Source of the DNA: an uncultured Acidobacteriota bacterium
Lineage (GTDB): Bacteria > Acidobacteriota > Vicinamibacteria > Fen-336
Length of the DNA stretch: 64,000 bases
Direction of reading: 5' to 3'
Assembly (NCBI GenBank): GCA_963729875.1
Contig: CAVSPR010000004.1
Location: forward strand, 56,886-120,885
The translations under genes and the position numbers were made by a program. Below, piece by piece: positions 1-64,000 of the stretch (positions are counted from its first letter, which is position 1; the number at the start of each line of letters is the position of its first letter). The notes under the pieces were generated by a model that was given only the letters and a program-made list of their open reading frames with translations, was not told the origin of the DNA and searched no databases.

Positions 1-234
1 GGGCGACAGGCGGCGGATCTCCCCGGGCGTCCCGCCGGTGACCGCCGCGTCCACGAGGATGGCGCGATCGTAGCCGGTCATCCTGTCCATCAGGCGCAGG
101 CCGCCGGCCTCCTCCTCCTCGACGTCCACGCCGGGCGTCCCGTCCAGCCGCTCGCGGACGAGCGCCGCCACCTTCAGCCCCACGGCGTCGTCGCCGAGGA
201 GGGGGTTGCCGAGGCCGAGGACCAGCGTGCGCAC
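1..234 (-). CDS. hydrogenase maturation protease (HyaD/HybD/HoxW family), 5' part only; gene continues beyond window start
   Basis: Reverse translation from GTG (232-234): VRTLVLGLGNPLLGDDAVGLKVAALVRERLDGTPGVDVEEEEAGGLRLMDRMTGYDRAILVDAAVTGGTPGEIRRL. The GNxLxGDDxxG and xxLVDA motifs are typical of NiFe-hydrogenase endopeptidases. Confidence 0.75.
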   Translation of the reverse strand, partial: MRTLVLGLGNPLLGDDAVGLKVAALVRERLDGTPGVDVEEEEAGGLRLMDRMTGYDRAILVDAAVTGGTPGEIRRLSP

Positions 235-375
235 GCCGCTCGATTATCCCCCGATGGGGACGGCCTCACCTCGACGTTGGAAAAGAGCCGTCCCGCGCCC
301 GACCGACGTCGTCTCGCCCGGGGGATGGGCGGCGAGACCAGCGGCGGGGTCCGCTCGTCGGGCGCGGGACGGAAA

Positions 376-414
376 GGGGAAAGAGAATGGGTATCACCGT
401 TGGGGTCTTTCCCC
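376..414. repeat. perfect 9-bp inverted repeat GGGGAAAGA-N21-TCTTTCCCC in a locally AT-richer divergent spacer
   Basis: 376-384 and 406-414 are exact reverse complements. There is no T-tract on either side, so it is not called a terminator. Confidence 0.6.
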
Positions 415-554
415 GCCTCCCAGTCTCCATCCGGCGCGAGCCGACGGGAATAGTCTTGATGAGCCATCCGGCTGCGACCTCCGGACTAAGCCGGCCGCCG
501 CCTCGTTCGGGTTGGTCGGATCGGGCGGGGAGCGGCCGCTATACTGGAGGTCTC

Positions 555-977
555 ATGCACAACGAGGCGAGTCCCGGCATCGCGGGCGACGCACCGCCGA
601 CGACCCGGACCCGCGCCCGCCGTCGGCTCCGGCTGCTCGCCGTGCTGCTGAATGCCGTCCTCTTCGGCGCCGGCGTGTACTTCCAGGCCCACCCCCGCGA
701 TCGCTACGACCTGTGGTCCGCGAGCGGAGTGGCCGCCGTGGCCATCCTCAACTCCGCCGCCCTCACCGTACCCACGCGCGACCGCGCCGGCGCCCGCTTC
801 GTCACGCGCCTGCGCCGGATCGCTCTCCTCGCCAACACCCTGCTCCTCTTCACCGCCGGCGTCATCGTCGTGCTCGCCGCCCTGCGCGATTGGCGGCACG
901 CCCTCCTCCAGGGGGTCGCCCTCGGCGTTCCCCCGCTGCTGACGATCGTCGCCCTGCGCCGCTACCCGCAGGGGTAG
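555..977 (+). CDS. small integral membrane protein, unknown function
   Basis: ATG 555 follows GGAGG (546-550). About 140 aa with four hydrophobic segments (LRLLAVLLNAVLFGAGVYF, GVAAVAILNSAALTV, IALLANTLLLFTAGVIVVLAAL, GVALGVPPLLTIVAL). Stop TAG 975-977. The track ORF starts earlier (387), but that N-terminus looks non-coding. Confidence 0.5.
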   Translation: MHNEASPGIAGDAPPTTRTRARRRLRLLAVLLNAVLFGAGVYFQAHPRDRYDLWSASGVAAVAILNSAALTVPTRDRAGARFVTRLRRIALLANTLLLFTAGVIVVLAALRDWRHALLQGVALGVPPLLTIVALRRYPQG

Positions 978-979
978 GC

Positions 980-2819
980 ATGTCCCTCGCCGACAAGCTC
1001 GAGCAGCTCCCCGCCCGCCCCGGCGTCTACCTCTTCAAGGGGGCGGAGGGGGGCATCCTCTACGTCGGCAAGGCCCGCGTGCTGCGCGACCGCGTGCGCT
1101 CGTACTTCCAGGCCTCGCGCCCGGCCGAGCTCCACAAGACCCGGATGGTCGGGGAGATCGCCGACCTCGACCTCGTGGTCACCGACAGCGAGATGGAGGC
1201 GCTCGCCCTCGAGAACAACCTCATCAAGCGCCACAAGCCGCCGTACAACGTGCGGCTCCGCGACGACAAGAACCACCCCTACCTCAAGCTGACCCTCTCC
1301 GAGGAGTACCCGCGCCTGTACGTCGTGCGCCGGCCCTCGGAGGACGGCAACGCCTACGGCGGGCCGTACATCCCGGCCAGCCTCGGGAGGAAGACCGCCG
1401 GCCTGGTGCGCAAGCTCTTCGGCATCCGCTCCTGCAAGGAGACGCTCGACGGGCGGCGCCCGCGGCCGTGCCTGCAGCACCAGATCAAGCGCTGCCTCGC
1501 GCCCTGCGTGGCGGAGGTCTGCCGGCTCGACCGCTACCGCCGCTCCTGCGAGGACGCGCGGCTCTTCCTGGAGGGCCGCACCGAGGAGGTCGTGCGCCGC
1601 CTGCGGCTGCAGATGGAGGAGGCCGCGGGGGCGGAGCGCTTCGAGGAGGCCGGCTCGCTGCGCGACCAGGTCCAGGCGCTGCTGCGCCTCGAGGCCCCGC
1701 AGAAGATCACCACCACCGACATCGAGGAGCGCGACCTGTTCGCGGCCCACGTCGAGGGCGACCGCGCCGCGGTGCAGGCCTTCAGCGTGCGCGACGGGAG
1801 GGTGGTGGCCCGGGAGGGGTTCCTCCTCGACCGCCTGACCGAGCCCGAGAGCGTGCTCGCCTCGACCCTCCAGCAGTTCTACGCCGTCGGGGCGCTACGT
1901 GCCCCGCGAGGTCCTGCTGCCAGGCGAGATCCCGGACCGCGACCTGCTGGAGCAGTGGCTGGCCGCGCGGCGGGGGACGGCCGTCCGCATCCACGTCCCG
2001 CAGCGCGGCGAGAAGGTCCGCCTCCTCGAGCTCGTCGTCCGCAACGCGCGGTTGGCCTTCGATCTCGAGTGGAAGCACCCCCGCCGGCAGTCGCGAGGAG
2101 ATCCTGCGAGCGCTGCGGGACCTCCTCGACCTCGAGGTCGAGCCCCAGCGCATCGAGTGCTTCGACATCTCGAACATCCAGGGCTCGGACGTCGTCGCCT
2201 CGATGGTCGGCATTCGAGGGCGGGCCTGCCGAAGAAGTCGGACTACCGGAAATTCCGGGTGAAGAGCGTCTCCGGCGCGCCCGACGACTTCGCCTCGATG
2301 CGCGAGGTGGTGGGCCGGCGCTACAAGAGGCTGCTCGAGGAGGGCAAGGACCTGCCCGACCTCGTGCTCATCGACGGCGGCAAGGGCCAGCTCGGAGCCG
2401 CGGTCGAGGCCCTCGAGGAGCTGGGCCTCGGGGACCAGCCCGTCGCCTCCCTGGCCAAGAAGGAGGAGCTGCTGTTCGTCCGCGGGGCGAGCGGGCCGAT
2501 CGCGCTGCCGCGCTCGTCTCCCGTCCTGCAGCTCGTCCAGCGGGTCCGGGACGAGGCCCACCGCTTCGCCGTCGGCTTCCACCGGCAGGCCCGCTCGAGC
2601 CGGACCCTCCGGTCCGAGCTCGACGACATCGCCGGCGTCGGCCCCGCCACCCGCCGCAAGCTCCTCTCGTTCTTCGGCTCGGTGCGGGGCGTCCGGGGCG
2701 CCGCCGAGGCCGAGCTGGCGGCGGTGGTGGGGAAGGCCACGGCCGCCCGCGTCCGCGCCCACTTCGACGGGGCGGAGCCGACTGGTTCCTCGACCGCCCC
2801 TTCCTCGTCGCAGCGGTGA
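980..2819 (+). pseudogene. uvrC: excinuclease ABC subunit C (UvrC), interrupted by four +1 frameshifts in this sequence
   Basis: MSLADKLEQLPARPGVYLFKGAEGGILYVGKARVLRDRVRSYF (GIY-YIG), CLQHQIKRCLAPCV, IECFDISNIQGSDVVASMV, KKSDYRKFRVKS, LIDGGKGQL, C-terminal HhH region. The frame moves forward by one at GGGG 1889-1892, CCCCC 2078-2082, GG 2209-2210 and CC 2225-2226. 1840 nt minus 4 is a multiple of 3. Confidence 0.9.
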
Positions 2820-2930
2820 ACCGGGTCGAGGCCTCCACCCACTGGGAGCAGCCCCGGCGATCGCCCGTCCGGACGTGTGGTAGGCTCGCCCGCTCTGCCG
2901 CGACCTGGCAAAGGAAGACAAGGAGTGAGA

Positions 2931-4292
2931 ATGCACGTCGCATCCCGGGCTGTGCGCTGCCTGCCCCTGTTCGCGGGCCTCGCCGCCGTGCCGTCGGCTC
3001 ACGGCCAGGAGCCCTCCGTCGCGCCTGCCGCCGCCGTCCTCTTCGAGAACGTCCGGGTCTTCGACGGGACCTCCGCGACGCTGTCCGCGCCGTCGAACGT
3101 GCTGGTCGTCGGGAACACCATCCAGGCGATCTCGACCGCGCCCATACCGGCCCCGGCCGGCGCTCCTCTCACTCGGATCGCGGCCGGCGGCCGGACCCTC
3201 ATGCCGGGGCTCATCGACGCCCACACGCACCTGATGTTCGCGACCGTCCCCCAGATGCTGATCCTGACCGGCGACATCGGCTACGTCCACATCGCCGCCG
3301 CGAAGGGGGCGACGGACACGCTGATGCGCGGCTTCACGAGCGTCCGCGACCTGGGGGGGCCCGTCTTCGGGCTGAAGCGCGCCGTCGACGCCGGGCTCGT
3401 GGCCGGGCCGCGGATCTGGCCCTCGGGCGCCTTCATCTCGCAGAGCGGCGGCCACGGCGACTTCCGGCTGCCGACCGAGATCCCGGCCCGGCCGGGCGAC
3501 TTCAGCTACGCCGAGCGCGTCGGTGCGGCGGCGATCGCCGACAGCCCCGACCTCGTGCGGCAGCGCACCCGCGAGCAGCTGCAGCTCGGGGCCTCGCAGA
3601 TCAAGCTCATGGCCGGCGGCGGCGTCGCGTCGAGCTTCGACCCGCTCGACGTCACGCAGTACACGACCCCGGAGCTGCGGGCCGCCGTCGAGGCGGCCGA
3701 GAACTGGGGCACGTACGTCACGGTTCACGCCTACACGCCGCGGGCGGTGCGGCAGGCGATCGAGGCGGGGGTGAAGTGCATCGACCATGGGCAGCTGCTC
3801 GACGAGGCCACGGCGAGGCTCATGGCCGAGAAGGGCATCTGGTGGAGCCTGCAGCCGTTCGTGGACGACGGGCCGTCGGCCTTCCCGGAGGGTTCGCCGA
3901 ACCGCAAGAAGCAGCTCGAGATGTTCGGCGGCACTGACACCGCCTACGGCCTCGCGAAGAGGCTCGGCATACGAACCGCGTGGGGGACCGACGTGCTGTT
4001 CGACGCGGCGGTCGCGGCCAGGCAGGGAGCGAAGCTCGCGGGGATGACGCGCTGGTACACGCCGCTCCAGGTGCTCAAGATGGCGACCGCGGACAACGCG
4101 GAGTTGCTGGCCCTGTCCGGCCTGCGCAGCCCCTACCCGGGCAAGCTCGGCGTCGTGCGGGAGGGCGCCCTCGCCGACCTCCTCCTCGTGGACGGCGACC
4201 CGATCGCGAACCTCGACCTCGTGGCCGACCCGGCGAGGACCTTCGTCGTGATCATGAAGGACGGCCGGGTCTACAAGAACACGCTGCGATGA
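2931..4292 (+). CDS. secreted amidohydrolase-family metallohydrolase (imidazolonepropionase/prolidase-like)
   Basis: ATG 2931 follows AAGGAG. Signal-like N-terminus MHVASRAVRCLPLFAGLAAVPSAHG. Has MPGLIDAHTHL (HxH metal motif) and the GASQIKLMAGGGV..VHAYT..IDHG pattern of amidohydrolase TIM barrels. Confidence 0.85.
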   Translation: MHVASRAVRCLPLFAGLAAVPSAHGQEPSVAPAAAVLFENVRVFDGTSATLSAPSNVLVVGNTIQAISTAPIPAPAGAPLTRIAAGGRTLMPGLIDAHTHLMFATVPQMLILTGDIGYVHIAAAKGATDTLMRGFTSVRDLGGPVFGLKRAVDAGLVAGPRIWPSGAFISQSGGHGDFRLPTEIPARPGDFSYAERVGAAAIADSPDLVRQRTREQLQLGASQIKLMAGGGVASSFDPLDVTQYTTPELRAAVEAAENWGTYVTVHAYTPRAVRQAIEAGVKCIDHGQLLDEATARLMAEKGIWWSLQPFVDDGPSAFPEGSPNRKKQLEMFGGTDTAYGLAKRLGIRTAWGTDVLFDAAVAARQGAKLAGMTRWYTPLQVLKMATADNAELLALSGLRSPYPGKLGVVREGALADLLLVDGDPIANLDLVADPARTFVVIMKDGRVYKNTLR

Positions 4293-4551
4293 GCCGGGGG
4301 CCGGTGCCGGCGGGGGTCGTCGCCCCCGACCCGGGCCGCTCGCGGCGGCCGAAGGCGTTGCTGCGGGGCGACCCTTGCGGCCGGGAGCGGGCGAAGCCGA
4401 TCTGGTACAGCGTGGCGAGGACGTCCGGGCGGGCGCGCAGGCTCCAGGCCGGCTTCGCCGCCTCCCACTGGCTCTGATCCAGGGCCGGGTTCGTCTCGGC
4501 GTCCACGACGGCCCGGGCGACGACCTGCCGCCCGGCGGGCACGGGGATCAC
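4252..4551 (-). CDS. hypothetical short ORF or gene remnant downstream of the AAA+ gene
   Basis: ORF track 99 aa. It starts 34 nt after the AAA+ stop. Only the first ~65 aa look protein-like (..DQSQWEAAKPAWSLRARPDVLATLYQIGFARSRPQG..). The 3' end overlaps the amidohydrolase by 41 nt. Confidence 0.25.
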   Translation of the reverse strand: MIPVPAGRQVVARAVVDAETNPALDQSQWEAAKPAWSLRARPDVLATLYQIGFARSRPQGSPRSNAFGRRERPGSGATTPAGTGPRLIAACSCRPGRPS

Positions 4552-4584
4552 GCCCCGGCGATCTCGAGCCGAGCCTCCAACACG

Positions 4585-5715
4585 TCAGCCGCCGAAGCCC
4601 TGGTCCCAGCCGGAGGTCGTGGACGCCGCGCCGCCCCGCTGGTCGCGGGCGAGGGCCTGCTTGACGACGTCGAGGTCGATGCGCACCACCCCGTTGGCGC
4701 CGGCGGCCGCGTGGGGGTCGAACTCGAGCGGCCCCACGATCCGGCGGAAGACCTCCTTGAGCGCGCGCGCCCCGAGGCGGGGCTGGCGGGCCGCCTCCCG
4801 CACGATGCGCTCGACCGCGTCCTTCGTGATCTCGAGCCGGCACCCGAAGCTCGCGAAGTAGGCCTGGGCCTGGCGCAGGCCCGAGTCGGTGCCCTCGACG
4901 AAGATCTTCGTGAGGGCCTCCTCGCCGAGGGCCTCGAGGAGCACCACCGCGTCGAAGCGGGACAGGAACTGCGGGCTCACCCCGTACTCGAAGAGGTCCT
5001 CGGTCTTCAGCCAGTCGCGCAGCGAGAACTGCAGCTCCTCGCGGGCGCGGCCGTCCTCGTCCACCACCGTCACCGGCCGCAGGGCCCCCTGGTCCTTGCC
5101 CGCGGTGACGCGGTAGTACACGGCATCGTAGAGGCCCTCGAAGGCCCCGGCGCACACGAACAGAAGGCCGCTCGAGTCCACGCTCACCCTGGCTCCGCCC
5201 GCCCAGTCGGGCAGGGTGAAGGGCACCGCCTCGTTCTCGATCAGGGTGAGGAGGGCCTCCTGGGCCCGGATGCCGGCCACGTTCGGCTGGCCTCCGACCT
5301 GGCTGCGGATCTTGTCCACCTCGTCGACGAAGACGAGGCCGTGGCTGGCCTGCCCGACGAGCCGCTCGACCGTCGCCGCCTCCCCGAGCTGCTCGCGCGC
5401 CCGCTCGACGAGCCGCATCAGCAGCTTCTCCGCGGGGTGGCCCTGCTCGGCCTCCTCGCCCAGGACGTTCGCATGCACGCGCACCACGGTGGACCGCAGG
5501 GCGAGGGCGGGGCTCGCGGCGAGGAGGGCCTCCACCGCCTGCATGAGCGTCGTCTTCCCCGACCCGGAGGAGCCGATGAGGAGGATGTTGCCGACCTTGA
5601 GGCGGGCCAGCTTCTTCGCGAGCGCGACCGACATCTCGCGAACGGCCTCCTTCTGGCCGACGACCCTCTTCTCGAGCGCCTGGGCGATCTGTATGGGCGA
5701 CGGGGTGGCGGGCAC
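4585..5715 (-). CDS. AAA+ ATPase, ClpX-like, without the N-terminal zinc-binding domain
   Basis: VVGQKEAVREMSVAL, Walker A LIGSSGSGKTTL, Walker B GLVFVDEVDKI, sensor region GLLFVCAGAF, and C-terminal lid RLGARALKEVFRRIV as in ClpX/HslU-type unfoldases. No C4 zinc ribbon at the N-terminus. Confidence 0.8.
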   Translation of the reverse strand: MPATPSPIQIAQALEKRVVGQKEAVREMSVALAKKLARLKVGNILLIGSSGSGKTTLMQAVEALLAASPALALRSTVVRVHANVLGEEAEQGHPAEKLLMRLVERAREQLGEAATVERLVGQASHGLVFVDEVDKIRSQVGGQPNVAGIRAQEALLTLIENEAVPFTLPDWAGGARVSVDSSGLLFVCAGAFEGLYDAVYYRVTAGKDQGALRPVTVVDEDGRAREELQFSLRDWLKTEDLFEYGVSPQFLSRFDAVVLLEALGEEALTKIFVEGTDSGLRQAQAYFASFGCRLEITKDAVERIVREAARQPRLGARALKEVFRRIVGPLEFDPHAAAGANGVVRIDLDVVKQALARDQRGGAASTTSGWDQGFGG

Positions 5716-5752
5716 GGCCCGATTCTACGCCGCTCCCGCTCCCCGAGCGCTG

Positions 5753-5761
5753 TGCTAGCAT
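5753..5761 (+). promoter_or_regulatory. candidate extended -10 box TGcTAGCAT for trpS
   Basis: TG-n-TAGCAT lies 12 nt upstream of ATG 5774 in the spacer between divergent genes. No good -35 element. Confidence 0.35.
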
Positions 5762-5773
5762 GACGGTTTCGCC

Positions 5774-6772
5774 ATGCCCCGACCCCGCATCCTCTCCGGC
5801 ATGCGCCCCACCGGCGCGCTCCACCTCGGCAACTACATGGGCGCCCTCGAGAACTGGGTCACCCTCCAGGACCGGTACGACTGCTTCTTCTCCGTCGTCG
5901 ACTGGCACTCGCTCACCACGGATTACGCCGACCCTTCGGCCATCCGCGAGAACGTGATCGAGGTGGCCACCGACTGGCTGGCCGCCGGCATCGACCCGGC
6001 GCGTTCGACCGTCTTCATCCAGAGCCTGGTCCCGCAGCACGCGGAGCTGCACCTGCTGCTCTCGATGATCGTGCCCGTGCCGTGGCTGGAGCGCGTGCCG
6101 ACCTACAAGGAGCAGCAGCAGAACATCGAGGGGAAGGACCTCTCGACCTACGGCTTCCTCGGCTACCCCTTGCTGCAGACCGCCGACATCATCATCTACA
6201 AGGCGGACGCGGTGCCGGTGGGTGAGGACCAGGCGCCCCACATCGAGATCGCGCGGGAGATCGTGCGCCGCTTCAACAACCTCTACGGCGACGTCTTCCC
6301 GGAGCCGCAGACGCTGCTGACCGAGTCGAAGCGCATCCCCGGCACCGACGGGCGCAAGATGTCGAAGTCCTACGGCAACGCGATCTACCTCAAGGACGAG
6401 CCGGAGGTGGTGAGACAGAAGCTGCGGCCGATGGTCACCGACCCCGCGCGCAAGCGCCGCACCGACCCCGGCGACCCCGACGTGTGCCCCGTGTTCGACC
6501 TGCACCGCGCCTTCTCGCCTCTCGCGACGCGGGAGTGGGCGGCCGCGGGCTGTCGCTCCGCCGGGATCGGTTGCCTCGACTGCAAGGCGAAGCTGGCCGA
6601 GCACATGCTCGAGCGCCTGGCGGACGTCCACGCCCGGCGCCCCGAGTTCGCGAAGCGCCCCGACACCGTGTGGGACGTCCTCATCGAAGGCTCGAAGAAG
6701 GCCCGCGAGGTGGCCGAGGCCACCATGGAGGACGTGCGCGGGGCCATGAAGATCCGCTACTCGAGGCCGTGA
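5774..6772 (+). CDS. trpS: tryptophan--tRNA ligase
   Basis: ILSGMRPTGALHLGNYMGAL (HIGH-type motif), GEDQAPHIEIAREI, KMSKS. 332 aa. Confidence 0.95.
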   Translation: MPRPRILSGMRPTGALHLGNYMGALENWVTLQDRYDCFFSVVDWHSLTTDYADPSAIRENVIEVATDWLAAGIDPARSTVFIQSLVPQHAELHLLLSMIVPVPWLERVPTYKEQQQNIEGKDLSTYGFLGYPLLQTADIIIYKADAVPVGEDQAPHIEIAREIVRRFNNLYGDVFPEPQTLLTESKRIPGTDGRKMSKSYGNAIYLKDEPEVVRQKLRPMVTDPARKRRTDPGDPDVCPVFDLHRAFSPLATREWAAAGCRSAGIGCLDCKAKLAEHMLERLADVHARRPEFAKRPDTVWDVLIEGSKKAREVAEATMEDVRGAMKIRYSRP

Positions 6773-7665
6773 GCGAAGAGAACGACACGCCGGCGGACCC
6801 GCCCGCCGGGACCGCCCCGCCGGAGGAGCACCGCCCCGACGAGGGGGCCGCGGCCCCCGCCGTCGCCGAGCGCGTCACCGTCCCCGAGGGCATGGAGTCG
6901 GTGCTCCCCGAGGACGCGCCGAGGATCCTGCTGCCCCTCTTCGAGGGCCCGCTCGACCTCCTCCTCTACCTCATCAAGCGGGAGAAGATCGACATCCACG
7001 ACATCCCGATCGCCCCCATCACGCGCCAGTACATGGAGTACCTGGAAGTGATGCGCGAGCTGAACCTCGACGTGGCCGGCGAGTTCATGGTGATGGCGGC
7101 CACCCTCATCCACATCAAGTCGAAGATGCTGGTCCCGATCCAGCCCACGGAGGCCGAGGGGGACGAGGAGCACGTGGACCCCCGCGAGGAGCTCGTGCAG
7201 CGGCTGCTCGAGTTCCAGCGGTACAAGGAGGCGGCCGGGATCCTCCACCAGCAGGCCCAGATCCGGGCCGCCACGTGGACCCGGCCGGAGACGGTGCTGC
7301 CGAGGTTCGACGACGCGGGCGAGGAGATGCTCGAGGCGGGCCTCTACGACCTGATCGCCGCCTTCAGGGAGCTGCTCGAGCGGCGCAAGACCCTGCTCGC
7401 CCACGAGGTCGAGAGCGAGGGCCCGCCCGTCGAGCAGCGCATGGAGGAGCTCCTCGCGATGATCGCGGAGGGCGCCTCGCTCGAGTTCCTCGAGCTGTTC
7501 GCGACGCTCGAGACGAAGGCCGCGATGATCGTGACGTTCCTGGCCCTGCTGGAGCTCATCCGCCTCAAGCGGGTCCGCGTCTACCAGCGCGGGATGTTCG
7601 GGCCGATCCGGGTGTTCCGGCCGGTGGGGCCGCCGGGCGAGAGCGCGCCCGTGCCGGTGTCGTAG
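6769..7665 (+). CDS. scpA: segregation and condensation protein A
   Basis: GTG 6769 overlaps the trpS stop (GTGA). LFEGPLDLLLYLIKREKIDIHDIPIAPITRQYMEYL is the ScpA signature. Confidence 0.9.
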   Translation: MSEENDTPADPPAGTAPPEEHRPDEGAAAPAVAERVTVPEGMESVLPEDAPRILLPLFEGPLDLLLYLIKREKIDIHDIPIAPITRQYMEYLEVMRELNLDVAGEFMVMAATLIHIKSKMLVPIQPTEAEGDEEHVDPREELVQRLLEFQRYKEAAGILHQQAQIRAATWTRPETVLPRFDDAGEEMLEAGLYDLIAAFRELLERRKTLLAHEVESEGPPVEQRMEELLAMIAEGASLEFLELFATLETKAAMIVTFLALLELIRLKRVRVYQRGMFGPIRVFRPVGPPGESAPVPVS

Positions 7666-7679
7666 GGAGGAGAGGGCGC

Positions 7680-8539
7680 TTGGACGAGAGCGACGACCAG
7701 AAGGAGAAGGGAAAAGAGCCCGGCGAGGTGCCCGCGGTCGAGCCCGAGGAGGCGAGCGTCCTGCCGCCGCAGCTGGTGCGCGCCGTGCTCGAGGCGCTCG
7801 TCTTCGCCTCGCCCCAGCCCATCACCGCGAGGGAGATCTCCCGCGTCCTGCAGGGAGTGCCCCGGGAGGACTGGGAGAGGGAGCTCGAGGAGCTGCGCGA
7901 GAGACTACGCCCGCGACGATCGGGGCCTGCAGCTGGTCGAGGTCGCCGGCGGGCACCAGGTCACCACCCGCCCCGAGTACAACGACTGGGTGCGGGAGCT
8001 GCTCGACCCGCGGACGCCGACCCGGCTGTCGATCCAGGCCCTGGAGACGCTCGCCGTCATCGCCTACAAGCAGCCGGTCACCCTTCCGGAGATCATCGAG
8101 CTGCGCGGCGTCAAGTCGGGGGGCGTCGTGAAGACGCTCCTCGAGAAGCGTCTCATCCGGATCATGGGCCGCAAGGAAGTGGTGGGCCGGCCCATCCTCT
8201 ACGGCACCACGAAGCAGTTCCTCCTCCACTTCGGGCTCCGGGACCTCGAGGAGCTGCCCAAGATCGAGGAGTTCGCCGAGGTGCTGGGCGAGGAGGTGGA
8301 CGTGGCCGGGCTCAAGCGGGCGATCGAGTCGCCCCTGCCCGTGCAGGTCGGCCTGTCCGACCCCGAGGGTGAGCAGATCCCGCTCTTCGAGCCGCCGCCG
8401 GCGGAGGGCGGGGACGACGGAAGGCGGCACGACAGCGGACATGGCCGACGGCGAGACAATTGGCGACGAACCGTCGGCCGACGAGCCGTCCGCCGACGAC
8501 CCGTCCGAGCCACCCGGCGACGAGCCGAACGAGCAATAA
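7680..8539 (+). pseudogene. scpB: segregation and condensation protein B (ScpB) with acidic tail, two +1 frameshifts in this sequence
   Basis: TTG 7680 follows GGGAGGAGAG. LVRAVLEALVFASPQPITAREI.., then after ~7903-7906 YARDDRGLQLVEVAGGHQVTTRPEY..LSIQALETLAVIAYKQPVTLPEIIELRGV..GRPILYGTT. After GG 8419-8420 comes a high-GC3 acidic tail ADGETIGDEPSADEPSADDPSEPPGDEPNEQ ending TAA 8537-8539, just before a strong hairpin. 860 nt minus 2 is a multiple of 3. Confidence 0.85.
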
Positions 8540-8553
8540 GCAATCACGGGGGG

Positions 8554-8580
8554 TCTGGGGGGTGCGAAGCACCCCCCAGA
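8554..8580 (+). terminator. 12-bp perfect stem, GAA loop hairpin after scpB
   Basis: TCTGGGGGGTGC-gaa-GCACCCCCCAGA starts 15 nt after the TAA. It is followed by an A-rich stretch, not a U-tract, so the terminator function is inferred. Confidence 0.5.
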
Positions 8581-8620
8581 ACAAAGAAAGCTGGGCGAAG
8601 TCGTAGGCGTATCCCGTCCC

Positions 8621-8801
8621 TAGTCCCCATGGTCTTGATCTACCTTGCCCTCGTGGCGGTCCCCGCAGCTCTAGTCCCCGCCTGATCAATCGGCATCGAT
8701 CCGCCCTCGCCCTCGTGACGTCCGCCTCGCTCCAGTCCCCACCTGATCCATCCCCCTCACGGACTCGCCTGCCCGTCAAGTCCCCTTCTGGCGATATGAT
8801 C
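8621..8801. repeat. four imperfect tandem units carrying AGTCCCC-(N3-16)-TGATC
   Basis: AGTCCCC at 8622, 8673, 8734 and 8779, each followed by TGATC. The second half-motif GCCCTCGTG(G/A)CG(G)TCC occurs in units 1 and 2. There are five GATC sites in ~165 bp. Confidence 0.6.
8795..8800 (+). promoter_or_regulatory. candidate -10 box TATGAT, 6 nt upstream of the rluB GTG (leaderless mRNA suggested)
   Basis: TATGAT 8795-8800; GTG 8807; no Shine-Dalgarno in between. Confidence 0.35.
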
Positions 8802-8806
8802 CCCCC

Positions 8807-9601
8807 GTGCAGGAGCGGCTCCAGAAGATCCTCGCGCGGGCGGGCTTCGCGTCGCGGCGTGGCGCCGAGCAGCTGATGCTCGAGGGCCGGGTCACCGTCA
8901 ACGGGGAGCCGGCCCGCGAGCTGGGCACCAAGGCCGACATCGCCGCGGACGACGTCCGGGTCGACGGGACCCGGGTGAAGGAGCCGAAGGGCCCGGTCTA
9001 CCTGGTCCTCAACAAGCCCCGGGGCTACGTCACCACGCGCCGGGACCCCGAGGGCCGGCCCACGGTCATGGAGCTCGTGCCTGCCGTGGCCGGGCTCTTC
9101 CCGGTGGGGCGGCTCGACGTGACCACCGAGGGCCTGATCCTCCTGACGAACGACGGCGCCTTCGCCGAGCGGGTGTCGCACCCGCGCTACGAGGTGCCGC
9201 GCGTCTACCAGGCCAAGGTGCACCGGGTGCCCGACCCGGAGACGCTCCTTCGGCTCAGGCGCGGGGTGCGGGTGGGCGGCGACTTCATGGCCGTCGACCG
9301 CGCGCGGGTGCTCGAGGCCGACAACAACGCGTGGGTCGAGCTCGTCCTGCACGAGGGCAAGCAGCACGAGGTGAAGCGCCTGCTCGAGGCGGTCGGGCAC
9401 CCCGTCTCGAAGCTGCGGCGGGTGGCCGTGGGGCCGGTGACCACGAAGGGCCTGGCCCCCGGCGAGTTCCGCTCCCTCACGCCCGGGGAGATCGCGGGGC
9501 TGCGGCGCGGAGCCGGGAGCCCCTCGGGCGCGGGCCGGCGCCCGCTCCGGCGCCGGCCGCGGTCCCGCCGCGAGGCGCCCTCGCGGGGGGGACATCGATG
9601 A
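8807..9601 (+). CDS. rluB: pseudouridine synthase, RsuA/RluB family
   Basis: S4 domain RLQKILARAGFASRRGAEQLMLEGRVTVNG; catalytic GRLDVTTEGLILLTNDG; basic C-terminal tail. Confidence 0.9.
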   Translation: MQERLQKILARAGFASRRGAEQLMLEGRVTVNGEPARELGTKADIAADDVRVDGTRVKEPKGPVYLVLNKPRGYVTTRRDPEGRPTVMELVPAVAGLFPVGRLDVTTEGLILLTNDGAFAERVSHPRYEVPRVYQAKVHRVPDPETLLRLRRGVRVGGDFMAVDRARVLEADNNAWVELVLHEGKQHEVKRLLEAVGHPVSKLRRVAVGPVTTKGLAPGEFRSLTPGEIAGLRRGAGSPSGAGRRPLRRRPRSRREAPSRGGHR

Positions 9602-10710
9602 GCGGCACCAAGCCGGGCTGGTTCGTCTTCCCGCCCCACCTCCAGGGGCTCGACAAGTTCGAGCCCGGCAAGCCGATCGGCGAGGTGCAGCGCGAGCTGG
9701 GCCTCTCCGACGTGATCAAGCTCGCCTCGAACGAGAACCCCCTCGGTCCCTCGCCGAAGGCGGTCGAGGCGGCCCACGCCGCCGTGGCCGACATGAACCG
9801 CTACCCCGACGGGCAGGCGACCGGGCTGCGCACCGCCCTCGCCGCCCACCTCGGGATGCCGGTCTCCCACGTCGTCGCCGGCAACGGCTCCGTCGAGATC
9901 ATCGAGCTCATCGCCCGGGCCTTCCTCGCCCCCGGTGACAACGCGGTCATCTCCGAGCACGCCTTCGTCCGCTTCCGGCAGATCGTGGCCGCCCACAACC
10001 ACGGCGTGCGGCACGTGCCCATGCGGGACTGGACGCACGACCTCGCCGCCATGGGCCGCGCCATCGACTCCCGCACGCGCCTCGTGTTCGTCGCCAACCC
10101 CAACAACCCGACCGGTACCTGGAACCGGCGGGCCGAGGTCGAGGCCCTCGTGGCGGCCCTGCCGAAGGGGTGCCTGCTCGTCCTCGACGAGGCCTACTTC
10201 GAGTACACCGACGACCCCGACTACCCGAACGGGATCGACCTCGTGCGCCGGGGGGCGCCGGTCGTCGTGACCCGCACCTTCTCCAAGGTGTACGGGCTGG
10301 GGGGGCTGCGGGCGGGCTACGCGATCGCCGCCCCCGAGGTGCTCGAGGCCCTGCTCATGATCCGGGAGGCCTTCGGCACCAACTCCGTGGCGCAGGCGGC
10401 GGCGACGGCCGCCCTCGGCGACGTCGAGCACGTCCGCCGCTCGGTCGAGATGAACCGCGCCGAGAAGGCCCGCCTCGCCGGGGCGCTGCGGGACCGCGGG
10501 TTCGCCGTCCTGCCGAGCCTCGGGAACTTCGTGACGTTCGACACGCGCGGCGAGGGCCGCGACGTCTTCCGGCGCCTGCTGGCCCGCGCCGTGATCGTGC
10601 GACCGCTCGATCCCTACGACATGAAGAGCTGGCTGCGCGTCTCCGTCGGGACGCCGCCGGAGAACGCGGCCTTCCTGGCCGCCCTCGACGCCGTCCTGCC
10701 CGGGAAGTGA
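9598..10710 (+). CDS. hisC: histidinol-phosphate aminotransferase
   Basis: ATG 9598 overlaps the rluB stop (ATGA). LASNENPLGPSP, NPNNPTG, TFSKVYGLGGLRAGY (PLP lysine). Confidence 0.9.
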   Translation: MSGTKPGWFVFPPHLQGLDKFEPGKPIGEVQRELGLSDVIKLASNENPLGPSPKAVEAAHAAVADMNRYPDGQATGLRTALAAHLGMPVSHVVAGNGSVEIIELIARAFLAPGDNAVISEHAFVRFRQIVAAHNHGVRHVPMRDWTHDLAAMGRAIDSRTRLVFVANPNNPTGTWNRRAEVEALVAALPKGCLLVLDEAYFEYTDDPDYPNGIDLVRRGAPVVVTRTFSKVYGLGGLRAGYAIAAPEVLEALLMIREAFGTNSVAQAAATAALGDVEHVRRSVEMNRAEKARLAGALRDRGFAVLPSLGNFVTFDTRGEGRDVFRRLLARAVIVRPLDPYDMKSWLRVSVGTPPENAAFLAALDAVLPGK

Positions 10711-10712
10711 CG

Positions 10713-11714
10713 ATGAGAAGCAACGGACTCGTGGTCGCCATCGACGGCCCCTCCGGGGCCGGGAAGTCCACCGCCGGCCGCGCGCTCGCCGCGCAGCTCG
10801 CCTACACCTACATCGACACCGGGGCCATGTACCGCGCGCTCGCCCTCAAGGCCAGCCGCGCCGGGGTCTCGCTCGACGCGGAGGAGGCGCTCGCGCAGCT
10901 CGTGCGCGCCTCGAGCATCCAGCTCACCGAGGGAGGCCGCCGGGTGCTCCTCGACGGCTACGACGTGACCGCGGACATCCGCTCCCGGGAGATCAGCCGC
11001 GCCTCCTCGCTCGTGTCCGTGCACCCCGGCGTGCGCGTCGAGATGGTCGCCCGCCAGCGCGAGATGGGGAAGGACGGCGGGGTGGTCCTCGACGGGCGGG
11101 ACATCGGGACCGCCGTCTTCCCGGACGCCGAGGTGAAGTTCTTCCTCGACGCGAACCCGGGCGAGCGGGCCCAGCGGCGCCTCGGGGAGCTGCGCGCGGC
11201 GGGGAGCGACGTGTCCTTCGACGCCGTCGAGCAGGAGGTCCGCGAGCGGGACTACACCGACAGCCACCGCGCGGAGTCGCCGCTCGCCCGCGCCTGGGAC
11301 GCGATCGCGCTCGACACCACGAGGCTCGGGCCCGAGGAGGTGGTGGAGCGGATGCTCGCGGCGGTGCGGGCGCGCGAGGGCCGGCCCGTGGACCTCGGGA
11401 GGCTGGCCCAGGCGCACCGCCGCTCGTCGCGCCAGTACCTCGAGGCGCTGCGCTCGGGGCGGCTGAGCGTGGGCCTGTACCGGGTGGCCCAGGGCGAGGG
11501 CGAGGAGCGGCCCCGGGGGGAGGAGGTGACCTGCCTCGTCCTCGAGGGGCGGGGCCGCCTCCGGATGGGGGACGAGGACTTCGCGGTGGAGCCCGGCTGC
11601 CTGTTCACGGTGCCCGCTCGCGTGGAGCACGGGTTCCGCGAGGTCGCGGAGGACCTGCTCCTGCTCGTCTTCTCGGCCCCGCCCGAGGGCAGCGTGGCGG
11701 AGGCTGCGAAGTAG
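10713..11714 (+). CDS. cmk: cytidylate kinase fused to a C-terminal cupin-like domain
   Basis: AIDGPSGAGKST P-loop, IDTGAMYRA, VLDGRDIGT, RDYTDSHRAESPL. After ~aa 222 there is an extra ~110 aa with a beta-barrel pattern EEVTCLVLEGRGRLRMGDEDFAVEPGCLFTVPARVEHGF. Confidence 0.9.
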   Translation: MRSNGLVVAIDGPSGAGKSTAGRALAAQLAYTYIDTGAMYRALALKASRAGVSLDAEEALAQLVRASSIQLTEGGRRVLLDGYDVTADIRSREISRASSLVSVHPGVRVEMVARQREMGKDGGVVLDGRDIGTAVFPDAEVKFFLDANPGERAQRRLGELRAAGSDVSFDAVEQEVRERDYTDSHRAESPLARAWDAIALDTTRLGPEEVVERMLAAVRAREGRPVDLGRLAQAHRRSSRQYLEALRSGRLSVGLYRVAQGEGEERPRGEEVTCLVLEGRGRLRMGDEDFAVEPGCLFTVPARVEHGFREVAEDLLLLVFSAPPEGSVAEAAK

Positions 11715-11721
11715 GCCGGCC

Positions 11722-12111
11722 TCAGCGCGCGACGGCGTGCCCGGCCCGGGCGAGCGCGTCCTGCGCGCGCTCGAGGTCGCGCTCCTGGACCATCAGGTAG
11801 TCGGTGTCGTAGGTCGAGACGACGAAGATGCTGACGCCCGACGAGGCCAGGGGCCCCGCCAGGCTGGCCAGGATGCCGGTCACGCCGAAGCCGAGGGGCC
11901 CCACGACGCGCAGGCACCGCCAGCCCCGCTCCGCGCGGACGCCCGGGGGCACCGCGCCCTCGGGGCACACGACCGAGAGCTCCGCGTCGGTCCGGGTGAA
12001 CGAGACGAACGGCTTCGTCCCCGCCCACTCCGGGAGCGGCTCCGCGGCCTCCAGCCGGCACACGGCGTAGCTCCCCTCGACGACCTCCAGCTTCAGCGCC
12101 AGGTGCTCCAT
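11722..12111 (-). CDS. ACT domain-containing protein
   Basis: 129 aa: MEHLALKLEVVEGSYAVCRL..VVGPLGFGVTGILASLAGPLASSGVSIFVVSTYDTDYLMV. The ligand-binding ACT fold pattern is present. It starts 14 nt after the upstream GspE-like stop. Confidence 0.7.
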   Translation of the reverse strand: MEHLALKLEVVEGSYAVCRLEAAEPLPEWAGTKPFVSFTRTDAELSVVCPEGAVPPGVRAERGWRCLRVVGPLGFGVTGILASLAGPLASSGVSIFVVSTYDTDYLMVQERDLERAQDALARAGHAVAR

Positions 12112-12125
12112 GGCCTCGCCCTCCC

Positions 12126-13760
12126 CTACAGGCGGAGCCGGGAGAACTCGTCGAAGGTCGTGACCCCCGTCCGGACGAGCGCTATGACGCGCTCGCGGAT
12201 CGTGATCATGCCGCTCTCCATCGCCGCGTCCGCGATCTCCTCCGCCGGGCGGCCCCGCTCCAGGGCGGAGCGCACCTCGGCGCTCGCGGGGACGACCTCG
12301 AAGACCGCCCGCCGGCCGCGGTAGCCGACGGTGTTGCAGCTGGGGCATCCCTTGCCCCGGAAGAAGGCGAGCGTCTGCGCCTCGTCGTGGTCGATGCCGT
12401 GGGCGGCGAGGGTCCGGGCCGCGGGGGGCTCGGCCGGGACCTGGCAGATCCGGCAGATCGTCCGCACGAGGCGCTGCCCGAGGACGAGCCCGAGCGAGCT
12501 CGCCAGCAGCTGGGGCGGCACCCCGAGCTCGCGCAGGACCACGAGGGCCCGGACCGCGGAGGCCGCCGTTGCCTGGCCGATCACCAGCAGGCTGGAGGCG
12601 AGCTGCGAGGCCACCACCGCCGTCCCCTGGTCGGGGACGGCGGACAGCATGAGGACGTCGGGCCGGACCGCCACCATCGCCCGCAGCGTCTCCTCGATCC
12701 GCGGCCCGTGGGGGCCCGCCTCGGCCTCGACCTGCCGCACGCCGTCCATGGCCCAGTGGATGGGCGACTCGATCGAGAGCACGTCGCGCTGCCCCTGTGC
12801 GAGGAAGCTCATGATCGAGTAGCCGGTGGTGATCGCGCCGTTGAAGGCCGGCGAGGTGACGAGGATGAGGCCGAGGCCGGAACGGATCTCCTCCACGAGG
12901 CGCACGCGGTCCTCGAGCTCCAGGCCGAGGCCGGCGAAGTCCTTGATGAACGTGGAGCGGTTGACCAGCTTGACGGTCGCGCTCACGCCCTGCGAGCCGG
13001 GGACCGTCTGGACGACGAGGTCGAACTCGTCCTCCCCGAGCCGTGCCTTCGCGCGGCCCGCCTGCGGCCGCCCCCGCCTGGCCGGGTCGAGGCCGAACAT
13101 GGCGAACAAGGCGCGCTCGAGCGGGGCCTCGAACGACTTCGGTACGGGGTCGACCCGGAAGGAGAAGCCGTCGATCCGGTAGCGCACCGCCACCTGGTCC
13201 GGCTGGGGCTCCAGGCTCACGTCGGAGGCACGCTTGCGCGCGCCGAGGTCCAGCAGGTAGTCGAGCACGCTGTCGGGGTTGCTCTGCTGCCAGTAGACGG
13301 TGCCCGCGTCGCCCCCCCCGCGGGTGTCCGTGAGCCGGGTGACGCCCTGCGAGCGCAGCGCGGCGTCCACGTCCTCGCGGCTCACCAGGCCCTTGGCGGT
13401 CAGGATCTCCCCCAGCTTCGCCCCCGTGTCGCGCTGCTCGACGAGGGCCTCGAGCAGCTGCGGGGTCGTGATCCGCTTCATCCGGATCAGGATGTCGCCG
13501 AGGCGGTCCTGGCTCCGGCTGAGGGTCTGCACCTCCTCGACGAGCGGCGGGGGAGCGTGCCGCCAGAACTGCTGCTTGTACTCGGCGCTCGCGTCGCAGA
13601 AGCAGCGCAGGCAGAAGGGGCACAGCTTCGTCGGGTTCTTGGGGTCGTCGGAGCACCAGACCGCGCCCACTGCGTCGAACTCGCCGAGGCAGTTCCAGCA
13701 CGTGACGAGGTAGGGGACGGCCACGAACCCGAGGCTAGACGACAACTCCTTCGGAATCAA
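12126..13760 (-). CDS. GspE/PilB-family protein with degenerate ATPase motifs, N-terminal Cys-rich zinc-ribbon-like segment and MshEN-type domain
   Basis: N-terminus [21 protein letters not shown]2SSE_N/MshEN segment. ATPase core is recognisable, but Walker A reads [16 protein letters not shown] (versus GPTGSGKTTT) and Walker B reads [12 protein letters not shown] (versus DPDVIMVGEIRD). The tetracysteine CRICQ..GCPSCN is retained. The start codon is uncertain (TTG 13760). Confidence 0.8.
13347..13505 (-). other. tandem MshEN-type c-di-GMP-binding motif (two 24-residue motifs, 5-residue spacer)
   Basis: aa 86-138: [24 protein letters not shown] - RDTGA - [24 protein letters not shown]. Compare the published consensus RLGxx(L/V/I)(L/V/I)xxG(L/V/I/F)(L/V/I)xxxx(L/V/I)xxx(L/V/I/A)xxQ. 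Confidence 0.6.
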
Positions 13761-13775
13761 GACGGTGGACGATCG

Positions 13776-13805
13776 TTGACCCCCTTCGCGGCCCTGTGAT
13801 AGCGT
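13776..13805 (+). promoter_or_regulatory. candidate promoter for gcvT: TTGACC-N18-TAGCGT with TG extension
   Basis: TTGACC 13776-13781; TGaTAGCGT 13797-13805; ATG 13817 lies only 11 nt downstream. Confidence 0.35.
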
Positions 13806-13816
13806 GCCGTCTCGTC

Positions 13817-14920
13817 ATGATGGCCGAGCTTCGCAAAACCCCTCTCCACGCCGTGCACCGCGAGAGCGGGGCGAAGATGGTGCCCTTCGGCGGGTGGGAC
13901 ATGCCCGTCGAGTACTCGGGCCTCATCGCCGAGCACAACGCGGTGCGCACCGCGGCGGGGCTCTTCGACGTCTCGCACATGGGCCAGTTCGAGGTCGAGG
14001 GCGAGGGCGCCCCGGCCTTCCTCCAGCGCGTGACCGCCAACAACGTGGCGAAGCTGGTCGACGGCCAGGCCCAGTACTCGGCGCTGCCCATGCCGACCGG
14101 CTGCCCGGTGGACGACATCATCGTCTACCGCCGCTCCGCCCGGCGCTTCCTCGTCGTCGTCAACGCCGCCAACATCGAGAAGGACTGGCAGTGGCTGCTC
14201 GCCCAGCACCCGTCGGGCTGCGGGCTGCACAACCTGAGCGACCAGTTCGCCCTCCTCGCCCTCCAGGGGCCGAAGGCGGAAGCCATCCTCCAGGGGCTGA
14301 CCCCGATCGACCTCAAGACCGTCGCCTTCTACCACTTCGCCGAGGGGAAGGTCGAGGGCCGCGACGCGATCGTGGCCCGCACCGGGTACACCGGCGAGGA
14401 CGGCTTCGAGGTCTTCGTCGCCCCGGGCGACGCGGCCGCGCTCTGGCGCCGCATCGCCTCGGAGGGCAAGGTCCATGGCCTCCTCCCGGCCGGCCTCGGC
14501 GCCCGGGACACCCTCCGACTCGAAGCCCGCATGATGCTGTACGGGAACGACATGGACGAGACGACCACCCTGATCGAGGCCGGGCTGGGCTGGATCGTCT
14601 CGCTCGACGAGGCGAAGGGCGACTTGAACGGCCGGGCCGTGCTCACGGAGCAGAAGGCGAGCGGGGCTCCCCGCAAGCTCGTCGGTTTCGAGATGGTCGA
14701 GCGGGGGATCCCGCGCCACGGCTACCCGGTCGTGCTCGACGGCGAGGTCGTCTCGGCGGTGACGTCGGGGACCTTCGCCCCGTTCCTCCAGAAGAGCATC
14801 GGCCTGTGCTACCTGCCCGCGGCCCGGGCGGCGGTGGGCACGGAGATCGCAGTCGAGATCCGTGGCCGCCGGACGGCAGCCCGGGTGGTGCCCACCCCCT
14901 TCTACAAGCGTCCGCGCTGA
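13817..14920 (+). CDS. gcvT: glycine cleavage system aminomethyltransferase T
   Basis: [66 protein letters not shown] 13796 start is also possible. Confidence 0.95.
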
Positions 14921-14933
14921 GCCAGGAGGCGCC

Positions 14934-15320
14934 ATGTACCCCCAGGATTTTCGCTACTCGAAGGACCACGAGTGGATTCACGTCGAGGGTGAGCGCGGTC
15001 GGGTCGGGATCACCGACTACGCGCAGAAGCAGCTCGGCGACGTCGTCTTCCTCGAGCTGCCCGAGGTCGGGCGCGCCCTGAAGTCGGGCGAGCAATTCGG
15101 GACCGTCGAGTCGGTGAAGGCGGTCTCGGAGCTCTACTCCCCGGTGGCGGGAGAAGTCGTCGAGGTGAACGCGCCCCTGGCCGCGAAGCCCGAGACGATC
15201 AACAAGGACCCGCACGGCGCGGCGTGGATGATCGTGCTCAAGATCACCGACCCGGCCGGCGTCGGCGCGCTGCTGGACGCCGCCGCCTACCAGGCCCTCG
15301 TGGACAGCGAGGCGAAGTAG
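14934..15320 (+). CDS. gcvH: glycine cleavage system protein H
   Basis: AGGAGG then ATG 14934. [45 protein letters not shown] (lipoyl-lysine motif). Confidence 0.95.
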
Positions 15321-15382
15321 AACACGCGCCGTCCCCGGCCAAGCCGCAGCCGTTCCCGCCGCCCCAGAACGAGAGGAAACCC

Positions 15383-18283
<2,901 letters not shown>

Positions 18284-18290
18284 CCCCACC

Positions 18291-19064
18291 GTGGCCATCG
18301 ACAGGCGCGACACCGTCACCGGTCGGCCGCTCAGGGGCGTGCCCACGATGCCCGTCGGCCCGAGGCCTTCGGCGCCGGGCCGGGGCGCCGCGGCTCCCTC
18401 CCGGAGCCGCCGGCCGGCCGCGGGCGCGCCGGCCCCGCCGACCGTGGGCCTCGTCCTGTGGCCGGCGCTCCTCACCCTCGCCGTCACGGCCCTGCGCCTC
18501 GTCGGCGAGCTGCGGGGCTGGTCGCCCGCGACCTTCAGCCGCCTGGCGGGCGGCGGGCTGTCGCCGCTCGGCATCACGTGGCTGGCCCCGATCGTCGGCG
18601 CGTACTTCGGCTGGCGGCTCGCGAGGGCCGGCGTCGCCTCGCCTCACCCGGCGCGGGCCTTCGGCGTCCCGGCGGGGGCGCTCGCCCTGGGCTTTCTCCT
18701 CGGGACCCTCGGCGAGCGGCTGATCCGCCCGTCGGTCACGTCCACCATGGCCCTCTGGGCCATCGTCGCGCTCGGCGTCGCCGTCGCCGCCCTCGCCGCC
18801 TGGCCGGCCCTGGGCCGGCCCCTGCTCGCCTACGCGTACGCCGCGCGGCTCCCGGTCGCGCTCGTCATGGCCCTCGCCATGTGGAAGGCCTGGGGGACCC
18901 ACTACGACGCGCGGGCTCCCGGCTTCGGCACGATGCCGCCGCTGCGAGTCTGGCTGTGGACGGGCCTCCTCCCCCAGACGACGATCTGGGTGGCCTGGAC
19001 GGTGGCCACCGGCGCCCTGGGGGGCGCCGCCGGCTCGCTCCTGAAGATCCGCCGGCCGCGCTGA
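18291..19064 (+). CDS. integral membrane protein, unknown function
   Basis: Six or so hydrophobic helices (LVLWPALLTLAVTALRLV, ITWLAPIVGAYFGW, AGALALGFLLGTL, LWAIVALGVAVAALAAW, LPVALVMALAMW, LWTGLLPQTTIWVAWTVATGALGG). The start is uncertain (GTG 18291, ATG 18348 or later). Confidence 0.5.
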   Translation: MAIDRRDTVTGRPLRGVPTMPVGPRPSAPGRGAAAPSRSRRPAAGAPAPPTVGLVLWPALLTLAVTALRLVGELRGWSPATFSRLAGGGLSPLGITWLAPIVGAYFGWRLARAGVASPHPARAFGVPAGALALGFLLGTLGERLIRPSVTSTMALWAIVALGVAVAALAAWPALGRPLLAYAYAARLPVALVMALAMWKAWGTHYDARAPGFGTMPPLRVWLWTGLLPQTTIWVAWTVATGALGGAAGSLLKIRRPR

Positions 19065-19088
19065 CTCCCCGGCCACGGCCGTCGCGGC

Positions 19089-19094
19089 TATAAT
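19089..19094 (+). promoter_or_regulatory. consensus -10 hexamer TATAAT upstream of the EAL gene
   Basis: A perfect TATAAT in a very GC-rich spacer, 27 nt before TTG 19121. Confidence 0.4.
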
Positions 19095-19120
19095 GCCCCG
19101 ATCGGCGGCCCTTCAACCGG

Positions 19121-20407
19121 TTGGAGAGGCGCGGCTTGTACTCAGAGATCCCGACCTACCACGAGCGGCTGAACCAGCTGACCGAGCAGCTCCGCGAGAA
19201 CGGCCACCTGGGCCTCGTGCTGATCGACGCCTCGGACCTCGCCCAGGTCGAGCACGACTACGGCTCGCTCGCCTTCGAGCAGGTTCTCTCGGTCGTGAGC
19301 GGCCTCGTCCGCGAGCTCCAGGGCGCCGAGGTGCGCACCACCGACATGCTGGCGCTCAACGAGCGCGGGGGCAACGCCTTCCTGCTCTTCCTCTCGCCGC
19401 GCCGGGGCGAGAGGGTGAGCCGCCCGCGGATCGCCGACCTCGAGTCGATCTGCCAGCGCGTGGACGAGCAGCTCAACCGCAAGCTCGCCGCGTTCAAGTC
19501 CCCCTACCTGCGCGGCAAGCGCCGGGTCACCGCGGGCTTCGCCGTCGTCTTCCACAACCCCCTCATCATGGCCGAGCGGGTCGTGGCCCGGCTCGTGAAC
19601 GAGGCGTGGGAGAGCGTCCGAATCCAGAGGAGGCAGGCCGACTTCCACACGCGCTGCCGGCTCCAGGACGTGCTGCTCGGGGACCAGATCACGACCGTCT
19701 TCCAGCCCATCGTGGACCTGCACGGGGGCGGCCTCCTCGGCTTCGAGGCCCTCTCGCGGGGCCCGGTCGGGACCCAGCAGCACAGCCCGGTCAACCTGTT
19801 CGAGGCCGCCGCCGCCTCCGACCTCGTCTTCGAGCTCGACCGGCACTGCCGGCGCCGCGCGCTGCGGACGGCCCAGGCCCTGCCCGCGCCGCACCACCTC
19901 TTCATCAACGTGGTACCGGCCTCGATGTACGACCCCGACTTCCAGGGGGCGAGCCTCATCCACCTGCTCGAGGGGCTGGGACTCTCGCCCGAGCGGATCG
20001 TGCTCGAGGTGAGCGAGCAGTACGCGATCGAGAACTACACCCTCTTCGTCGAGGCGCTGCAGAACTTCACGCAGATCGGGTTCTCGATCGCGGTGGACGA
20101 CATCGGGGCCGGCTACTCCGGGCTCGAGAAGATCGCCCACCTCAACCCGCGGTACCTGAAGTTCGACATGCAGCTGGTGCGCGACATCGACCGCGTCCAC
20201 GTCAAGCGCGAGATGGCGCGGGCGCTCAAGACGTTCGCGGACAAGATGGACTCCCTGATCATCGCCGAGGGCATCGAGCGCGAGGGCGAGCAACAGGCCT
20301 GCGTCGACCTCGGCCTGCACTACGGCCAGGGGTACCTGCTGGCCCGGCCCGCCCCCCTGGAGACGTTCAACCTCGGCCCGGTGGAGCCTTCTTCCGCTCG
20401 CGTATGA
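19121..20407 (+). CDS. c-di-GMP phosphodiesterase: degenerate GGDEF-like domain + EAL domain
   Basis: N-terminal half has a GGDEF fold with RGGNAF in place of GGDEF. EAL half is intact: [51 protein letters not shown]. Confidence 0.85.
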
Positions 20408-21783
20408 GCCGGGCGGCCTCGAGCCGGGCCGCGACGTCCTTCTCCCGGCCGCGGTCGGTCGGGCGGTAGTACCGCCTCCCGGCCAGCCCCTCCGGGAGGC
20501 ACTCCATCCCCGCGACTCCCTCGCTCTCGTCGTGCGCGTAGCGGTAGCCCTTCCCGTAGCCCAGGTCCTTCATGAGCCCGGTGGGGGCGTTGCGGATCCA
20601 CAGCGGCACCGGCTCTGCCCGCGTCTCGAGCGCGTCTCTCGCCGCCTCCCCGTAGGCCACGTAGAGGGCGTTGCTCTTCGGCGCCGCGGCGAGGTAGACG
20701 ACCAGCTCGGCGAGGGCGAGAGCGCCCTCCGGCAGGCCGATGAAGTGAACGGCCTGCTGCGCCGCCATCGCCACCACGAGCGCCTGGGGGTCCGCCATGC
20801 CCACGTCCTCGGAAGCGAAGCGCACGAGGCGCCGGGCGACGTAGAGCGGGTCCTCGCCCGCCTCGATCATCCGCGCGAGCCAGTAGAGGCCGGCGTCGGA
20901 GTCGGAGTTGCGGATGGACTTGTGCAGGGCCGAGATGACGTTGAAGTGCTCCTCGCCGGCCTTGTCGTAGAGGAGCGCCTTGCGGGCGAAGGCCTGCTGC
21001 ATCGCCGGGAGGTCCACCGGCCGCCGCCCGTCGGCGCCCGGGCGGCGCGGTCGTGACCGCCAGCTCGAGCACGTTGAGGGCGGTGCGGGCGTCGCCGTCC
21101 GAGGCCCCGGCGAGGAAGGCGAGGGCGTCCTCCGCGACCCCGGCCTGCCAGGAGCCGAGGCCGCGCTCCGGGTCGGCGAGCGCCTGGCGCAGGACCCGGA
21201 CGAGCTCCTCCCCGCCGAGGGGCTTCAGCACCACGACCCGGGAGCGGGAGAGCAGCGCCGCGTTCACCTCGAAGGAGGGGTTCTCGGTCGTGGCCCCGAT
21301 GAGGACGATGTCCCCGGACTCGACGTGGGCGAGGAGGGCGTCCTGCTGCGCCTTGTTGAAGCGGTGGATCTCGTCGATGAGGACGACGGTGCGCCGGCCC
21401 TCGCGGCGGCGCCGCTCCTCGGCCGCCCGCAGGACCTCGCGCACCTCCTTGACCCCGGAGAGCACGGCGCTCATCGCCTCGAAGTGCGCCTTCGTGAGGC
21501 GGCGGATCACGAACGCGAGGGTGGTCTTGCCCGAGCCCGGCGGGCCCCACAGGATCAGCGAGCGGAGCTGGTCCTGCTCGATCGCCCGCCGGAGCGGCCG
21601 GCCGGGGCCGAGCACCTCCTCCTGCCCCAGGATCTCGTCGAGGGTGCGTGGCCTCACCCGGTCGGCGAGCGGAGCGTCGGGCCGGGGCTCGCCGACCGGG
21701 ACCTCCCGGTCCCGCCCCCTGGAGAGCCGGTCCTCGGGAAAGAGCGACCCCGTTCCTTCCTCTCGCGGTCGCGCCATCCTCAT
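20367..21783 (-). pseudogene. rarA: replication-associated recombination protein A (RarA/MgsA), one +1 frameshift in this sequence
   Basis: [21 protein letters not shown], Walker [58 protein letters not shown]. After ~21033-21037: [37 protein letters not shown]. The ATG overlaps the upstream stop (ATGA, 21780-21783). 1417 nt minus 1 is a multiple of 3. Confidence 0.9.
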
Positions 21784-22595
21784 CCCCCCGCCCCGCGGAA
21801 ACCGCGCTGGCGAGCCGCCTCGAACAGCACGAGCGCCGCCGCCACGCCGACGTTCAGGCTCTCGACCGGCCCCGCGAGGGGAACGCGCAGGCGGGCGGCG
21901 GCGCGCCGGCGCACCGCCGCCGGGAGGCCGGCGCCCTCGCTCCCGACCACGAGCGCCACCGGCCCCCGCAGGTCGGCCTCGTCGTAGCGACGCTCGCCGT
22001 CGGCGGCGGCGGCGAGCACCGCGACCCCGCGTGCCTCGAGCACGTCGAGCGCCTGCTCGATGGCGAGCCCGCGGAGGAGGGGGAGGCGGAACGCGCTTCC
22101 CATCGAGCCGCGCAGGGCCTTCCACGAGAAGGGGTCGGCGCACCCCGTGGTCAGGATCGCACCGCTCGACCCGGCGGCCTCGGCCGTGCGCAGCAGGCCG
22201 CCGAGGTTGCCCGGGTTCTGCACCCCGTCCGCCACGACCACGAGGGGTGTGCCGCGGAAGACCCGTTCCTCCTCGAGAGCGGGGCGGCGCGCCAGGGCGA
22301 GCACGCCCTGCGACGTCTCGGCTTCCGAGAGCGAGGCGAAGAGCTCCGCGGTGAGCCTCCGCACCGGCACCTCGCGACCGCGCAGGGCCGAGAGGGCGGC
22401 GGCTCCGGCGGGCGAGGCCTCGGCCCGTGGCGAGGTGGCGGCCTCCGCCACGACGATCCCGGCGGCGAGCGCCTCGAGGACGAGCTTGGGACCCTCGAGC
22501 AGGCAAAGCTCTCGGTCCCCCCCGCGCTCCTTGAGCGCGCGAAGCCGCTTGTAGAGCGGGTTGTCTCGGCTGCGGAGCGTCTCGTCGGCGGGCAT
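21780..22595 (-). CDS. TrmH/SpoU-family RNA 2'-O-methyltransferase
   Basis: [51 protein letters not shown] 22595 is preferred over GTG 22622 because the AT-rich promoter box lies in between. Confidence 0.85.
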
Positions 22596-22610
22596 CGGCG
22601 GGAAGAGGCG

Positions 22611-22619
22611 TGATAATAT
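22611..22619 (+). promoter_or_regulatory. candidate extended -10 box TGaTAATAT for greA (the reverse complement also reads TATTAT for the divergent gene)
   Basis: This is the only AT-rich element in the 22596-22664 spacer, 45 nt upstream of ATG 22665. Confidence 0.45.
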
Positions 22620-22664
22620 CACCGGACGTTCGCCCCGGCCGGGGCGACGCTACCCCGGGAAATC

Positions 22665-23150
22665 ATGATCGATCTCAAGAAAAGGCTTCAGGACGAGATC
22701 CAGCAGCTCGACTACGAGCTCAGGGTGCACCTGCCCAAGGAGATCCTGAAGGCCCGCGAGCACGGAGACCTCCGCGAGAACGCCGAGTACAAGTCGGCCA
22801 AGGAGAGGCAGAGCTTTCTCCAGGCCCGGGTGGCGCAGCTGCACCGGCGGCTGGCCGCCCTCAACATGGTGAACCTCGACCGCATCCCGCGGGACAAGGT
22901 CGGCCTCGGCTCCACCGTCACGGTCCGCCAGGAGGACACCGGCGAGGAGGTCGTCTTCGAGATCGTGGTCCCCGAGGACGCCGACCCCACGATCGGCCGG
23001 ATCTCGCCCTCCTCGCCCATCGGGAAGTGCCTCCTCGGGCACGAGGAGGGCGACTCGGTCGAGGTGCGCGTCCCCTCGGGGACGAAGTCGTACGAGATCA
23101 CGAAGCTCGTCACCATCCACGAGCAGGCGAGCGAGCAGCCGTCGGCGTGA
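22665..23150 (+). CDS. greA: transcription elongation factor GreA
   Basis: LKKRLQDEIQQL..EHGDLRENAEYKSAKERQSFLQARVAQL coiled coil; C-terminal ISPSSPIGKCLLGHEEGDSVEV. Confidence 0.95.
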   Translation: MIDLKKRLQDEIQQLDYELRVHLPKEILKAREHGDLRENAEYKSAKERQSFLQARVAQLHRRLAALNMVNLDRIPRDKVGLGSTVTVRQEDTGEEVVFEIVVPEDADPTIGRISPSSPIGKCLLGHEEGDSVEVRVPSGTKSYEITKLVTIHEQASEQPSA

Positions 23151-24172
23151 GCCCGCTCGCGCTCGCCTTCGTCCCCCTCGCCGGCGATGTCGCGGGGGCG
23201 CTCGCGAGGGTGCCCTCCGCCCCGGGCGTCGGCCAGATCCTCGGCCCCGAGGGCCGGAGCCTGCTCGTCGCCACCGCGTCCAACCTGCGGCGGTGGGCCG
23301 GCTCGCACCTCGGCCTCGGGAGGCCGGCCGCTCCCGGGCGGCGGCCCCGGACGAACCTCGCCGGGATCGCCACCGCGATCGGCTGGGTCGAAGCGGACGG
23401 GGCCTTTCGGCAACGGCTGCTCTACGAGCGGCTCGTGGCGCCCCTCGTCCCCGTCGCGTCGCGCCGAGACCTCAAGCCGCCGGCGTTCCTCCACCTCGAC
23501 CCGTCCGAGCGCTTCCCCCGGGCGAGCGTGCGCGGCGCCGAGGGTGGCCCGCTCTTCGGCCCCTTCCGCGACCGGCGCGCGGCCGAGAAGGCGCGGGACG
23601 CCCTGCACCGCCTCTTCCCGCTGCGCCCGTGCGACTTCGCGTTCGAGCCCGACCCCGCCCTGCCGCTGGGCCTGGGCTGCCTCTACGCGCAGGTGCGCTC
23701 GTGCATGGCGCCCTGTCTCGCCCGCGTGGGCGAGGAGCAGTACCGCGCCCTGGCGGTGCGGGCGGCGGCGTGGCTCGGCGACCCGTCGGCGCGAGACGGC
23801 GCGCCCGCCGCCGTGCCCCCGGTCGTGTCGGCGGTGGACGCGGTGCGCGCGGTGATCGTCGACGCGGGGCGCCGCGAGGTCGGCCTCTTCCCGGTACGCC
23901 GGGGGCGCGTCCTCGAGGACGCGGCAGTGACGGTCCCGCCGGCCGAGCTCGAAGTGGCCGTGGCCCGGCTCGCCTGGCCGGAGGCCGACGGCCCCGACGA
24001 CTGGCCGTGGCTCGGGGGGTGGCTGCGCGGCCCGCGGGGCCGCGCCTCCTGGGTGGCCCCGTGCGGGGAGGACCGCGACGCGCTGGTCGCGGCCGTCCGC
24101 GCGGCGCTGCCCCCGCGCTTCGCCGTCGCCGAGCGCGGTGATAACGTAGGGTCCACCCGGGGGGAGGCGTGA
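23147..24172 (+). CDS. UvrC N-terminal-half paralog with degenerate GIY-YIG motif
   Basis: GTG 23147 overlaps the greA stop (GTGA). PGVGQILGPEGRSLLVATASNLRRW versus UvrC PGVYLFKGAEGGILYVGKARVLRDR. GPFRDRRAAEKARDALHRLFPLRPC..CLYAQVRSCMAPCLARVGEEQYRAL versus UvrC GPYIPASLGRKTAGLVRKLFGIRSC..CLQHQIKRCLAPCVAEVCRLDRYRRS. No RNase H/HhH half. Confidence 0.6.
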   Translation: MSPLALAFVPLAGDVAGALARVPSAPGVGQILGPEGRSLLVATASNLRRWAGSHLGLGRPAAPGRRPRTNLAGIATAIGWVEADGAFRQRLLYERLVAPLVPVASRRDLKPPAFLHLDPSERFPRASVRGAEGGPLFGPFRDRRAAEKARDALHRLFPLRPCDFAFEPDPALPLGLGCLYAQVRSCMAPCLARVGEEQYRALAVRAAAWLGDPSARDGAPAAVPPVVSAVDAVRAVIVDAGRREVGLFPVRRGRVLEDAAVTVPPAELEVAVARLAWPEADGPDDWPWLGGWLRGPRGRASWVAPCGEDRDALVAAVRAALPPRFAVAERGDNVGSTRGEA

Positions 24173-25527
24173 GGGACTATTCGCCGAAGCGGCGCACGGC
24201 GCTCGTCTTCACGGGCGCCGGCTCGACGGGGGCCTACCACGCGGGCGTGCTGAGCGCCCTCGACGAGACCGGCGTGAAGATCGACCTCGTGGTCGGCTCC
24301 GGGATCGGGGTCGTCTCCGCGGCCTACGCGGCGGTCGGGGGCGGGCCGAAGCTCCATGGCAAGGGCGGCTTCTGGGACGGCGTGCGCTGGAGCTCGTTCT
24401 ACCGGGTGCGGCCCACCGTCCGCCTCGCGCTCGCTCTCGTCGGCACCTCCTTCGCCATCTTCGCGCTCCCCGTGCTGCTCGGCGTCCTGCTCGGCGTCCT
24501 CTTCCCGCTCCTGCTGATCGCCGACCGGGTCTCGCCCGGCGTCGCCTCGCGGGCGCTCTCCCTCCTGTGGGTCGCGCCCGAGGCCCTGAGCGGCCCCTAC
24601 CTCGCGGCGCAGGCGGTGCCCGTGTTCGCCCTCGCCATGCTGGCGATCGGGACGGCGGCGGTCGCATACCTCCGCGACCGGCGGCGCTTCGCCGAGGCCT
24701 TCGAGTCGCTTCTCGACGCCGACCGCGGCCTGGACCGGCTCCGCCGGGGCCTGTGGGACATCGCCCGCGGCGCGGCGCTCTCGGGCGGTCCGCCGAGCGA
24801 GGCCGAGCTGGGCCGCCGCTACGTGGCGCTCCTCGCCGAGAACCTGGGGGAGCCCGGCTTCCGCGAGCTGGTGCTGCGCACGGCCGACCTGGACCGGGGG
24901 GAGGCGCTCTGCTTCACCGTGCTCCGGGACGGCCAGGAGCGGGCCCGGGCGACGGCGCTCGCGGGCTCCGTGGACCTGCGCGCGCCGGGCCACGGCGTGC
25001 TGCTCTTCGACGCCCTGGCCACCGGCCTCCTGTGCCCGATGGCGATGCCGCTGCGCCGGGTCGCCTTCCCGAGGGGTGCTCTGCACGGCGGCGAGACGCA
25101 CCGCCTGACCGACGCCACGTTCGTGGGCGGGAGCGGGATCGCCGAGGCCCTCGCCGCCGGGGCGGAGCAGGTGATCGTCGTGACCGGGGTCCCCGAGGTG
25201 GCGGCCCCGCTCGCCCGCCGCCGGGGACCGCTCGCGCGGATCGACGCGACCGTGCGCGCGCTCGAGCGTCGGGCCGCGGACGAGATCGGCCTCCTCCACG
25301 ACGAGGTCGACCTCTGGGTCATCCGGCCGGACCACCGGGCCCTCGGGCCGATGGAGCTCGACGGGACGTGCGACCCCGCGACCGAGGTCCTCCAGACGAC
25401 GGACGACCTCCTGGAGCTCGGCTTCCGCGACGCCTACCGGCAGTTCGTGGAGCCGGTCGTGGGCCAGTCGCCGATCCCGCAGCGCGAGGAAGGGAAGTAC
25501 CGCGACACGCAGCCGGTCGGGCTCTAG
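24169..25527 (+). CDS. patatin-like phospholipase-domain protein with non-canonical active-site motifs and inserted membrane segments
   Basis: GTG 24169 overlaps the previous stop. LVFTGAGSTGAYHAGVLSALDETGVKIDLVVGSGIGVVSAAY aligns to the patatin GGGxxG..GxSxG region, but the nucleophile position reads GSGIG. Hydrophobic stretches LALALVGTSFAIFALPVLLGVLLGVLFPLLLI and AVPVFALAMLAIGTAAVAY. Confidence 0.65.
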   Translation: MRDYSPKRRTALVFTGAGSTGAYHAGVLSALDETGVKIDLVVGSGIGVVSAAYAAVGGGPKLHGKGGFWDGVRWSSFYRVRPTVRLALALVGTSFAIFALPVLLGVLLGVLFPLLLIADRVSPGVASRALSLLWVAPEALSGPYLAAQAVPVFALAMLAIGTAAVAYLRDRRRFAEAFESLLDADRGLDRLRRGLWDIARGAALSGGPPSEAELGRRYVALLAENLGEPGFRELVLRTADLDRGEALCFTVLRDGQERARATALAGSVDLRAPGHGVLLFDALATGLLCPMAMPLRRVAFPRGALHGGETHRLTDATFVGGSGIAEALAAGAEQVIVVTGVPEVAAPLARRRGPLARIDATVRALERRAADEIGLLHDEVDLWVIRPDHRALGPMELDGTCDPATEVLQTTDDLLELGFRDAYRQFVEPVVGQSPIPQREEGKYRDTQPVGL

Positions 25528-25562
25528 GCCCGGGGCCGCGGGCGTCCCGGGGGAGGGGAACT

Positions 25563-26732
25563 GTGAGCGATCGCGGGCCGGGGACGAGGGCGGTGCACGG
25601 GCGGCGCGCGGCGCGCCCCGGCCCGCTCGCCGTGCCCATCGTCCAGAGCTCCACCTTCGCGTTCGCCTCGGCGGCGCAGATGCGCCGCTACCTGGAGGGC
25701 GACGAGGAGCTCTTCCTCTACACGCGCTACGCCAACCCGACCGTGAGGGAGCTCGAGGAGGCGCTCGCCGCGGTCGAGACGGCGGAGGCCGCGCTCGCCC
25801 TCTCCTCCGGCATGGCGGCCATGACGACGGCGCTCCTGTCCCTGGTGGGCAGCGGCGAGGAGATCCTCGCGAGCGCCTCGCTGTACGGCGGGACCGTGAG
25901 GCTCCTCACCGGGTTCCTGCCGCGCCTCGGCGTCAGGGCGCGCTTCGTTCCGACGGCGCAGCTCGAGCGGGTCGACCGCGTGGCGGGCGAGAGCAGCCGG
26001 GTCCTCGTCCTCGAGAGCCCGACCAACCCGACCCTCGACGTGGTGGACCTCCAGGCGGTGTGCGCGTCGGCGCACGCGCGCGGCCTCGTGGTCGTGGTCG
26101 ACAACACCTTCGCCACCCCGCACCTCCAGCAGCCGCTCGCGCTGGGCGCCGACCTCGTCATGCACAGCCTGACCAAGGCCCTGGCCGGCCACAGCGACGT
26201 GATCGGGGGGGCCCTGGCGGGGCCTTCGGCCCGGATCGAGGCCGCCCGGTCGGTCATGCGGGTCCTCGGCGGGTGCATGGACCCCCACGCCGCCTTCCTC
26301 GTCCTGCGGGGGATGAAGACCCTGCACCTGCGCGTCGAGCGGCAGTGTGAGAACGCCCTCGCGCTCGCCCGCCGGCTCGAGGGCCACCCGGCGCTCCGCC
26401 GCGTCCTGTACCCGGGCCTCGCCTCCCACCCCGGCCACACCGTCGCGCAACGCCAGATGCGCGCCTTCGGTGGGATGGTGACGCTCGTTCTCGAGGGCGG
26501 TCTCCCCGCGGCCGAGCGCTTCTACGACCGCCTCGGTGTCGTCGCCCGCGCGGCGAGCCTCGGGGGCGTCGAGTCGCTGGCGAGCCTGCCGGTCCACACG
26601 TCGCACCACGGCCTGCCCGAGGAGGCGCTGCGCGAGGCGGGCATCGACCCCGGCATGGTGCGGCTTTCGGTGGGGGTCGAGGACGCGGGCGACCTGGTGG
26701 CGGACGTCGAGCAGGCTCTGTCGGGGGAGTAG
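25563..26732 (+). CDS. Cys/Met-metabolism PLP-dependent enzyme (cystathionine gamma-synthase / beta-lyase / methionine gamma-lyase family)
   Basis: VPIVQSSTFAF, YTRYANPTVRELE, SSGMAAM, ESPTNPTL, VDNTFATP, HSLTKALAGHSDV (PLP lysine), LGGVESL. Confidence 0.9.
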   Translation: MSDRGPGTRAVHGRRAARPGPLAVPIVQSSTFAFASAAQMRRYLEGDEELFLYTRYANPTVRELEEALAAVETAEAALALSSGMAAMTTALLSLVGSGEEILASASLYGGTVRLLTGFLPRLGVRARFVPTAQLERVDRVAGESSRVLVLESPTNPTLDVVDLQAVCASAHARGLVVVVDNTFATPHLQQPLALGADLVMHSLTKALAGHSDVIGGALAGPSARIEAARSVMRVLGGCMDPHAAFLVLRGMKTLHLRVERQCENALALARRLEGHPALRRVLYPGLASHPGHTVAQRQMRAFGGMVTLVLEGGLPAAERFYDRLGVVARAASLGGVESLASLPVHTSHHGLPEEALREAGIDPGMVRLSVGVEDAGDLVADVEQALSGE

Positions 26733-26744
26733 GGCGGCGCCTGC

Positions 26745-27293
26745 GTGCTGCCTCCCCTCCAGCAGCGGCTCGTGGACGTCGGCCTCGTGGGCCTCGGCCT
26801 CTACTTCGCGGTCCAGCTCGCGCGGGGGATCGCCGGCTACCTTCGCTACCGGCGCGTGGCCCCCACCGCCCTCATCACCTGGCCGGCACCGGCGCCGGCC
26901 CAGCTGCCCTGGCTGTTCCTGCTCGGCCTGCTGGGCGCGGCGACGGCCGCCTTCAACGCCTGGATGGGCCGGCCGCTCCTCCACGTGGTCGGGCTCGGCC
27001 TGATGGCGGTCTACTTCCTCGGCCTCGTGCCCCTGGCGCGGCGCATCCGCCTGGGCCTCTACCGCGACGGCGTCTGGGCGCACCGCGGCTTCCTGCGGTG
27101 GGGCGACGTGGCTCGGATCGCGTTCGTGGAGAGGCCGCAGATCGTCGTCCTGCTGCTGCAGCCGCGGCGGGGCCGCGCGTCCTTCAAGCTGCCGGTGCCG
27201 GGGGCGGAGTACGGCACGGTCCGAAAGCTCATCGAGGAGAAGGCCCGTGCCGGCGCCCTCCGCCTCGACCCGGGGATCCTGGGGCTCGCGTAG
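26745..27293 (+). CDS. membrane protein, unknown function
   Basis: 182 aa. Three N-terminal helices (LVDVGLVGLGLYFAVQLARGIAGYL, LPWLFLLGLLGAATAAF, LLHVVGLGLMAVYFLGLVPLA), then a soluble tail. High GC3. Confidence 0.6.
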   Translation: MLPPLQQRLVDVGLVGLGLYFAVQLARGIAGYLRYRRVAPTALITWPAPAPAQLPWLFLLGLLGAATAAFNAWMGRPLLHVVGLGLMAVYFLGLVPLARRIRLGLYRDGVWAHRGFLRWGDVARIAFVERPQIVVLLLQPRRGRASFKLPVPGAEYGTVRKLIEEKARAGALRLDPGILGLA

Positions 27294-27295
27294 TT

Positions 27296-27318
27296 GGCCG
27301 CCCGCCCCCGCGGTTTTT
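27296..27318 (+). terminator. weak GC hairpin followed by TTTTT
   Basis: ..GGCCGCCCGCCCCCGCGGTTTTT. A run of five T (27314-27318) is rare in this sequence and sits right after the stop at 27293. Confidence 0.35.
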
Positions 27319-27366
27319 GCCTTTCTTGACGGACCCGGGGATGGGGGTTGAGGTAGGCTCCCCTCG

Positions 27367-28242
27367 ATGCCTCCCCTTCGCCGTCGTTGCGGACAGGTGT
27401 CGGCGGTCGCCGCGCTCGCCGCGACGCTCGCGGCGGGGGCGGCTCGTGCCGACGGGCCGGTCGGCTCGCACGTGAGGGCGTCCCTCGTCGCGGAGACGGA
27501 CGCGGTCCGCCCCGGCCAGGCGCTCACCGTCGGCATCCGGCTCGAGATGGAGAAGGGGTGGCACACCTACTGGCGCAATCCCGGCGACTCCGGGCTGCCG
27601 ACGCGCGTGCGGTGGCAGCTGCCGTCGGGGTTCGAGGCTGGAGACGTCGGCTGGCCCTACCCCATCCGCTTCGCGACCGGTCCCCTCGTCAGCTACGGCT
27701 ACGAGCACGAGGTGCTGCTGCCCGTCGAGATCCGGGTGCCCCCGTCGATCGCCGGCCGCGAGGTGCGGATCGCGGGCCGCGTCGACTGGCTCGAGTGCCG
27801 CGAGACCTGCGTGCCGGGGAAGGCCGAGCTGTCGCTGACTCTGCCCGTGCGGGGTGAGGCCGTGCCCGGGCCGCACGCCGCACTCGTCGCCGAGGCCCGC
27901 CGGCGCCTGCCCGGGAAGGACCCGGCATGGCGGTTCTCGGCGTCGGCCAGCGGCCCGGTCTACCGTCTCGTGCTGCGCCCGCCCCGCTCGGCGGAGCTGA
28001 CGGGAGCCTACTTCTACCCCGTGACGCAGGGGCTGCTCGACCACGCGAAGCCGCAGGAGCTGGTGCGCGATGGCGCCGGCCACCGCCTCACCCTCGCCCG
28101 CGACCCGAACGGCACGCCGGCGGCGCGTCTCGCCGGCGTCCTGGTCGCCGAGACGACCCGGGGGACCGTCGCGCTCGAGGTGGACGCTCCCCTCGTCCCC
28201 GGTGCCGCCCGAGCCTCGATCACACAGGAGACAGAGCCATGA
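27367..28242 (+). CDS. secreted protein with DsbD N-terminal-like (thiol:disulfide interchange) domain
   Basis: Signal-like MPPLRRRCGQVSAVAALAATLAAGAARA. LEMEKGWHTYWRNPGDSGLPT..GWPYP..VDWLECRETCVPG matches the DsbD alpha-domain / DsbC-corrector pattern. Confidence 0.7.
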   Translation: MPPLRRRCGQVSAVAALAATLAAGAARADGPVGSHVRASLVAETDAVRPGQALTVGIRLEMEKGWHTYWRNPGDSGLPTRVRWQLPSGFEAGDVGWPYPIRFATGPLVSYGYEHEVLLPVEIRVPPSIAGREVRIAGRVDWLECRETCVPGKAELSLTLPVRGEAVPGPHAALVAEARRRLPGKDPAWRFSASASGPVYRLVLRPPRSAELTGAYFYPVTQGLLDHAKPQELVRDGAGHRLTLARDPNGTPAARLAGVLVAETTRGTVALEVDAPLVPGAARASITQETEP

Positions 28243-28838
28243 GAAGACTCGCGTTCGTCCTCGCCCTCGCCGCCGCCGCTCCCGCCGCCGCCCAGGCCGT
28301 GGTGGGCCAGGCCGCCCCGGCCTTCACGCTCACCGACAGCAACGGCAAGGCCCGCTCGCTCGCCGACTTCGGGGGCAAGGTGGTCGTGCTCGAGTGGTGG
28401 AACTACGAGTGCCCGTTCGTGGGCAAGCACTACGGCAGCGGGAACATGCAGAAGCTGCAGAAGGAGTGGACGGCGAAGGGCGTCGTGTGGCTCACCGTCA
28501 GCTCCTCCGCCCCCGGCAAGCAGGGTTTCGTGGACGGGGCGAAGGCCAACGCGCTCGTCAAGGAGAAGGGGGGCGCGGCGACCGCGGTGCTGCTCGACCA
28601 CGACGGCAAGGTGGGCAAGGTCTACGGCGCGAAGACCACCCCGCACATGTACGTGGTCGACGCGAAGGGCGCCCTCGCGTACGCCGGCGGGATCGACGAC
28701 AAGCCCTCGACGGACCAGGCGGACATCGCCACCGCCCGCAACCACGTGGCGGCGGCGCTCGCCGAGATGACGGCGGGCAAGGCGGTCACCGTCGCGACCA
28801 GCCCGCCCTACGGCTGCGGCGTCAAGTACGTGCAGTAG
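28239..28838 (+). CDS. secreted thioredoxin-fold redoxin (AhpC/TSA-like)
   Basis: ATG overlaps the previous stop (ATGA). Signal MRRLAFVLALAAAAPAAAQA. APAFTLTDSNGKARSLADFGGKVVVLEWWNYECPFVGKHY..TTPHMYVVD. Confidence 0.85.
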   Translation: MRRLAFVLALAAAAPAAAQAVVGQAAPAFTLTDSNGKARSLADFGGKVVVLEWWNYECPFVGKHYGSGNMQKLQKEWTAKGVVWLTVSSSAPGKQGFVDGAKANALVKEKGGAATAVLLDHDGKVGKVYGAKTTPHMYVVDAKGALAYAGGIDDKPSTDQADIATARNHVAAALAEMTAGKAVTVATSPPYGCGVKYVQ

Positions 28839-29643
28839 CCTCGGCGAGCGCCCCCGCCAGCCGCTCCCACGGCGGCTCGGCGGGGGTCCACTCCATCCGG
28901 TAGACGGGCACACGCTGCACGAGCTCGGCGACGACCGAAAGGGCGCATGACCAGAGCGGCGTCGCGAGCGGGACGGGGGTCGAAGCCAGCACCCGGCCCG
29001 CGGCCTCCGCGGGGCGCAGTCGCGTGAGGCGGAAGGCCGTCCCCTTCGCGAGGTCGACGAGGGCGACGAGGGGCGCCGGTCCGCAGCGGCCGCTCTCGCG
29101 CCCCTCCCCCCAGAACCCCGAGCGCACCAGCGCGAAGGGTCTCCCCGGCGCCACCGCCACGAGCTCGTCCGAGAGAACCGCGGAGGGGGCGGTCGCGGCC
29201 AACGTCGACTTGCCGGCCCCGGACGGACCGAAGAACGCGATGGCCCGTCCGTCGGCGACGATGCCGGCCGCGTGAAGAGGCAGCCCGCCGATCACCGGCA
29301 GGCGCGCCATCATCGCGGTGCGGATCACGGCCCCGAGCGGATAGGCCCGCTCCTCGCGCCGGAACAGGCCCGCGCGGGGGGTGAAGGGGTCGATCTCCGC
29401 GGTGAACAGGGCGTGGCTGCAGAGGAGCCGGTCGCCCGCCCAGCGCTGGACGGCGGGCTCCCAGCGCGGGAACAGCGACGGGTCGTCGCTCGTCCAGGGC
29501 GGCGCGTCGAGGAGCTCGACGCGGACGGGAGGCGGGCCGTCGGAGTCGTCGGGGTCGAGAGGCGCCACCACCTCGCGCTCCGCCGGGACGATGGCAGCGT
29601 CCGGCCCGACGGAGAATCGGATGCCCCCCGCCCGGAACCTCAC
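28822..29643 (-). CDS. HPr-kinase-C-terminal-like P-loop protein (HprK-related kinase of peptide-modification clusters)
   Basis: GTG 29643 overlaps the rSAM stop (GTGA). 274 aa, uninterrupted. LHAAGIVADGRAIAFFGPSGAGKSTLAA..LSDELVAV resembles the HprK catalytic core. Confidence 0.65.
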   Translation of the reverse strand: MRFRAGGIRFSVGPDAAIVPAEREVVAPLDPDDSDGPPPVRVELLDAPPWTSDDPSLFPRWEPAVQRWAGDRLLCSHALFTAEIDPFTPRAGLFRREERAYPLGAVIRTAMMARLPVIGGLPLHAAGIVADGRAIAFFGPSGAGKSTLAATAPSAVLSDELVAVAPGRPFALVRSGFWGEGRESGRCGPAPLVALVDLAKGTAFRLTRLRPAEAAGRVLASTPVPLATPLWSCALSVVAELVQRVPVYRMEWTPAEPPWERLAGALAEATART

Positions 29644-30680
29644 GCGGGCTCGAGGCGGAGGCGCGCCGCGATCTCGGCCCGCTGCCGGTGACCCTCTTCC
29701 ACCGCCAGGGGATCGCCCGTCCGCTGGAGGGCGAGGGCGGGGCAGAAGGGGAGGGAGGCGAGGGCACCGCCGGCCGCGACCAGCCGGTCGTTCGCGGCGC
29801 GAGAGACCGACACGGCCTCGAGCCGCTCCGCCGAGCCCGCCCACATCGCCGGCAGCGGGGTCTCGCGGACGTTGCCGAGGGGCGCACGCCGCCACTGGAT
29901 GCAGGGGTAGACGTTGCCCTCGGGGTCGACGGCGAGCGTCGTCAGCCCCACGCCGCAGTTCGTGCCCCCCTCCGCGCGCTCTTCGTGCGGCAGCCGGCCG
30001 ACCTCCTTGAGCAGGCGGTAGAGCCGCTCGACCGCCTCCGCCGAGGCTCGGTAGGCGAGCGGCCCCGGGTCGCCGTCGTCGCGGGGCGTGATGACGGGGT
30101 CGAAGCGCCAGGGCACGCCCCTCTCCTCCGCGATCCGCCTCATGCCGCTCCGTCTCTCCCTCGCTGAAGCAGGAGAGCGGGCGTCTTGAGCACGACCCCG
30201 ACCTTGCGGGCGAGGAGTCGGTCGAGGCCGCGGAGCATCGCGTCGAAGGAGCCGGGCGTCGCGGTGGCGCGGTCGTGGCTCTCGGCCCTCTCGCCGTGGA
30301 GGCTCATCTCGACGGCCATCGGTCGCAGCGCCGCCATCGCGTCGGCCATCGCCTCGGTGACGAGCGCGCCGTTGGTGAAGACGCGCAGGGCGAACGCGCG
30401 CTGCCGCACGCCGCGGGCGATCTCGAGGAACTGCGGGTGGGTGAGGGGCTCGCCCCCGGTGAGGGTCACGTAGAGCGTGCCGAGCTCGCGCAGGCCGTCG
30501 AGGACGGCCAGCCACTCGGCGGTGGAGAGGCCCGCGAACGTCGTGGTGGCGGGGGTTGTAGCAGAAGACGCACCGCCAGTTGCAGCGGTAGGTGAGCTCG
30601 AGGCTCGCCGAGATCGGCTGCGCCCGGTCGCGGGCCAGTCTGCTTCAGTCGCGCCGGAGGGCGTCCAGGTCGAGTGCCAT
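29640..30680 (-). pseudogene. radical SAM / SPASM-domain peptide-maturase-like enzyme; three +1 frameshifts and one in-frame TGA in this sequence
   Basis: MALDLDALRRD-TGA-SRLARDRAQPISASLELTYRCNWRCVFCYNP (CX3CX2C). LSTAEWLAVLDGLRELGTLYVTLTGGEPLTHPQFLEIA..MSLHGERAESHD. C-terminal GGTNCGVGLTTLAVDPEGNVYPCIQW..LPFCPA (SPASM cysteines). Shifts at ~30535-30552, GGG 30179-30181 and ~30144-30146. The ATG shares its A with the PqqD-like stop (TGATG). Confidence 0.8.
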
Positions 30681-31010
30681 CAGCCCTCGACCACGAGCCC
30701 ACGCTCGCGCAGGAGCGCGAGGAAGTCGCGCACGTCCTGGCGGGCCCGCGCCTCGTCGATCGCGAATCGCTCGACCACCGCGGCCACGAGGCCGTCCTCG
30801 TCCTGCTCCTCGATCATCGACCACACGGCGGCGCCCGTCGGGTTGAGGCCGAGGACGCGGCCCTTCGGGGACGAGGTTCATCAGGACGACCTCGTCGCCG
30901 ATCCTCTGCCAGGCGACGTCCGGGTGCCGGTGCAGGGCCACCCTCAGCTGCTGGCAATGCCGGCGAAGCACTGTCGGCTCGCCGCCGCCCTGCTTCTCGC
31001 AGCCGCTCAT
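30680..31010 (-). pseudogene. PqqD-family peptide chaperone (RRE), one +1 frameshift in this sequence
   Basis: MSGCEKQGGGEPTVLRRHCQQLRVALHRHPDVAWQRIGDEVVLMNLV, then after GGGG 30867-30870 (plus strand) PKGRVLGLNPTGAAVWSMIEEQDEDGLVAAVVERFAIDEARARQDVRDFLALLRERGLVVEG. 331 nt minus 1 is a multiple of 3. Confidence 0.7.
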
Positions 31011-31128
31011 CAGGCTCGGCTGCAGCTTCGAGGGGCTGTTCCCAGGTGACGGCCGGCTTCTCGTACGGCCGCCGGCCGTCCTGCGGGCCCGCGGCCGGCT
31101 CGGCCGACGGGTCCCTGCCTTCGCTCAT
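31010..31128 (-). CDS. candidate precursor/leader-like mini-ORF (needs two single-base corrections); alternatively an N-terminal extension of the PqqD-like protein
   Basis: GGGAGGGG SD 6 nt before ATG 31128. MSEGRDPSAEPAAGPQDGRRPYEKPAVTWEQP.. The high-GC3 frame changes at the C-run (31032-31035). A TGA at 31010-31012 overlaps the next ATG as TGATG. Confidence 0.3.
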
Positions 31129-31198
31129 CCTGAACCCCTCCCGGGACGTCCCTGAGTGTACCCGGGCCGCGGGCGGCCGCCAGACCCGCGCCTCGCCA

Positions 31199-34100
31199 TC
31201 AGAAGGGCACCTTCACGCCGTAGAGGACGCCCGACTTCGCTGCCGACCAGGAGGAAGCTGTCCGGGGACTCGACAGCCGTGTCGATCGAAGGCGCGCCGA
31301 TGCGTCCCTTCCCGTCGCCCAGGACCAGCGACTTCGCAGCTCGGGGCGGGGCGTGGTCGAGGTGCGAGCTGCCAGAGCCGTGCCGTTGGCCCCCGACGTA
31401 GAGGTAGTTCGCTCCCGCCAGTACAGGACGAGGGACGGGTTCGTGTCGCCCAGGGTCGTCCACTCCCAGTTCTGGGTCATGGTGCTCGAGCCGTCGTCCG
31501 GACAGGCTCCAGACCTCGTGGTGGTGGCGAAGAAGAGATCGTTGTTGTCCCGGTCGGTGAACACGAAGCCCTCTCACCGGGCCGTCCGAGGGCGCGAACG
31601 TCCGGGCGTCGCCGCCGGTGCGCCGCGTCGAGCGAGTAGACGGCGTCGTTGGCGACGTAGAGCCTCCCGTTGCGCAGGTCGGGCTCGTGTCGAATTCCCC
31701 GAGGTCCTGGTGGGACCGTCCAGCCGGCGCACGGTGCGAACGGGGCGGCGACGAGGCGGTGACCTGGAGACACCACACCGTCGGGAGGCCGGTGGAGAGC
31801 CGCCTCGAGGCGAAGTAGATCCGGTCGGTCGCGTAGTCGACCGCGGGAGAGCCGAGGACGGGCCCGAGCGTCTCCGCTGCCGTCGAAATCGCCGTCGAAC
31901 GCTGGGGGCGGTGCTGCCGTCGGACGGGCTCAGCGCGTAGAAGTGGCTCGCGAGGCGGGCGGTCTTGTTGGCCGAGCCCACGAGGACGAGGTCCTGCGGC
32001 CCGCCGTACTGCTGCAGGATGGCCCCCGGCGCCCCCGTGCATCCGCGCCGTGCCGGCCGAGGGGTCGACGCCGTCGAAGTCGGGAGATGTACCCCACAAC
32101 CGCTGACCCGTCTCCGTGTCGATGGCCTGCGCCCATCCCTCGTCGTCGCCGACGAAGAGGACGGACTTGCTCCGAACGTGACGAGGCCGCTCCGAACGGC
32201 ACGATGGGGGAGCGGGTGTGGACGACACCGCCCAGGGCCTGCGGCGTCCAGTCGTTGGGCCAGACGCCGCCGCTGCTAGCCGCGCTCCACGGAGTGCACC
32301 GTCCGGTCGTTCGACAACGCCACGACCCGAACTTGCCCAGGCTCGGCGGGACGACGGCCGTGGCGCCCGTCGAGTACGCCCACTTGACGGGACCCGTGGC
32401 GTCGAACGGCCGGGCCTTGACGAGCCGCCCCGGCGACCACTTCGCCGTCGGCGAGGCCTGGTGGACGAAGACCGCGTAGCAGTGGTCCCGGTCGAGGCCG
32501 AGGCCCGGGTGGTCCCAGAACGCGATGGCGCCTCCGCCCGGGCTCAGGATGCGTTGCCAGCCGGGACCGTCGGTGGCGCTGCCGTGGGGCAGTCCGGCAC
32601 GAGGGGGAAGGAGCAGGTCGTCCGGTGGTGCTCGGCCGTGTTCCACCGGATGCAGATCTCGTCGACGGTGAAGGGGCCGGTCGCGTTCACCCACTGCAGC
32701 CGGTTGGTGGGCGGTCGCGCCGCCGCGGGCCGTCACGGCCAGGAACTGCACCTCGCCCTCGTCGACGAGGGCCGACACGGTGACCATCAACTCGTTGGAG
32801 ATCGACGAGGCCGTCGACGGGCAGGTCGGCATCGAGGTGACCACGACCCAGTAGTCTCCCGGGCCCGGGGAAGTCGGTGCCCTTGAGGACGTACGTCGCC
32901 CCGGTCTCGCCCGGGATGTCAGTCACCGGCTCCGAGGCCCCGGACTTCGTCCGATAGCCCCACTGCCGGGACGTGATGGAGCCCCCGCCGTTCTCCTGCG
33001 CGGTGAGGGTGCCGCCGACGCAGTCCACGCACACGCCGAGCGGACCCGAGAACGAGACCGTCGTCGAGGCCCAGGATCCGGCGTTGACGGAGCGCGTGGC
33101 GGTGGCCGAGCAGGCGTCCACTCTCGTCGCCACGTCCAGCCTGTGCAGGCCCGACGTGAGGCTGTCGCCGGTGACGTTCAGGTAGAGGCTCGGCGTGAAC
33201 GTGCGCGGCGCGAAGTCCAGCTTCCAGGCGTACTCGTCCCAGCTCCCTTCGGTCGTGTACGTGGCGGAGGTGCAGAACTCCGCCGGGCCCTGGATGGCGA
33301 GCTGCGGCCCGAGAGTGAAGCTGCGGCTCTCCACCGGGCGCAGGTCCGGAAGGTCCGGCACCGAGAACCCGAGCCGATAGCGCCGGCCGGCGGCGGCGAT
33401 CGAAAGGCCCGTGAACGACGCCACCCCGCTCGTCAGCGGCACCGCGACGGGGCTGACGAGGCTCGCCGGAGGGTCGCCCCCGACGAGGGCCGGCGTGACC
33501 GTGCCGACGGCGCACGCGGCCACGCTGCCCCCGTCGTCGAGGGCCGTGACCTCCGCATTCAGAAGGTAGGGAGAGACGGGCACGCAGGCGGCCGGCTGCA
33601 CGGTGACCTGGAGGCTCCGGGCCTGGCAGGCGGTGCTCAGGAGGATCGACACGTCGTCTGAGTTCTTGTTCACAACCGCGAGGTCCGGCCAGCCGTCGTG
33701 GTTCCAGTCCGCCGCCACGACGAAGCTCGGCGAGAGGCCGGCCACGAAGTCCTCCGACCCCTGGAAAGGATCGGTGAGAGCCAGCGAGCCCTTGCCTCGG
33801 AGCACCTTGAGGCCCGTGGCCGCCACCGCGAGGTCGGTCTTTCCGTCGCGGTTCAGGTCCGCGGCCGCGGCGAAGAGCGTGAGGTCGGGGGCGGGAATGC
33901 GATCTGGAGTGTCGAGGAAGCGGGGTGCGGGCAGTGCCGCGTGGTCCCACTCGAAGACGGCCACCGTGTCGCTGCCGAAGAGGCCCGCGGCGAGGTCGAC
34001 GTCCCCGTCGCCGTCGAAGTCGGCCCCGGTCAGCGACACGGGTTCGTCCGCGGCGACCAGGGGGAGCGTGACCGAGGTCGGGAAGAGCCCCGAGCCGTCC

Positions 34101-36974
34101 CCGAAAAGGACGGTCAGGGTGTCCTGGGCGCTGCCGGCGTCGTTCGCGACGGCGAGGTCGAGGCGCCCGTCGCGGTTGAAGTCGGCCACGAAGACCGCCT
34201 CGGGCCTTTCCCCGACGGTGAAGACCTCGTCGGGGTTCGCGGCCAGCGGGTCGGTGAAGGCGATGCTGGGCGACACGCTGACGTTCCGCAGCAGCGTGAC
34301 GGTGCCGTTCCCGGCGGGGTGGCGGTTGGTGACGAGGAGGTCGAGGTCGCCGTCCCGGTCCACGTCCGCCGCGGCCAGGTCATCGGAGTAGGGGCCGGCG
34401 TAGAACTCCTGGCGGCTGCCGTACGTGCCGTTGCCGAGGCCGCGCCAGATCGCCACGGTGGTGCCGGTGGACTGGGTGGCCGCCAGGTCGAGGATGCCGT
34501 CGCGGTCGAAGTCCGCGGCCACGACGGCGGTCGGGCCGCCGGGTGCCCCGAGAGCGGGGCCGAAGGGGAGGAATGTCCCGAGTCCGTCGTCGTTGGAGAG
34601 CAGCGACACCGAGTTGCCCGCCGTGTTCACCACCGCCAGGTCGAGATCGCCGTCCCGGTCGAGGTCTGCCGCGGCGGCGCCGAGGGGCTGTGCCCCGACC
34701 CCGACCCTCCTGGCCTGAAGAAGCGACGGGGTCCGCGTGAGGAGCACCACGACCGCGTCGGAGGTCTTGCAAGGGACAGCCACGTCGAGGAGACCGTCGG
34801 CGTCCGCATCCACGGGGACGACGGCCTGCGGGCTCGAGCGTACGGGGTGGCTGCTTCCCGGGGCGGGGAGCAGGAACCCGGTGCCGCCCGCGCCATCGTC
34901 GAGGAGCAGGTCGACGGTGTGGATTCCCGCGGTCGAGACCACGATGTCCGGTCGGGCGCTGCCTCCCACCGGCACGAGGGCCACCCCGGTGGGGAAGGAG
35001 TCCACGGCGTAGGCCTGCGCGGTGGCGAAGGTCCCGTTTCCGTTGCCCCTCAGGACCGACACGCGGTTCGCCCCGTGGTCCGCCGTCACGAGGTCCGTCG
35101 TGCCGTTGGCGTCGACGTCCCCGGCGGTGATGCCCCAGGGATCGGACCCGACCGACGGGCTCGAGCCGAAGGCGAACGTCCCGTCGCCGTTGCCGAGCAG
35201 CACCCAGACGTTCCCGCTTCCCGAGCAGGCGACGGCGAGGTCGAGACGGGTGTCCGCGTTGAAGAAGCCGGCCACGAGGGCGCGGGGAGCGGTGCCGACC
35301 GGAGGTGGCGATCGGCGTGCCGAGACCGCCCGCCCCGTTGCCGTGGAGGAAGAAGACCTGGTTCGAGCCTTCGCTCGCCACCGCCACGTCGGGGGCGCCG
35401 TTGCCGTCGAAGTCGCCTGCGGCCACGGCGGACAGGTTGTTGCCCACGGTGACGGAGACGCTGCCGGCACCGGTGTCGAGGACACCGGTGCCGTCGCCAG
35501 GGAGGAGCAGAACCTTGCCGCTCCCGGCGGCGCCGAGCGCCGCCACCACGTCGGCGTGGCCGTCGAAGTCGAAGTCGGCCGTGGCCACGCCGCGGGGAGT
35601 GGGGCTCACCGGGTAGGCCTGCGGCGGCCCGAACCCGCCGGGGGCGCCGAGCAGCACCGTGATCGTGCTGCCCGCGTAGCTCCCGACGACGAGGTCCTGG
35701 CGCCCGTCGCCGTCGAGGTGGACGGCCGCCGCCGCCTGCGGCCCGTCCCCGGCCGGGTAGGACCTGGGGGCGTCGCCGAAGGACGAGAGGGCGCAGGTCG
35801 AGCCGGAGGCATTGTGGACGACCAGGACCTGGTTCGAGGTCAACGCCGACCGCACGGTGACAAGGTCGGGCCGTCCGTCCGAGGTGAAGTCGCCGGTGGC
35901 GAGGCCACGGGGTGAAGCTGTCGGCCCGAGGGCCGCCGCGTAGGGCGTCGTCCCGAAGGCCGAGGGAAACGTCGCGTCGCCCTTGAACGCCACCAGGCGG
36001 GGGCTGGCCGGCGTCTCGTCGAGGACCACGAGGTCGAGAGCCCCGTCCCGGTCGAGGTCCACCGCCGAGACGCGAGCCAGCTGACCGGTCACCAGCACGG
36101 TGTTCTGGGGGGTGAAGCTCGCCCCGGTCCCGCCCTCGAGGACCGAGACGTCTCCGGTGCCGCCGTTCGAGGTCAGGAGGTCGAGCCAGCCGTCCCGGTC
36201 GAGGTCGGCGGCGAACACGTCGTCCGGGGCGTCGCCCACCGCGAGGACGGGCCCGGCCGTGAAGCTCCCGCCGCCGTTGAGGAACACCCGCACCTCGTCG
36301 GAGGCCTTCAGGGCCACGGCGAGGTCGAGGTCGCCGTCGTGATCGAAGTCACCGACCGCGGCCGCGGCGGGGTCCTTTCCGGCGAGGTCGATGTTCGCCA
36401 GCGCGGTGCCGAAGGTCAGGTCGCCCTGCCCCCGGACCACGAGGACGCGGTCGGCGTCGTCGCTGACGACGACGAGGTCGAGGCGGCCGTCGCGGTCGAG
36501 GTCGGCGAGGAGGATGCGGCTCTGCTTGACCCCCACCGAGAAGGACGAGCCGGTCGAGTAGGTCGCGGTTCCCGTGCCCTGGTGGATGGTGACCTGCGTC
36601 GTGGCCCCGCTCGCGACGACGATGTCGAGCTTGCCGTCGCGATCGAGGTCCCCGGTGACGACGTCCACCGGTCCCGTGGCCGAGGGCGCCGAGGACGGGC
36701 CGGAGAACCCGCCGTTCCCGCTTCCGGACAGCACGTTGATGGTGTTCGTGACCCCGTTGGCGGTCACCACGTCCAGCTTGCCGTTGCGGTCGAAGTCGCC
36801 GACCGCCACCGCCAGGGGGACGGTGTTGAAGAGCGTCGAGCCGGACGTCTGGCTGCCGAAGCTCAGGGTCGTGCAGCTGTCGGCGCCGGCGGGGCGGGGA
36901 GCGAGCAGCGCGGCGGCGCAAAGCGGCACCGCCAGGCGGCGCCAGGCAGTGAGGGGCCTGCAGGCGCGTGTCAT
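31199..36974 (-). pseudogene. giant secreted FG-GAP/VCBS-repeat protein with Ig-like, FN3-like and PQQ_2/BamB-type beta-propeller C-terminal modules; many frameshifts in the last third
   Basis: GAGGAG then ATG 36974. MTRACRPLTAWRRLAVPLCAAALLAPRPAGA. About 20 FG-GAP units. Ig-like region (..TGATYVLKGTDFPGPG/DYWVVVTSMPTC..). Then ..NRLQWVNATGPF.., ..DHCYAVFV.., GPVKWAYSTG, propeller blades (EGWAQAIDTETGQRLWG, RIYFASRRL, DAVYSLDAATGG). Ends ..AGVLYGVKVPF TGA 31199-31201. Breaks at ~35301-35306 and ~32857-32863, and repeatedly over 32700-31200. No stop separates the modules in the reconstructed frame. Confidence 0.7.
33640..36850 (-). repeat. array of about 20 FG-GAP/VCBS repeat units (protein-level tandem repeats)
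   Basis: Recurrent ..GDFDRNGKLDVV.., ..GDLDRDGKLDIVV.., ..ADLDRDGRLDLVV.., ..ADFDRDGILDLA.., ..ADFNRDGRLDLAV.., ..ADWNHDGWPDLAVV.. spaced ~50-60 aa apart. Confidence 0.75.
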
Positions 36975-36995
36975 CGGCACTTCTCCTCTTCGAAA

Positions 36996-37014
36996 GGGGG
37001 CCGCTTCGGCCCCC
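36996..37014 (-). terminator. GC hairpin GGGGGCCG-aag-CGGCCCCC followed by TTT, between the small secreted-protein gene and the FG-GAP gene
   Basis: It lies 2 nt after the reconstructed TAG stop (37017-37019) and just upstream of the GAGGAG SD of the FG-GAP gene. The U-tract is short, so it may be an attenuator or processing structure rather than a full terminator. Confidence 0.4.
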
Positions 37015-37016
37015 GC

Positions 37017-37605
37017 CTAGTTGCGAATCGTGAACCGGACGGCCGGGCCGCAAGGGCTCGACTGGTCGTCCAGGTACGGCCTGCACCGTCCATCTCCCGA
37101 ACAGTCCGCCCAGGGTGATCGACGTGCCCGCCACCGGCAGGAGCGTCGTCACGCCGTACTGCGTGCGCGTCTCGGGTGTCGCCCACCACGGGGACGAGGC
37201 GCTGCACCGGCAGCGGCCGGGGGTAGCCCGGCACGTAGCGGGGCGGCGGGGACGCCGGCGCGCGCGTCGCGGCCCCCGAGCGGGTGCGGGCCGCCCGCTC
37301 CGAGGCGTCCGGCGGCGGCGCGCTGCTCACGAAGGGGACCGTGATCTCCTGGTAGAGGAAACCGCCCGGCGTGTACACCTTGAAGCGCAGCAGGTGGTCG
37401 CCCTGCAGGTCCTGGCGCAGGAGCGACTGGAACTGCAGGTCCAGCATCTCCCGACTCGAGAAGACCAGGTCCCGCGGCTGGGTCTTCAGGTTGGGGGCGG
37501 TCACGCGGATGCCCGCGCACAGCGGGTGGCTCCGGGTGACGGGCGCGCCGCCTCGGCGCCCGCCGCCACCGCCGGGAGGAGGACGAGGGTCATGAGAAGC
37601 CGCAT
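37017..37605 (-). pseudogene. small secreted protein, unknown function, several frameshifts in this sequence
   Basis: GGAGG 5 nt before ATG 37605. MRLLMTLVLLPAVAAGAEA signal. Then ..APNLKTQPRDLVFSSREMLDLQFQSLLRQDLQGDHLLRFKVYTPGGFLYQEITVPF.., ..TTLLPVAGTSITLGGLF.., ..GDGRCRPYLDDQSSPCGPAVRFTIRN TAG. The segments sit in three frames. Confidence 0.5.
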
Positions 37606-37613
37606 GGAGCCTC

Positions 37614-40600
37614 CTAGAACGACAGGTCGACGGCGTAGAAGACGCCCCTGGACGCTGCCGACGTGGAGCAGCACTGGGTACTGCGGAGTCGAACGACGGC
37701 GCCCCGATGATCGGGGGCCTGGGTCTCGAGCGTTAGCGAACGTGACGGGATCGCCGTGGTCGAGCCGAACTCCAGAGGCCGCACTCCCGGCCGCGGTCGC
37801 CCGTGTCCACGTCCTGGGTCCCCGAAGTAGAGGCCGGCCACGCCTCGGACCGTCGACAGGAGCGGCACGAGGGGTTGAAAGCCGTGTTCTTCCACTTCTG
37901 CGAGGCTGGACGTGGGGCCGGGGCACACATCGTCGCCCATGTCGTGACGGCCCACACGTTGTCCGTGCCCGGCGGTCGTCGTGAAGTAGATGTCGCGGCC
38001 GCGGTACGGTCCGAGCACGGGAAGCCCTTGATGTCCCCGGTCGCCGTGAGCAGGCAGCTCAGGATGTGCCGTTCGCGGCGGTCGATCGCCCAGAGCCGGC
38101 CGGCCTTGTTCACCACGTAGAGCCTCTCGCCGCGCGGAGCACCGGGCTGCTGTCGAAGTTCCCGAGCCCGGGGACGGCCAGCTCGGGAGTGTCGTCGTAC
38201 TTCTGGTGCGCCCAGCCGAACTGCAGCGCGTTGGACGGCGGCCCGAGCTTGAGGCACCACAGCGTGTGCTGCTGGCTGGCGTGTGCTGAACGTCGCGAAG
38301 TAGACCTGCCCGAGAGCGTAGTCCACGGTCGCCATCGAGGTGACGGCCCCGAGCTCGAGCGGGTCACCCACCTGGGGGTAGTAGTCGAAGACGGCGCCGG
38401 TGACGGGGTCGAGGGCGTAGAAGCGGTTGCCGGATGCCAGCCGGGTGCCGACGAGGATGTAGCTCCAGGCCCCGCCGTACGCCGTGAAGATGCCGCGGGC
38501 GCCGCGCCGCCGCCGGTGAACGCCACGTTCGCCGATCTGGGTGTCCCAGCCCGCGCGCCCGTGTCGGCGCGGATCGCGTGGACCCAGCCGTCCTGCGTCG
38601 TCAGGTACATCCGCGGCACGCCCCCGAGGGTCACGATCGGCGAGCGGGCCTGGGCCGCCGAGCCGAGGTTGGCCGAGCTCCAGTTCGCGGGCCAGGTGCC
38701 GCCCGCCGCGGGCCCGCGCGCCATCCCGTGCACGTGGTGGTCGTTCGACGGGGCGAGCACCTCCGCCCATGTGGAGCGCGGGCGGCGCGAGGGAGCGTCG
38801 CGCTGGTGGCCGGTGGAGTACTTCCACTTGACCGGGCCGCGGTGTGGGCGAATGGCGTTCCCTTGGCCGACACCCCCGCGGAGTACGGTCACCGGGGCTC
38901 GTCCCGGTAGTCCACGAAGACCGTGTAGCAGTACTGCGTGCCATTCGCCAGCGCGTGAGGTCCGCGTGGAGCTGTGCTCGTCTCGGGCGGCTCGGGCGTG
39001 ACGCGAGAATCCCGCACGCCTTCCGTGGACGACGGTCGTCGGCAGCCGAGCAGCCGGCGCCCGAGCGCTTGAAGCGGACGAGGATCGGCTCGGCGTACGT
39101 GCTCCACAGCGGGTTGACCCACTGCGAGCCGGTTCGCGCGTTGTCGGAGACGACCGCGAGGCCGATCACGGGCGGGTTGGCCTCGTCGTCGTCGAGGATC
39201 AGGCCGTAGCCGGTGCCCCTCAGGAGCCCGGCCCCGCCCGTCGGGGCCGACAGGTCCACGCGGAACTCTCGCTGCCGTCGCCCTGGGTGGCGTCCTTGTT
39301 CACCGGCACGACGACCGGCTTCTGCGTCTCGCCGGGGTGAACACGACGATCGCCCTCGGCGATCCCAGGTCGCCGGCAGTCCGCGTGCCTGGTCCCGCCG
39401 GCAGCTCGTACGCGACCTTCCAGTGGACACCCACCGAGCTCGCGCTCGGGTTGGTCAGCGTCACGCGAACGGGAAGGGCGTCGTCCCGCTGGGGGGCGGG
39501 GTGCCCTCCGCCGCTTGCACGTCGTTGATCGAGATGAGGCGGCGGCGGATCGTCGTTCAGATCGTGCCCGTGGCCTGCGGGTCGGCGATCGTGGCGTTCG
39601 TCGGGGTGGAGAGCTCGACGACGACCGTCTCGTCGGGCTCGAGCTTGATGTCGCCCTTCACCGCGACCTCGATCGTCTCCAGCGTGTCGCCGGGGACGAA
39701 GGTCGAGGGTCCCGCTCGCCAGCGCGTAGTCCTCGGGCGTCGCCGCCGTGCTCAGGTCGGTCCGGATCGCCCAGCTCACCGTGACCGTCTGCGAAGTCGG
39801 GAGGGGCTGCGTGAGGCCGGCCCTCAGCTCCACGTCGAACTTCAGCGGCGTCGTGCCCGGAGTCGCCCTCGAAGAGACCGCAGCGTCCGCGATCGAGATC
39901 TCGCGGCGTGGGAGGATGCCCCACACGTGCCCCAGCGGTCCCTGAAGAAGCCGGTAGGGGCCGGAAGCGCCGCGTGCTCCTGGAGGGTCCACATCCGGAC
40001 GTCGTCGGGGTCCACGACCGTGCTGCTGTAGGGGCCCCAGTAGTTCGTGGGGCCGCCCGAAGTCCTTGTAGTAGCAGGCCTTGCCGACCTCCACGGTGGC
40101 CTGCGCCCAGCTGTCCCGCCGCGCCCCCGGTGCGGAGGGAGAAGGCGGCCTCGGCGTACGCGCCGGCGTTGAAGCGCGAATAGCCGATCAGGAGGTCCTC
40201 GTTCGTGTTGACGGCGATGCTCGGGGTAGGCGAAGTGCGACTGCCCGCCTGCGTCGTCGACCAGGCCCTGCTGCGGGAGCCGGGACTCGTCGGGTCCGAT
40301 CTGCCACCACTGCACGGAGGCGCGGTCGGGGGCGGGCGAGGAAGACCGTGTGGGCCGCCCAGACGGAGCCGTTCCGGTAGACGACGTTCTGGATGCGCGA
40401 GTCGCCGGCGTGATCCGGCACGTGCAGGGGGTCGGGACAGTCGCCGCACCCGTCGGTCCCTACGCCTGCGGCAGGAAGTCTGGGGTCGGACACGAGGGGG
40501 ACGTCGGGCGCGACGTCCGACCAGGCGGGGCCCTGCGGCTCGCCGACCGGCTGCGAGGTCGGGGTCGAAGGCGGGGCCCGCTGATCTTGTACAGGCGGAG

Positions 40601-41340
40601 CTTCCGCGCTCGCGGGGTCCCAGGCCTGGAGGACGTAGATGTCGTCGACGGGCGTCGCGGTCTCGTAGTAGGTCGCCGCCGGCACCTGGGCTCCGCCGTA
40701 GCGTGGCGTCGCGATCGAGGTGCTGAAGCGTGCTGGTGGTCAGGTTGCCGCCGTACATCGCGGCCTTGTCGAAGACGTAGATCCGCGTGCCCAGAAGGCG
40801 TCGTGCCGGCTGGTAAAGGTTGATCTGGACGACGACCCGGTCCGCGCTGAAGCCGATGTCGGGTACTCGTCGCCCAGCACGAGCGTTCGCGGCGTCGAGG
40901 TCGATGGCCTTCATGTACCAGTGGTCCGACAGCGGCGTCTGCAGGTCCGGGACGCCGTCTTCGAGACGCCGACCAGGAGGACCGCGCGTTGCCCGAGTCC
41001 GGCTTGTCGCAGGCGGCAACGACCCAGCGCGCGGCGACCGGGTCGTAGACGACCCGGGGCGCGACGCGGCGGCACGGACGGACCCGAGCCGGTAGCCCGC
41101 CCAGAAGTACGACCGAGGTCCGTGGCCGGCTCCACCTGCGTGCCGCGCGAAGTCCTGGACGACATCTGGCTCTTCAGCATCACCACGAGCTGGTTCGGGC
41201 CGACGGCGCCGTTGGTGTGCGGCGGAGCGGTGTTGCCGTTGTCGGCGACGGCGACGGAACGGCGGCTCCCCGGCGCCCGCCCCCGCTGCGATCAGTCCGA
41301 TGGCCAGACTCAGCCCCAGCCAGCGTGCCTTCCGCCTCAT
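37614..41340 (-). pseudogene. giant secreted protein: unknown N-terminal domain, Calx-beta-like domains, FN3-like and PQQ_2/BamB-type beta-propeller module; many frameshifts
   Basis: ATG 41340, MRRKARWLGLSLAIGLIAAGAGA. ..ADNGNTAPPHTNGAVGPNQLVVM.., HWYMKAIDLDAANA..GTRIYVFDKAAMYGGNL.., SIAVNTNEDLLIGYSRFNAGAYAEAAF. Calx-beta-like ISIADAAV..TPEDYALASGTL.., RVTLTNPSASSVGVHWKV.., GTGYGLILDDDE. Then PPVIGLAVVSDNARTG.QWVNPLW.., GTQYCYTVFVDY, GPVKWKYSTG, blades (DGWVHAIRADTGA, GNRFYALDPVTGAVFDYY, RLYVVNKAGRLWAID). Ends ..RGVFYAVDLSF TAG 37614-37616. Confidence 0.65.
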
Positions 41341-41635
41341 TTCAGCCCCTCCCCGACCCCCGCCGTCGCGGAAGCGTTCGGGCGCCATAAGTATAGCCCG
41401 AACAATGGCTTCCACATCTCCCCTTGAAGTTCCACTTCAGGCGTGGCACCGGGGCGACGCGACAGCGTGACCGCTCTTCAGACACGGCTGGCCTCATGGC
41501 CGGCCTCCGCCGGCGCTTACCGCAAGCCCCGTGCCGACTGGTGCCGAGGGACCATCGCGCCGCACCTCACACCCAGCCTCCCCCCGGTGGCAGTGAGCCG
41601 GGTCACACCCCGGTCGGCCGGGTTAAACTGGCCGG

Positions 41636-43495
41636 ATGAGCGAGAAGCACGCGCCCGCCGGATCGAAGCCGTTCCTCGACCGGCTGGCCGAGGGCACCGT
41701 CGTGTTCGACGGGGCGATGGGCACGATGCTCTACGCCCGCGGGGTCTTCCTGAACCGCTGCTTCGACGAGCTCAACCTCTCGAGCCCCTCCCTCGTCCGA
41801 CAGGTCCACACTGAGTACGTCGAGGCGGGCGCGGACGTGATCGAGACGAACACGTTCGGGGCCCACCGGTTCAAGCTCGGCCCGCACGGGCTCGAGTCCC
41901 AGACCCGGAAGATCAACCGCGAGGGGGCCCGGATCGCCGGCGAGGTCGCGAAGGGCCGCGCCCTCGTGGCCGGGGCCATCGGCCCCATCGGCAAGCCGCT
42001 CGCCCCGATCGGCAACGTGCGGCCGGAGGACGCCCAGGCGGCCTACCGTGAGCAGGCCGAGGGCCTGCTGGAGGGCGGAGTCGACCTCTTCCTGCTGGAG
42101 ACGATGCCCTCGCTCGACCAGGCCCGGGCGGCGCTGGCCGCGGTCCGCTCCCTGACGACCGATGTGCCGGCGGCGGTCAGCCTGACCTTCAGCGAGGAGG
42201 GCAACACCATCCACGGCGACCGGCCCGAGGACGTCGTGCGCGAGCTGGAGGCGCTCGGGGTGCCCCTGATCGGCGCCAACTGCAGCCAGGGGCCGCAGGC
42301 GATGCTGGAGACCGTCCAGCGCATGGCGGCGGTCGCGCGCACGGCGAAGCTCTCCGCCATGCCGAACGCCGGCTCCGCCGCGCTCGTCGAAGGAAGATAC
42401 GTCTATCTCTGCACGCCCGAGTACATGGCGACCTGGGCCCGGCGGTTCCTCGAGGCGGGCGTCAGCGTCGTGGGCGGCTGCTGCGGCACGACCCCGGCGC
42501 ACATCAAGGACCTCGTCCGCTCGGTCCGCATGTACCAGCCGGCGCGGGCCGAGGTGAAGGTCCTCCCGCCGTCGAGGCCGAAGGAGGCGCCGGCCGCGCT
42601 CCCGCCCGAGGCGAAGTCCCCCCTCGGCCGAAAGCTGCGGCGCAAGTTCGTGGTCTCGGTCGAGCTCGACCCGCCTCGTGGCGCGGACCCGGGCGCCCTC
42701 ATCGAGCGCGCGCAGCTGTGCAAGGAGAACGAGATCGACGCGATCAACGTCGCGGACGGGCCACGGGCCTCGGCGCGGATGAGCGCGCAGGCGCTGTGCA
42801 TCCTCCTCCAGGAGAAGGTGGGGATCGACACCATCCTCCACTACACGTGCCGCGACCGGAACCTCCTCGGCATCCAGTCCGACCTGCTGGGCGCGCACGC
42901 CCTGGGCCTGCGGAACATCCTGGCGATCACCGGCGACCCACCCAAGCTCGGCGACTACCCGGACGCGACCGCCGTGTACGACGTGGACTCGATCGGCCTC
43001 ATCCGGATCATGGACCACCTCAACCACGGGTGCGACCTGGCCGGCAACCTGATCGGTCCCGCCCTCGGCCTCCACGTGGGGTGCGGGGCCGACCCGAGCA
43101 AGCCGGACATGGAGAAGGAGGTCCGCCGGCTCGAGGAGAAGGTGAAGGCGGGGGCCGAGTACGTGATGACGCAGCCCGTCTACGACCCGAGGACGCTCGA
43201 GCGGTTCTTCTCGATGGTCCGCCACCTCGACCTGCCGCTGCTCGTCGGCATCCTGCCCCTCTACTCCCACCGCAACGCCGAGTTCCTCCACAACGAGGTC
43301 CCGGGGATGACCATCCCGGACGACATCCGCGAGCGGATGCGCCGGGCGGGCTCGGGGGAGAAGGCGCAGCTCGAGGGGGTCAAGGTCGCGCAGGAGGCGA
43401 CGCTGTGCGCCCGCGAGATGGGGCAGGGCGTCTACGTCATGCCGCCCTTCAACAAAGTGGAGCTGGCCGTCCGCGTGATCGACGTCCTGCGCTAG
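41636..43495 (+). CDS. bifunctional homocysteine S-methyltransferase / 5,10-methylenetetrahydrofolate reductase (YitJ type)
   Basis: N-terminal half: VVFDGAMGTMLY, ADVIETNTF, IGANCSQGP, VVGGCCGTTPAHI. C-terminal half: FVVSVELDPPRG, AINVADGP, HYTCRDRN, NILAITGDPP, YVMTQPVYD (MTHFR fold). 619 aa uninterrupted. Confidence 0.9.
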   Translation: MSEKHAPAGSKPFLDRLAEGTVVFDGAMGTMLYARGVFLNRCFDELNLSSPSLVRQVHTEYVEAGADVIETNTFGAHRFKLGPHGLESQTRKINREGARIAGEVAKGRALVAGAIGPIGKPLAPIGNVRPEDAQAAYREQAEGLLEGGVDLFLLETMPSLDQARAALAAVRSLTTDVPAAVSLTFSEEGNTIHGDRPEDVVRELEALGVPLIGANCSQGPQAMLETVQRMAAVARTAKLSAMPNAGSAALVEGRYVYLCTPEYMATWARRFLEAGVSVVGGCCGTTPAHIKDLVRSVRMYQPARAEVKVLPPSRPKEAPAALPPEAKSPLGRKLRRKFVVSVELDPPRGADPGALIERAQLCKENEIDAINVADGPRASARMSAQALCILLQEKVGIDTILHYTCRDRNLLGIQSDLLGAHALGLRNILAITGDPPKLGDYPDATAVYDVDSIGLIRIMDHLNHGCDLAGNLIGPALGLHVGCGADPSKPDMEKEVRRLEEKVKAGAEYVMTQPVYDPRTLERFFSMVRHLDLPLLVGILPLYSHRNAEFLHNEVPGMTIPDDIRERMRRAGSGEKAQLEGVKVAQEATLCAREMGQGVYVMPPFNKVELAVRVIDVLR

Positions 43496-43512
43496 ACTGG
43501 GACTTTCCCGAG

Positions 43513-44466
43513 GTGCAGGCCGTGACGCGATGGGTGGCCGGAGGCCTTGCCGCGCTCGTGCTGGTCGCCGCCCCGGCGAGGGCCCAGCGGACTCCGGAGT
43601 TCAAGGCGGGCCTCGACCTCGTCGACGTCACGTTGTCCGTGCGGGACGGCAAGGGCGGGCTCGTGTCGGACCTCGCCGCCGGCGACTTCGTCGTCCGCGA
43701 GGACGGCCGGCCCCAGAAGCTCGAGCTGTTCGCCCCCGCGGCCCTCCCCGGGGAGCGCGAGGAGCTGGCCCTCAACCTCGGCATGCTGTTCGACACCAGC
43801 GGGAGCATGCGCAAGGACCTGCGGCTGAGCCAGGAGTCGGCCATCCGCTTCCTCGAGAACATCCCCCGCGCGCGCGACCTCGTCCTCATCTTCTTCGACC
43901 GGGACATCCGCCTCTCCCGCTACAGCTCGGAGAACCAGCAGGGCATCTTCGGGCGGATCCTGGAGACGCAGGGGGACGGCTTCACTGCCCTCTACGACGC
44001 GATCGCGGTCTACCTGTCCCGGGTGGGCGAGACGCCGGGCCGCAAGGTGCTGGTCGTCTTCACCGACGGCGACGACACCACCAGCCGGACCTCCCCGCAG
44101 GAGGTGCAGGCCTTCGTCCGCTCGAGCAGCGTGACGATCTACCCCGTCGCCTTCCCCGGGCAGAACCGGCCGGGCAGCACGGAGTCGCTGCGCGCCCGCT
44201 CCTTTCTCCACTCGCTCGCCGAGCTGAGCGGCGGCCGCGTCTTCCAGCCCTCGGCCTCGCGCGAGCTGGCCGGGATCTACCAGTCGATCCTCGACGAGCT
44301 CGGCACCCAGTACGTCCTCGGCTACGTCTCGGACAACCCGAAGCGCGACGGGAAGTTCCGCAAGATCGCGGTGGAGGTGAACCGGCCGGGCCTCAAGGTC
44401 CGGCACCGCACCGGCTACGACGCGCCGAAGGACGAGGCCCCGCGGCGGCCCGTCAGCGGCCGCTAG
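43513..44466 (+). CDS. secreted VWA-domain protein with the Acidobacteria-type VWFA-related N-terminal signature
   Basis: Signal [63 protein letters not shown]; MIDAS-like LFDTSGSM; VVFTDGDDT; [23 protein letters not shown] tail. Start is GTG 43513 or 43522. Confidence 0.85.
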
Positions 44467-45482
44467 CGCGATCCCAGCCGCGACTCGACCTTGCGCTCCA
44501 GCTCCCGCAGCCGCCTCTGAAGCTCGGGCAGCTTCGCAAACACCGCGCTCGACTTGAGCCAGGCGCGGTTCGCGATGGCGGGAGAGCCGGAGACGACCGC
44601 GCCCTTCTCGACGTCCCCCGGGATGCCGCTCTGGGCGGTGGCGATCACGCCGTCGCCGATCGTGAGGTGGCCGGCTACGCCCACCTGCCCGGCCAGCGTC
44701 ACGCCGTTCCCGACCCGGGTGCTGCCGGCGATGCCCACCTGCCCCGCGAGCACCGTGTCCTCGCCGACCGTGACGGAGTGGCCGATCTGCACGAGGTTGT
44801 CGAGCTTCGCTCCCCGTCCGATCCGGGTCTCGCCGAGCGCCGCCCGGTCGATCGCGGTGAGCGCCCCGATCTCGACGTCGTCCTCGACCACCACGGTCCC
44901 GACCTGGGGGAACTTGTGGTAGCGGCCCTCGCCGTCGCGGGCGAAGCCGAAGCCGTCGGAGCCGACGACGGCCCCGTTCTGGACGACGACCCGGTTCCCG
45001 AGCCGGCAGCGCTCGCGCACCTGCACCCCGGAGTGGAGGACGCAGTCCTCGCCGACCTCGACCCCGTCGTAGAGCACCACGTGAGGGTGGACGACGGTGC
45101 GGGCGCCGACGCGCGCCCCGGCCCCGACGACCGCGAGGGCGCCCACGTGGACGCCGGCCCCGAGCTCGGCGGTGGGGTGGATCCGGGCCGAGGGGTCGAC
45201 GCCGGGAGCCGGGTGCTCCAGGGGACGCAGGAGCGCCACCGCGCGGGCGAAGGCGAGGTAGGGGTTCTCGGTGAAGAGGCAGGCCGTGGGGGCCTCGTGC
45301 CCCGGCGCCAGGATGACCGCCGCCGCGCGTGTCGTGTGGAGGTGGGCCGCGTACCGTGGGTTGGCGAGGAAGGTGACGTCGCCGGGGCCGGCGAGCTCGA
45401 TGGGGGCCACCCCCGTGACCTCCCGCTCGCCGTCGCCGCGCAGCTCGCAGCCGAGTCGCTCGGCCAGCTCGCCGAGCTTCAC
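44463..45482 (-). CDS. lpxD: UDP-3-O-(3-hydroxyacyl)glucosamine N-acyltransferase
   Basis: GTG 45482 overlaps the bactofilin stop (GTGA). [30 protein letters not shown]; long hexapeptide-repeat left-handed helix; GFGFA..HKFPQVG. Confidence 0.9.
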
Positions 45483-45892
45483 GCGCCCGCCTTGTCCTGC
45501 TTCTCCGCCGGGGCCGGCGGGTCCCCGGGCCGCGGGGCCGCGGCGGGAGAGGCGGCCGGCGCGGGCTTCGACGCCCCCTCGCCCGCGGCCACCGAGCCGG
45601 ACAGCCACGCGCCCTCGCGCACGACCAGGACCCGCGCGTCGACGGTGCCCTGCACGCGGGCCTTCTCCGCGAGGGTCACGCTGCGCGCGCGCACGTCGCC
45701 CTTGAGCTCGCCCGCGACCTCCACCGCGTCGGCCGAGACCACGGCCTCCACCCGCGCACTCTCCCCCAGCACCAGGCGCCCGGAGAGCGTGATCTCGCCG
45801 CGGAAGCGCCCCAGCACGACCGCGTCCTTCCCCTTGAGCTTCCCCTCGACGTCCGCCTGCGCGTCGACGACGGTGGCCTTCTCGTCCGCCAT
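45479..45892 (-). CDS. bactofilin (polymer-forming cytoskeletal protein)
   Basis: 137 aa: [70 protein letters not shown] beta-helix repeats, plus a Pro/Ala-rich tail. Confidence 0.85.
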
Positions 45893-45913
45893 GCTTGCCT
45901 CGCTCCGCCGCGC

Positions 45914-45922
45914 ATTCTATCA
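45914..45922 (-). promoter_or_regulatory. candidate extended -10 box TGaTAGAAT for the bactofilin-lpxD operon
   Basis: The reverse complement of 45914-45922 reads TGATAGAAT. It is 21 nt upstream of ATG 45892, with GAGG in between. Confidence 0.4.
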
Positions 45923-45962
45923 GGCCGGCGCCCACGCGCCCCCGTCCTCCCCCGCGGCCCGC

Positions 45963-45968
45963 TATGAT
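45963..45968 (+). promoter_or_regulatory. candidate -10 box TATGAT for uvrB
   Basis: TATGAT lies 32 nt upstream of GTG 46001 in the divergent spacer. Confidence 0.35.
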
Positions 45969-46000
45969 GTCCGGATGGCCCCCGTCCCCGCGGTGCACCC

Positions 46001-48043
46001 GTGAGCCCCGTCCGCCCCGAGCCGGAGCGGCTCGCCCCCGCGGTGGCGGACACGCGGTTCGAGCTCGTCAGCGATTTCGAGCCCCGGGGCGACCAGCCCC
46101 GCGCGATCGGTGAGCTCATGGAGGGCCTCGAGCGCGGGGACGAGCACCAGGTCCTCCTCGGGGTCACCGGCTCGGGGAAGACCTTCACCGTCGCCTCCGT
46201 CGTCGCGCAGGTGAACCGGCCGACCCTCGTCCTCGCCCACAACAAGACGCTCGCCGCCCAGCTCTACCAGGAGTTCAAGGGCTTCTTCCCGACGAACGCG
46301 GTCGAGTACTTCGTCTCCTACTACGACTACTACCAGCCCGAGGCGTACGTCCCGCAGTCGGACACCTACATCGAGAAGGAGTCCACGATCAACGAGGAGA
46401 TCGACCGCCTCCGCCTCTCCGCCACGCGGAGCCTCTTCGAGCGCCGCGACGTCCTGATCGTGGCCTCGGTGTCGTGCATCTACGGCCTCGGCTCGCCCGA
46501 GGCCTACTACGGGATGCTGCTCTTCGTCAGGCAGGGGGACACCCTCGACCGCCGGGACCTTCTCTCCCGGCTCGTCGAGGCGCGCTACGACCGCAACGAC
46601 TACGAGCTCAAGCGCGGGACCTTCCGCGTGCGGGGCGACGTGGTCGAGATCGTCCCCTCCTACGAGGAGAGCGGGGTGAGGATCGAGCTGTTCGGGGACG
46701 AGGTGGAGAGGATCAGCGGCTTCGACCCGCTCACCGGGAAGACCACTGGGAGGCTGGCCCAGGTCGCGATCTACCCGTCGAGCCACTACGTGACCCCCCA
46801 GCCCCGGCTCGCGGACGCGGTGAGGACGATCGAGGCGGAGCTCGTCGAGGAGAAGGCGAAGCTCGAGACCCAGGGCAAGCTCCTCGAGGCGCAGCGGCTC
46901 TTCCAGCGCACGATGTTCGACCTCGAGATGCTTCGCGAGACCGGCCACTGCCACGGCATCGAGAACTACTCGCGCCACCTGTCGGGGCGGAGGCCGGGGG
47001 AGCCGCCGCCCACCCTGCTCGACTACCTGCCGAAGGACGCGCTCATGGTGGTGGACGAGTCGCACCAGTCGATCCCGCAGGTGCGCGGCATGTTCCACGG
47101 CGACCGCCAGCGCAAGTCGACCCTCGTCGAGTACGGCTTCCGCCTCCCCTCCGCCCTCGACAACCGGCCGCTGAGCTTCGAGGAGTTCGAGGAGCGCCTC
47201 GGCCAGGTGCTCTACGTCTCCGCCACGCCCGGGCCCTACGAGCTGAAGAAGGCGGGGGGCGTGGTGGTCGAGCAGGTCATCCGCCCGACCGGCCTCATGG
47301 ACCCGCGCCTCGAGGTGCGGCCGGTGAAGGGGCAGGTGGACGACCTGCTGGCGGAGATCCGGGCCCGGGCGGCGAAGGGGCAGCGCGTCCTCGTCACCAC
47401 CCTGACCAAGCGGATGGCCGAGGACCTCACCGAGTACTACCACGACCTCGGGGTGAGGGTGCGCTACCTGCACTCCGACATCGAGACGCTCGAGCGGGTG
47501 AGGATCCTGCGCGACCTGCGCAAGGGGGAGTTCGACGTGCTCGTGGGCATCAACCTCCTGCGCGAGGGGCTCGACCTCCCCGAGGTGTCGCTGGTGGCGA
47601 TCCTCGACGCGGACAAGGAGGGCTTCCTGCGCTCCGCGGGCTCACTGATCCAGACGATCGGGCGCGCCGCCCGCAACGTCGAGGGGATGGCCATCCTCTA
47701 CGCCGACCAGGTCACGGACTCCATGAAGGCGGCGATCGACGAGACGACGCGGCGGCGCGTGCGGCAGGAGGAGTACAACCGCGAGAACGACATCACCCCG
47801 GAGACGATCCGCAAGAGCATCGGGGATCTGCTCTCCTCGGTCTACGAGCACGACTACGCGGCCGTGCCCGAGGTCGAGGAGGAGCCGGAGGCCCGCTACC
47901 GCTCCCTCGAGGACCTGGAGGGCGAGGTCAAGGCCCTCGAGAAGCAGATGCGAGAGGCGGCGAAGGCGCTCGAGTTCGAGAAGGCGGCCGAGCTGCGCGA
48001 CCGCATCCGGCGGCTGCGGGCGCGCGAGTTCGGCCTCAAGTAG
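46001..48043 (+). CDS. uvrB: excinuclease ABC subunit B
   Basis: [44 protein letters not shown] domain [12 protein letters not shown]. 680 aa uninterrupted. Confidence 0.95.
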
Positions 48044-48056
48044 CCGGGCGCGCCGG

Positions 48057-49280
48057 TCAGGCTGTCTTGACGAGCGGCGGCCGCGGCGCGGGTTCGCCGA
48101 GGGCCTCGCCGAGCTTCAGCTGCTTCAGGTAGAGGCGGAAGCGCCGCTGCTGGGCGCGGGGCATGTGGATGATCTCCGTGCCGATCTCGAAGCCGCCCCG
48201 GGCCCCCACCACGCGCAGGACCCTCACCGCGGCCTCCACCGTCTCCCCGTTCGGGGGGAGCGACAGCTGGACCCTCACGAAGGCGCCCGTGGGCAGCGGC
48301 TCCGGCGCGTGGAAGAGGACGCCGCCCTCGCTCACGTTGATCGTGGTGAGGGCGTGGGAGCCCTTCTCGAGGGCGCTGTACCGGCCGGGGAGTGTCGCCT
48401 CGAGCCGCGAGTACTCGCGCCGCTCGTCGGAGAAGGGCTTGACGCAGTTCTTGCCCATGCTCTTCGCGATGTAGAGCGCCCGGTCCGCCCGGTCCACGAG
48501 CTCCTGCGCGGTCGTGGCGTCGCCGGGCAGGCCGGCCACCCCGATGCTGACGGTGAGCGGCCGGCCGCCGCGCTCCTCGTCCCGGCCGATCCCCGCGTCC
48601 TCGACGGCCGCGCGCAGCTTCTCCCCGATCTTGAGGGCGGCGAGCTTGGGGGTGCTCGGGAGCAGGATGGCGAACTCCTCGCCGCCGTAGCGCGCCACCA
48701 CGTCCACCTCGCGCACGGTCTTCTTCAGTACGGAGGCCATGCGGCGCAGGGCCATGTTGCCGGCGAGGTGCCCCTTCGAGTCGTTGAGGGCCTTGAAGTC
48801 GTCGGCGTCGATCATGAGGAGGGTGAGCGGCGTGTCGTAGCGCTCCGCGCGCCGTACCTCGGAGACGACCCGGTCCTGGAAGTAGCGGAAATTGTAGAGG
48901 CGGGTGAGCTCGTCGTAGATGGCGGAGTCCTGGGCCTTGCGCAGGATCTTGATCTCGACGATCGCCGGGTTGTGGAGCTTGCGCTGGCTGCGCAGGAAGT
49001 ACTGCAGCACCGCCACCCGCAGGTCCACCTTCTCGGGGACGAGCCGGTTCAGGTCCTCCCACTGGCGCAGCACGCGGAGCCAGTGCTCGTGGGCCCGGGC
49101 GGGGGCGAAGTCGAGCTGGGTGAGGACGAAGAGGAGCACCCCGTAGACCTCGGGGCCCTCCGCGGCCTCCAGGCGCTCCATCGCCTCGCGCCAGCCCGCG
49201 GGGGTCTTCGGCCCCGTCCCGAGCATGGCGATGATGCGGTCCGCGACCACGGTGTTGAGCCGGCTGTCCTGCTTCACCAT
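48057..49280 (-). CDS. diguanylate cyclase (GGEEF, with RxxD I-site) fused to a C-terminal PilZ domain
   Basis: ATG 49280 (MVKQDSRLN). ..DELTRLYNFRYF.., LLMIDADDFKALND, REVDVVARYGGEEFAILL (RxxD 5 residues before GGEEF). PilZ motifs RREYSR and NVSEGG about 22 residues apart. Confidence 0.85.
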   Translation of the reverse strand: MVKQDSRLNTVVADRIIAMLGTGPKTPAGWREAMERLEAAEGPEVYGVLLFVLTQLDFAPARAHEHWLRVLRQWEDLNRLVPEKVDLRVAVLQYFLRSQRKLHNPAIVEIKILRKAQDSAIYDELTRLYNFRYFQDRVVSEVRRAERYDTPLTLLMIDADDFKALNDSKGHLAGNMALRRMASVLKKTVREVDVVARYGGEEFAILLPSTPKLAALKIGEKLRAAVEDAGIGRDEERGGRPLTVSIGVAGLPGDATTAQELVDRADRALYIAKSMGKNCVKPFSDERREYSRLEATLPGRYSALEKGSHALTTINVSEGGVLFHAPEPLPTGAFVRVQLSLPPNGETVEAAVRVLRVVGARGGFEIGTEIIHMPRAQQRRFRLYLKQLKLGEALGEPAPRPPLVKTA

Positions 49281-49318
49281 CGTCCCGTTCTCCCGCGCGT
49301 CCCGGGCCACGCTCGCCC

Positions 49319-50539
49319 TCAGGCCATCTTCTCGACCGGCGCCGGCCGGCCGAAGTGGTAGCCCTGGGCGTGCGAGAAGCCCGCACGCATGCACGCCGCG
49401 GCCTCTTCCGGCGTCTCCACCCCCTCGGCCACGGTCTTCACGAGGAGCTCTCGGGCCGCCGCCACCAGCGAGGCCACCAGGCGCTGGCGCGACGTGGGCG
49501 CGTGGTCGAGGCCGGTGACGAAGCGGCGGTCGAACTTGAGGTAGTGGGGCGGGGCCTCGGCCAGCTCGAACAGGCGCGCCTGGCCGGCCCCGAAGTCGTC
49601 GTAGGCGAGCCCCACGTTGATCTCCATGAGGCGGCCGCGCAGCCAGGTGATGAACTCCGTCTGGGCGAGGGCGCTCTCGTGGATCTCGAGCACGAGGTCG
49701 ACGTGGGGGGCGAAGGTCCGCAGGTCCTCGAGCGACTCGAGGAGCCCCGGGGTCTCGAGCTCGATCGGGTGCGTGTTCAGGAAGAGCAGGGGCGGCTCCG
49801 GGCGGTCGCGCACGAGCTCGACCGCCTTGCGGCGGAACAGCCGGCTCAGCTGGGCCTGGGCCTCCGCGCCCAGCGCCCCCGCGAGGTCGAACAGCTCCAC
49901 CGGGCTCTCGGGCAGGCCCGCCATCCGACCCCGGCCGAGGGCCTCGTAGGCGGCCACCCGTCCGGAGGGGAGGGTCACGACCGGCTGGAAGAACATCGTG
50001 ACCGCGCCCTCGTCGATGAGCTTGCGCACCTCGGCGCCGCCCGAGATGAAGTGGCGGCTGAGGGGCGCGGTGCGCACCAGCGTGCCCTCGTCGTCGGCCT
50101 CGTCCCTCTCCGGCACGTCGCGCGAGACGCGGAACTCGTAGTCCCCGAAGTGGAGGACGTCGCCCTCGTGGAGCGGGGCGTCCGTCACCGGCTCCCGGTT
50201 CAGGAACGTGCCGTTCCGGCTGCCGAGGTCGCGGACGCGCAGCGAGAGGCCGTCCGAGTAGATCTCGGCGTGGGTCTTCGACACGTGAGCGGAGGACAGG
50301 ACGAGCTGGAGGCCGGGCGAGCGGCCCACCCGGAAGGGCAGGGGCTGGAGCGGGGTTCGTTGCAGGGAGCCGTCGTCTCCGACCGGGCTCTCGAGGACCC
50401 AGAGGCCGGCCGCGCCGGCGGCGGCCCTCGCCTCGAGCAGCCGGGCGCGCAGCTCGGCGGACTCGGGCGGGGCGAAGCGCAGCGTGTCGCGCTTCTTGCC
50501 GAAGGTCGGTGTCGTGGCCCGGTCAGCACTCATTCCCAT
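49319..50539 (-). CDS. FHA domain + EAL domain c-di-GMP phosphodiesterase
   Basis: FHA: FRVGRSPGLQLVLSSAHVSKTHAEI..VRDLGSRNGTFLN. EAL: YEALGRG, FLNTHP, LEIHES, YDDFGAGQ, LKFDRRF, AEGVET, AQGYHFGRP. Confidence 0.85.
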   Translation of the reverse strand: MGMSADRATTPTFGKKRDTLRFAPPESAELRARLLEARAAAGAAGLWVLESPVGDDGSLQRTPLQPLPFRVGRSPGLQLVLSSAHVSKTHAEIYSDGLSLRVRDLGSRNGTFLNREPVTDAPLHEGDVLHFGDYEFRVSRDVPERDEADDEGTLVRTAPLSRHFISGGAEVRKLIDEGAVTMFFQPVVTLPSGRVAAYEALGRGRMAGLPESPVELFDLAGALGAEAQAQLSRLFRRKAVELVRDRPEPPLLFLNTHPIELETPGLLESLEDLRTFAPHVDLVLEIHESALAQTEFITWLRGRLMEINVGLAYDDFGAGQARLFELAEAPPHYLKFDRRFVTGLDHAPTSRQRLVASLVAAARELLVKTVAEGVETPEEAAACMRAGFSHAQGYHFGRPAPVEKMA

Positions 50540-50721
50540 TCTGCGCCCGCTCCCGTTTGTGCAATTCCCGGGCCGCTCTTACCGTGCTGATTCTGCGTGG
50601 CTTGTGGGGCACGAGGCCGCCGATGTCCGGAATCCGGTCGCCGGAACACGGCCGGCTCGGCGGGGCGGCGCGTGACCGATCGTCGACCGACACCGTAGTG
50701 TGTTGAAATGGGACGACTCCG

Positions 50722-53451
50722 ATGACCACGTGCCCGGTCTGCTCCGCGCCGGTCGCCGATGAGCACCGGTTCTGTCCCGGGTGCGGGCTCAGCCGGGACA
50801 TTGCCGACAGCCCCACCGGGACCGCCCCTCGCCGCGCCTCGTCTTCGACGGAGTCACCTTCCCGGTCGGCCGGCGCCACGGGCGCCCGCGCGGCCGAGCG
50901 CTTCGCCCCGGGCACGGTGCTCGCCGGGCGCTACCGCATCGGGGGCCTCGTCGGCCGCGGCGGCATGGGCGAGGTCTACCGGGCCGACGACCTGAAGCTC
51001 GAGCAGCCGGTGGCCCTCAAGTTCCTGCCGCGAGCCCTCGAGGGCGACCGCGACCGCCTCGAGCGGCTGTACGGAGAGGTGCGGATGGCGCGGCAGGTCT
51101 CGCACCCCGCCGTCTGCCGCGTCTGGGACGTGGGCGAGGCCGAGGGCCAGCACTTCCTCTCCATGGAGCTCGTCGACGGGGAGAACCTCTCCTCGCTCCT
51201 GCGCCGGATCGGGCGCTTCCCGCAGGACAAGGCGGTCGAGATCGCGAAGCAGGTGTCGGCCGGGCTCGCCGCCGCGCACGAGAAGGGCGTCCTGCACCGC
51301 GACCTCAAGCCCGCCAACGTCATGCTCGACGGCCAGGGCAAGGTGCGCATCACGGACTTCGGCCTCGCTGGCCTCGCCCACTCGCTCGGGAGCGGCGACG
51401 TCCGCTCCGGGACGCCCTCCTACATGTCGCCCGAGCAGCTCCTGGGGCGCGAGGTCACGGCCCGCAGCGACATCTACGCCCTCGGTCTGCTCATCTACGA
51501 GCTCGTGACGGGGCGGCGCGCCTTCGAGGGCAAGGGCCTCGCCGAGCTGACGCGCAAGCAGCGAGACGAGCGGCCGATCGAGCCCTCCGCGATCGTCCCC
51601 GACCTCGACCCCGCCATCGAGCGGACGATCTACGCCTGCCTGGAGAAGGACCCGAAGCGCCGGCCGCAGTCGGCCCTCGTCGTGTCCGCGATGCTCTCGG
51701 GCCGCGACCCGCTCGAGGCCGCCATCGCGGCCGGCGAGACCCCGTCGCCCGAGCTCGTGGCGGCGGCGGGCGAGTCGGAGGGGCTCCGCCCGAAGGCGGC
51801 CTGGGCGTGTCTCCTCGTCGCCGTGCTGGGCATCTTCCTGCTGCCCGCCCTGCAGACGCGGCGCCACCTCCTCAGCCTGGTCCCGGCGGAGAAGGGTCCC
51901 GAGGCGCTCGAGGACCGGGCCCGCGACTTCGTCGCCCGCGTCGCGCCGGGGGTGCAGGCCGTGGACCGGGCGGTGGGCACCTCCTTCGACGGCGAGTACG
52001 TCCTCTGGGCCCAGGAGCGGGACCGCTCGTCGCAGCGGTGGGCGTCGCTCGCCACGGGCGACCCGCCGCTCCTGTCGTTCTGGTACCGGCAGAGCCCGCG
52101 CCCCCTCGCCACTTCCTCGGTCAGCGGCATGGCGGGATGGAGCGACCCGCCGGCGCGCGTGACGGACATGGCCGGCGTCGAGTACGACCTCCAGGGGAGG
52201 CTCCTCTCGTTCTACCGGGTGCCCCCGCAGCGCGAGCGCGAGAGCGGGCCCGCGCCGGCCCCGGACTGGACGCCCCTCTTCGAGGAGGCCCGGCTCGACC
52301 CCTCGAAGCTCCGGGCGGTCGAGCCACGCTGGACGCCCGCGCTCTACTGCGACACGCGCGCGGCCTGGGAAGGGGCGTGGCCGCGGCGCCCGGACATCCC
52401 GATCCGCATCGAGGCGGCCGCGTACCGCGGGCGGCCGGTCTGGTTCGAGGTCGTCAACCCCTGGACCCGCCCCGCGCGGGACGAGGCCTTCCCCTTCACC
52501 GCGGGCCAGCGGGGGATGCAGGCGTTCTACGTCCTCGCGCTGGTCGCGCTGGCGGCCACCGGCGGGCTCCTGGCCTACCGCAACATCCGACTCGGCCGCG
52601 GCGACCGGCGGGGTGCCTTCCGCCTGGCCGTCGGCCTCACGGCGCTGGCCGTGGGCGCCTGGGCCCTGCGTGCCCACCACCTGGCCGACCCGGCGGCCGA
52701 GCTCGTCGGGGCGGCCCGCGGGATCGGGCTGGCGGTGGTCGTGGCGGCGTTGCTGTGGCTCTTCTACCTCGCCCTCGAGCCGTACGTGCGTCGCCTACGG
52801 CCCTGGACGCTCGTCTCCTGGGCCCGCCTGCTCGACGGCGGGTGGCGCGACGCCGTGGTGGGCCGCGACGTTCTCATCGGGGTGGCGGGGGGCACGGTCC
52901 TGGCGCTGCTCAGCATCCTCGCCCGCATGCTCCCCGGGTGGCTCGGCCGGCCGGCCCCCTCGCCCGAGCCCCTGGGGCTCGATGCCCTGCTCTCGACCCG
53001 GATGCTGCTGAGCTACGTGGTCGGCCTGCCGGTGAATGCGACGCTCCTCGGCCTGGGCCTGCTGCTGCTCTTCCTGGTCCTGCGGCTGCTCACGCGGAAG
53101 GACCTGGTGGCGGCGGCGCTCGTCGTGACATTCGTGGTGGCGGGGGACCTGGGCGGCGCGAAGGAGAACACCTGGCTGATCATGCCGATCGCGGTCGTCG
53201 TCTGGGGCTCGTTCGTCGCGGCGATGCTGCGCTTCGGCGTCCTCGCCGCGATCACGGCCGTGCTCATGGCCAATCTGCTCCTCGTTCCGCCGCTCCTCTA
53301 CGCGCCAGGCAGCTGGACTGGCAGCGCCACGTTCGTGGTCCTGCCCCTGCTCGTCGCCCTCGCGGTCGTGGCGTTCCGCTCCGCCGTCGGGGGCCACTCC
53401 GGCCTGCGCCGCTACCTGGCCGGCGAGCCGCCCTCGTCCCGTCCCAGGTAG
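50722..53451 (+). CDS. Ser/Thr protein kinase with N-terminal zinc ribbon and C-terminal polytopic membrane domain (paralog 1)
   Basis: CPVCSAPVADEHRFCPGCG; GRGGMGEVYRA, ALKFL, HRDLKPANVML, ITDFGLA, GTPSYMSPEQ; then ~550 aa with one TM, an extracytoplasmic region and 7-8 C-terminal TM helices. Confidence 0.9.
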   Translation: MTTCPVCSAPVADEHRFCPGCGLSRDIADSPTGTAPRRASSSTESPSRSAGATGARAAERFAPGTVLAGRYRIGGLVGRGGMGEVYRADDLKLEQPVALKFLPRALEGDRDRLERLYGEVRMARQVSHPAVCRVWDVGEAEGQHFLSMELVDGENLSSLLRRIGRFPQDKAVEIAKQVSAGLAAAHEKGVLHRDLKPANVMLDGQGKVRITDFGLAGLAHSLGSGDVRSGTPSYMSPEQLLGREVTARSDIYALGLLIYELVTGRRAFEGKGLAELTRKQRDERPIEPSAIVPDLDPAIERTIYACLEKDPKRRPQSALVVSAMLSGRDPLEAAIAAGETPSPELVAAAGESEGLRPKAAWACLLVAVLGIFLLPALQTRRHLLSLVPAEKGPEALEDRARDFVARVAPGVQAVDRAVGTSFDGEYVLWAQERDRSSQRWASLATGDPPLLSFWYRQSPRPLATSSVSGMAGWSDPPARVTDMAGVEYDLQGRLLSFYRVPPQRERESGPAPAPDWTPLFEEARLDPSKLRAVEPRWTPALYCDTRAAWEGAWPRRPDIPIRIEAAAYRGRPVWFEVVNPWTRPARDEAFPFTAGQRGMQAFYVLALVALAATGGLLAYRNIRLGRGDRRGAFRLAVGLTALAVGAWALRAHHLADPAAELVGAARGIGLAVVVAALLWLFYLALEPYVRRLRPWTLVSWARLLDGGWRDAVVGRDVLIGVAGGTVLALLSILARMLPGWLGRPAPSPEPLGLDALLSTRMLLSYVVGLPVNATLLGLGLLLLFLVLRLLTRKDLVAAALVVTFVVAGDLGGAKENTWLIMPIAVVVWGSFVAAMLRFGVLAAITAVLMANLLLVPPLLYAPGSWTGSATFVVLPLLVALAVVAFRSAVGGHSGLRRYLAGEPPSSRPR

Positions 53452-53534
53452 CCCGGCGACCGGGGGACGCGGCCATCCACGGCACCTTTCGCCCCCCGAC
53501 TCCGTAGATAAGAGAGAATCACTCGGGGGAGACC

Positions 53535-56273
53535 GTGTACGCCTGCCCGACCTGTGCGGCGCCCGTGACGCCGGTGGAGACGACTTGCCCGGCCTGCGGG
53601 TCGGCGATCGACATTGCCGACAGCCCGACGGGCACGGCCCCCCGCCCGGCCGGGCCCCCGTGCCCGACCCCCTCGCCCGAGGGGGGCCGGACGCCGTCGA
53701 GCGGGTCCAGCCGCCACACCGGGGAGCGGTTCGTCCCCGGGACGGTCCTGGCCGGTCGGTACCGGATCGTCGGCCTTCTCGGCCGCGGCGGGATGGGCGA
53801 GGTCTACCGGGCGGACGACCTGAAGCTGGACCAGCCGGTCGCCCTGAAGTTCCTCCCCCACGGTCTCGACACCGACGAAGGGCGCCTCGCCCGCTTCTAT
53901 CGCGAAGTCCGAGTCGCCCGACAGGTCTCACACCCCGCGGTGTGCCGGGTGTACGACGTGGGAGAGGCGGACGGCCATCTGTTCCTCTCCATGGAGATGG
54001 TCGACGGCGAGAACCTCGCCTCGCTCCTCCGGCGCATCGGCCGCCTGCCCGCCGACAAGGCCACCGACATCGCTCGCCAGCTCTGCGGCGGGCTCGCCGC
54101 CGCGCACGAGCGGGGGGTCCTGCACCGCGACCTCAAGCCCTCGAACCTGATGCTCGACGGCCAGGGGAACGTGCGCATCACCGACTTCGGCCTGGCCGGC
54201 CTCGCGGAGACCCTCGGCGAGGAGGACGTGCGGTCGGGGACGCCCGGCTACATGTCGCCGGAGCAGCTCCAGGGACGGGACGTGACCGTGAGGAGCGACA
54301 TCTACGCGCTCGGCCTCGTCCTCTACGAGCTGTACACGGGCCGTCGCGCCTTCTCGGGCAAGTCGCTCGCGGAGTACGCGCGGAAGCACCGCGACGAGCG
54401 GCCGATCGAGCCCTCGGCCCTCGTGGCCGGGCTCGACCCCGCGGTCGAGCGGGCCATCCTCGCCTGCCTCGAGAAGGAACCCCGGCGCCGGCCGGCCTCG
54501 GCGCTCGTCGTCTCGGCGATGCTGACGGGCAGCGACCCCCTCGAGGCCGCGATCGCGGCCGGCGAGACGCCGTCGCCCGAGCTCGTGGCGGCGGCGGGGG
54601 AGGCGGAGGGCCTGCGGCCTCTGATCGCCTGGGGCCTCCTGGGGTTCGTCCTCGCGGGGATCGTGGCCATGCCGCTCCTGGCCCGCTCGTTCCAGCTCCT
54701 CCCGTGGCTCCCGGTGGAGAAGTCGCCCGCGGTGCTCGAGGACCGGGCCCGGGAGTTCCTGCGCGGGGCGGGCCTCGCCACCGCCCCGGTCGACGACGCC
54801 TGGGGCCTCGCTCTCGACTACGGGTTCATCCACCACCTCAAGGAGAAGGACCGGTCGGCCGGGCGGTGGGAGGCCCTCTCGACAGGGACGCCGCCCGTGA
54901 TGCTGTTCTGGTACCGGCAGAGCCCGCGGCCGATCGTCTCCTGGCTTCCCGGCGGCGCCGTGTACTGGGCGAAGCCGGGCCTCGACGTCACCGACATGGC
55001 CGGCGTCACCTACGACATGGGCGGGCGCCTGCTGCGCTTCTACGCCATCCCACCCCAGGTCGAGAGCGACACGGCCGACCCTCCCGCGCCGCCCGACTGG
55101 TCGCGGCTCTTCGCCGAGGCGCAGATCGACCGCAGCACCTTCCGGGAGGTGAAGCCGCGGTGGACGCCGCTCTTCCACACCGACGCGCGGGTGGCGTGGG
55201 AGGGGGCGTGGCCCGGGCGGGAGGACCTGCCGATCCGGGTCGAGGCCGCCGCCTACCGGGGACGCCCGGTCTGGTTCGAGGTGATCGCGCCGTGGACGAA
55301 GGCCGAGCGGACGGGGGCCTGGACCTCGCCGAAGGGCAAGATCGTCCGGCAGCTCATCTACCTGGGGATGACCGTGCTCCTCATGGGTGCGGCCGGCTTC
55401 ATGGCCCGGCGGAACACCGTCCTCGGCCGGGGCGACCGGAAGGGGGCCTTCAAGGTCGCGCTCCTGCTCTTCGCGGTCGGGGCCGCGGCGTGGGCCCTCG
55501 GGGCGCACCACGTGGCCGACTCGGGCGCCCAGATGAACCTGCTGGCCCGCGGGGCCGGTCTCGTGCTCCTCCAGTCCACCCTCGTCTGGCTCTTCTACCT
55601 CGCCGTCGAGCCGTACGCGCGCCGCCTGCGCCCCTGGACGCTCGTGTCCTGGACGCGCCTGCTCGGCGGCGGGCTCTCGGACCCCGTCGTGGGCCGCGAC
55701 ACCCTCGTCGGCCTCGCGTGGGCCGTCGCGCTCGCCGCGCTCATGGCGCTCTCGCGCCTGCTGCCGGGGTGGCTGGGCCAGGCCGGCCCCGAGCCGTCGA
55801 TGGGCTGGTACGACGCCCTGCTGGGACCGGGCGCCCTCGCCTCGGCGCTCCTCCAGCTGGCGATGGGCGCCATCATCTTCACGATGGGCGCGCTGCTCCT
55901 GTTCGTCCTCACGCGGCTGCTGCTGCGGAGCGACCTCCTCGCGGTGGCCGCGATCGCCCTGCTGACGGCGGGACCGAACCTGCTCGTCGCCGGCGAGGTG
56001 CCCTGGACGGACACCGTCGTGATCCTGATCTGGGCCGGGTCGTGGATCGCGGTCCTGCTGCGCTTCGGCCTCCTGGCCGGGATGGTGGGCTTCTTCGCCC
56101 ACGACCTTCTCGACAGCCTCCCGCTGACCACCGACCTGGGGTCGTGGACCGCCGGCCCGACGCTGGCCGCGGTGGCGCTCCTGGCGCTCCTGGCGTTCGG
56201 CTCGTTCCGCACCGCGGCGGGAGCGACCGGCCTGCGCCGGGCTCTCGCCGGGGAGCCGCCCTCGCGCCCCTGA
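53535..56273 (+). CDS. Ser/Thr protein kinase with N-terminal zinc ribbon and C-terminal polytopic membrane domain (paralog 2)
   Basis: GTG 53535 follows GGGGGAG. CPTCAAPVTPVETTCPACG; same kinase motifs (HRDLKPSNLML, ITDFGLA). Colinear with paralog 1 over the full length (e.g. IADSPTGTAPR, AAYRGRPVWFEV, RLRPWTLVSW). Confidence 0.9.
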   Translation: MYACPTCAAPVTPVETTCPACGSAIDIADSPTGTAPRPAGPPCPTPSPEGGRTPSSGSSRHTGERFVPGTVLAGRYRIVGLLGRGGMGEVYRADDLKLDQPVALKFLPHGLDTDEGRLARFYREVRVARQVSHPAVCRVYDVGEADGHLFLSMEMVDGENLASLLRRIGRLPADKATDIARQLCGGLAAAHERGVLHRDLKPSNLMLDGQGNVRITDFGLAGLAETLGEEDVRSGTPGYMSPEQLQGRDVTVRSDIYALGLVLYELYTGRRAFSGKSLAEYARKHRDERPIEPSALVAGLDPAVERAILACLEKEPRRRPASALVVSAMLTGSDPLEAAIAAGETPSPELVAAAGEAEGLRPLIAWGLLGFVLAGIVAMPLLARSFQLLPWLPVEKSPAVLEDRAREFLRGAGLATAPVDDAWGLALDYGFIHHLKEKDRSAGRWEALSTGTPPVMLFWYRQSPRPIVSWLPGGAVYWAKPGLDVTDMAGVTYDMGGRLLRFYAIPPQVESDTADPPAPPDWSRLFAEAQIDRSTFREVKPRWTPLFHTDARVAWEGAWPGREDLPIRVEAAAYRGRPVWFEVIAPWTKAERTGAWTSPKGKIVRQLIYLGMTVLLMGAAGFMARRNTVLGRGDRKGAFKVALLLFAVGAAAWALGAHHVADSGAQMNLLARGAGLVLLQSTLVWLFYLAVEPYARRLRPWTLVSWTRLLGGGLSDPVVGRDTLVGLAWAVALAALMALSRLLPGWLGQAGPEPSMGWYDALLGPGALASALLQLAMGAIIFTMGALLLFVLTRLLLRSDLLAVAAIALLTAGPNLLVAGEVPWTDTVVILIWAGSWIAVLLRFGLLAGMVGFFAHDLLDSLPLTTDLGSWTAGPTLAAVALLALLAFGSFRTAAGATGLRRALAGEPPSRP

Positions 56274-56318
56274 CCCGGCACCCCGGGCCGCGGCCCGGCG
56301 CGGCACCGCTGCGCGGGC

Positions 56319-56327
56319 TGGTATCAT
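56319..56327 (+). promoter_or_regulatory. candidate extended -10 box TGgTATCAT for hpnCDE
   Basis: It ends 9 nt before ATG 56337. No SD in between, which suggests a leaderless or very short leader. Confidence 0.4.
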
Positions 56328-56336
56328 CCCCGCGCC

Positions 56337-57191
56337 ATGTCCGCGGCCACCGTCGAGGAGGCCTTCGCGCACTGCGAGGCGCGCGCGAAGGCCCACTACG
56401 AGAACTTCCCGGTCGGGTTGTTCGTGCCCCGGGAGAGGCGCCCGTACGTGTACGCGCTCTACGCCTTCGCGCGGGCGGCCGACGACTTCGCCGACGAGCC
56501 GATCTACGAGGGGGTGCGCCGGGAGAAGATCGACCAGTGGGAGGCGCTCACCCACGCCGCGTACCGGGGCGAGGCCGAGGGGCCGATCTTCGTGGCCCTC
56601 GCGGAGACGGTGCGGCGGCTCTCGATTCCGAAGGAGCTCCTGCTCGACCTGCTCTCCGCCTTCCGGCAGGACACCGAGAAGACCGGCTACGCGAGCTGGG
56701 AGGAGCTGCTGGACTACTGCCGCCGCTCGGCCAACCCGGTGGGCCGGCTGGTGCTCCTCGTCTTCGAGCAGGAGGACAAGGACCTGCCCGCGCTCTCGGA
56801 CTCGATCTGCACCGCGCTCCAGCTCGCGAACCACTGGCAGGACGCCGCGATCGACTACGCGCGCGGCCGCATCTACGTGCCCGAGGACCTGATGCGCCGC
56901 CACGGGGTCTCCACCTGGGACTTCAGCACCGGCCGGGTGAGCGACGGCTGGCGGGGGATGATGGCCGAGCTCATCGCCCGGACCCGCGCGCTCTTCGTGG
57001 CGGGGCGGCCCCTGTGCGACCGCGTGGGGCGCGAGCTGCGCTTCGAGATGCGCCTCACCTGGCTCGGGGGGAGCTCGATCCTCGACCGGGTCGAGGCGAC
57101 GGGGGGCGACGTGTTCCGGCAGCGGCCGAGGCACGGGGCCCTCGACAAGGCCGCGCTCGCCTGGCGGGCGTGGCGGTGGCGGCCGGAGTGA
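56337..57191 (+). CDS. hpnC: squalene synthase HpnC (hydroxysqualene synthase)
   Basis: HYENFPVGLFVPRERRPYVYALYAFARAADDFADE, RRSANPVGRLVL, LANHWQDAAIDYARGRIYVP. Squalene/phytoene synthase fold, HpnC-type N-terminus. Confidence 0.85.
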   Translation: MSAATVEEAFAHCEARAKAHYENFPVGLFVPRERRPYVYALYAFARAADDFADEPIYEGVRREKIDQWEALTHAAYRGEAEGPIFVALAETVRRLSIPKELLLDLLSAFRQDTEKTGYASWEELLDYCRRSANPVGRLVLLVFEQEDKDLPALSDSICTALQLANHWQDAAIDYARGRIYVPEDLMRRHGVSTWDFSTGRVSDGWRGMMAELIARTRALFVAGRPLCDRVGRELRFEMRLTWLGGSSILDRVEATGGDVFRQRPRHGALDKAALAWRAWRWRPE

Positions 57192-58042
57192 GCGCGAGCG
57201 TCGGCGCGCGCCTGACCCGCCAGAGCGGGACGAACTTCTACTACGCCTTCCGCCTGCTGCCCGCGGAGAAGCGGCGGGCGATCTACGCGCTCTACGCCTT
57301 CTGCCGGGTCGTGGACGACTGCGTCGACGAGGCGGACGGCGAGGGGGAGGAGGGCCTCGCGCGCTGGCTGGCCGAGGTGCACCGGGCGTACGCGGGGCGG
57401 CCGGAGACGGAGCTGGGACGGGAGCTGGCGGAGACGGTCACCCGCTTCCCGGTCCCCCGGGGGTGCTTCGAGGACGTCGTGGCCGGCTGCCGGATGGACC
57501 TCGTCACCCGCCGCTACGCCACCTTCGCCGACCTGCGCGTCTACTGCGAGCGCGTGGCCTCGGCGGTGGGCCTCGCCTCGATCGAGATCTTCGGCTACGA
57601 CGACCCGGGCACCCGCGAGTACGCGGTGGAGCTCGGCCTCGCCCTCCAGCTGACGAACATCCTTCGCGACGTCTCTCCCGACGCGGGGCGGGACCGGCTC
57701 TACCTCCCGCTCGAGGACCTCGCCCGCTTCGGGGTGGCGGAGGCGGAGCTCCTCGCGGCGGCCCGCGACCCCCGCGCCCCGCGCCCTTCGGGGCTCGCCC
57801 GCCTCCTGGCCTTCGAGGCGGACCGCGCCCGCTCGCACTACGCGGCCGCCGCCGGGCGCCTGCCCGCGCGCGACCGCCGCTCGATGCTGGCCGCCGAGAT
57901 CATGGGCGCGATCTACCGGGCCGTCCTCGAGGAGTGGGCCGCGCGGGGGCATCCGGTCGGCGGGGATCGGGTCGCCCTCGGCAAGCCGCGGAAGATCTGG
58001 CTGGCCCTGCGGACCGTCCCGCGGGTCTACTGGGGCCGATGA
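57188..58042 (+). CDS. hpnD: presqualene diphosphate synthase HpnD
   Basis: GTG 57188 overlaps the hpnC stop (GTGA). SGTNFYYAFRLLPAEKRRAIYALYAFCRVVDDCVDE, YCERVASAVG, LTNILRDVSPDAGRDRLYLP. Confidence 0.85.
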   Translation: MSASVGARLTRQSGTNFYYAFRLLPAEKRRAIYALYAFCRVVDDCVDEADGEGEEGLARWLAEVHRAYAGRPETELGRELAETVTRFPVPRGCFEDVVAGCRMDLVTRRYATFADLRVYCERVASAVGLASIEIFGYDDPGTREYAVELGLALQLTNILRDVSPDAGRDRLYLPLEDLARFGVAEAELLAAARDPRAPRPSGLARLLAFEADRARSHYAAAAGRLPARDRRSMLAAEIMGAIYRAVLEEWAARGHPVGGDRVALGKPRKIWLALRTVPRVYWGR

Positions 58043-59421
58043 AGGTCGTCGTCGTCGGCGGGGGATTCGCGGGTCTCGCCGCCGCCACCCTGCTCCAGGA
58101 GCGGCGGCACGACGTCGTGCTCCTCGAGAGGCGGGGCGTCCTCGGCGGGCGGGCCACGTCCTCGCGGGACGCCGTGACCGGAGAGGACGTGGACAACGGC
58201 ACGCACCTGATGCTGGGCGCCTACTCCTCGACCCTCGACCTCGTCCGGCGCGCGGGGGCGGGGGACCTCCTGCTCCCGCAGGACAACCTGAAGATCGAGT
58301 GGATCGACGAGAGGGGAAGGGCCGCGCTCGAGTGCCCCCCGCTCGCCGCTCCGCTGCACCTCCTCGCCGGCCTCCTCGGCCTGCGCGTGCCCCTCGCGGT
58401 GAAGGTGCAGGCGATGCGCCTCGGCCTCGCGGTGCGCTTCGGCCGCCGGCCCTCGGGCCTCACCCTTGCCGAGTACTTCCGCCGCTGCGGCCAGGGCGAG
58501 GCGGCCCGCCGGCTGCTGTGGGACCCCCTCGCCCTCGCCGTGCTCAACGAGCCCGTCGAGCGGGCGGCGGCGGTGCTCTTCCACCGGGTGTACCAGGAGG
58601 CCTTCCTCCGCGACCACCGGGCCTCGCGCCTCTTGTTCCTGCGGTGCGGCTGGGGCGTCCTGTTCGAACGCCTCGGGCGCTACTTCGAGAGCCGCGGCGG
58701 CACCGTGCGTCGCGGGGCGCGGGCCGACGCGATCCTGGTCGAAGGCGGACGTGCGACGGGGGTCCGCCACGCGCAGCGCGCGGCGACGCGGGAGGAGGTG
58801 GCCGCGGGCCGCGCGCCCGAGCCCCGCGTGGAGAGGGCCGACGCCGTGGTCGCCGCCGTGCCCGCCCCCGCCTTGAAGGGCCTTCTGCCGGACGAGTGGC
58901 GGGGGCGCCCCCCGTTCGGAGCGCTCGAGCGCCTCTCGGGCTCGCCCATCGTGTCGGTCGAGATGTGGCTCGATCGCGTGGTCGTGGACCGGCCGATGCT
59001 CGGCCTGCGCGCGTGCGACATGGAGTGGGTGTTCGACAAGGGGCGGCTCTACGGCCGCGAGGGCGCACCGCAGCACCTCGCGTTCATCGTGAGCGCGGCC
59101 TACCGCAGCGCGGGGAAGACGAACGCGGAGCTGGTCGCGGCCGCCGAGGGCGCGCTGCGCCGCTACTTCCCGGCGATGGCGGGAGCGCGGGTCGAGCGCA
59201 CTCTCGTCCTGCGCGAGCCCTCCGCCACGTTCGCCTCGAGCCCGCAGGTCGAGGCCCTCCGCCCCGGCCCCGACGCGCCGATCGCGGGCCTCTTCCTGGC
59301 CGGGGACTGGACCGACACCGGGCTGCCCGCGACGATCGAGGGAGCCGTGCGCAGCGGCCTGCGCGCGGCCCGGCACGCGCGGGCCTTCCTGCTGTCCCAC
59401 GGCCGGCCGGCGGGGCCGTGA
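58039..59421 (+). CDS. hpnE: hydroxysqualene dehydroxylase HpnE (FAD-dependent amine-oxidase fold)
   Basis: ATG overlaps the hpnD stop (ATGA). MKVVVVGGGFAGLAAATLL..ERRGVLGGRA (dinucleotide fold); C-terminal LFLAGDWTDTGLPATIEGAVRSG. Confidence 0.85.
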   Translation: MKVVVVGGGFAGLAAATLLQERRHDVVLLERRGVLGGRATSSRDAVTGEDVDNGTHLMLGAYSSTLDLVRRAGAGDLLLPQDNLKIEWIDERGRAALECPPLAAPLHLLAGLLGLRVPLAVKVQAMRLGLAVRFGRRPSGLTLAEYFRRCGQGEAARRLLWDPLALAVLNEPVERAAAVLFHRVYQEAFLRDHRASRLLFLRCGWGVLFERLGRYFESRGGTVRRGARADAILVEGGRATGVRHAQRAATREEVAAGRAPEPRVERADAVVAAVPAPALKGLLPDEWRGRPPFGALERLSGSPIVSVEMWLDRVVVDRPMLGLRACDMEWVFDKGRLYGREGAPQHLAFIVSAAYRSAGKTNAELVAAAEGALRRYFPAMAGARVERTLVLREPSATFASSPQVEALRPGPDAPIAGLFLAGDWTDTGLPATIEGAVRSGLRAARHARAFLLSHGRPAGP

Positions 59422-59509
59422 GACCACACTGCTTCCCTCGCCTGCGCTGGGCGGCCGCCCTGTGCCTGGCGGTGTACGTGCCCGCCTATGCGCTCGCCTA
59501 CTCGCTCGG

Positions 59510-60031
59510 TCACCTGCTCCTGTCGAAGCTCTGCGCGGTGGCCGGGGCCGGGGTGCCGCCGAAGTAGCTCGCGCCGTCCTGCCAGGACGTCGTCGCGGGG
59601 CTGAAGACGACGAGCGGCCGGTCCGACCGGGCGGCCCACAGCGCCCACAGCTCGTCCCGCTCCAGCGGCCCGACGAGCTGGGCGTCGAGGACGCCGAGCA
59701 CCCGCCCCCCGACCCGCTCCACGCGCTCGTCGACCGGCCACTGCTCCTCGCCGGCCCGGAGGGCGCGCCGGCCTCCCGGCCCCTCGTTGGTTGGCGCGAA
59801 GATCGCTTCGCCCGGGCCGAGCCCCGAGTCCGCCCACTCGCCGTGGGCGGCGTCGTAGAAGAGCCATCGCCCGGCGACGGGGTTCAGCACGAGCCGGTCC
59901 CCCGAGAGGTCCAGCGTCCATTCCCCCGTCGTCCCCGCGCAGTCCGGCAGGGCGCCCTCGGCCTGCCACCGCAGGAAGCGCCGCTCGATGTCGAGCTGGC
60001 TGGCGAGCCGGCCAGGGTCAGTCGAGGTCAT
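59510..60031 (-). CDS. hypothetical protein (last gene of a three-gene unknown operon)
   Basis: 173-aa ORF with high GC3. Its ATG (60031) lies inside the last codons of the upstream gene (14-nt overlap). I recognise no motif. Confidence 0.5.
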   Translation of the reverse strand: MTSTDPGRLASQLDIERRFLRWQAEGALPDCAGTTGEWTLDLSGDRLVLNPVAGRWLFYDAAHGEWADSGLGPGEAIFAPTNEGPGGRRALRAGEEQWPVDERVERVGGRVLGVLDAQLVGPLERDELWALWAARSDRPLVVFSPATTSWQDGASYFGGTPAPATAQSFDRSR

Positions 60032-62098
60032 TGAAGCGTCCCGCCCGGCGGTAGGACTGGACCATCGTGTCGATCTGCTTCAGTCGGGCGGCCTTCTCGG
60101 CCTCGGTCCCGGGTCCAGTGCGGACGCTCTCCGCCTCCTTCCGCCGGAAGGTCTCGAGGCCCTGGTCCTCGGTGCCGCCCGCTTTCGTCGCCGCGCGAAC
60201 CTCGTCGTGCACCCGGCACTCGGCGGCCTCCTGCCCGAAGTCGCCGGAGCCCTTGAAGCGCATGTCCGCCCCCAGCCGCTCCTTCCAGCGGGCGCGCCAC
60301 TCGGCCTCCGGCACCATCTGCCTCTGGCCCCCGCGCATCCCTTCCCAGTAGTCGAGCACGTAGCGGCGGCCGTCGGGCAGGATGACCCGTGTCGCCACGT
60401 GGTTGCAGGGCTTGATCCACGTGTCGTACGCGGCGAGCACCTGTCCGGGCACCGAGGAGTCCCGGACGACGTCCACGAGCGCGAGGTCGACGATCGCCGC
60501 GTCGGCGGCGTCGCCGAGGACCTCGCGCAGTCGCGCCTTCGTGTCCGCGACGCCGAGGTCTCCGGCCTGCTCGCAGCGGATGGGCTTGCTGGGCACGTGG
60601 CCTGCCGGGGGCAGGCCCGAGGCGTTGTTGCCCGGAGAATCGGAGGTGTAGACGGCCCACGCCACGGCGTCCACCACTCGCTGGACCGGGAGGACCTGGT
60701 CGTAGCCGGGGTTGACGACCCGGTAGCCCTGGTCGAGCAGCTGACGCTGCCCCTCTCGAAAGCCATCCTGGAGCCCGACCGCCACGGCATCGGCCCCGAT
60801 GCGCTCGGCGTCCTGTTGGACCTCGTCTTCCAGCGACCGGATCTCGCCGTCCCGCCGGTCGATCGACTGCCGGCGCGCATCGATCCTCCGATCGCCCGCG
60901 GAGATGTCACGGGCCACGTCGCCGAGGTCGTCGGGACGGCACATGTCGGCCAGGTCTGTCTCCGCCTTGCGGTCGAGCCAGGCGTGCCGCTGCCGGTCCT
61001 GGGCGTAGAGGTTCGGCGAGACCCACCCGCCAACCTCGGCGCTCCACACCTCTCCGAGGTCGTTCGTGTCGCCGTCGGCGTGGGGCGGCTCGGCGAAGAG
61101 CACCTGCGGGGGAGGCGGCGGCTCCGGCGCGGTGGTGAGAAGGCCGCCGAGGCCGCCGAGAAGGTCTCCGAGGCCGGCCCCGTTGGCGCGCGCGAGCAAC
61201 CAGGCGCCGAGGCCGGTGAGCAACCCGCTCCCGAAGGTCGCCGCGGCCGTCTCGCCCGCCGTCGGAGGTTCCGGCTCCCGCGATTCCGGTTCCTGCGGTA
61301 TGTCCCCGTCGTTTCCCCCGGCGTTCGACCCCCGGCGCCCCCGGCGTCCGGGCTGGCGGCCGCCTCGCCGGGTGCCGCCGCCTCGACGCCCGTGGCCGGC
61401 TCGGGGACGGCCGTCGGTTCCGCCGTCGGCTCCGCCGTCGGCTCGCTCGGGCGGGTGGCGGGGGGCGAGAGCTTCTGCGACGACTGCAGCTCGCCGACGG
61501 GGAGCTGCAGCAGGCAGCCGTAGGACCAGGGATCGAAGGCCTGGTTTCGCTCCTTCCACTGGTCGTACATGACGAAGCGCCCCTTGGCGCCCTCTCCCAC
61601 CCATTCCATCTTGCGGTCGACGATGTGGCCCTCGACCACGCTGACCGTCATCTGCAGCCGGCCGTCCGCGTCGGACTGACCGGTCACGACACCTTCGTAG
61701 TTCACGCGCATGTACTCGCCGTCGTCCCGGTCCTTGCAGCTGCGGTAGTAGTTGCGCGCCCGTGAGACCCATCGCCCCTCGAGGACCCCGCGGACGAAGG
61801 TGGCGCGGATCTCCTGCTGATAGTCGATGTCGACGATGCAGTCAGGAACACTGTGGTGATCCGTGTGCGTGTACGTCTGGGCGACCTCGGTTCCCCGGAA
61901 CCGGAAGACGGCCTTGTCGCCTTCCAACTGCTCCGCGGTCAGCTTTCCGGAGCCTGTTTTGTCCCGATACCACCCGCTCGTGGGCCGGACGTCGAAGTCC
62001 CGCGGCAGCAGGAGCAGCACCTCCTCGGCCCACCCGGGACCGGCGAGCCCCGCCGCGAGGAGAGCGGCGATGCAAAGGGGCCGACCCGCGCGCCTCAT
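60018..62098 (-). pseudogene. secreted/membrane-anchored protein of unknown function with (EPTA)n linker; two extra bases in G5 runs
   Basis: ATG 62098 overlaps the upstream stop (ATGA). MRRAGRPLCIAALLAAGLAGPGWA signal. ~200-aa N-terminal domain; PSEPTAEPTAEPTAVPEP linker. After 61314-61336 the frame is displaced by two bases: ..IPQEPESREPEPP.., Gly-rich hydrophobic FGSGLLTGLGAWLLARANGAGLGDLLGGLGGLL. ~420-aa C-terminal domain (..KPIRCEQAGDL..CNHVATRVILPDGRRYVLDYWE..). 2081 nt minus 2 is a multiple of 3. Confidence 0.6.
61410..61445. repeat. 12-nt unit x3 tandem repeat (GCCGTCGGYTCS) encoding EPTA-EPTA-EPTA on the minus strand
   Basis: gccgtcggttcc / gccgtcggctcc / gccgtcggctcg, read directly from 61410-61445. 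Confidence 0.85.
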
Positions 62099-62652
62099 GC
62101 CACGCCTCGGCGCAGGAGGGAAGCGCGTGCCAGGAGGGTGGCGCTCTGCCCGACCACGAGCCCGGTTCCGAAGAGCAGGAGCACCATCCCCGACGCCGGC
62201 ACACGCCCCAGCGCGACGGCGAGGAGCTGCTGGAGGAGGAAGACGGCTCCCCAGATCGCGAGATGGGCAACGCCGCCTTGGCGTCGGACGAGCCCGCCCT
62301 CGAGCCGGAGCCGGGTGGCGAAGGACCAGGCGGCCCCGAGCAGCCCTCCGAACAGGAGCGCGGCGAGCCAGACGAGCGGCCCGACGCGCACGCCGAGCAG
62401 GCCCGCGAACACGAGGACGCTGAGCGCGCTGACCGCGATGGAGAGGAGCTGCGCCTTCGTCGACACCGTGGTCGAGCGCCGCGTCGTCCGCACCATCGCG
62501 ACGACCGAGAGCACCGTCATCCCCACGCCGAGCAGGGCGAGCAGGCGGAAGAAGAGCGGCGGGCTGACCACGAGGACGACGAGCGCGACGACCGCCGCCA
62601 GGAAGGCCAGCACGAGCGCGCACCCGGCGAGCAGCCACCGCTTCGTGTCCAT
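62095..62652 (-). CDS. polytopic membrane protein, unknown function (first gene of the three-gene operon)
   Basis: MDTKRWLLAGCALVLAFLAAVVALVVLVV.. with five to six hydrophobic helices. ATG 62652 is preferred over 62691. Confidence 0.6.
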   Translation of the reverse strand: MDTKRWLLAGCALVLAFLAAVVALVVLVVSPPLFFRLLALLGVGMTVLSVVAMVRTTRRSTTVSTKAQLLSIAVSALSVLVFAGLLGVRVGPLVWLAALLFGGLLGAAWSFATRLRLEGGLVRRQGGVAHLAIWGAVFLLQQLLAVALGRVPASGMVLLLFGTGLVVGQSATLLARASLLRRGVA

Positions 62653-62784
62653 CAAGCCTCCGTCGTGCCGAGAGAGCAAGCCACGTGCCACCGCATTTCG
62701 AGCCCGGAGTGTGCGGGGCGCTGGGCCGCAGGGCTCATGCCGGTGAGCCGAACGATCCGGGGGTGTCTCGATTCCGGCGCCGCG

Positions 62785-64000
62785 CTACAGCCGGCGCGTG
62801 ACGTTCGGGAAAGACCGCCAGACCGGCACGCCGCAGAAGTGCTCGCCCTCGGTGCACCGGGGCGTGACGTGGCCATTGCGCAGGACGCACGGCGGGCCCA
62901 TGTGGCGGACGAGCCGGGGGTGGACGGCCCGCACCTGATCGAGCTCGTCCATCGAGGCCCGGTAGATCTCCTCCTGCGCGTTGAAGCAGGTGCGCAGGAC
63001 CCACTTGTGGGAGAGGTACAGCAGGCTGCCGCTCTCGTGGAAGCGCAGGGCCTTCGCGTTCGGCAGCAGGTAGAGCGCCGCCTCGAGCGGGACGCCCATC
63101 TCGAGCAGGCGGTTCTTGGCCGCCCACGCCCGCGCCATCGCCTCCTCGTACTCCGCCCGCGCGGCGGGGTTCGCGGCGACGAGGGGAGGCGTCACGCAGT
63201 CGGGCCGGCGCGTGTCGGTGAGCGTCATGAGCGGCCGCGAGGCGGGGACCATCCGGTGCCGCTGGTCCTGGCTGTCCGCGGTGTGGGAGAGCTTCTTGAG
63301 GAAGGTATAGGTCGCGTGGTGCATGGCCCGGCCGAGGGGCGAGTGCACCGACAGCTGCAGCGTCTCCAGGCGGTAGCGGTTCAGGCCGGGGTCGAGGAGC
63401 CGCTCGAGGGCGTCGTCGTCACCGAGCTGGGCGGGGGAGGTCCCGAGGACGGCCCGCACCGCCTCGGCGGTCGTCTCCTCCGCCCGTGCCATGTGGTCCA
63501 CGAGCAGGGAGACGCGGTCCCCGAGCCGCGCGTCGATCCGCGCCGCCTCGGAGTCGCCGTCCATCTCGACCCGGGGCAGGTGTGCCTCCACCACCCCGGT
63601 CTCTTCGAGCGGCCCCTGGCCGATACGCGCGAAGAAGGCGGGATCCCTCTCCTGCACGAGGCCGACCATCGCCTCCAGCACCGCGCGGGTCTCGGCCGGG
63701 GCGTCCCCCGTGCGCATCATCCGGTAGAGCCGGTGGAGCACGATGCCCGAGACCGTGTGCACCATCGACGTGAAGGCCGCCACCGGGATCACGTAGCGGG
63801 CGATCTCGATCGCCTTCTTCTCGGCCTCGCGCTCGACCTTCTTCCGGCGTTTCTCGGAGGCGTTCGGGGTGAGGTGCCTCAGCTCGGAGAGGATCCGCAG
63901 GGTGTCGGCCTTGAGCAGCAGCGTGAGACGTCGGTAGCTCTCCCAGGCCGCCTCGACGGCGCCCTCGTAGACGGAGCGCGCCTCCGGCGACAGGCCCTCC
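62785..64000 (-). CDS. ThyX-like (Thy1-family, FAD-dependent thymidylate synthase-like) protein, 5' end beyond window
   Basis: The ORF is open to the window edge. ..LSHTADSQDQRHRM.. and ..HKWVLRTCFNAQEEIYRASMDEL.. resemble the ThyX RHR and R.C..AQ.EIR regions. Atypical length and a Cys-rich C-terminus (CVLRNGHVTPRCTEGEHFCGVPVW). Confidence 0.5.
   Translation of the reverse strand, partial: EGLSPEARSVYEGAVEAAWESYRRLTLLLKADTLRILSELRHLTPNASEKRRKKVEREAEKKAIEIARYVIPVAAFTSMVHTVSGIVLHRLYRMMRTGDAPAETRAVLEAMVGLVQERDPAFFARIGQGPLEETGVVEAHLPRVEMDGDSEAARIDARLGDRVSLLVDHMARAEETTAEAVRAVLGTSPAQLGDDDALERLLDPGLNRYRLETLQLSVHSPLGRAMHHATYTFLKKLSHTADSQDQRHRMVPASRPLMTLTDTRRPDCVTPPLVAANPAARAEYEEAMARAWAAKNRLLEMGVPLEAALYLLPNAKALRFHESGSLLYLSHKWVLRTCFNAQEEIYRASMDELDQVRAVHPRLVRHMGPPCVLRNGHVTPRCTEGEHFCGVPVWRSFPNVTRRL

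Follow-up and report, generated by a model that had tools for sequence, protein, structure and literature searches.

Several conserved genes change reading frame part-way along a 64,000-nucleotide stretch of an uncultured Acidobacteriota metagenome-assembled genome (MAG), hereafter the window, and the question is whether the organism has inactivated these genes or whether the deposited consensus is wrong. The first-pass annotation, made from the DNA letters alone, had listed 15 such breaks and proposed that they were consensus errors in intact genes. This proposal was borne out by short-read contigs, by intact same-genus orthologs and by the genome-wide extent of the defect. We are highly confident that the breaks in the window are uncorrected single-base consensus errors of a MAG built from noisy long reads, and that they mark no real feature. 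The organism itself has intact uvrC, scpB, rarA, radical SAM (rSAM), PqqD and FG-GAP genes.

Core genes and short-read contigs

The listed breaks are present in the deposited sequence, and each one that could be resolved is a single extra base. The core genes concerned, and two features downstream of scpB, are as follows (here and below, square brackets within a motif enclose the extra base).

980..2819, plus strand: uvrC, with GIY-YIG, UVR, RNase H-like and HhH domains (Pfam)
7663..8539, plus strand: scpB (Pfam), with an extra base, apparently A, near 7899-7902 (GAG[A]GAC)
8555..8579, plus strand: hairpin with a perfect 10-bp G/C-rich stem, CTGGGGGGTG-cgaag-CACCCCCCAG, directly past the scpB stop
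8703..8719, no strand assigned: deletion-type errors in non-coding DNA, two spots without a base (short-read contigs X4 and X13)
20388..21783, minus strand: rarA/mgsA, with AAA+ ATPase and MgsA_C domains (Pfam) and an extra base at 21035

The frames of uvrC run 0>1>2>0>1, and comparison with seven same-genus orthologs revealed exactly four extra single bases, as had been claimed, at about 1886-1889, 2093-2095, 2208-2212 and 2218-2224. Removal of these four bases shortens the gene from 1840 nt to 1836 nt. Six of the seven orthologs are cleanly open, and the seventh, from G012, carries frame errors of its own. The second site had been placed in the C5 run at 2078-2082, but actually lies at 2093-2095 (CGC[G]AGG), and one of the four extra bases looks like A (GGC[A]TTC). 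Relatives likewise confirmed one extra base in scpB at about 7901 and one in rarA at about 21035, the latter being a C that breaks up a G-run (GTCGG[C]GCCC) and that is also missing from short reads. A second +1 shift in scpB, at about 8415-8420, would lead into an acidic C-terminal tail ending with TAA at 8537-8539; we infer this shift from a similar acidic tail in relatives and from the hairpin right after the stop, which looks like a terminator stem. Read depth over the hairpin was very high and of multi-organism origin. No Rfam family was found for it, and Rfam and tRNA scans of the window returned no matches.

At each of the five coding breaks that they covered (four in uvrC and one in rarA), short-read contigs from independent wetland metagenomes were without the extra base. 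These contigs, sparse and from other runs, are 98.7-100% identical to the window, and this read-level check spans 5 of the 15 listed sites, the hotspot breaks described below lying outside its coverage. For rarA, a 295-nt X4 contig aligned with no mismatch and with just one gap, at 21035, and uvrC sites 1 and 2 appeared as gaps in a 310-nt contig with 4 mismatches. Indels were also looked for in short-read contigs over covered intact genes, and none were seen. Bases missing from the window were detected in the same way at 8703 and 8719, where one base each is supplied by an X4 contig (151 nt, 0 mismatches, 2 gaps) and again by an X13 contig (201 nt, 1 mismatch, 2 gaps). A lone -1 difference from G007 at 46128 was considered as a further window error and rejected, since a perfect short-read contig agrees with the window and the difference belongs to G007.

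A near-identical short-read contig was sought across the scpB and 60-62 kb gene sites and not found, and short-read coverage of the rSAM, PqqD and FG-GAP sites was sparse. The best share of the window in any public run was 0.35; the share was 0.25-0.35 for core genes as compared to 0.05 for the hotspot at 31.4-41.3 kb.

The rSAM-PqqD genes, the 31-41 kb hotspot and the 60-62 kb gene

The remaining broken genes in the window are all on the minus strand.

29647..30641, minus strand: radical SAM/SPASM maturase (Pfam), with three extra bases, located near 30146, near 30180 (GGG[C]G) and near 30531 (CC>CCC)
30682..30950, minus strand: PqqD-like RiPP recognition protein (Pfam), with a +1 shift at 30863-30871
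31205..36945, minus strand: FG-GAP/VCBS-type repeat protein gene, about 1900 codons long, with about 15 frame breaks
37023..37612, minus strand: small-protein gene (about 200 aa), its frame broken by +1 near 37171-37176 and again near 37077-37081
37617..41274, minus strand: large secreted-protein gene, whose intact ortholog has 1253 aa, with about 22 breaks
60018..62100, minus strand: family-less gene, whose single break (net +2/-1) falls in a low-complexity linker around 61304-61336

The rSAM gene encodes its N- and C-terminal parts in one common frame, with the middle off-frame. Compared with relatives, the gene has a net +2 within 30147-30182 and a +1 at 30530, as the listed breaks implied, and the extra base at the second site is apparently a C within a G-run. 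The PqqD shift also acts as one extra base relative to relatives. We made the ortholog comparison that had been proposed, and orthologs in cleaner same-genus assemblies were intact at the break positions; those of rSAM, PqqD, scpB, rarA, FG-GAP and the 1253-aa protein are all open. Identity to orthologs was equal before and after each break, in agreement with the claim that the peptides on either side are undegraded. Pfam agreed with the gene names given earlier, the 60-62 kb gene excepted, and the domain matches are interrupted where the frame breaks. The 60-62 kb gene had been called family-typical, but it has no Pfam match; one frame break is indeed present at 61314-61336, but its net effect may be either +2 or -1.

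The FG-GAP gene had been given as about 4 kb and is really one gene of about 1900 codons, running from 36945 to 31205. We mapped its breaks by frameshift-aware alignment to intact orthologs of 1844 aa (G002:C86) and 1913 aa (L039), and an independent codon-usage frame scan concurred. The two breaks already listed, near 35300 and 32869, are one extra base each relative to relatives, the first being a T at 35303 (ACC[T]CC) when seen against L082. About 13 more lie between 32706 and 31235; eleven of the breaks are '+1' and four '+2/-1'. Following correction, the gene has 0 in-frame stops in 1890 codons and a GC3 of 0.93. In the small gene at 37023..37612, alignment to L039 gave a third, weaker '+2' break at about 37547. 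The large gene at 37617..41274 contains about 10 '+1' and about 12 '+2/-1' breaks, with three orthologs concurring at several sites, and after correction has 2 in-frame stops in 1201 codons and a GC3 of 0.89. Breaks in the hotspot come about once every 130-170 nt, some 30-fold more densely than the genome average. The list of 15 was thus far from complete, the window having at least 50 breaks; those beyond the list comprise about 13 at the 3' end of the FG-GAP gene (31.2-32.9 kb), 2-3 in the 205-aa gene (37.0-37.6 kb) and about 22 in the 1253-aa-type gene (37.6-41.3 kb).

Extent, direction and origin of the breaks

A frame HMM based on codon usage detected 823 breaks in the whole MAG (567 '+1' and 256 '-1/+2'), and 1331 at higher sensitivity. 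The same HMM found 0 breaks in 144 kb of the cleaner relatives G002, G004 and G007; G009 had 10 over 49 kb, and G012 had 17 over 34.5 kb. G009 and G012 are the other MAGs of the genus with few contigs and low completeness, and in these long-read-like MAGs the breaks fall at each genome's own sites. HMM breaks sampled randomly elsewhere in the MAG cut single conserved domains, as in a barrel profile that is matched in one frame over positions 198-409 and resumes in the next frame from 416 to 590. The long neighbouring genes gcvP, uvrB and two kinase genes are unbroken, as reported earlier. We considered rpoB and rpoC as broken essential genes and rejected them, both being intact. Break counts are overdispersed (dispersion index 4.9), with 28 10-kb bins holding at least 10 breaks against 0.1 expected, and the breaks are strongly clustered in strain-specific regions. 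The extra bases are missing from accurate reads at the five covered sites and from relatives, and the defect is clustered and genome-wide.

The errors had further been described as one-directional, mostly homopolymer-associated and never requiring an added base. An insertion bias is present, but it is about 2:1 genome-wide and not exclusive. At '+2' events at 32324, 31678, 31407, 38549, 39924 and 39465 one ortholog residue is left unmatched, and therefore a window base is missing; the 0-mismatch contig over 8703 and 8719 likewise shows the window short of bases. Homopolymer association did not hold either, as there was no enrichment over chance: 37% of '+1' breaks had a G/C run of 4 or more no farther than 20 nt away, as compared to 38% of random coding positions, and several of the extra bases that were resolved do not lengthen a run (the rarA C, scpB A, uvrC A and FG-GAP T). 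This lack of enrichment argues against the homopolymer subtype of error only, and not against consensus error. No motif was common to the break sites, whose contexts are heterogeneous.

A mixed origin, with errors in the core genes and true decay or population heterogeneity in an accessory island at 31-41 kb, appears very unlikely. The island would then be a strain-specific surface-protein region, made up of the giant FG-GAP protein and the 1253-aa secreted protein, with very recent indel inactivation or extensive indel polymorphism among strains living together, and the exceptional break density, the deletion-type events among the breaks, the strain specificity and the near absence from public runs are all in keeping with it. 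However, the corrected frames keep a GC3 of 0.89-0.93 with almost no stops, segment identities are flat at 50-80%, similar hotspots occur throughout the genome, and a mixed-strain consensus would itself be an assembly artefact and the property of no single genome. Our case for the hotspot is built on orthologs with 50-72% identity and on the lack of decay; a metagenome-contig search of the FG-GAP region found no near-identical copy, only intact orthologs at 67-72% identity.

Even less probable is that all breaks are real and the lineage is in massive recent pseudogenisation, DNA-repair and chromosome-segregation genes included. In its favour, the deposited sequence does contain the breaks, the read-level check covers a minority of sites, and a cell without uvrC or rarA might in principle mutate faster; against this, near-identical short-read contigs are without the extra bases at every covered site, and 820-1330 breaks have accumulated without in-frame stops, loss of codon bias or a drop in identity. 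Bacterial pseudogenes have a deletional bias, the reverse of the insertion bias seen here, and within the genus the defect is otherwise confined to long-read-like MAGs, each with its own sites. We looked for the marks of natural pseudogenes, namely in-frame stops, eroded codon bias, an excess of deletions and lesions common to close strains, and did not find them. Bypass of real extra bases by programmed +1 frameshifting, transcriptional slippage or RNA editing would suit the mostly uniform (+1) direction and the undecayed downstream peptide but can be dismissed, since we found neither conservation of the sites in orthologs, which have no shift at these positions, nor a slippery or stalling motif, short reads are already without the base at the DNA level, and deletion-type breaks occur too.

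In our reading, noisy long reads gave a near-contiguous MAG whose consensus was never adequately corrected, and leftover single-base indels break the frame about once per 4-7 kb on average. Most are spurious added bases, about 2:1 over missing ones, with no tie to homopolymers. They heap up in hotspots such as 31-41 kb, in strain-specific regions where read support for the consensus is probably poorest, and low or mixed-strain coverage is the probable cause.

Consequences and comparison with known systems

The value of this result is practical only. Gene calls, pseudogene labels and completeness estimates from this MAG are unreliable, as is any loss of DNA repair (uvrC, rarA) or chromosome segregation (scpB) inferred from it, and at least two more near-contiguous MAGs of this genus (G009 and G012) call for the same caution. 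Frameshift, split-gene, odd-fusion or 'pseudogene' findings from these MAGs should be discounted or frame-corrected first, and the hotspots fall in strain-specific regions, the very places from which genes that look novel are likely to be described.

Real bacterial pseudogenes, as in Mycobacterium leprae and host-restricted symbionts, are marked by a deletional bias, by stops within the frame, by relaxed codon bias and by decay of the amino-acid sequence, and are common to closely related strains. The window resembles such reductive evolution in its many frameshifted genes, repair genes among them, but none of the decay marks was seen in it. Programmed +1 sites of the prfB type are conserved in orthologs and have a defined slippery or stop context. 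The window sites similarly need a +1 shift for the full protein, but are unique to this assembly and share no motif.

The likeness to long-read assembly error is much closer, as single-base indels split conserved genes, accurate short reads contradict the consensus, and errors gather where coverage or population homogeneity is probably poor. Residual indels in Nanopore and PacBio CLR assemblies are known to fragment genes and depress completeness estimates (PMC8103633; PMC9262707; 10.1101/2021.08.23.457338), and locally heterogeneous regions are reported to be unpolishable (proovframe preprint 10.1101/2021.08.23.457338). Uncorrected long-read MAGs rose from 85% to 94-95% completeness after frameshift correction (PMC8103633), and our MAG, with few contigs (11) yet a marker completeness of 86%, matches that pattern. 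Unlike Nanopore assemblies, where homopolymers are the usual culprit, it has no homopolymer enrichment, which is unusual for Nanopore-type errors. Raw PacBio CLR error consists of 8% insertions and 3% deletions (proovframe preprint 10.1101/2021.08.23.457338), and the roughly 2:1 excess of insertions over deletions seen here is nearer to this than to Nanopore error, which suggests a PacBio CLR-type platform.

Comparison of the broken genes with orthologs and short-read contigs

In the window, uvrC is read along the path of frames 0>1>2>0>1, and blastn against seven same-genus orthologs revealed exactly four one-base surpluses, at ~1886, 2094, 2209 and 2220. The gene was cleanly open in six of the seven orthologs; the seventh, from the near-contiguous MAG G012, carried frame errors of its own, with indels different from those of the window. 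The first-pass annotation had placed the second surplus in a C5 run, but compared with relatives the extra base looks like the G in CGC[G]AGG; another extra base looks like the A in GGC[A]TTC. Cumulative-offset alignments to three cleaner assemblies of the genus (G002, G004 and G007), supplemented by tblastn searches with the proteins of those assemblies, placed single extra bases (+1) in scpB (~7901, apparently the A in GAG[A]GAC), rarA (~21035), the radical SAM/SPASM maturase gene rSAM (30530) and the PqqD gene (30863-30871), and a net +2 in rSAM at 30147-30182. All remaining phase changes fell at gene boundaries. One extra base in rSAM looks like a C splitting a G-run, and some extra bases do lengthen a short run, such as CC to CCC at 30531. 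A second scpB break at ~8417 is probable and is supported indirectly, since the +1 frame beyond it gives an acidic tail resembling that of G002 and terminates at TAA 8537-8539, immediately 5' of a perfect G/C hairpin (8555-8579). The break at 61304-61336, in the 60-62 kb gene, was net +2 or -1. Pfam agreed with the names UvrC, ScpB, RarA/MgsA, rSAM-SPASM, PqqD and FG-GAP, the profile matches being interrupted at the breaks.

Logan short-read contigs from four wetland runs were aligned over 57 kb of sequence in the window; depth was sparse (~1-5), and 5 of the 15 breaks listed in the first-pass annotation were spanned. In uvrC, contigs of 97-99% identity omitted one base at ~1885-1889, 2093/4, 2208 and 2218. 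In rarA, a 295-nt contig matched with zero mismatches and a sole gap at 21035, which was the only indel found across 20-37 kb; the extra base, a C splitting a G-run, was the only one pinned by a perfect-match read. Thus, all five covered coding breaks were missing from accurate reads. No indels were seen in 44-64 kb, though many contigs matched perfectly there. At both of the non-coding positions 8703 and 8719, perfect-match contigs had one additional base.

The hairpin at 8555-8579, directly 3' of the scpB stop, has a perfect 10-bp stem (G6/C6) and is followed by an A-rich, not T-rich, tract; its k-mers occurred at very high depth, in many organisms and in 4/4 metagenomes. The non-coding stretch 8600-8760, between scpB and the next gene, is pyrimidine-rich with repeated TAGTCCCC...CCTGATC motifs, and had no Rfam match; both of the missing bases verified by reads (8703 and 8719) lie in it. 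The 60018-62100 gene matched no Pfam family; its product combines an N-terminus resembling a signal peptide with a Pro/Glu/Ala-rich linker and a ~430-aa C-terminal region, and its only relative found in the genus was in G007 (45% identity). A single-base difference from G007 (contig C3, locus L016) at 46128, near the 5' end of uvrB, is G007's own, since a perfect short-read contig (46045-46182) agrees with the window.

The FG-GAP and secreted-protein hotspot

The RiPP-type pair of rSAM/SPASM maturase and PqqD-like protein (28834-31040) adjoins the genes of a giant FG-GAP protein of ~1900 aa and a 1253-aa-type secreted protein (31205-41274). The entire block is strain-specific, and syntenic with G002 contig C86 and JGI short-read contig L039. 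The 31.4-41.3 kb stretch, which is strain-specific DNA, is nearly missing from public runs (share 0.05 versus 0.25-0.35 for core genes). Intact orthologs on C86, L039 and a second JGI short-read contig, L082 (FG-GAP, 1844-1913 aa; a ~200-aa protein; a 1253-aa protein), were compared with the window using a purpose-written frameshift-aware protein-to-DNA aligner. The list of 15 breaks proved far from complete:

36945-31205, FG-GAP gene: ~15 breaks, 13 within the final 1.7 kb
~200-aa gene: 2-3 breaks
1253-aa-type gene: ~22 breaks

Twelve of the FG-GAP breaks persisted at a frameshift penalty of -30, all segments held 50-80% identity to the orthologs, and an independent codon-usage scan changed frame at the same places. 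Compared with relatives, one extra base in the FG-GAP gene looks like the T in ACC[T]CC. A sequence in which more than 20 neutral indels had really built up would be expected to show many substitutions as well, nonsense codons included. The frame-corrected FG-GAP gene had 0 stops in 1890 codons (GC3 0.93), and the 1253-aa-type gene 2 stops in 1201 codons, with GC3 of 0.89 versus 0.95-0.96 in G002 orthologs, a gap which imprecise break placement explains in part.

Distribution and direction of breaks across the genome

A homology-free codon-usage model was trained on 1537 long ORFs of the source genome and applied in a seven-state Viterbi pass (non-coding and six frames). A same-strand switch was scored as a boundary if the upstream frame met a stop within 36 nt, and otherwise as a frameshift. 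The model recovered every break listed in the first-pass annotation. Genome-wide it called 823 frameshift-type switches (567 '+1' and 256 '-1/+2'), or 1331 with shorter segments permitted (901 and 438); in 144 kb from G002, G004 and G007 it called none. Two other same-genus MAGs of few contigs and 83-86% completeness had dense, mostly '+1' breaks: G009 contig C11 (L018-L020) showed 10 over 49 kb, and G012 contig C8 (L021-L022) showed 17 over 34.5 kb. When '+1' calls were sampled at random from other contigs, the breaks cut cleanly through individual conserved genes. In an FGGY kinase, for instance, the N- and C-domains lay in different frames, and in a TonB-type barrel a frame change separated profile positions 198-409 from 416-590.

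Clustering into hotspots extends over the genome as a whole (dispersion index 4.9). Among 568 bins of 10 kb, 203 were empty versus 55 by Poisson and 28 held at least 10 breaks versus 0.1, and the densest tenth held 44% of all breaks. Intact rpoB and rpoC fit such clustering.

Errors had been described as strictly one-directional and mostly homopolymer-linked, and neither description held. The bias was ~2:1 towards extra bases, with missing bases at 8703 and 8719. Six '+2' events (32324, 31678, 31407, 38549, 39924 and 39465) bear the mark of a missing base, in that exactly one ortholog residue was left unmatched; those at 32581 and 38004 did not, and look like two extra bases. A G/C run of at least 4 was present no more than 20 nt away for 37% of '+1' breaks versus 38% of random coding positions, and several extra bases were not run extensions. 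Raw PacBio CLR error is ~8% insertions and 3% deletions, Nanopore error being balanced or deletion-biased (proovframe preprint). With insertions favoured 2:1 and no dependence on homopolymers, the error looks more like the CLR type.

Consensus error and genome completeness

The read-level and genome-wide tests bear out the earlier reading of the breaks as consensus errors in genes intact in the organism. The frame breaks of the window are an artefact and nothing in them is biologically new; they serve to caution against relying on other findings drawn from the source genome, G009 or G012. Locally heterogeneous or low-coverage regions are effectively unpolishable (proovframe preprint). The source genome (5.74 Mb, 72% G+C, 11 contigs), of which the window is C4:56886-120885, is estimated to be 86% complete with 0.7% contamination. 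It is metagenome-assembled, since pieces of the window turn up in metagenomes from wetland, soil and sediment. Frameshift correction took two MAGs from ~85% to 94-95% completeness, with the greatest effect where coverage was low (PMC8103633). Uncorrected long-read MAGs combine high contiguity with depressed completeness, as does the source genome with its 11 contigs and 86%.

Follow-up and report, generated by a model that had tools for sequence, protein, structure and literature searches.

Results

The pseudo-ATPase gene and its neighborhood

We analyzed a 64,000-nucleotide stretch of soil-acidobacterial DNA (the window) in which a minus-strand gene encodes a 532-residue relative of the PilB/GspE secretion ATPases, referred to here as the pseudo-ATPase. 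Its coding sequence (12126..13724, minus strand) begins with a GTG codon and ends with a stop codon at 12126-12128. An ACT-domain gene had been noted 14 nt downstream of that stop, and Pfam identifies the gene there as ACT_7/A9CJY8-like_N (11722..12111, minus strand). On the other side lies the divergently oriented gcvT-gcvH-gcvP glycine-cleavage operon (13817..18283, plus strand), assigned by Pfam and synteny.

A sequence-only reading of this DNA had taken the open reading frame 12126-13760 (minus strand) to start at TTG 13760. This frame exists, has a GC3 of 0.98, and is uninterrupted; the start codon had to be revised. TTG 13760 falls within the first, -35-like hexamer of a conserved promoter-like element (CTTGATT-N17-TAGCCT-N6/7-GTG) and for this reason was rejected as the start. 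The homologs are 530–533 amino acids long and begin at the same GTG, and GTG 13724 is therefore almost certainly the true start, as judged by this comparison. Residues are numbered here on the 532-residue protein unless indicated; in the earlier 544-residue numbering, counted from TTG 13760, the tandem motif described below occupies residues 86-138. Taken as a whole, the motifs and coordinates of the sequence-only reading held, and its start codon and its count of motif deviations did not. Approximately 20 metatranscriptome reads from relatives could be mapped, most at <95% identity, a number too small to place the start of the transcript; their orientation fits a minus-strand RNA across 13312-13683.

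The intergenic region contains two promoter-like elements placed back to back, only about 90 bp apart. The element of the pseudo-ATPase gene (13725..13760, minus strand) consists of TTGATT (13760-13755), a 17-nt spacer, TAGCCT (13737-13732), and 7 nt leading to the GTG, and is conserved in the window and in six related loci (L001-L005 and L010). The element of gcvT (13776..13816, plus strand) consists of TTGACC (13776-13781), an 18-nt spacer, TAGCGT (13800-13805), and 11 nt leading to the ATG at 13817; the GGTCAA and GCTA[T/C]CACA sequences on the gcvT side are invariant in 7 loci. A scan with the sigma-70 consensus returned nothing at its threshold, the pseudo-ATPase element falling below it, and we infer from conservation only that both elements act as promoters. 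The TAGCCT-7 nt-GTG geometry would imply that the pseudo-ATPase mRNA is leaderless or nearly so.

Three distant lineages, the Vicinamibacteria and two others, have kept the pseudo-ATPase gene head to head with gcvTHP. In making this count, four loci (f42, f54, f68, and f80) that have a common hemA-hemC-hemD flank were combined with a Polarisedimenticolia locus (L018) as one lineage rather than five; L018 also has these hem genes, separated from the pseudo-ATPase gene by additional genes. This conserved position suggests a physiological link of the pseudo-ATPase to glycine/C1 metabolism. Neither a glycine riboswitch nor any other known RNA was matched by Rfam in the 11-21 kb portion of the window or in the gcvT/pseudo-ATPase region of four other loci (L014, L018, L006, and L011).

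The ACT_7 gene is probably co-transcribed with the pseudo-ATPase gene here. The hint that it might be a functional partner proved weak, and we downgraded it because adjacency varies within the Vicinamibacteria and is absent in distant members: the two genes adjoin in L001, L002, and L005 and are separated in L003, L004, and L012, and the ACT_7 gene is absent from the compared stretch in L006, L007, and L011. The window also encodes elements of a c-di-GMP network, comprising an EAL protein (19121-20407), a GGDEF-PilZ fusion (48057-49394), and an FHA-EAL protein (49319-50539).

The degenerate ATPase core

The C-terminal part of the protein retains the fold of a secretion ATPase. Pfam T2SSE (PF00437) matches with 173.8 bits against a gathering score of 24.9, spanning residues 174-540 in the 544-residue numbering. 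The core can be divided into an N2-like domain (12915..13277, minus strand; about residues 150-270), recognized by Pfam T2SSE and Foldseek, and a RecA-like C-terminal domain (12129..12914, minus strand) in which every catalytic motif is degenerate. The AlphaFold2 (AF2) model has a pLDDT of 87.8, and its core superimposes on PilB (5tsh_E) with a TM of 0.93 and an rmsd of 2.3 Å in Foldseek. When the protein was compared with curated models, as the sequence-only reading had recommended, it passed T2SSE and the c-di-GMP motif model NF053729 and fell well under the cut-offs of the equivalogs for GspE (TIGR02533, 236.5 vs 630) and PilB (TIGR02538, 223 vs 676).

We aligned the core residue by residue with PilF (6f8l) and PilB (6olj and 5zfr). 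The Walker A remnant (12825..12854, minus strand; residues 291-300) places SPAFNGAI opposite GPTGSGK[ST], with Ala at the position of the Lys and Ile at that of the Ser/Thr, in agreement with the earlier remark that GKT/S is missing. The Walker B remnant (12630..12665, minus strand; residues 354-365) has SAVPD in place of GEIRD, so that the catalytic Glu is gone, also as first read. The Asp box is changed from EDPVE to ESPIH, and the His-box remnant (12558..12590, minus strand; residues 379-389) reads QATAAS instead of TLHTND, with the His gone. The C-terminal tetracysteine zinc motif (CRIC..CPSC; 12336..12455, minus strand) is retained as originally described, its four residues C424, C427, C460, and C463 being invariant in alignments of 17 and of 110 sequences.

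A family alignment of 110 homologs at 31–90% identity was used to survey the degenerate Walker A more widely. The Lys is missing from all 110, its position being occupied by Ala in 83, Ser in 13, Thr in 5, Gly in 4, and Leu in 3, and the canonical GxxGxGK[ST] is missing from all 22 Cys-module proteins among the best 150 representatives. The Walker B Glu, absent here, is variable among the 110 homologs. Since none of these homologs retains the Lys, the degeneracy is a family trait and local sequence error is excluded. With the Lys and Ser/Thr of Walker A, the Glu of Walker B, and both the Asp and His boxes lost, ATP hydrolysis like that of the relatives would not be expected, and the loss of hydrolysis that the sequence-only reading proposed is well supported by the comparison.

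The disappearance of all catalytic motifs could also point to a pseudogene in decay or to an artefact of assembly. We rejected this reading as hardly credible. The frame is intact, more than 600 homologs were found, every one examined carries the same motif substitutions, and the AF2 model is confident. The dN/dS ratio of 0.22–0.28 overall (approximately 0.25), with 0.11–0.29 in the Cys module, indicates purifying selection on every domain and excludes decay.

The replaced P-loop is itself strongly constrained: P292, G296, and Y302 are present in 110/110 homologs, T299 in 106, T300 in 102, and N295 in 89. The former nucleotide pocket may thus still bind something. A stronger form of this idea, in which the xPxxNGxxTTxY loop binds a nucleotide or phosphorylated ligand without hydrolysis and the protein integrates two signals, is in keeping with this constraint and with the intact core fold. 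We regard it as improbable, given that neither the Lys nor the Mg-ligand Ser/Thr is present, that the Walker B Glu is absent here and the Asp and His boxes are degenerate, and that none of the tools used suggested a ligand.

The MshEN segment

N-terminal to the core lies a segment of the MshEN_N type (13347..13505, minus strand; residues 74-126). Two 24-residue motifs (residues 74-97 and 103-126) are separated by the five-residue spacer RDTGA, the exact spacing that had been noticed at the outset. The NCBI curated c-di-GMP motif model NF053729 matches over profile positions 1-53 of 53, scoring 56.8 bits (cut-off, 38), the MshEN regions in PilB and in PilF align with the segment, and AF2 predicts a four-helix bundle with helices at residues 75-81, 87-100, 104-110, and 116-125. 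These results support the MshEN assignment as a prediction. MshEN binds c-di-GMP through the residues of these motifs (PMC5013675), and all six ligand-contacting positions of motif 1 are retained (R1, L2, G3, L17, L21, and Q24). In motif 2 (K1, L2, G3, V17, L21, and Q24) four of the six are identical; the relaxed pattern of Wang et al. 2016 allows Lys at position 1, and V17 is hydrophobic and outside the printed set.

One deviation per motif had been claimed; we found two in each. Motif 1 has K10 in place of the turn Gly and R11 where L/V/I/F is required, and at these two positions does not fit even the relaxed pattern with which Wang et al. 2016 searched. Motif 2 has Lys for R1 and T7 where L/V/I is required, its G10-L11-V12 being normal. 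Lys or Gln at position 10 and Lys or Arg at position 11 of motif 1 are a family-wide trait in the 110 homologs, and AF2 still predicts the alpha1-alpha2 turn despite the missing Gly. The contacts of motif 1 are found as R in 95, L in 103, G in 110, L in 109, L in 107, and Q in 110 of the homologs, and those of motif 2 as K in 51 or R in 30, L in 102, G in 106, L in 105, and Q in 108; both Gln and both Gly3 are thus nearly invariant in 110 sequences down to 31% identity.

These deviations raise the question of whether the bundle binds c-di-GMP. It might instead serve as a protein 'landing pad', the role proposed for GSPII-A of PilF (PMC12002112), in which case the protein would be a structural pseudo-ATPase acting as a constitutive scaffold. 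PilF GSPII-A fails to bind c-di-GMP even when its consensus motifs are restored, the site being blocked by an extended N-capped helix alpha1 and by intersubdomain contacts (PMC12002112), and an intact consensus motif is therefore no guarantee of binding; XpsE-type domains have likewise lost it (PMC5013675). The two deviations per motif, the failure of motif 1 at positions 10-11, and a long helix (residues 59-70) just upstream of the RLG all count against binding. Set against this, NF053729 was passed with a margin, and the near-invariance in 110 sequences extends beyond the hydrophobic core to the ligand contacts. On balance we consider a scaffold without c-di-GMP binding unlikely, though a reading to be taken seriously, and retain c-di-GMP sensing as the preferred one.

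There is no Pfam match to MshEN_C/T2SSE_N (PF05157) in the pseudo-ATPase, the MshEN_C/N1E region being deleted relative to family members of 610–630 amino acids. GspE binds its T2SS partner GspL through the N-terminal region to which this subdomain belongs (PDB 4pht). The subdomain is not needed for the binding of c-di-GMP in VcMshE (PMC5013675). Its absence bears on whether the protein might co-assemble as a regulatory or poisoning subunit with an active PilB, GspE, or PilT paralog, giving a c-di-GMP-tuned motor. Candidate partners exist, as the genome encodes at least 5 canonical T2SSE paralogs scoring 404–448 bits (vs 175 for the pseudo-ATPase), the hexamer-forming N2 and C-terminal domain fold is kept, and in related acidobacteria two members of the family occur as a tandem pair. 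But in these tandem pairs both partners are catalytically dead, the subdomain found in MshE and GspE is lacking, and the family members never lie beside pilus or T2SS genes in the related loci examined; nor did the ORFs scanned across the window include any, as the sequence-only reading had stated. Co-assembly of this kind appears very unlikely to us.

The N-terminal Cys module

The MshEN segment is preceded by a Cys-rich module (13551..13712, minus strand; residues 5-58) with the pattern Y-x-V-x-CxxC-x11-C-x-[D/C/H]-x8-CPxCxxCFC...FWxxAP. The CxxC..C..CxxCxxCxC segment noted earlier is present as C21xxC24..C36..C47xxC50xxC53xC55 in the 544-residue numbering. All ligand positions are occupied (C9, C12, C24, D26, C35, C38, C41, and C43); seven Cys are invariant in the 110 homologs, and the eighth position, residue 26, is Asp in 55, Cys in 46, and His in 9. 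The module is predicted by AF2 with a pLDDT of 92.3, and it is probably a metal site for two zinc ions. No match was found in Pfam or NCBIfam at E≤5, and none of significance among PDB sequences (best profile E 0.18) or, with Foldseek, among PDB folds (best E 2).

A region-restricted homolog search with the module, based on a word index, gave only close orthologs. In a profile search of whole genomes with a model of the module, 86 of the 401 Acidobacteriota genomes gave a match. We define the module by the general pattern CxxC-x11-C-x-[C/D/H]-x7-9-CPxCxxC[F/S/L]C ... FWxxAP at the N-terminus of a signaling protein, which the pseudo-ATPase fits. In other Acidobacteriota the module is also fused to MshEN alone and to receiver (REC) domains (PF00072), the latter fusions surfacing in this search only. 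Its occurrence on receiver-domain and MshEN-only proteins makes it look like a shared signaling module.

Discussion

The protein most likely works in signaling, as a receptor or an adaptor, rather than as a motor, in line with the scaffold or regulator role inferred in the sequence-only reading. We think it probable, on the strength of sequence and model comparisons, that it is a cytoplasmic, c-di-GMP-sensing pseudo-ATPase adaptor of 532 amino acids, derived from a hexameric secretion ATPase of the PilB/GspE type. In this proposal c-di-GMP would bind the MshEN bundle, and binding would alter the way in which the N-terminal Cys domain is presented to a partner, together with the dead core, which is probably oligomeric. 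The level of c-di-GMP would in this way be converted into a protein–protein (or protein–nucleic acid) interaction instead of work on a pilus or in secretion. The Cys domain would serve as a shared docking or output element, driven by c-di-GMP in the pseudo-ATPase and by phosphorylation in its receiver-fused relatives.

A more ambitious proposal, which we put forward as a long shot, is that an unrecognized Acidobacteriota signaling system uses the Cys7+1 module as its common domain for output or docking, and that the pseudo-ATPase controls gcvTHP or is co-controlled with it. One target may be addressed through phosphorylation by the REC-fused forms or through c-di-GMP by the MshEN and pseudo-ATPase forms, and, given its head-to-head position with gcvTHP, the closely spaced promoter-like elements, and the lack of a glycine riboswitch match, the pseudo-ATPase might control the glycine-cleavage operon directly. 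It could, for example, be a DNA- or RNA-binding regulator that responds to c-di-GMP and acts through the zinc module; if true, this would make it a c-di-GMP transcription factor of a new kind, with a secretion ATPase as its scaffold.

Acidobacteriota are among the most abundant soil bacteria, and to our knowledge c-di-GMP signaling is almost unstudied in them. Our literature search found nothing describing a dead MshEN-T2SSE family or the Cys domain. The enzymes that synthesize and degrade c-di-GMP far outnumber its known receptors (PMC5013675). The family offers a clear case from nature of a motor turned receptor, if the proposal holds, its secretion-motor fold having been kept for hundreds of millions of years after catalysis was lost, with the predicted ligand-sensing head intact. 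It also exposes an undescribed, putative metal-binding domain common to many receiver-domain proteins, which would provide a handle on the downstream targets of both signaling routes, and the conserved pairing with gcvTHP is a concrete and testable physiological link.

The Cys module resembles small two-zinc, cross-brace domains (IBR/RING2 of RBR ligases, FYVE-like domains) and zinc ribbons in having eight metal-ligand positions, spaced as CxxC...CxC...CxxCxxCxC, within a beta-rich fold of only some 55 residues. Domains of these kinds are its sole Foldseek matches, all non-significant (best E 2); an assignment to the cross-brace or zinc-ribbon families cannot be made.

MshE of Vibrio cholerae (VC0405; MshEN, PDB 5HTL; PMC5013675), like the MshE-type T4P/T2SS ATPases, has the same N-terminal 53-residue tandem RLG...Q four-helix bundle, matched by the same NCBIfam motif model, followed as here by a T2SSE core with a tetracysteine. 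MshE differs in that its ATPase is active, its gene lies in a pilus operon, and it has the MshEN_C subdomain; the pseudo-ATPase lacks the catalytic residues, MshEN_C, and the pilus context, and has the Cys domain added at its N-terminus. In sequence and fold, the best matches (TM up to 0.93) are PilB of Myxococcus xanthus and Geobacter (3jc8, 5tsh, and 6olj) and PilF of Thermus thermophilus (5oiu and 6f8l), which also have c-di-GMP-binding GSPII/MshEN domains. PilB and PilF work as motors, and their Walker, Asp, and His boxes are intact, whereas signaling would be the sole role of the pseudo-ATPase; M. xanthus PilB is reported to have, in addition, a signaling role separate from pilus assembly (PMC5544727). 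The degenerate GGDEF/EAL receptors FimX, LapD, and PelD follow the same logic, in that an enzyme fold is selected for signaling after catalysis is lost. In those receptors the dead domain is itself the c-di-GMP site, whereas in the pseudo-ATPase the putative ligand site, MshEN, is an intact module separate from the dead domain, which was once the output motor.

Gene start and promoter-like elements

The pseudo-ATPase gene (the target) lies on the minus strand, within an ORF at 12126–13760 that the sequence-only reading had begun at TTG 13760 (544 aa). The ORF is a genuine gene, with a GC3 of 0.98 in a window of about 72% G+C. The start was replaced by GTG 13724, giving 532 aa, as homologs of 530–533 aa start at the equivalent GTG; residues 86–138 and 174–540 below follow the 544-aa numbering, other residues the 532-aa numbering. 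The 36 nt 5' of GTG 13724 form an element, CTTGATT-N17-TAGCCT-N6/7-GTG, that is conserved across seven loci and probably represents a promoter-like element with a leaderless start; a consensus promoter scan returned no match at its threshold for it. The divergent gcvT carries the mirror image, TTGACC-N18-TAGCGT-N11-ATG, and the two conserved elements stand back-to-back within approximately 90 bp (13725–13816). The -10-like hexamers are just 7–11 nt from the respective start codons, which suggests that both mRNAs are leaderless or nearly leaderless. At five related loci (L006, L007, L009, L011 and L013), approximately 100 nt of extra leader separates the TAGCCT hexamer from the GTG. Metatranscriptome support for expression is very thin: about 20 reads, from relatives, map to the target region, in the orientation expected of minus-strand RNA across the 5' part of the coding region.

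Loss of catalytic signatures and retention of the MshEN motifs

Pfam T2SSE matched residues 174–540 (173.8 bits), and NCBIfam NF053729 ("cyclic di-GMP-binding domain, MshE-related") matched residues 86–138 over its whole 53-position profile at 56.8 bits, above the curated cut-off of 38 bits, so that the MshEN assignment made earlier holds against a curated HMM. The equivalog models for GspE (236 bits, cut-off 630) and PilB (223 bits, cut-off 676) scored far under their cut-offs, so the target is an orthologue of neither motor.

For motif correspondence we used phmmer alignments of the target to PilF (6f8l) and PilB (6olj, 5zfr). A 16-residue segment of the target aligned on the Walker A region litGPTGSGKSFTtFS, 11-residue segments aligned on the Walker B region PDIIMVGEIRD and on the His box LVIATLHTNDA, and IESPIHW aligned on the Asp box IEDPVEY. 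By these correspondences the target has substitutions at the Walker A Lys and Ser/Thr, at the Walker B Glu, at the Asp box's second acidic residue and at the His of the His box, in agreement with the loss of ATPase signatures proposed in the sequence-only reading. The C-terminal tetracysteine (CxxC...CxxC) is retained as that reading described, and the sequence strings it quoted were all found in the ORF. It had counted one deviation in each 24-residue MshEN motif, K for G at position 10 of motif 1 and K for R at position 1 of motif 2; both are present, but the count was too low, since motif 1 also has R at position 11 and motif 2 T at position 7. At positions 10–11, motif 1 does not match the relaxed pattern of Wang et al. 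either.

At least 615 proteins are homologous to the target at E≤1e-10, the best 120 being 64–91% identical, and the degenerate catalytic motifs are conserved in close orthologs. Searching 1.84 billion cluster representatives exhaustively added members at 27–44% identity; these distant members fall into two size groups, 530–540 aa and 600–630 aa or more, and the larger proteins have an MshEN_C/T2SSE_N domain inserted. Among the top 150 proteins, GxxGxGK[ST] is missing in all 22 with the N-terminal Cys pattern. In a family alignment of 110 sequences (31–90% identity), the Walker A Lys position is occupied by A, S, T, G or L and by K in none, making the variant a family-wide trait. Sequencing error as the cause of the degenerate motifs is ruled out by the same degeneracy throughout the family. 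The contact residues of motif 1 are R in 95 of the 110, then L (103), G (110), L (109), L (107) and Q (110); those of motif 2 are K (51), R (30) or L (25), then L (102), G (106), I/V/L, L (105) and Q (108). Selection has thus retained the ligand-contacting head and dropped catalysis.

Pairwise dN/dS between the target and nine orthologs was 0.22–0.41 overall (0.22–0.28 for the eight closest), 0.23–0.45 for the dead C-terminal domain and 0.11–0.29 for the Cys module, all of them overestimated, since a GC3 this extreme compresses dS. By these values the gene is under purifying selection and is not decaying. The loop that replaces Walker A, xPxxNGxxTTxY (residues 291–302; 12819–12854), is itself highly conserved: across the family P292, G296 and Y302 never vary, and N295, T299 and T300 rarely do. 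The former nucleotide pocket may still be functional in some way; a simply dead pocket leaves this conservation unexplained.

Predicted structure

AlphaFold2 with the 110-sequence alignment gave a model of pLDDT 87.8 and pTM 0.75, in which a small beta-rich module is followed by a long helix (59–70), helices 75–81, 87–100, 104–110 and 116–125 that match the MshEN_N bundle, then a disordered linker (about 131–139), and N2 with the RecA-like core. Foldseek against the PDB matched PilF (5oiu) and PilB (5tsh, 5zfr) at E of approximately 1e-37, the best superposition being 5tsh_E (TM 0.93, rmsd 2.3 Å, about 385 residues).

An N-terminal Cys domain shared with receiver and MshEN proteins

Seven Cys of the N-terminal module are invariant in 110 sequences, and the eighth ligand position holds D in 55, C in 46 and H in 9 of them, residues that are all able to bind metal. 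The module had no Pfam or NCBIfam match even at E≤5 and no PDB sequence match (best E 0.18). Modelled alone it reached a pLDDT of 92.3; Foldseek returned nothing significant (best E 2.0), the weak matches all being zinc domains (IBR/RING2, FYVE-like domains and zinc ribbons).

Searching with a profile of the module located it in 86 of the 401 Acidobacteriota genomes sampled, belonging to 48 of 227 genera; at least 20 same-class genomes from other families (f2–f11) were without it; the host genome has a single copy, the target. Many matches fell in short ORFs, and we retrieved 18 outside full-length pseudo-ATPase genes. Two architectures were seen among these: the module with a receiver domain (PF00072), most of about 211–243 aa, and the module with MshEN and no ATPase. 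In the set from genomes G040 and G293, locus L071 encodes two consecutive module-plus-receiver units in one reading frame, and L078 has three modules followed by a single receiver domain. Such fusions indicate, at the level of domain architecture, that the module is an independent domain pairing with signal-input domains, and they fit a common docking or output element.

Some lineages have two dead paralogs in tandem. At loci L020 (5264–8878) and L023 (2314–5948), Cys-module pseudo-ATPases of about 570 and 621 aa, both without the Walker A Lys, stand between a Peptidase_M4 gene and a Peptidase_M16 pair. Together the two dead subunits could assemble into a hetero-oligomer.

Genomic neighbourhood

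Housekeeping genes surround the target: rluB, hisC, a cmk-cupin fusion and ACT_7 lie to one side, and gcvT, gcvH and gcvP to the other, where a membrane ORF and an EAL protein come next. As claimed earlier, pilus and T2SS genes are absent, none being found among the scanned ORFs across 64 kb; elsewhere the host genome carries five or more canonical T2SSE genes. Adjacency to the ACT gene, also pointed out earlier, holds in some Vicinamibacteria loci, but in others the gene is separated or absent, and among the related loci compared it is absent beside the target in distant family members.

Divergent gcvT-gcvH-gcvP is far better conserved than the ACT adjacency. The pairing occurs in 13/13 Vicinamibacteria-type loci, in the lineage of protein P0124 (44% identical) and in a Polarisedimenticolia-type lineage in which the target is only about 28–36% identical; the remaining flanks all differ among the three. 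At loci L090, L094, L096, L097 and L018, the target has a heme-biosynthesis block (hemA, hemC and a cobA/hemD fusion) on one side and divergent gcvTHP on the other. This hem block is conserved across four GTDB families of a second acidobacterial lineage; because of the common hemA-hemC-hemD flank, the loci of families f42, f54, f68 and f80 and L018, which carries the same hem genes, were counted as one lineage. The gcvTHP pairing is missing in twelve other families. No Rfam family, and hence no glycine riboswitch, was found upstream of gcvT in these loci. Divergent gene pairs, when conserved, often comprise a regulator and its target. A regulatory tie of the pseudo-ATPase to gcvTHP is a lead, not a result.

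Other features were noted in the window and related contigs. The EAL-domain protein (19121–20407, plus strand), downstream of gcvP and the membrane ORF (18291–19064), has an N-terminal region that by eye resembles a degenerate GGDEF; Pfam gives only EAL. Its position is conserved in Vicinamibacteria loci (62–85% identity), so that the gcv operon has a putative c-di-GMP receptor on one side and a phosphodiesterase on the other. A dense signalling cluster (48057–56273) comprises a GGDEF-PilZ fusion (48057–49394, minus), the adjoining and overlapping FHA-EAL protein (49319–50539, minus) and then two large Ser/Thr protein kinases (50722–56273). The cytidylate kinase-cupin fusion (10713–11714, plus; C-terminal Pfam Cupin_2, 34.9 bits) is kept in related loci (tblastn match of about 330 aa). 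One-carbon-metabolism genes include gcvTHP, thyX (62785–63792) and a single ORF (41636–43495, plus) with homocysteine S-methyltransferase and methylenetetrahydrofolate reductase domains. The L013 and P0066 contigs, labelled "Hyphomicrobium sp." and "Betaproteobacteria bacterium", carry Vicinamibacteria-type orthologs (77–93% identity), L013 with the same gcv synteny as Vicinamibacteria-type loci, and are probably mis-binned MAG contigs.

Proposed role and comparison with known systems

The target has lost all catalytic signatures and has kept its fold and zinc site as well as the MshEN contact residues; it carries a new Cys domain, common to REC and MshEN proteins, and has no motor context. 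These data support the earlier reading of a c-di-GMP receptor and pseudo-ATPase, for which a scaffold or regulator role is inferred. By analogy with VcMshE, in which c-di-GMP is bound by the MshEN bundle (PMC5013675), the bundle of the target would bind c-di-GMP, and binding would modulate partner engagement by the Cys module and by the dead core, which is probably oligomeric. The main caveat is the GSPII-A domain of PilF, which shows no c-di-GMP binding even with consensus motifs restored, the site being blocked by an extended helix alpha1 and intersubdomain contacts (PMC12002112). In the target, too, a helix lies immediately upstream of RLG, and its c-di-GMP binding is therefore putative.

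Full-text literature searches turned up no description of such a dead MshEN-T2SSE family or of the Cys domain. The target is most closely related to MshE, PilB and PilF, with which it has the head and core in common. The defining catalytic features and genomic context of that family are absent from the target, so we class it as a pseudo-ATPase of the T2SSE fold that bears an MshEN_N domain and not as GspE, PilB or MshE. Functionally, it is similar to dead-enzyme c-di-GMP effectors such as FimX and LapD, and to Myxococcus xanthus PilB in its signalling side-role (PMC5544727).
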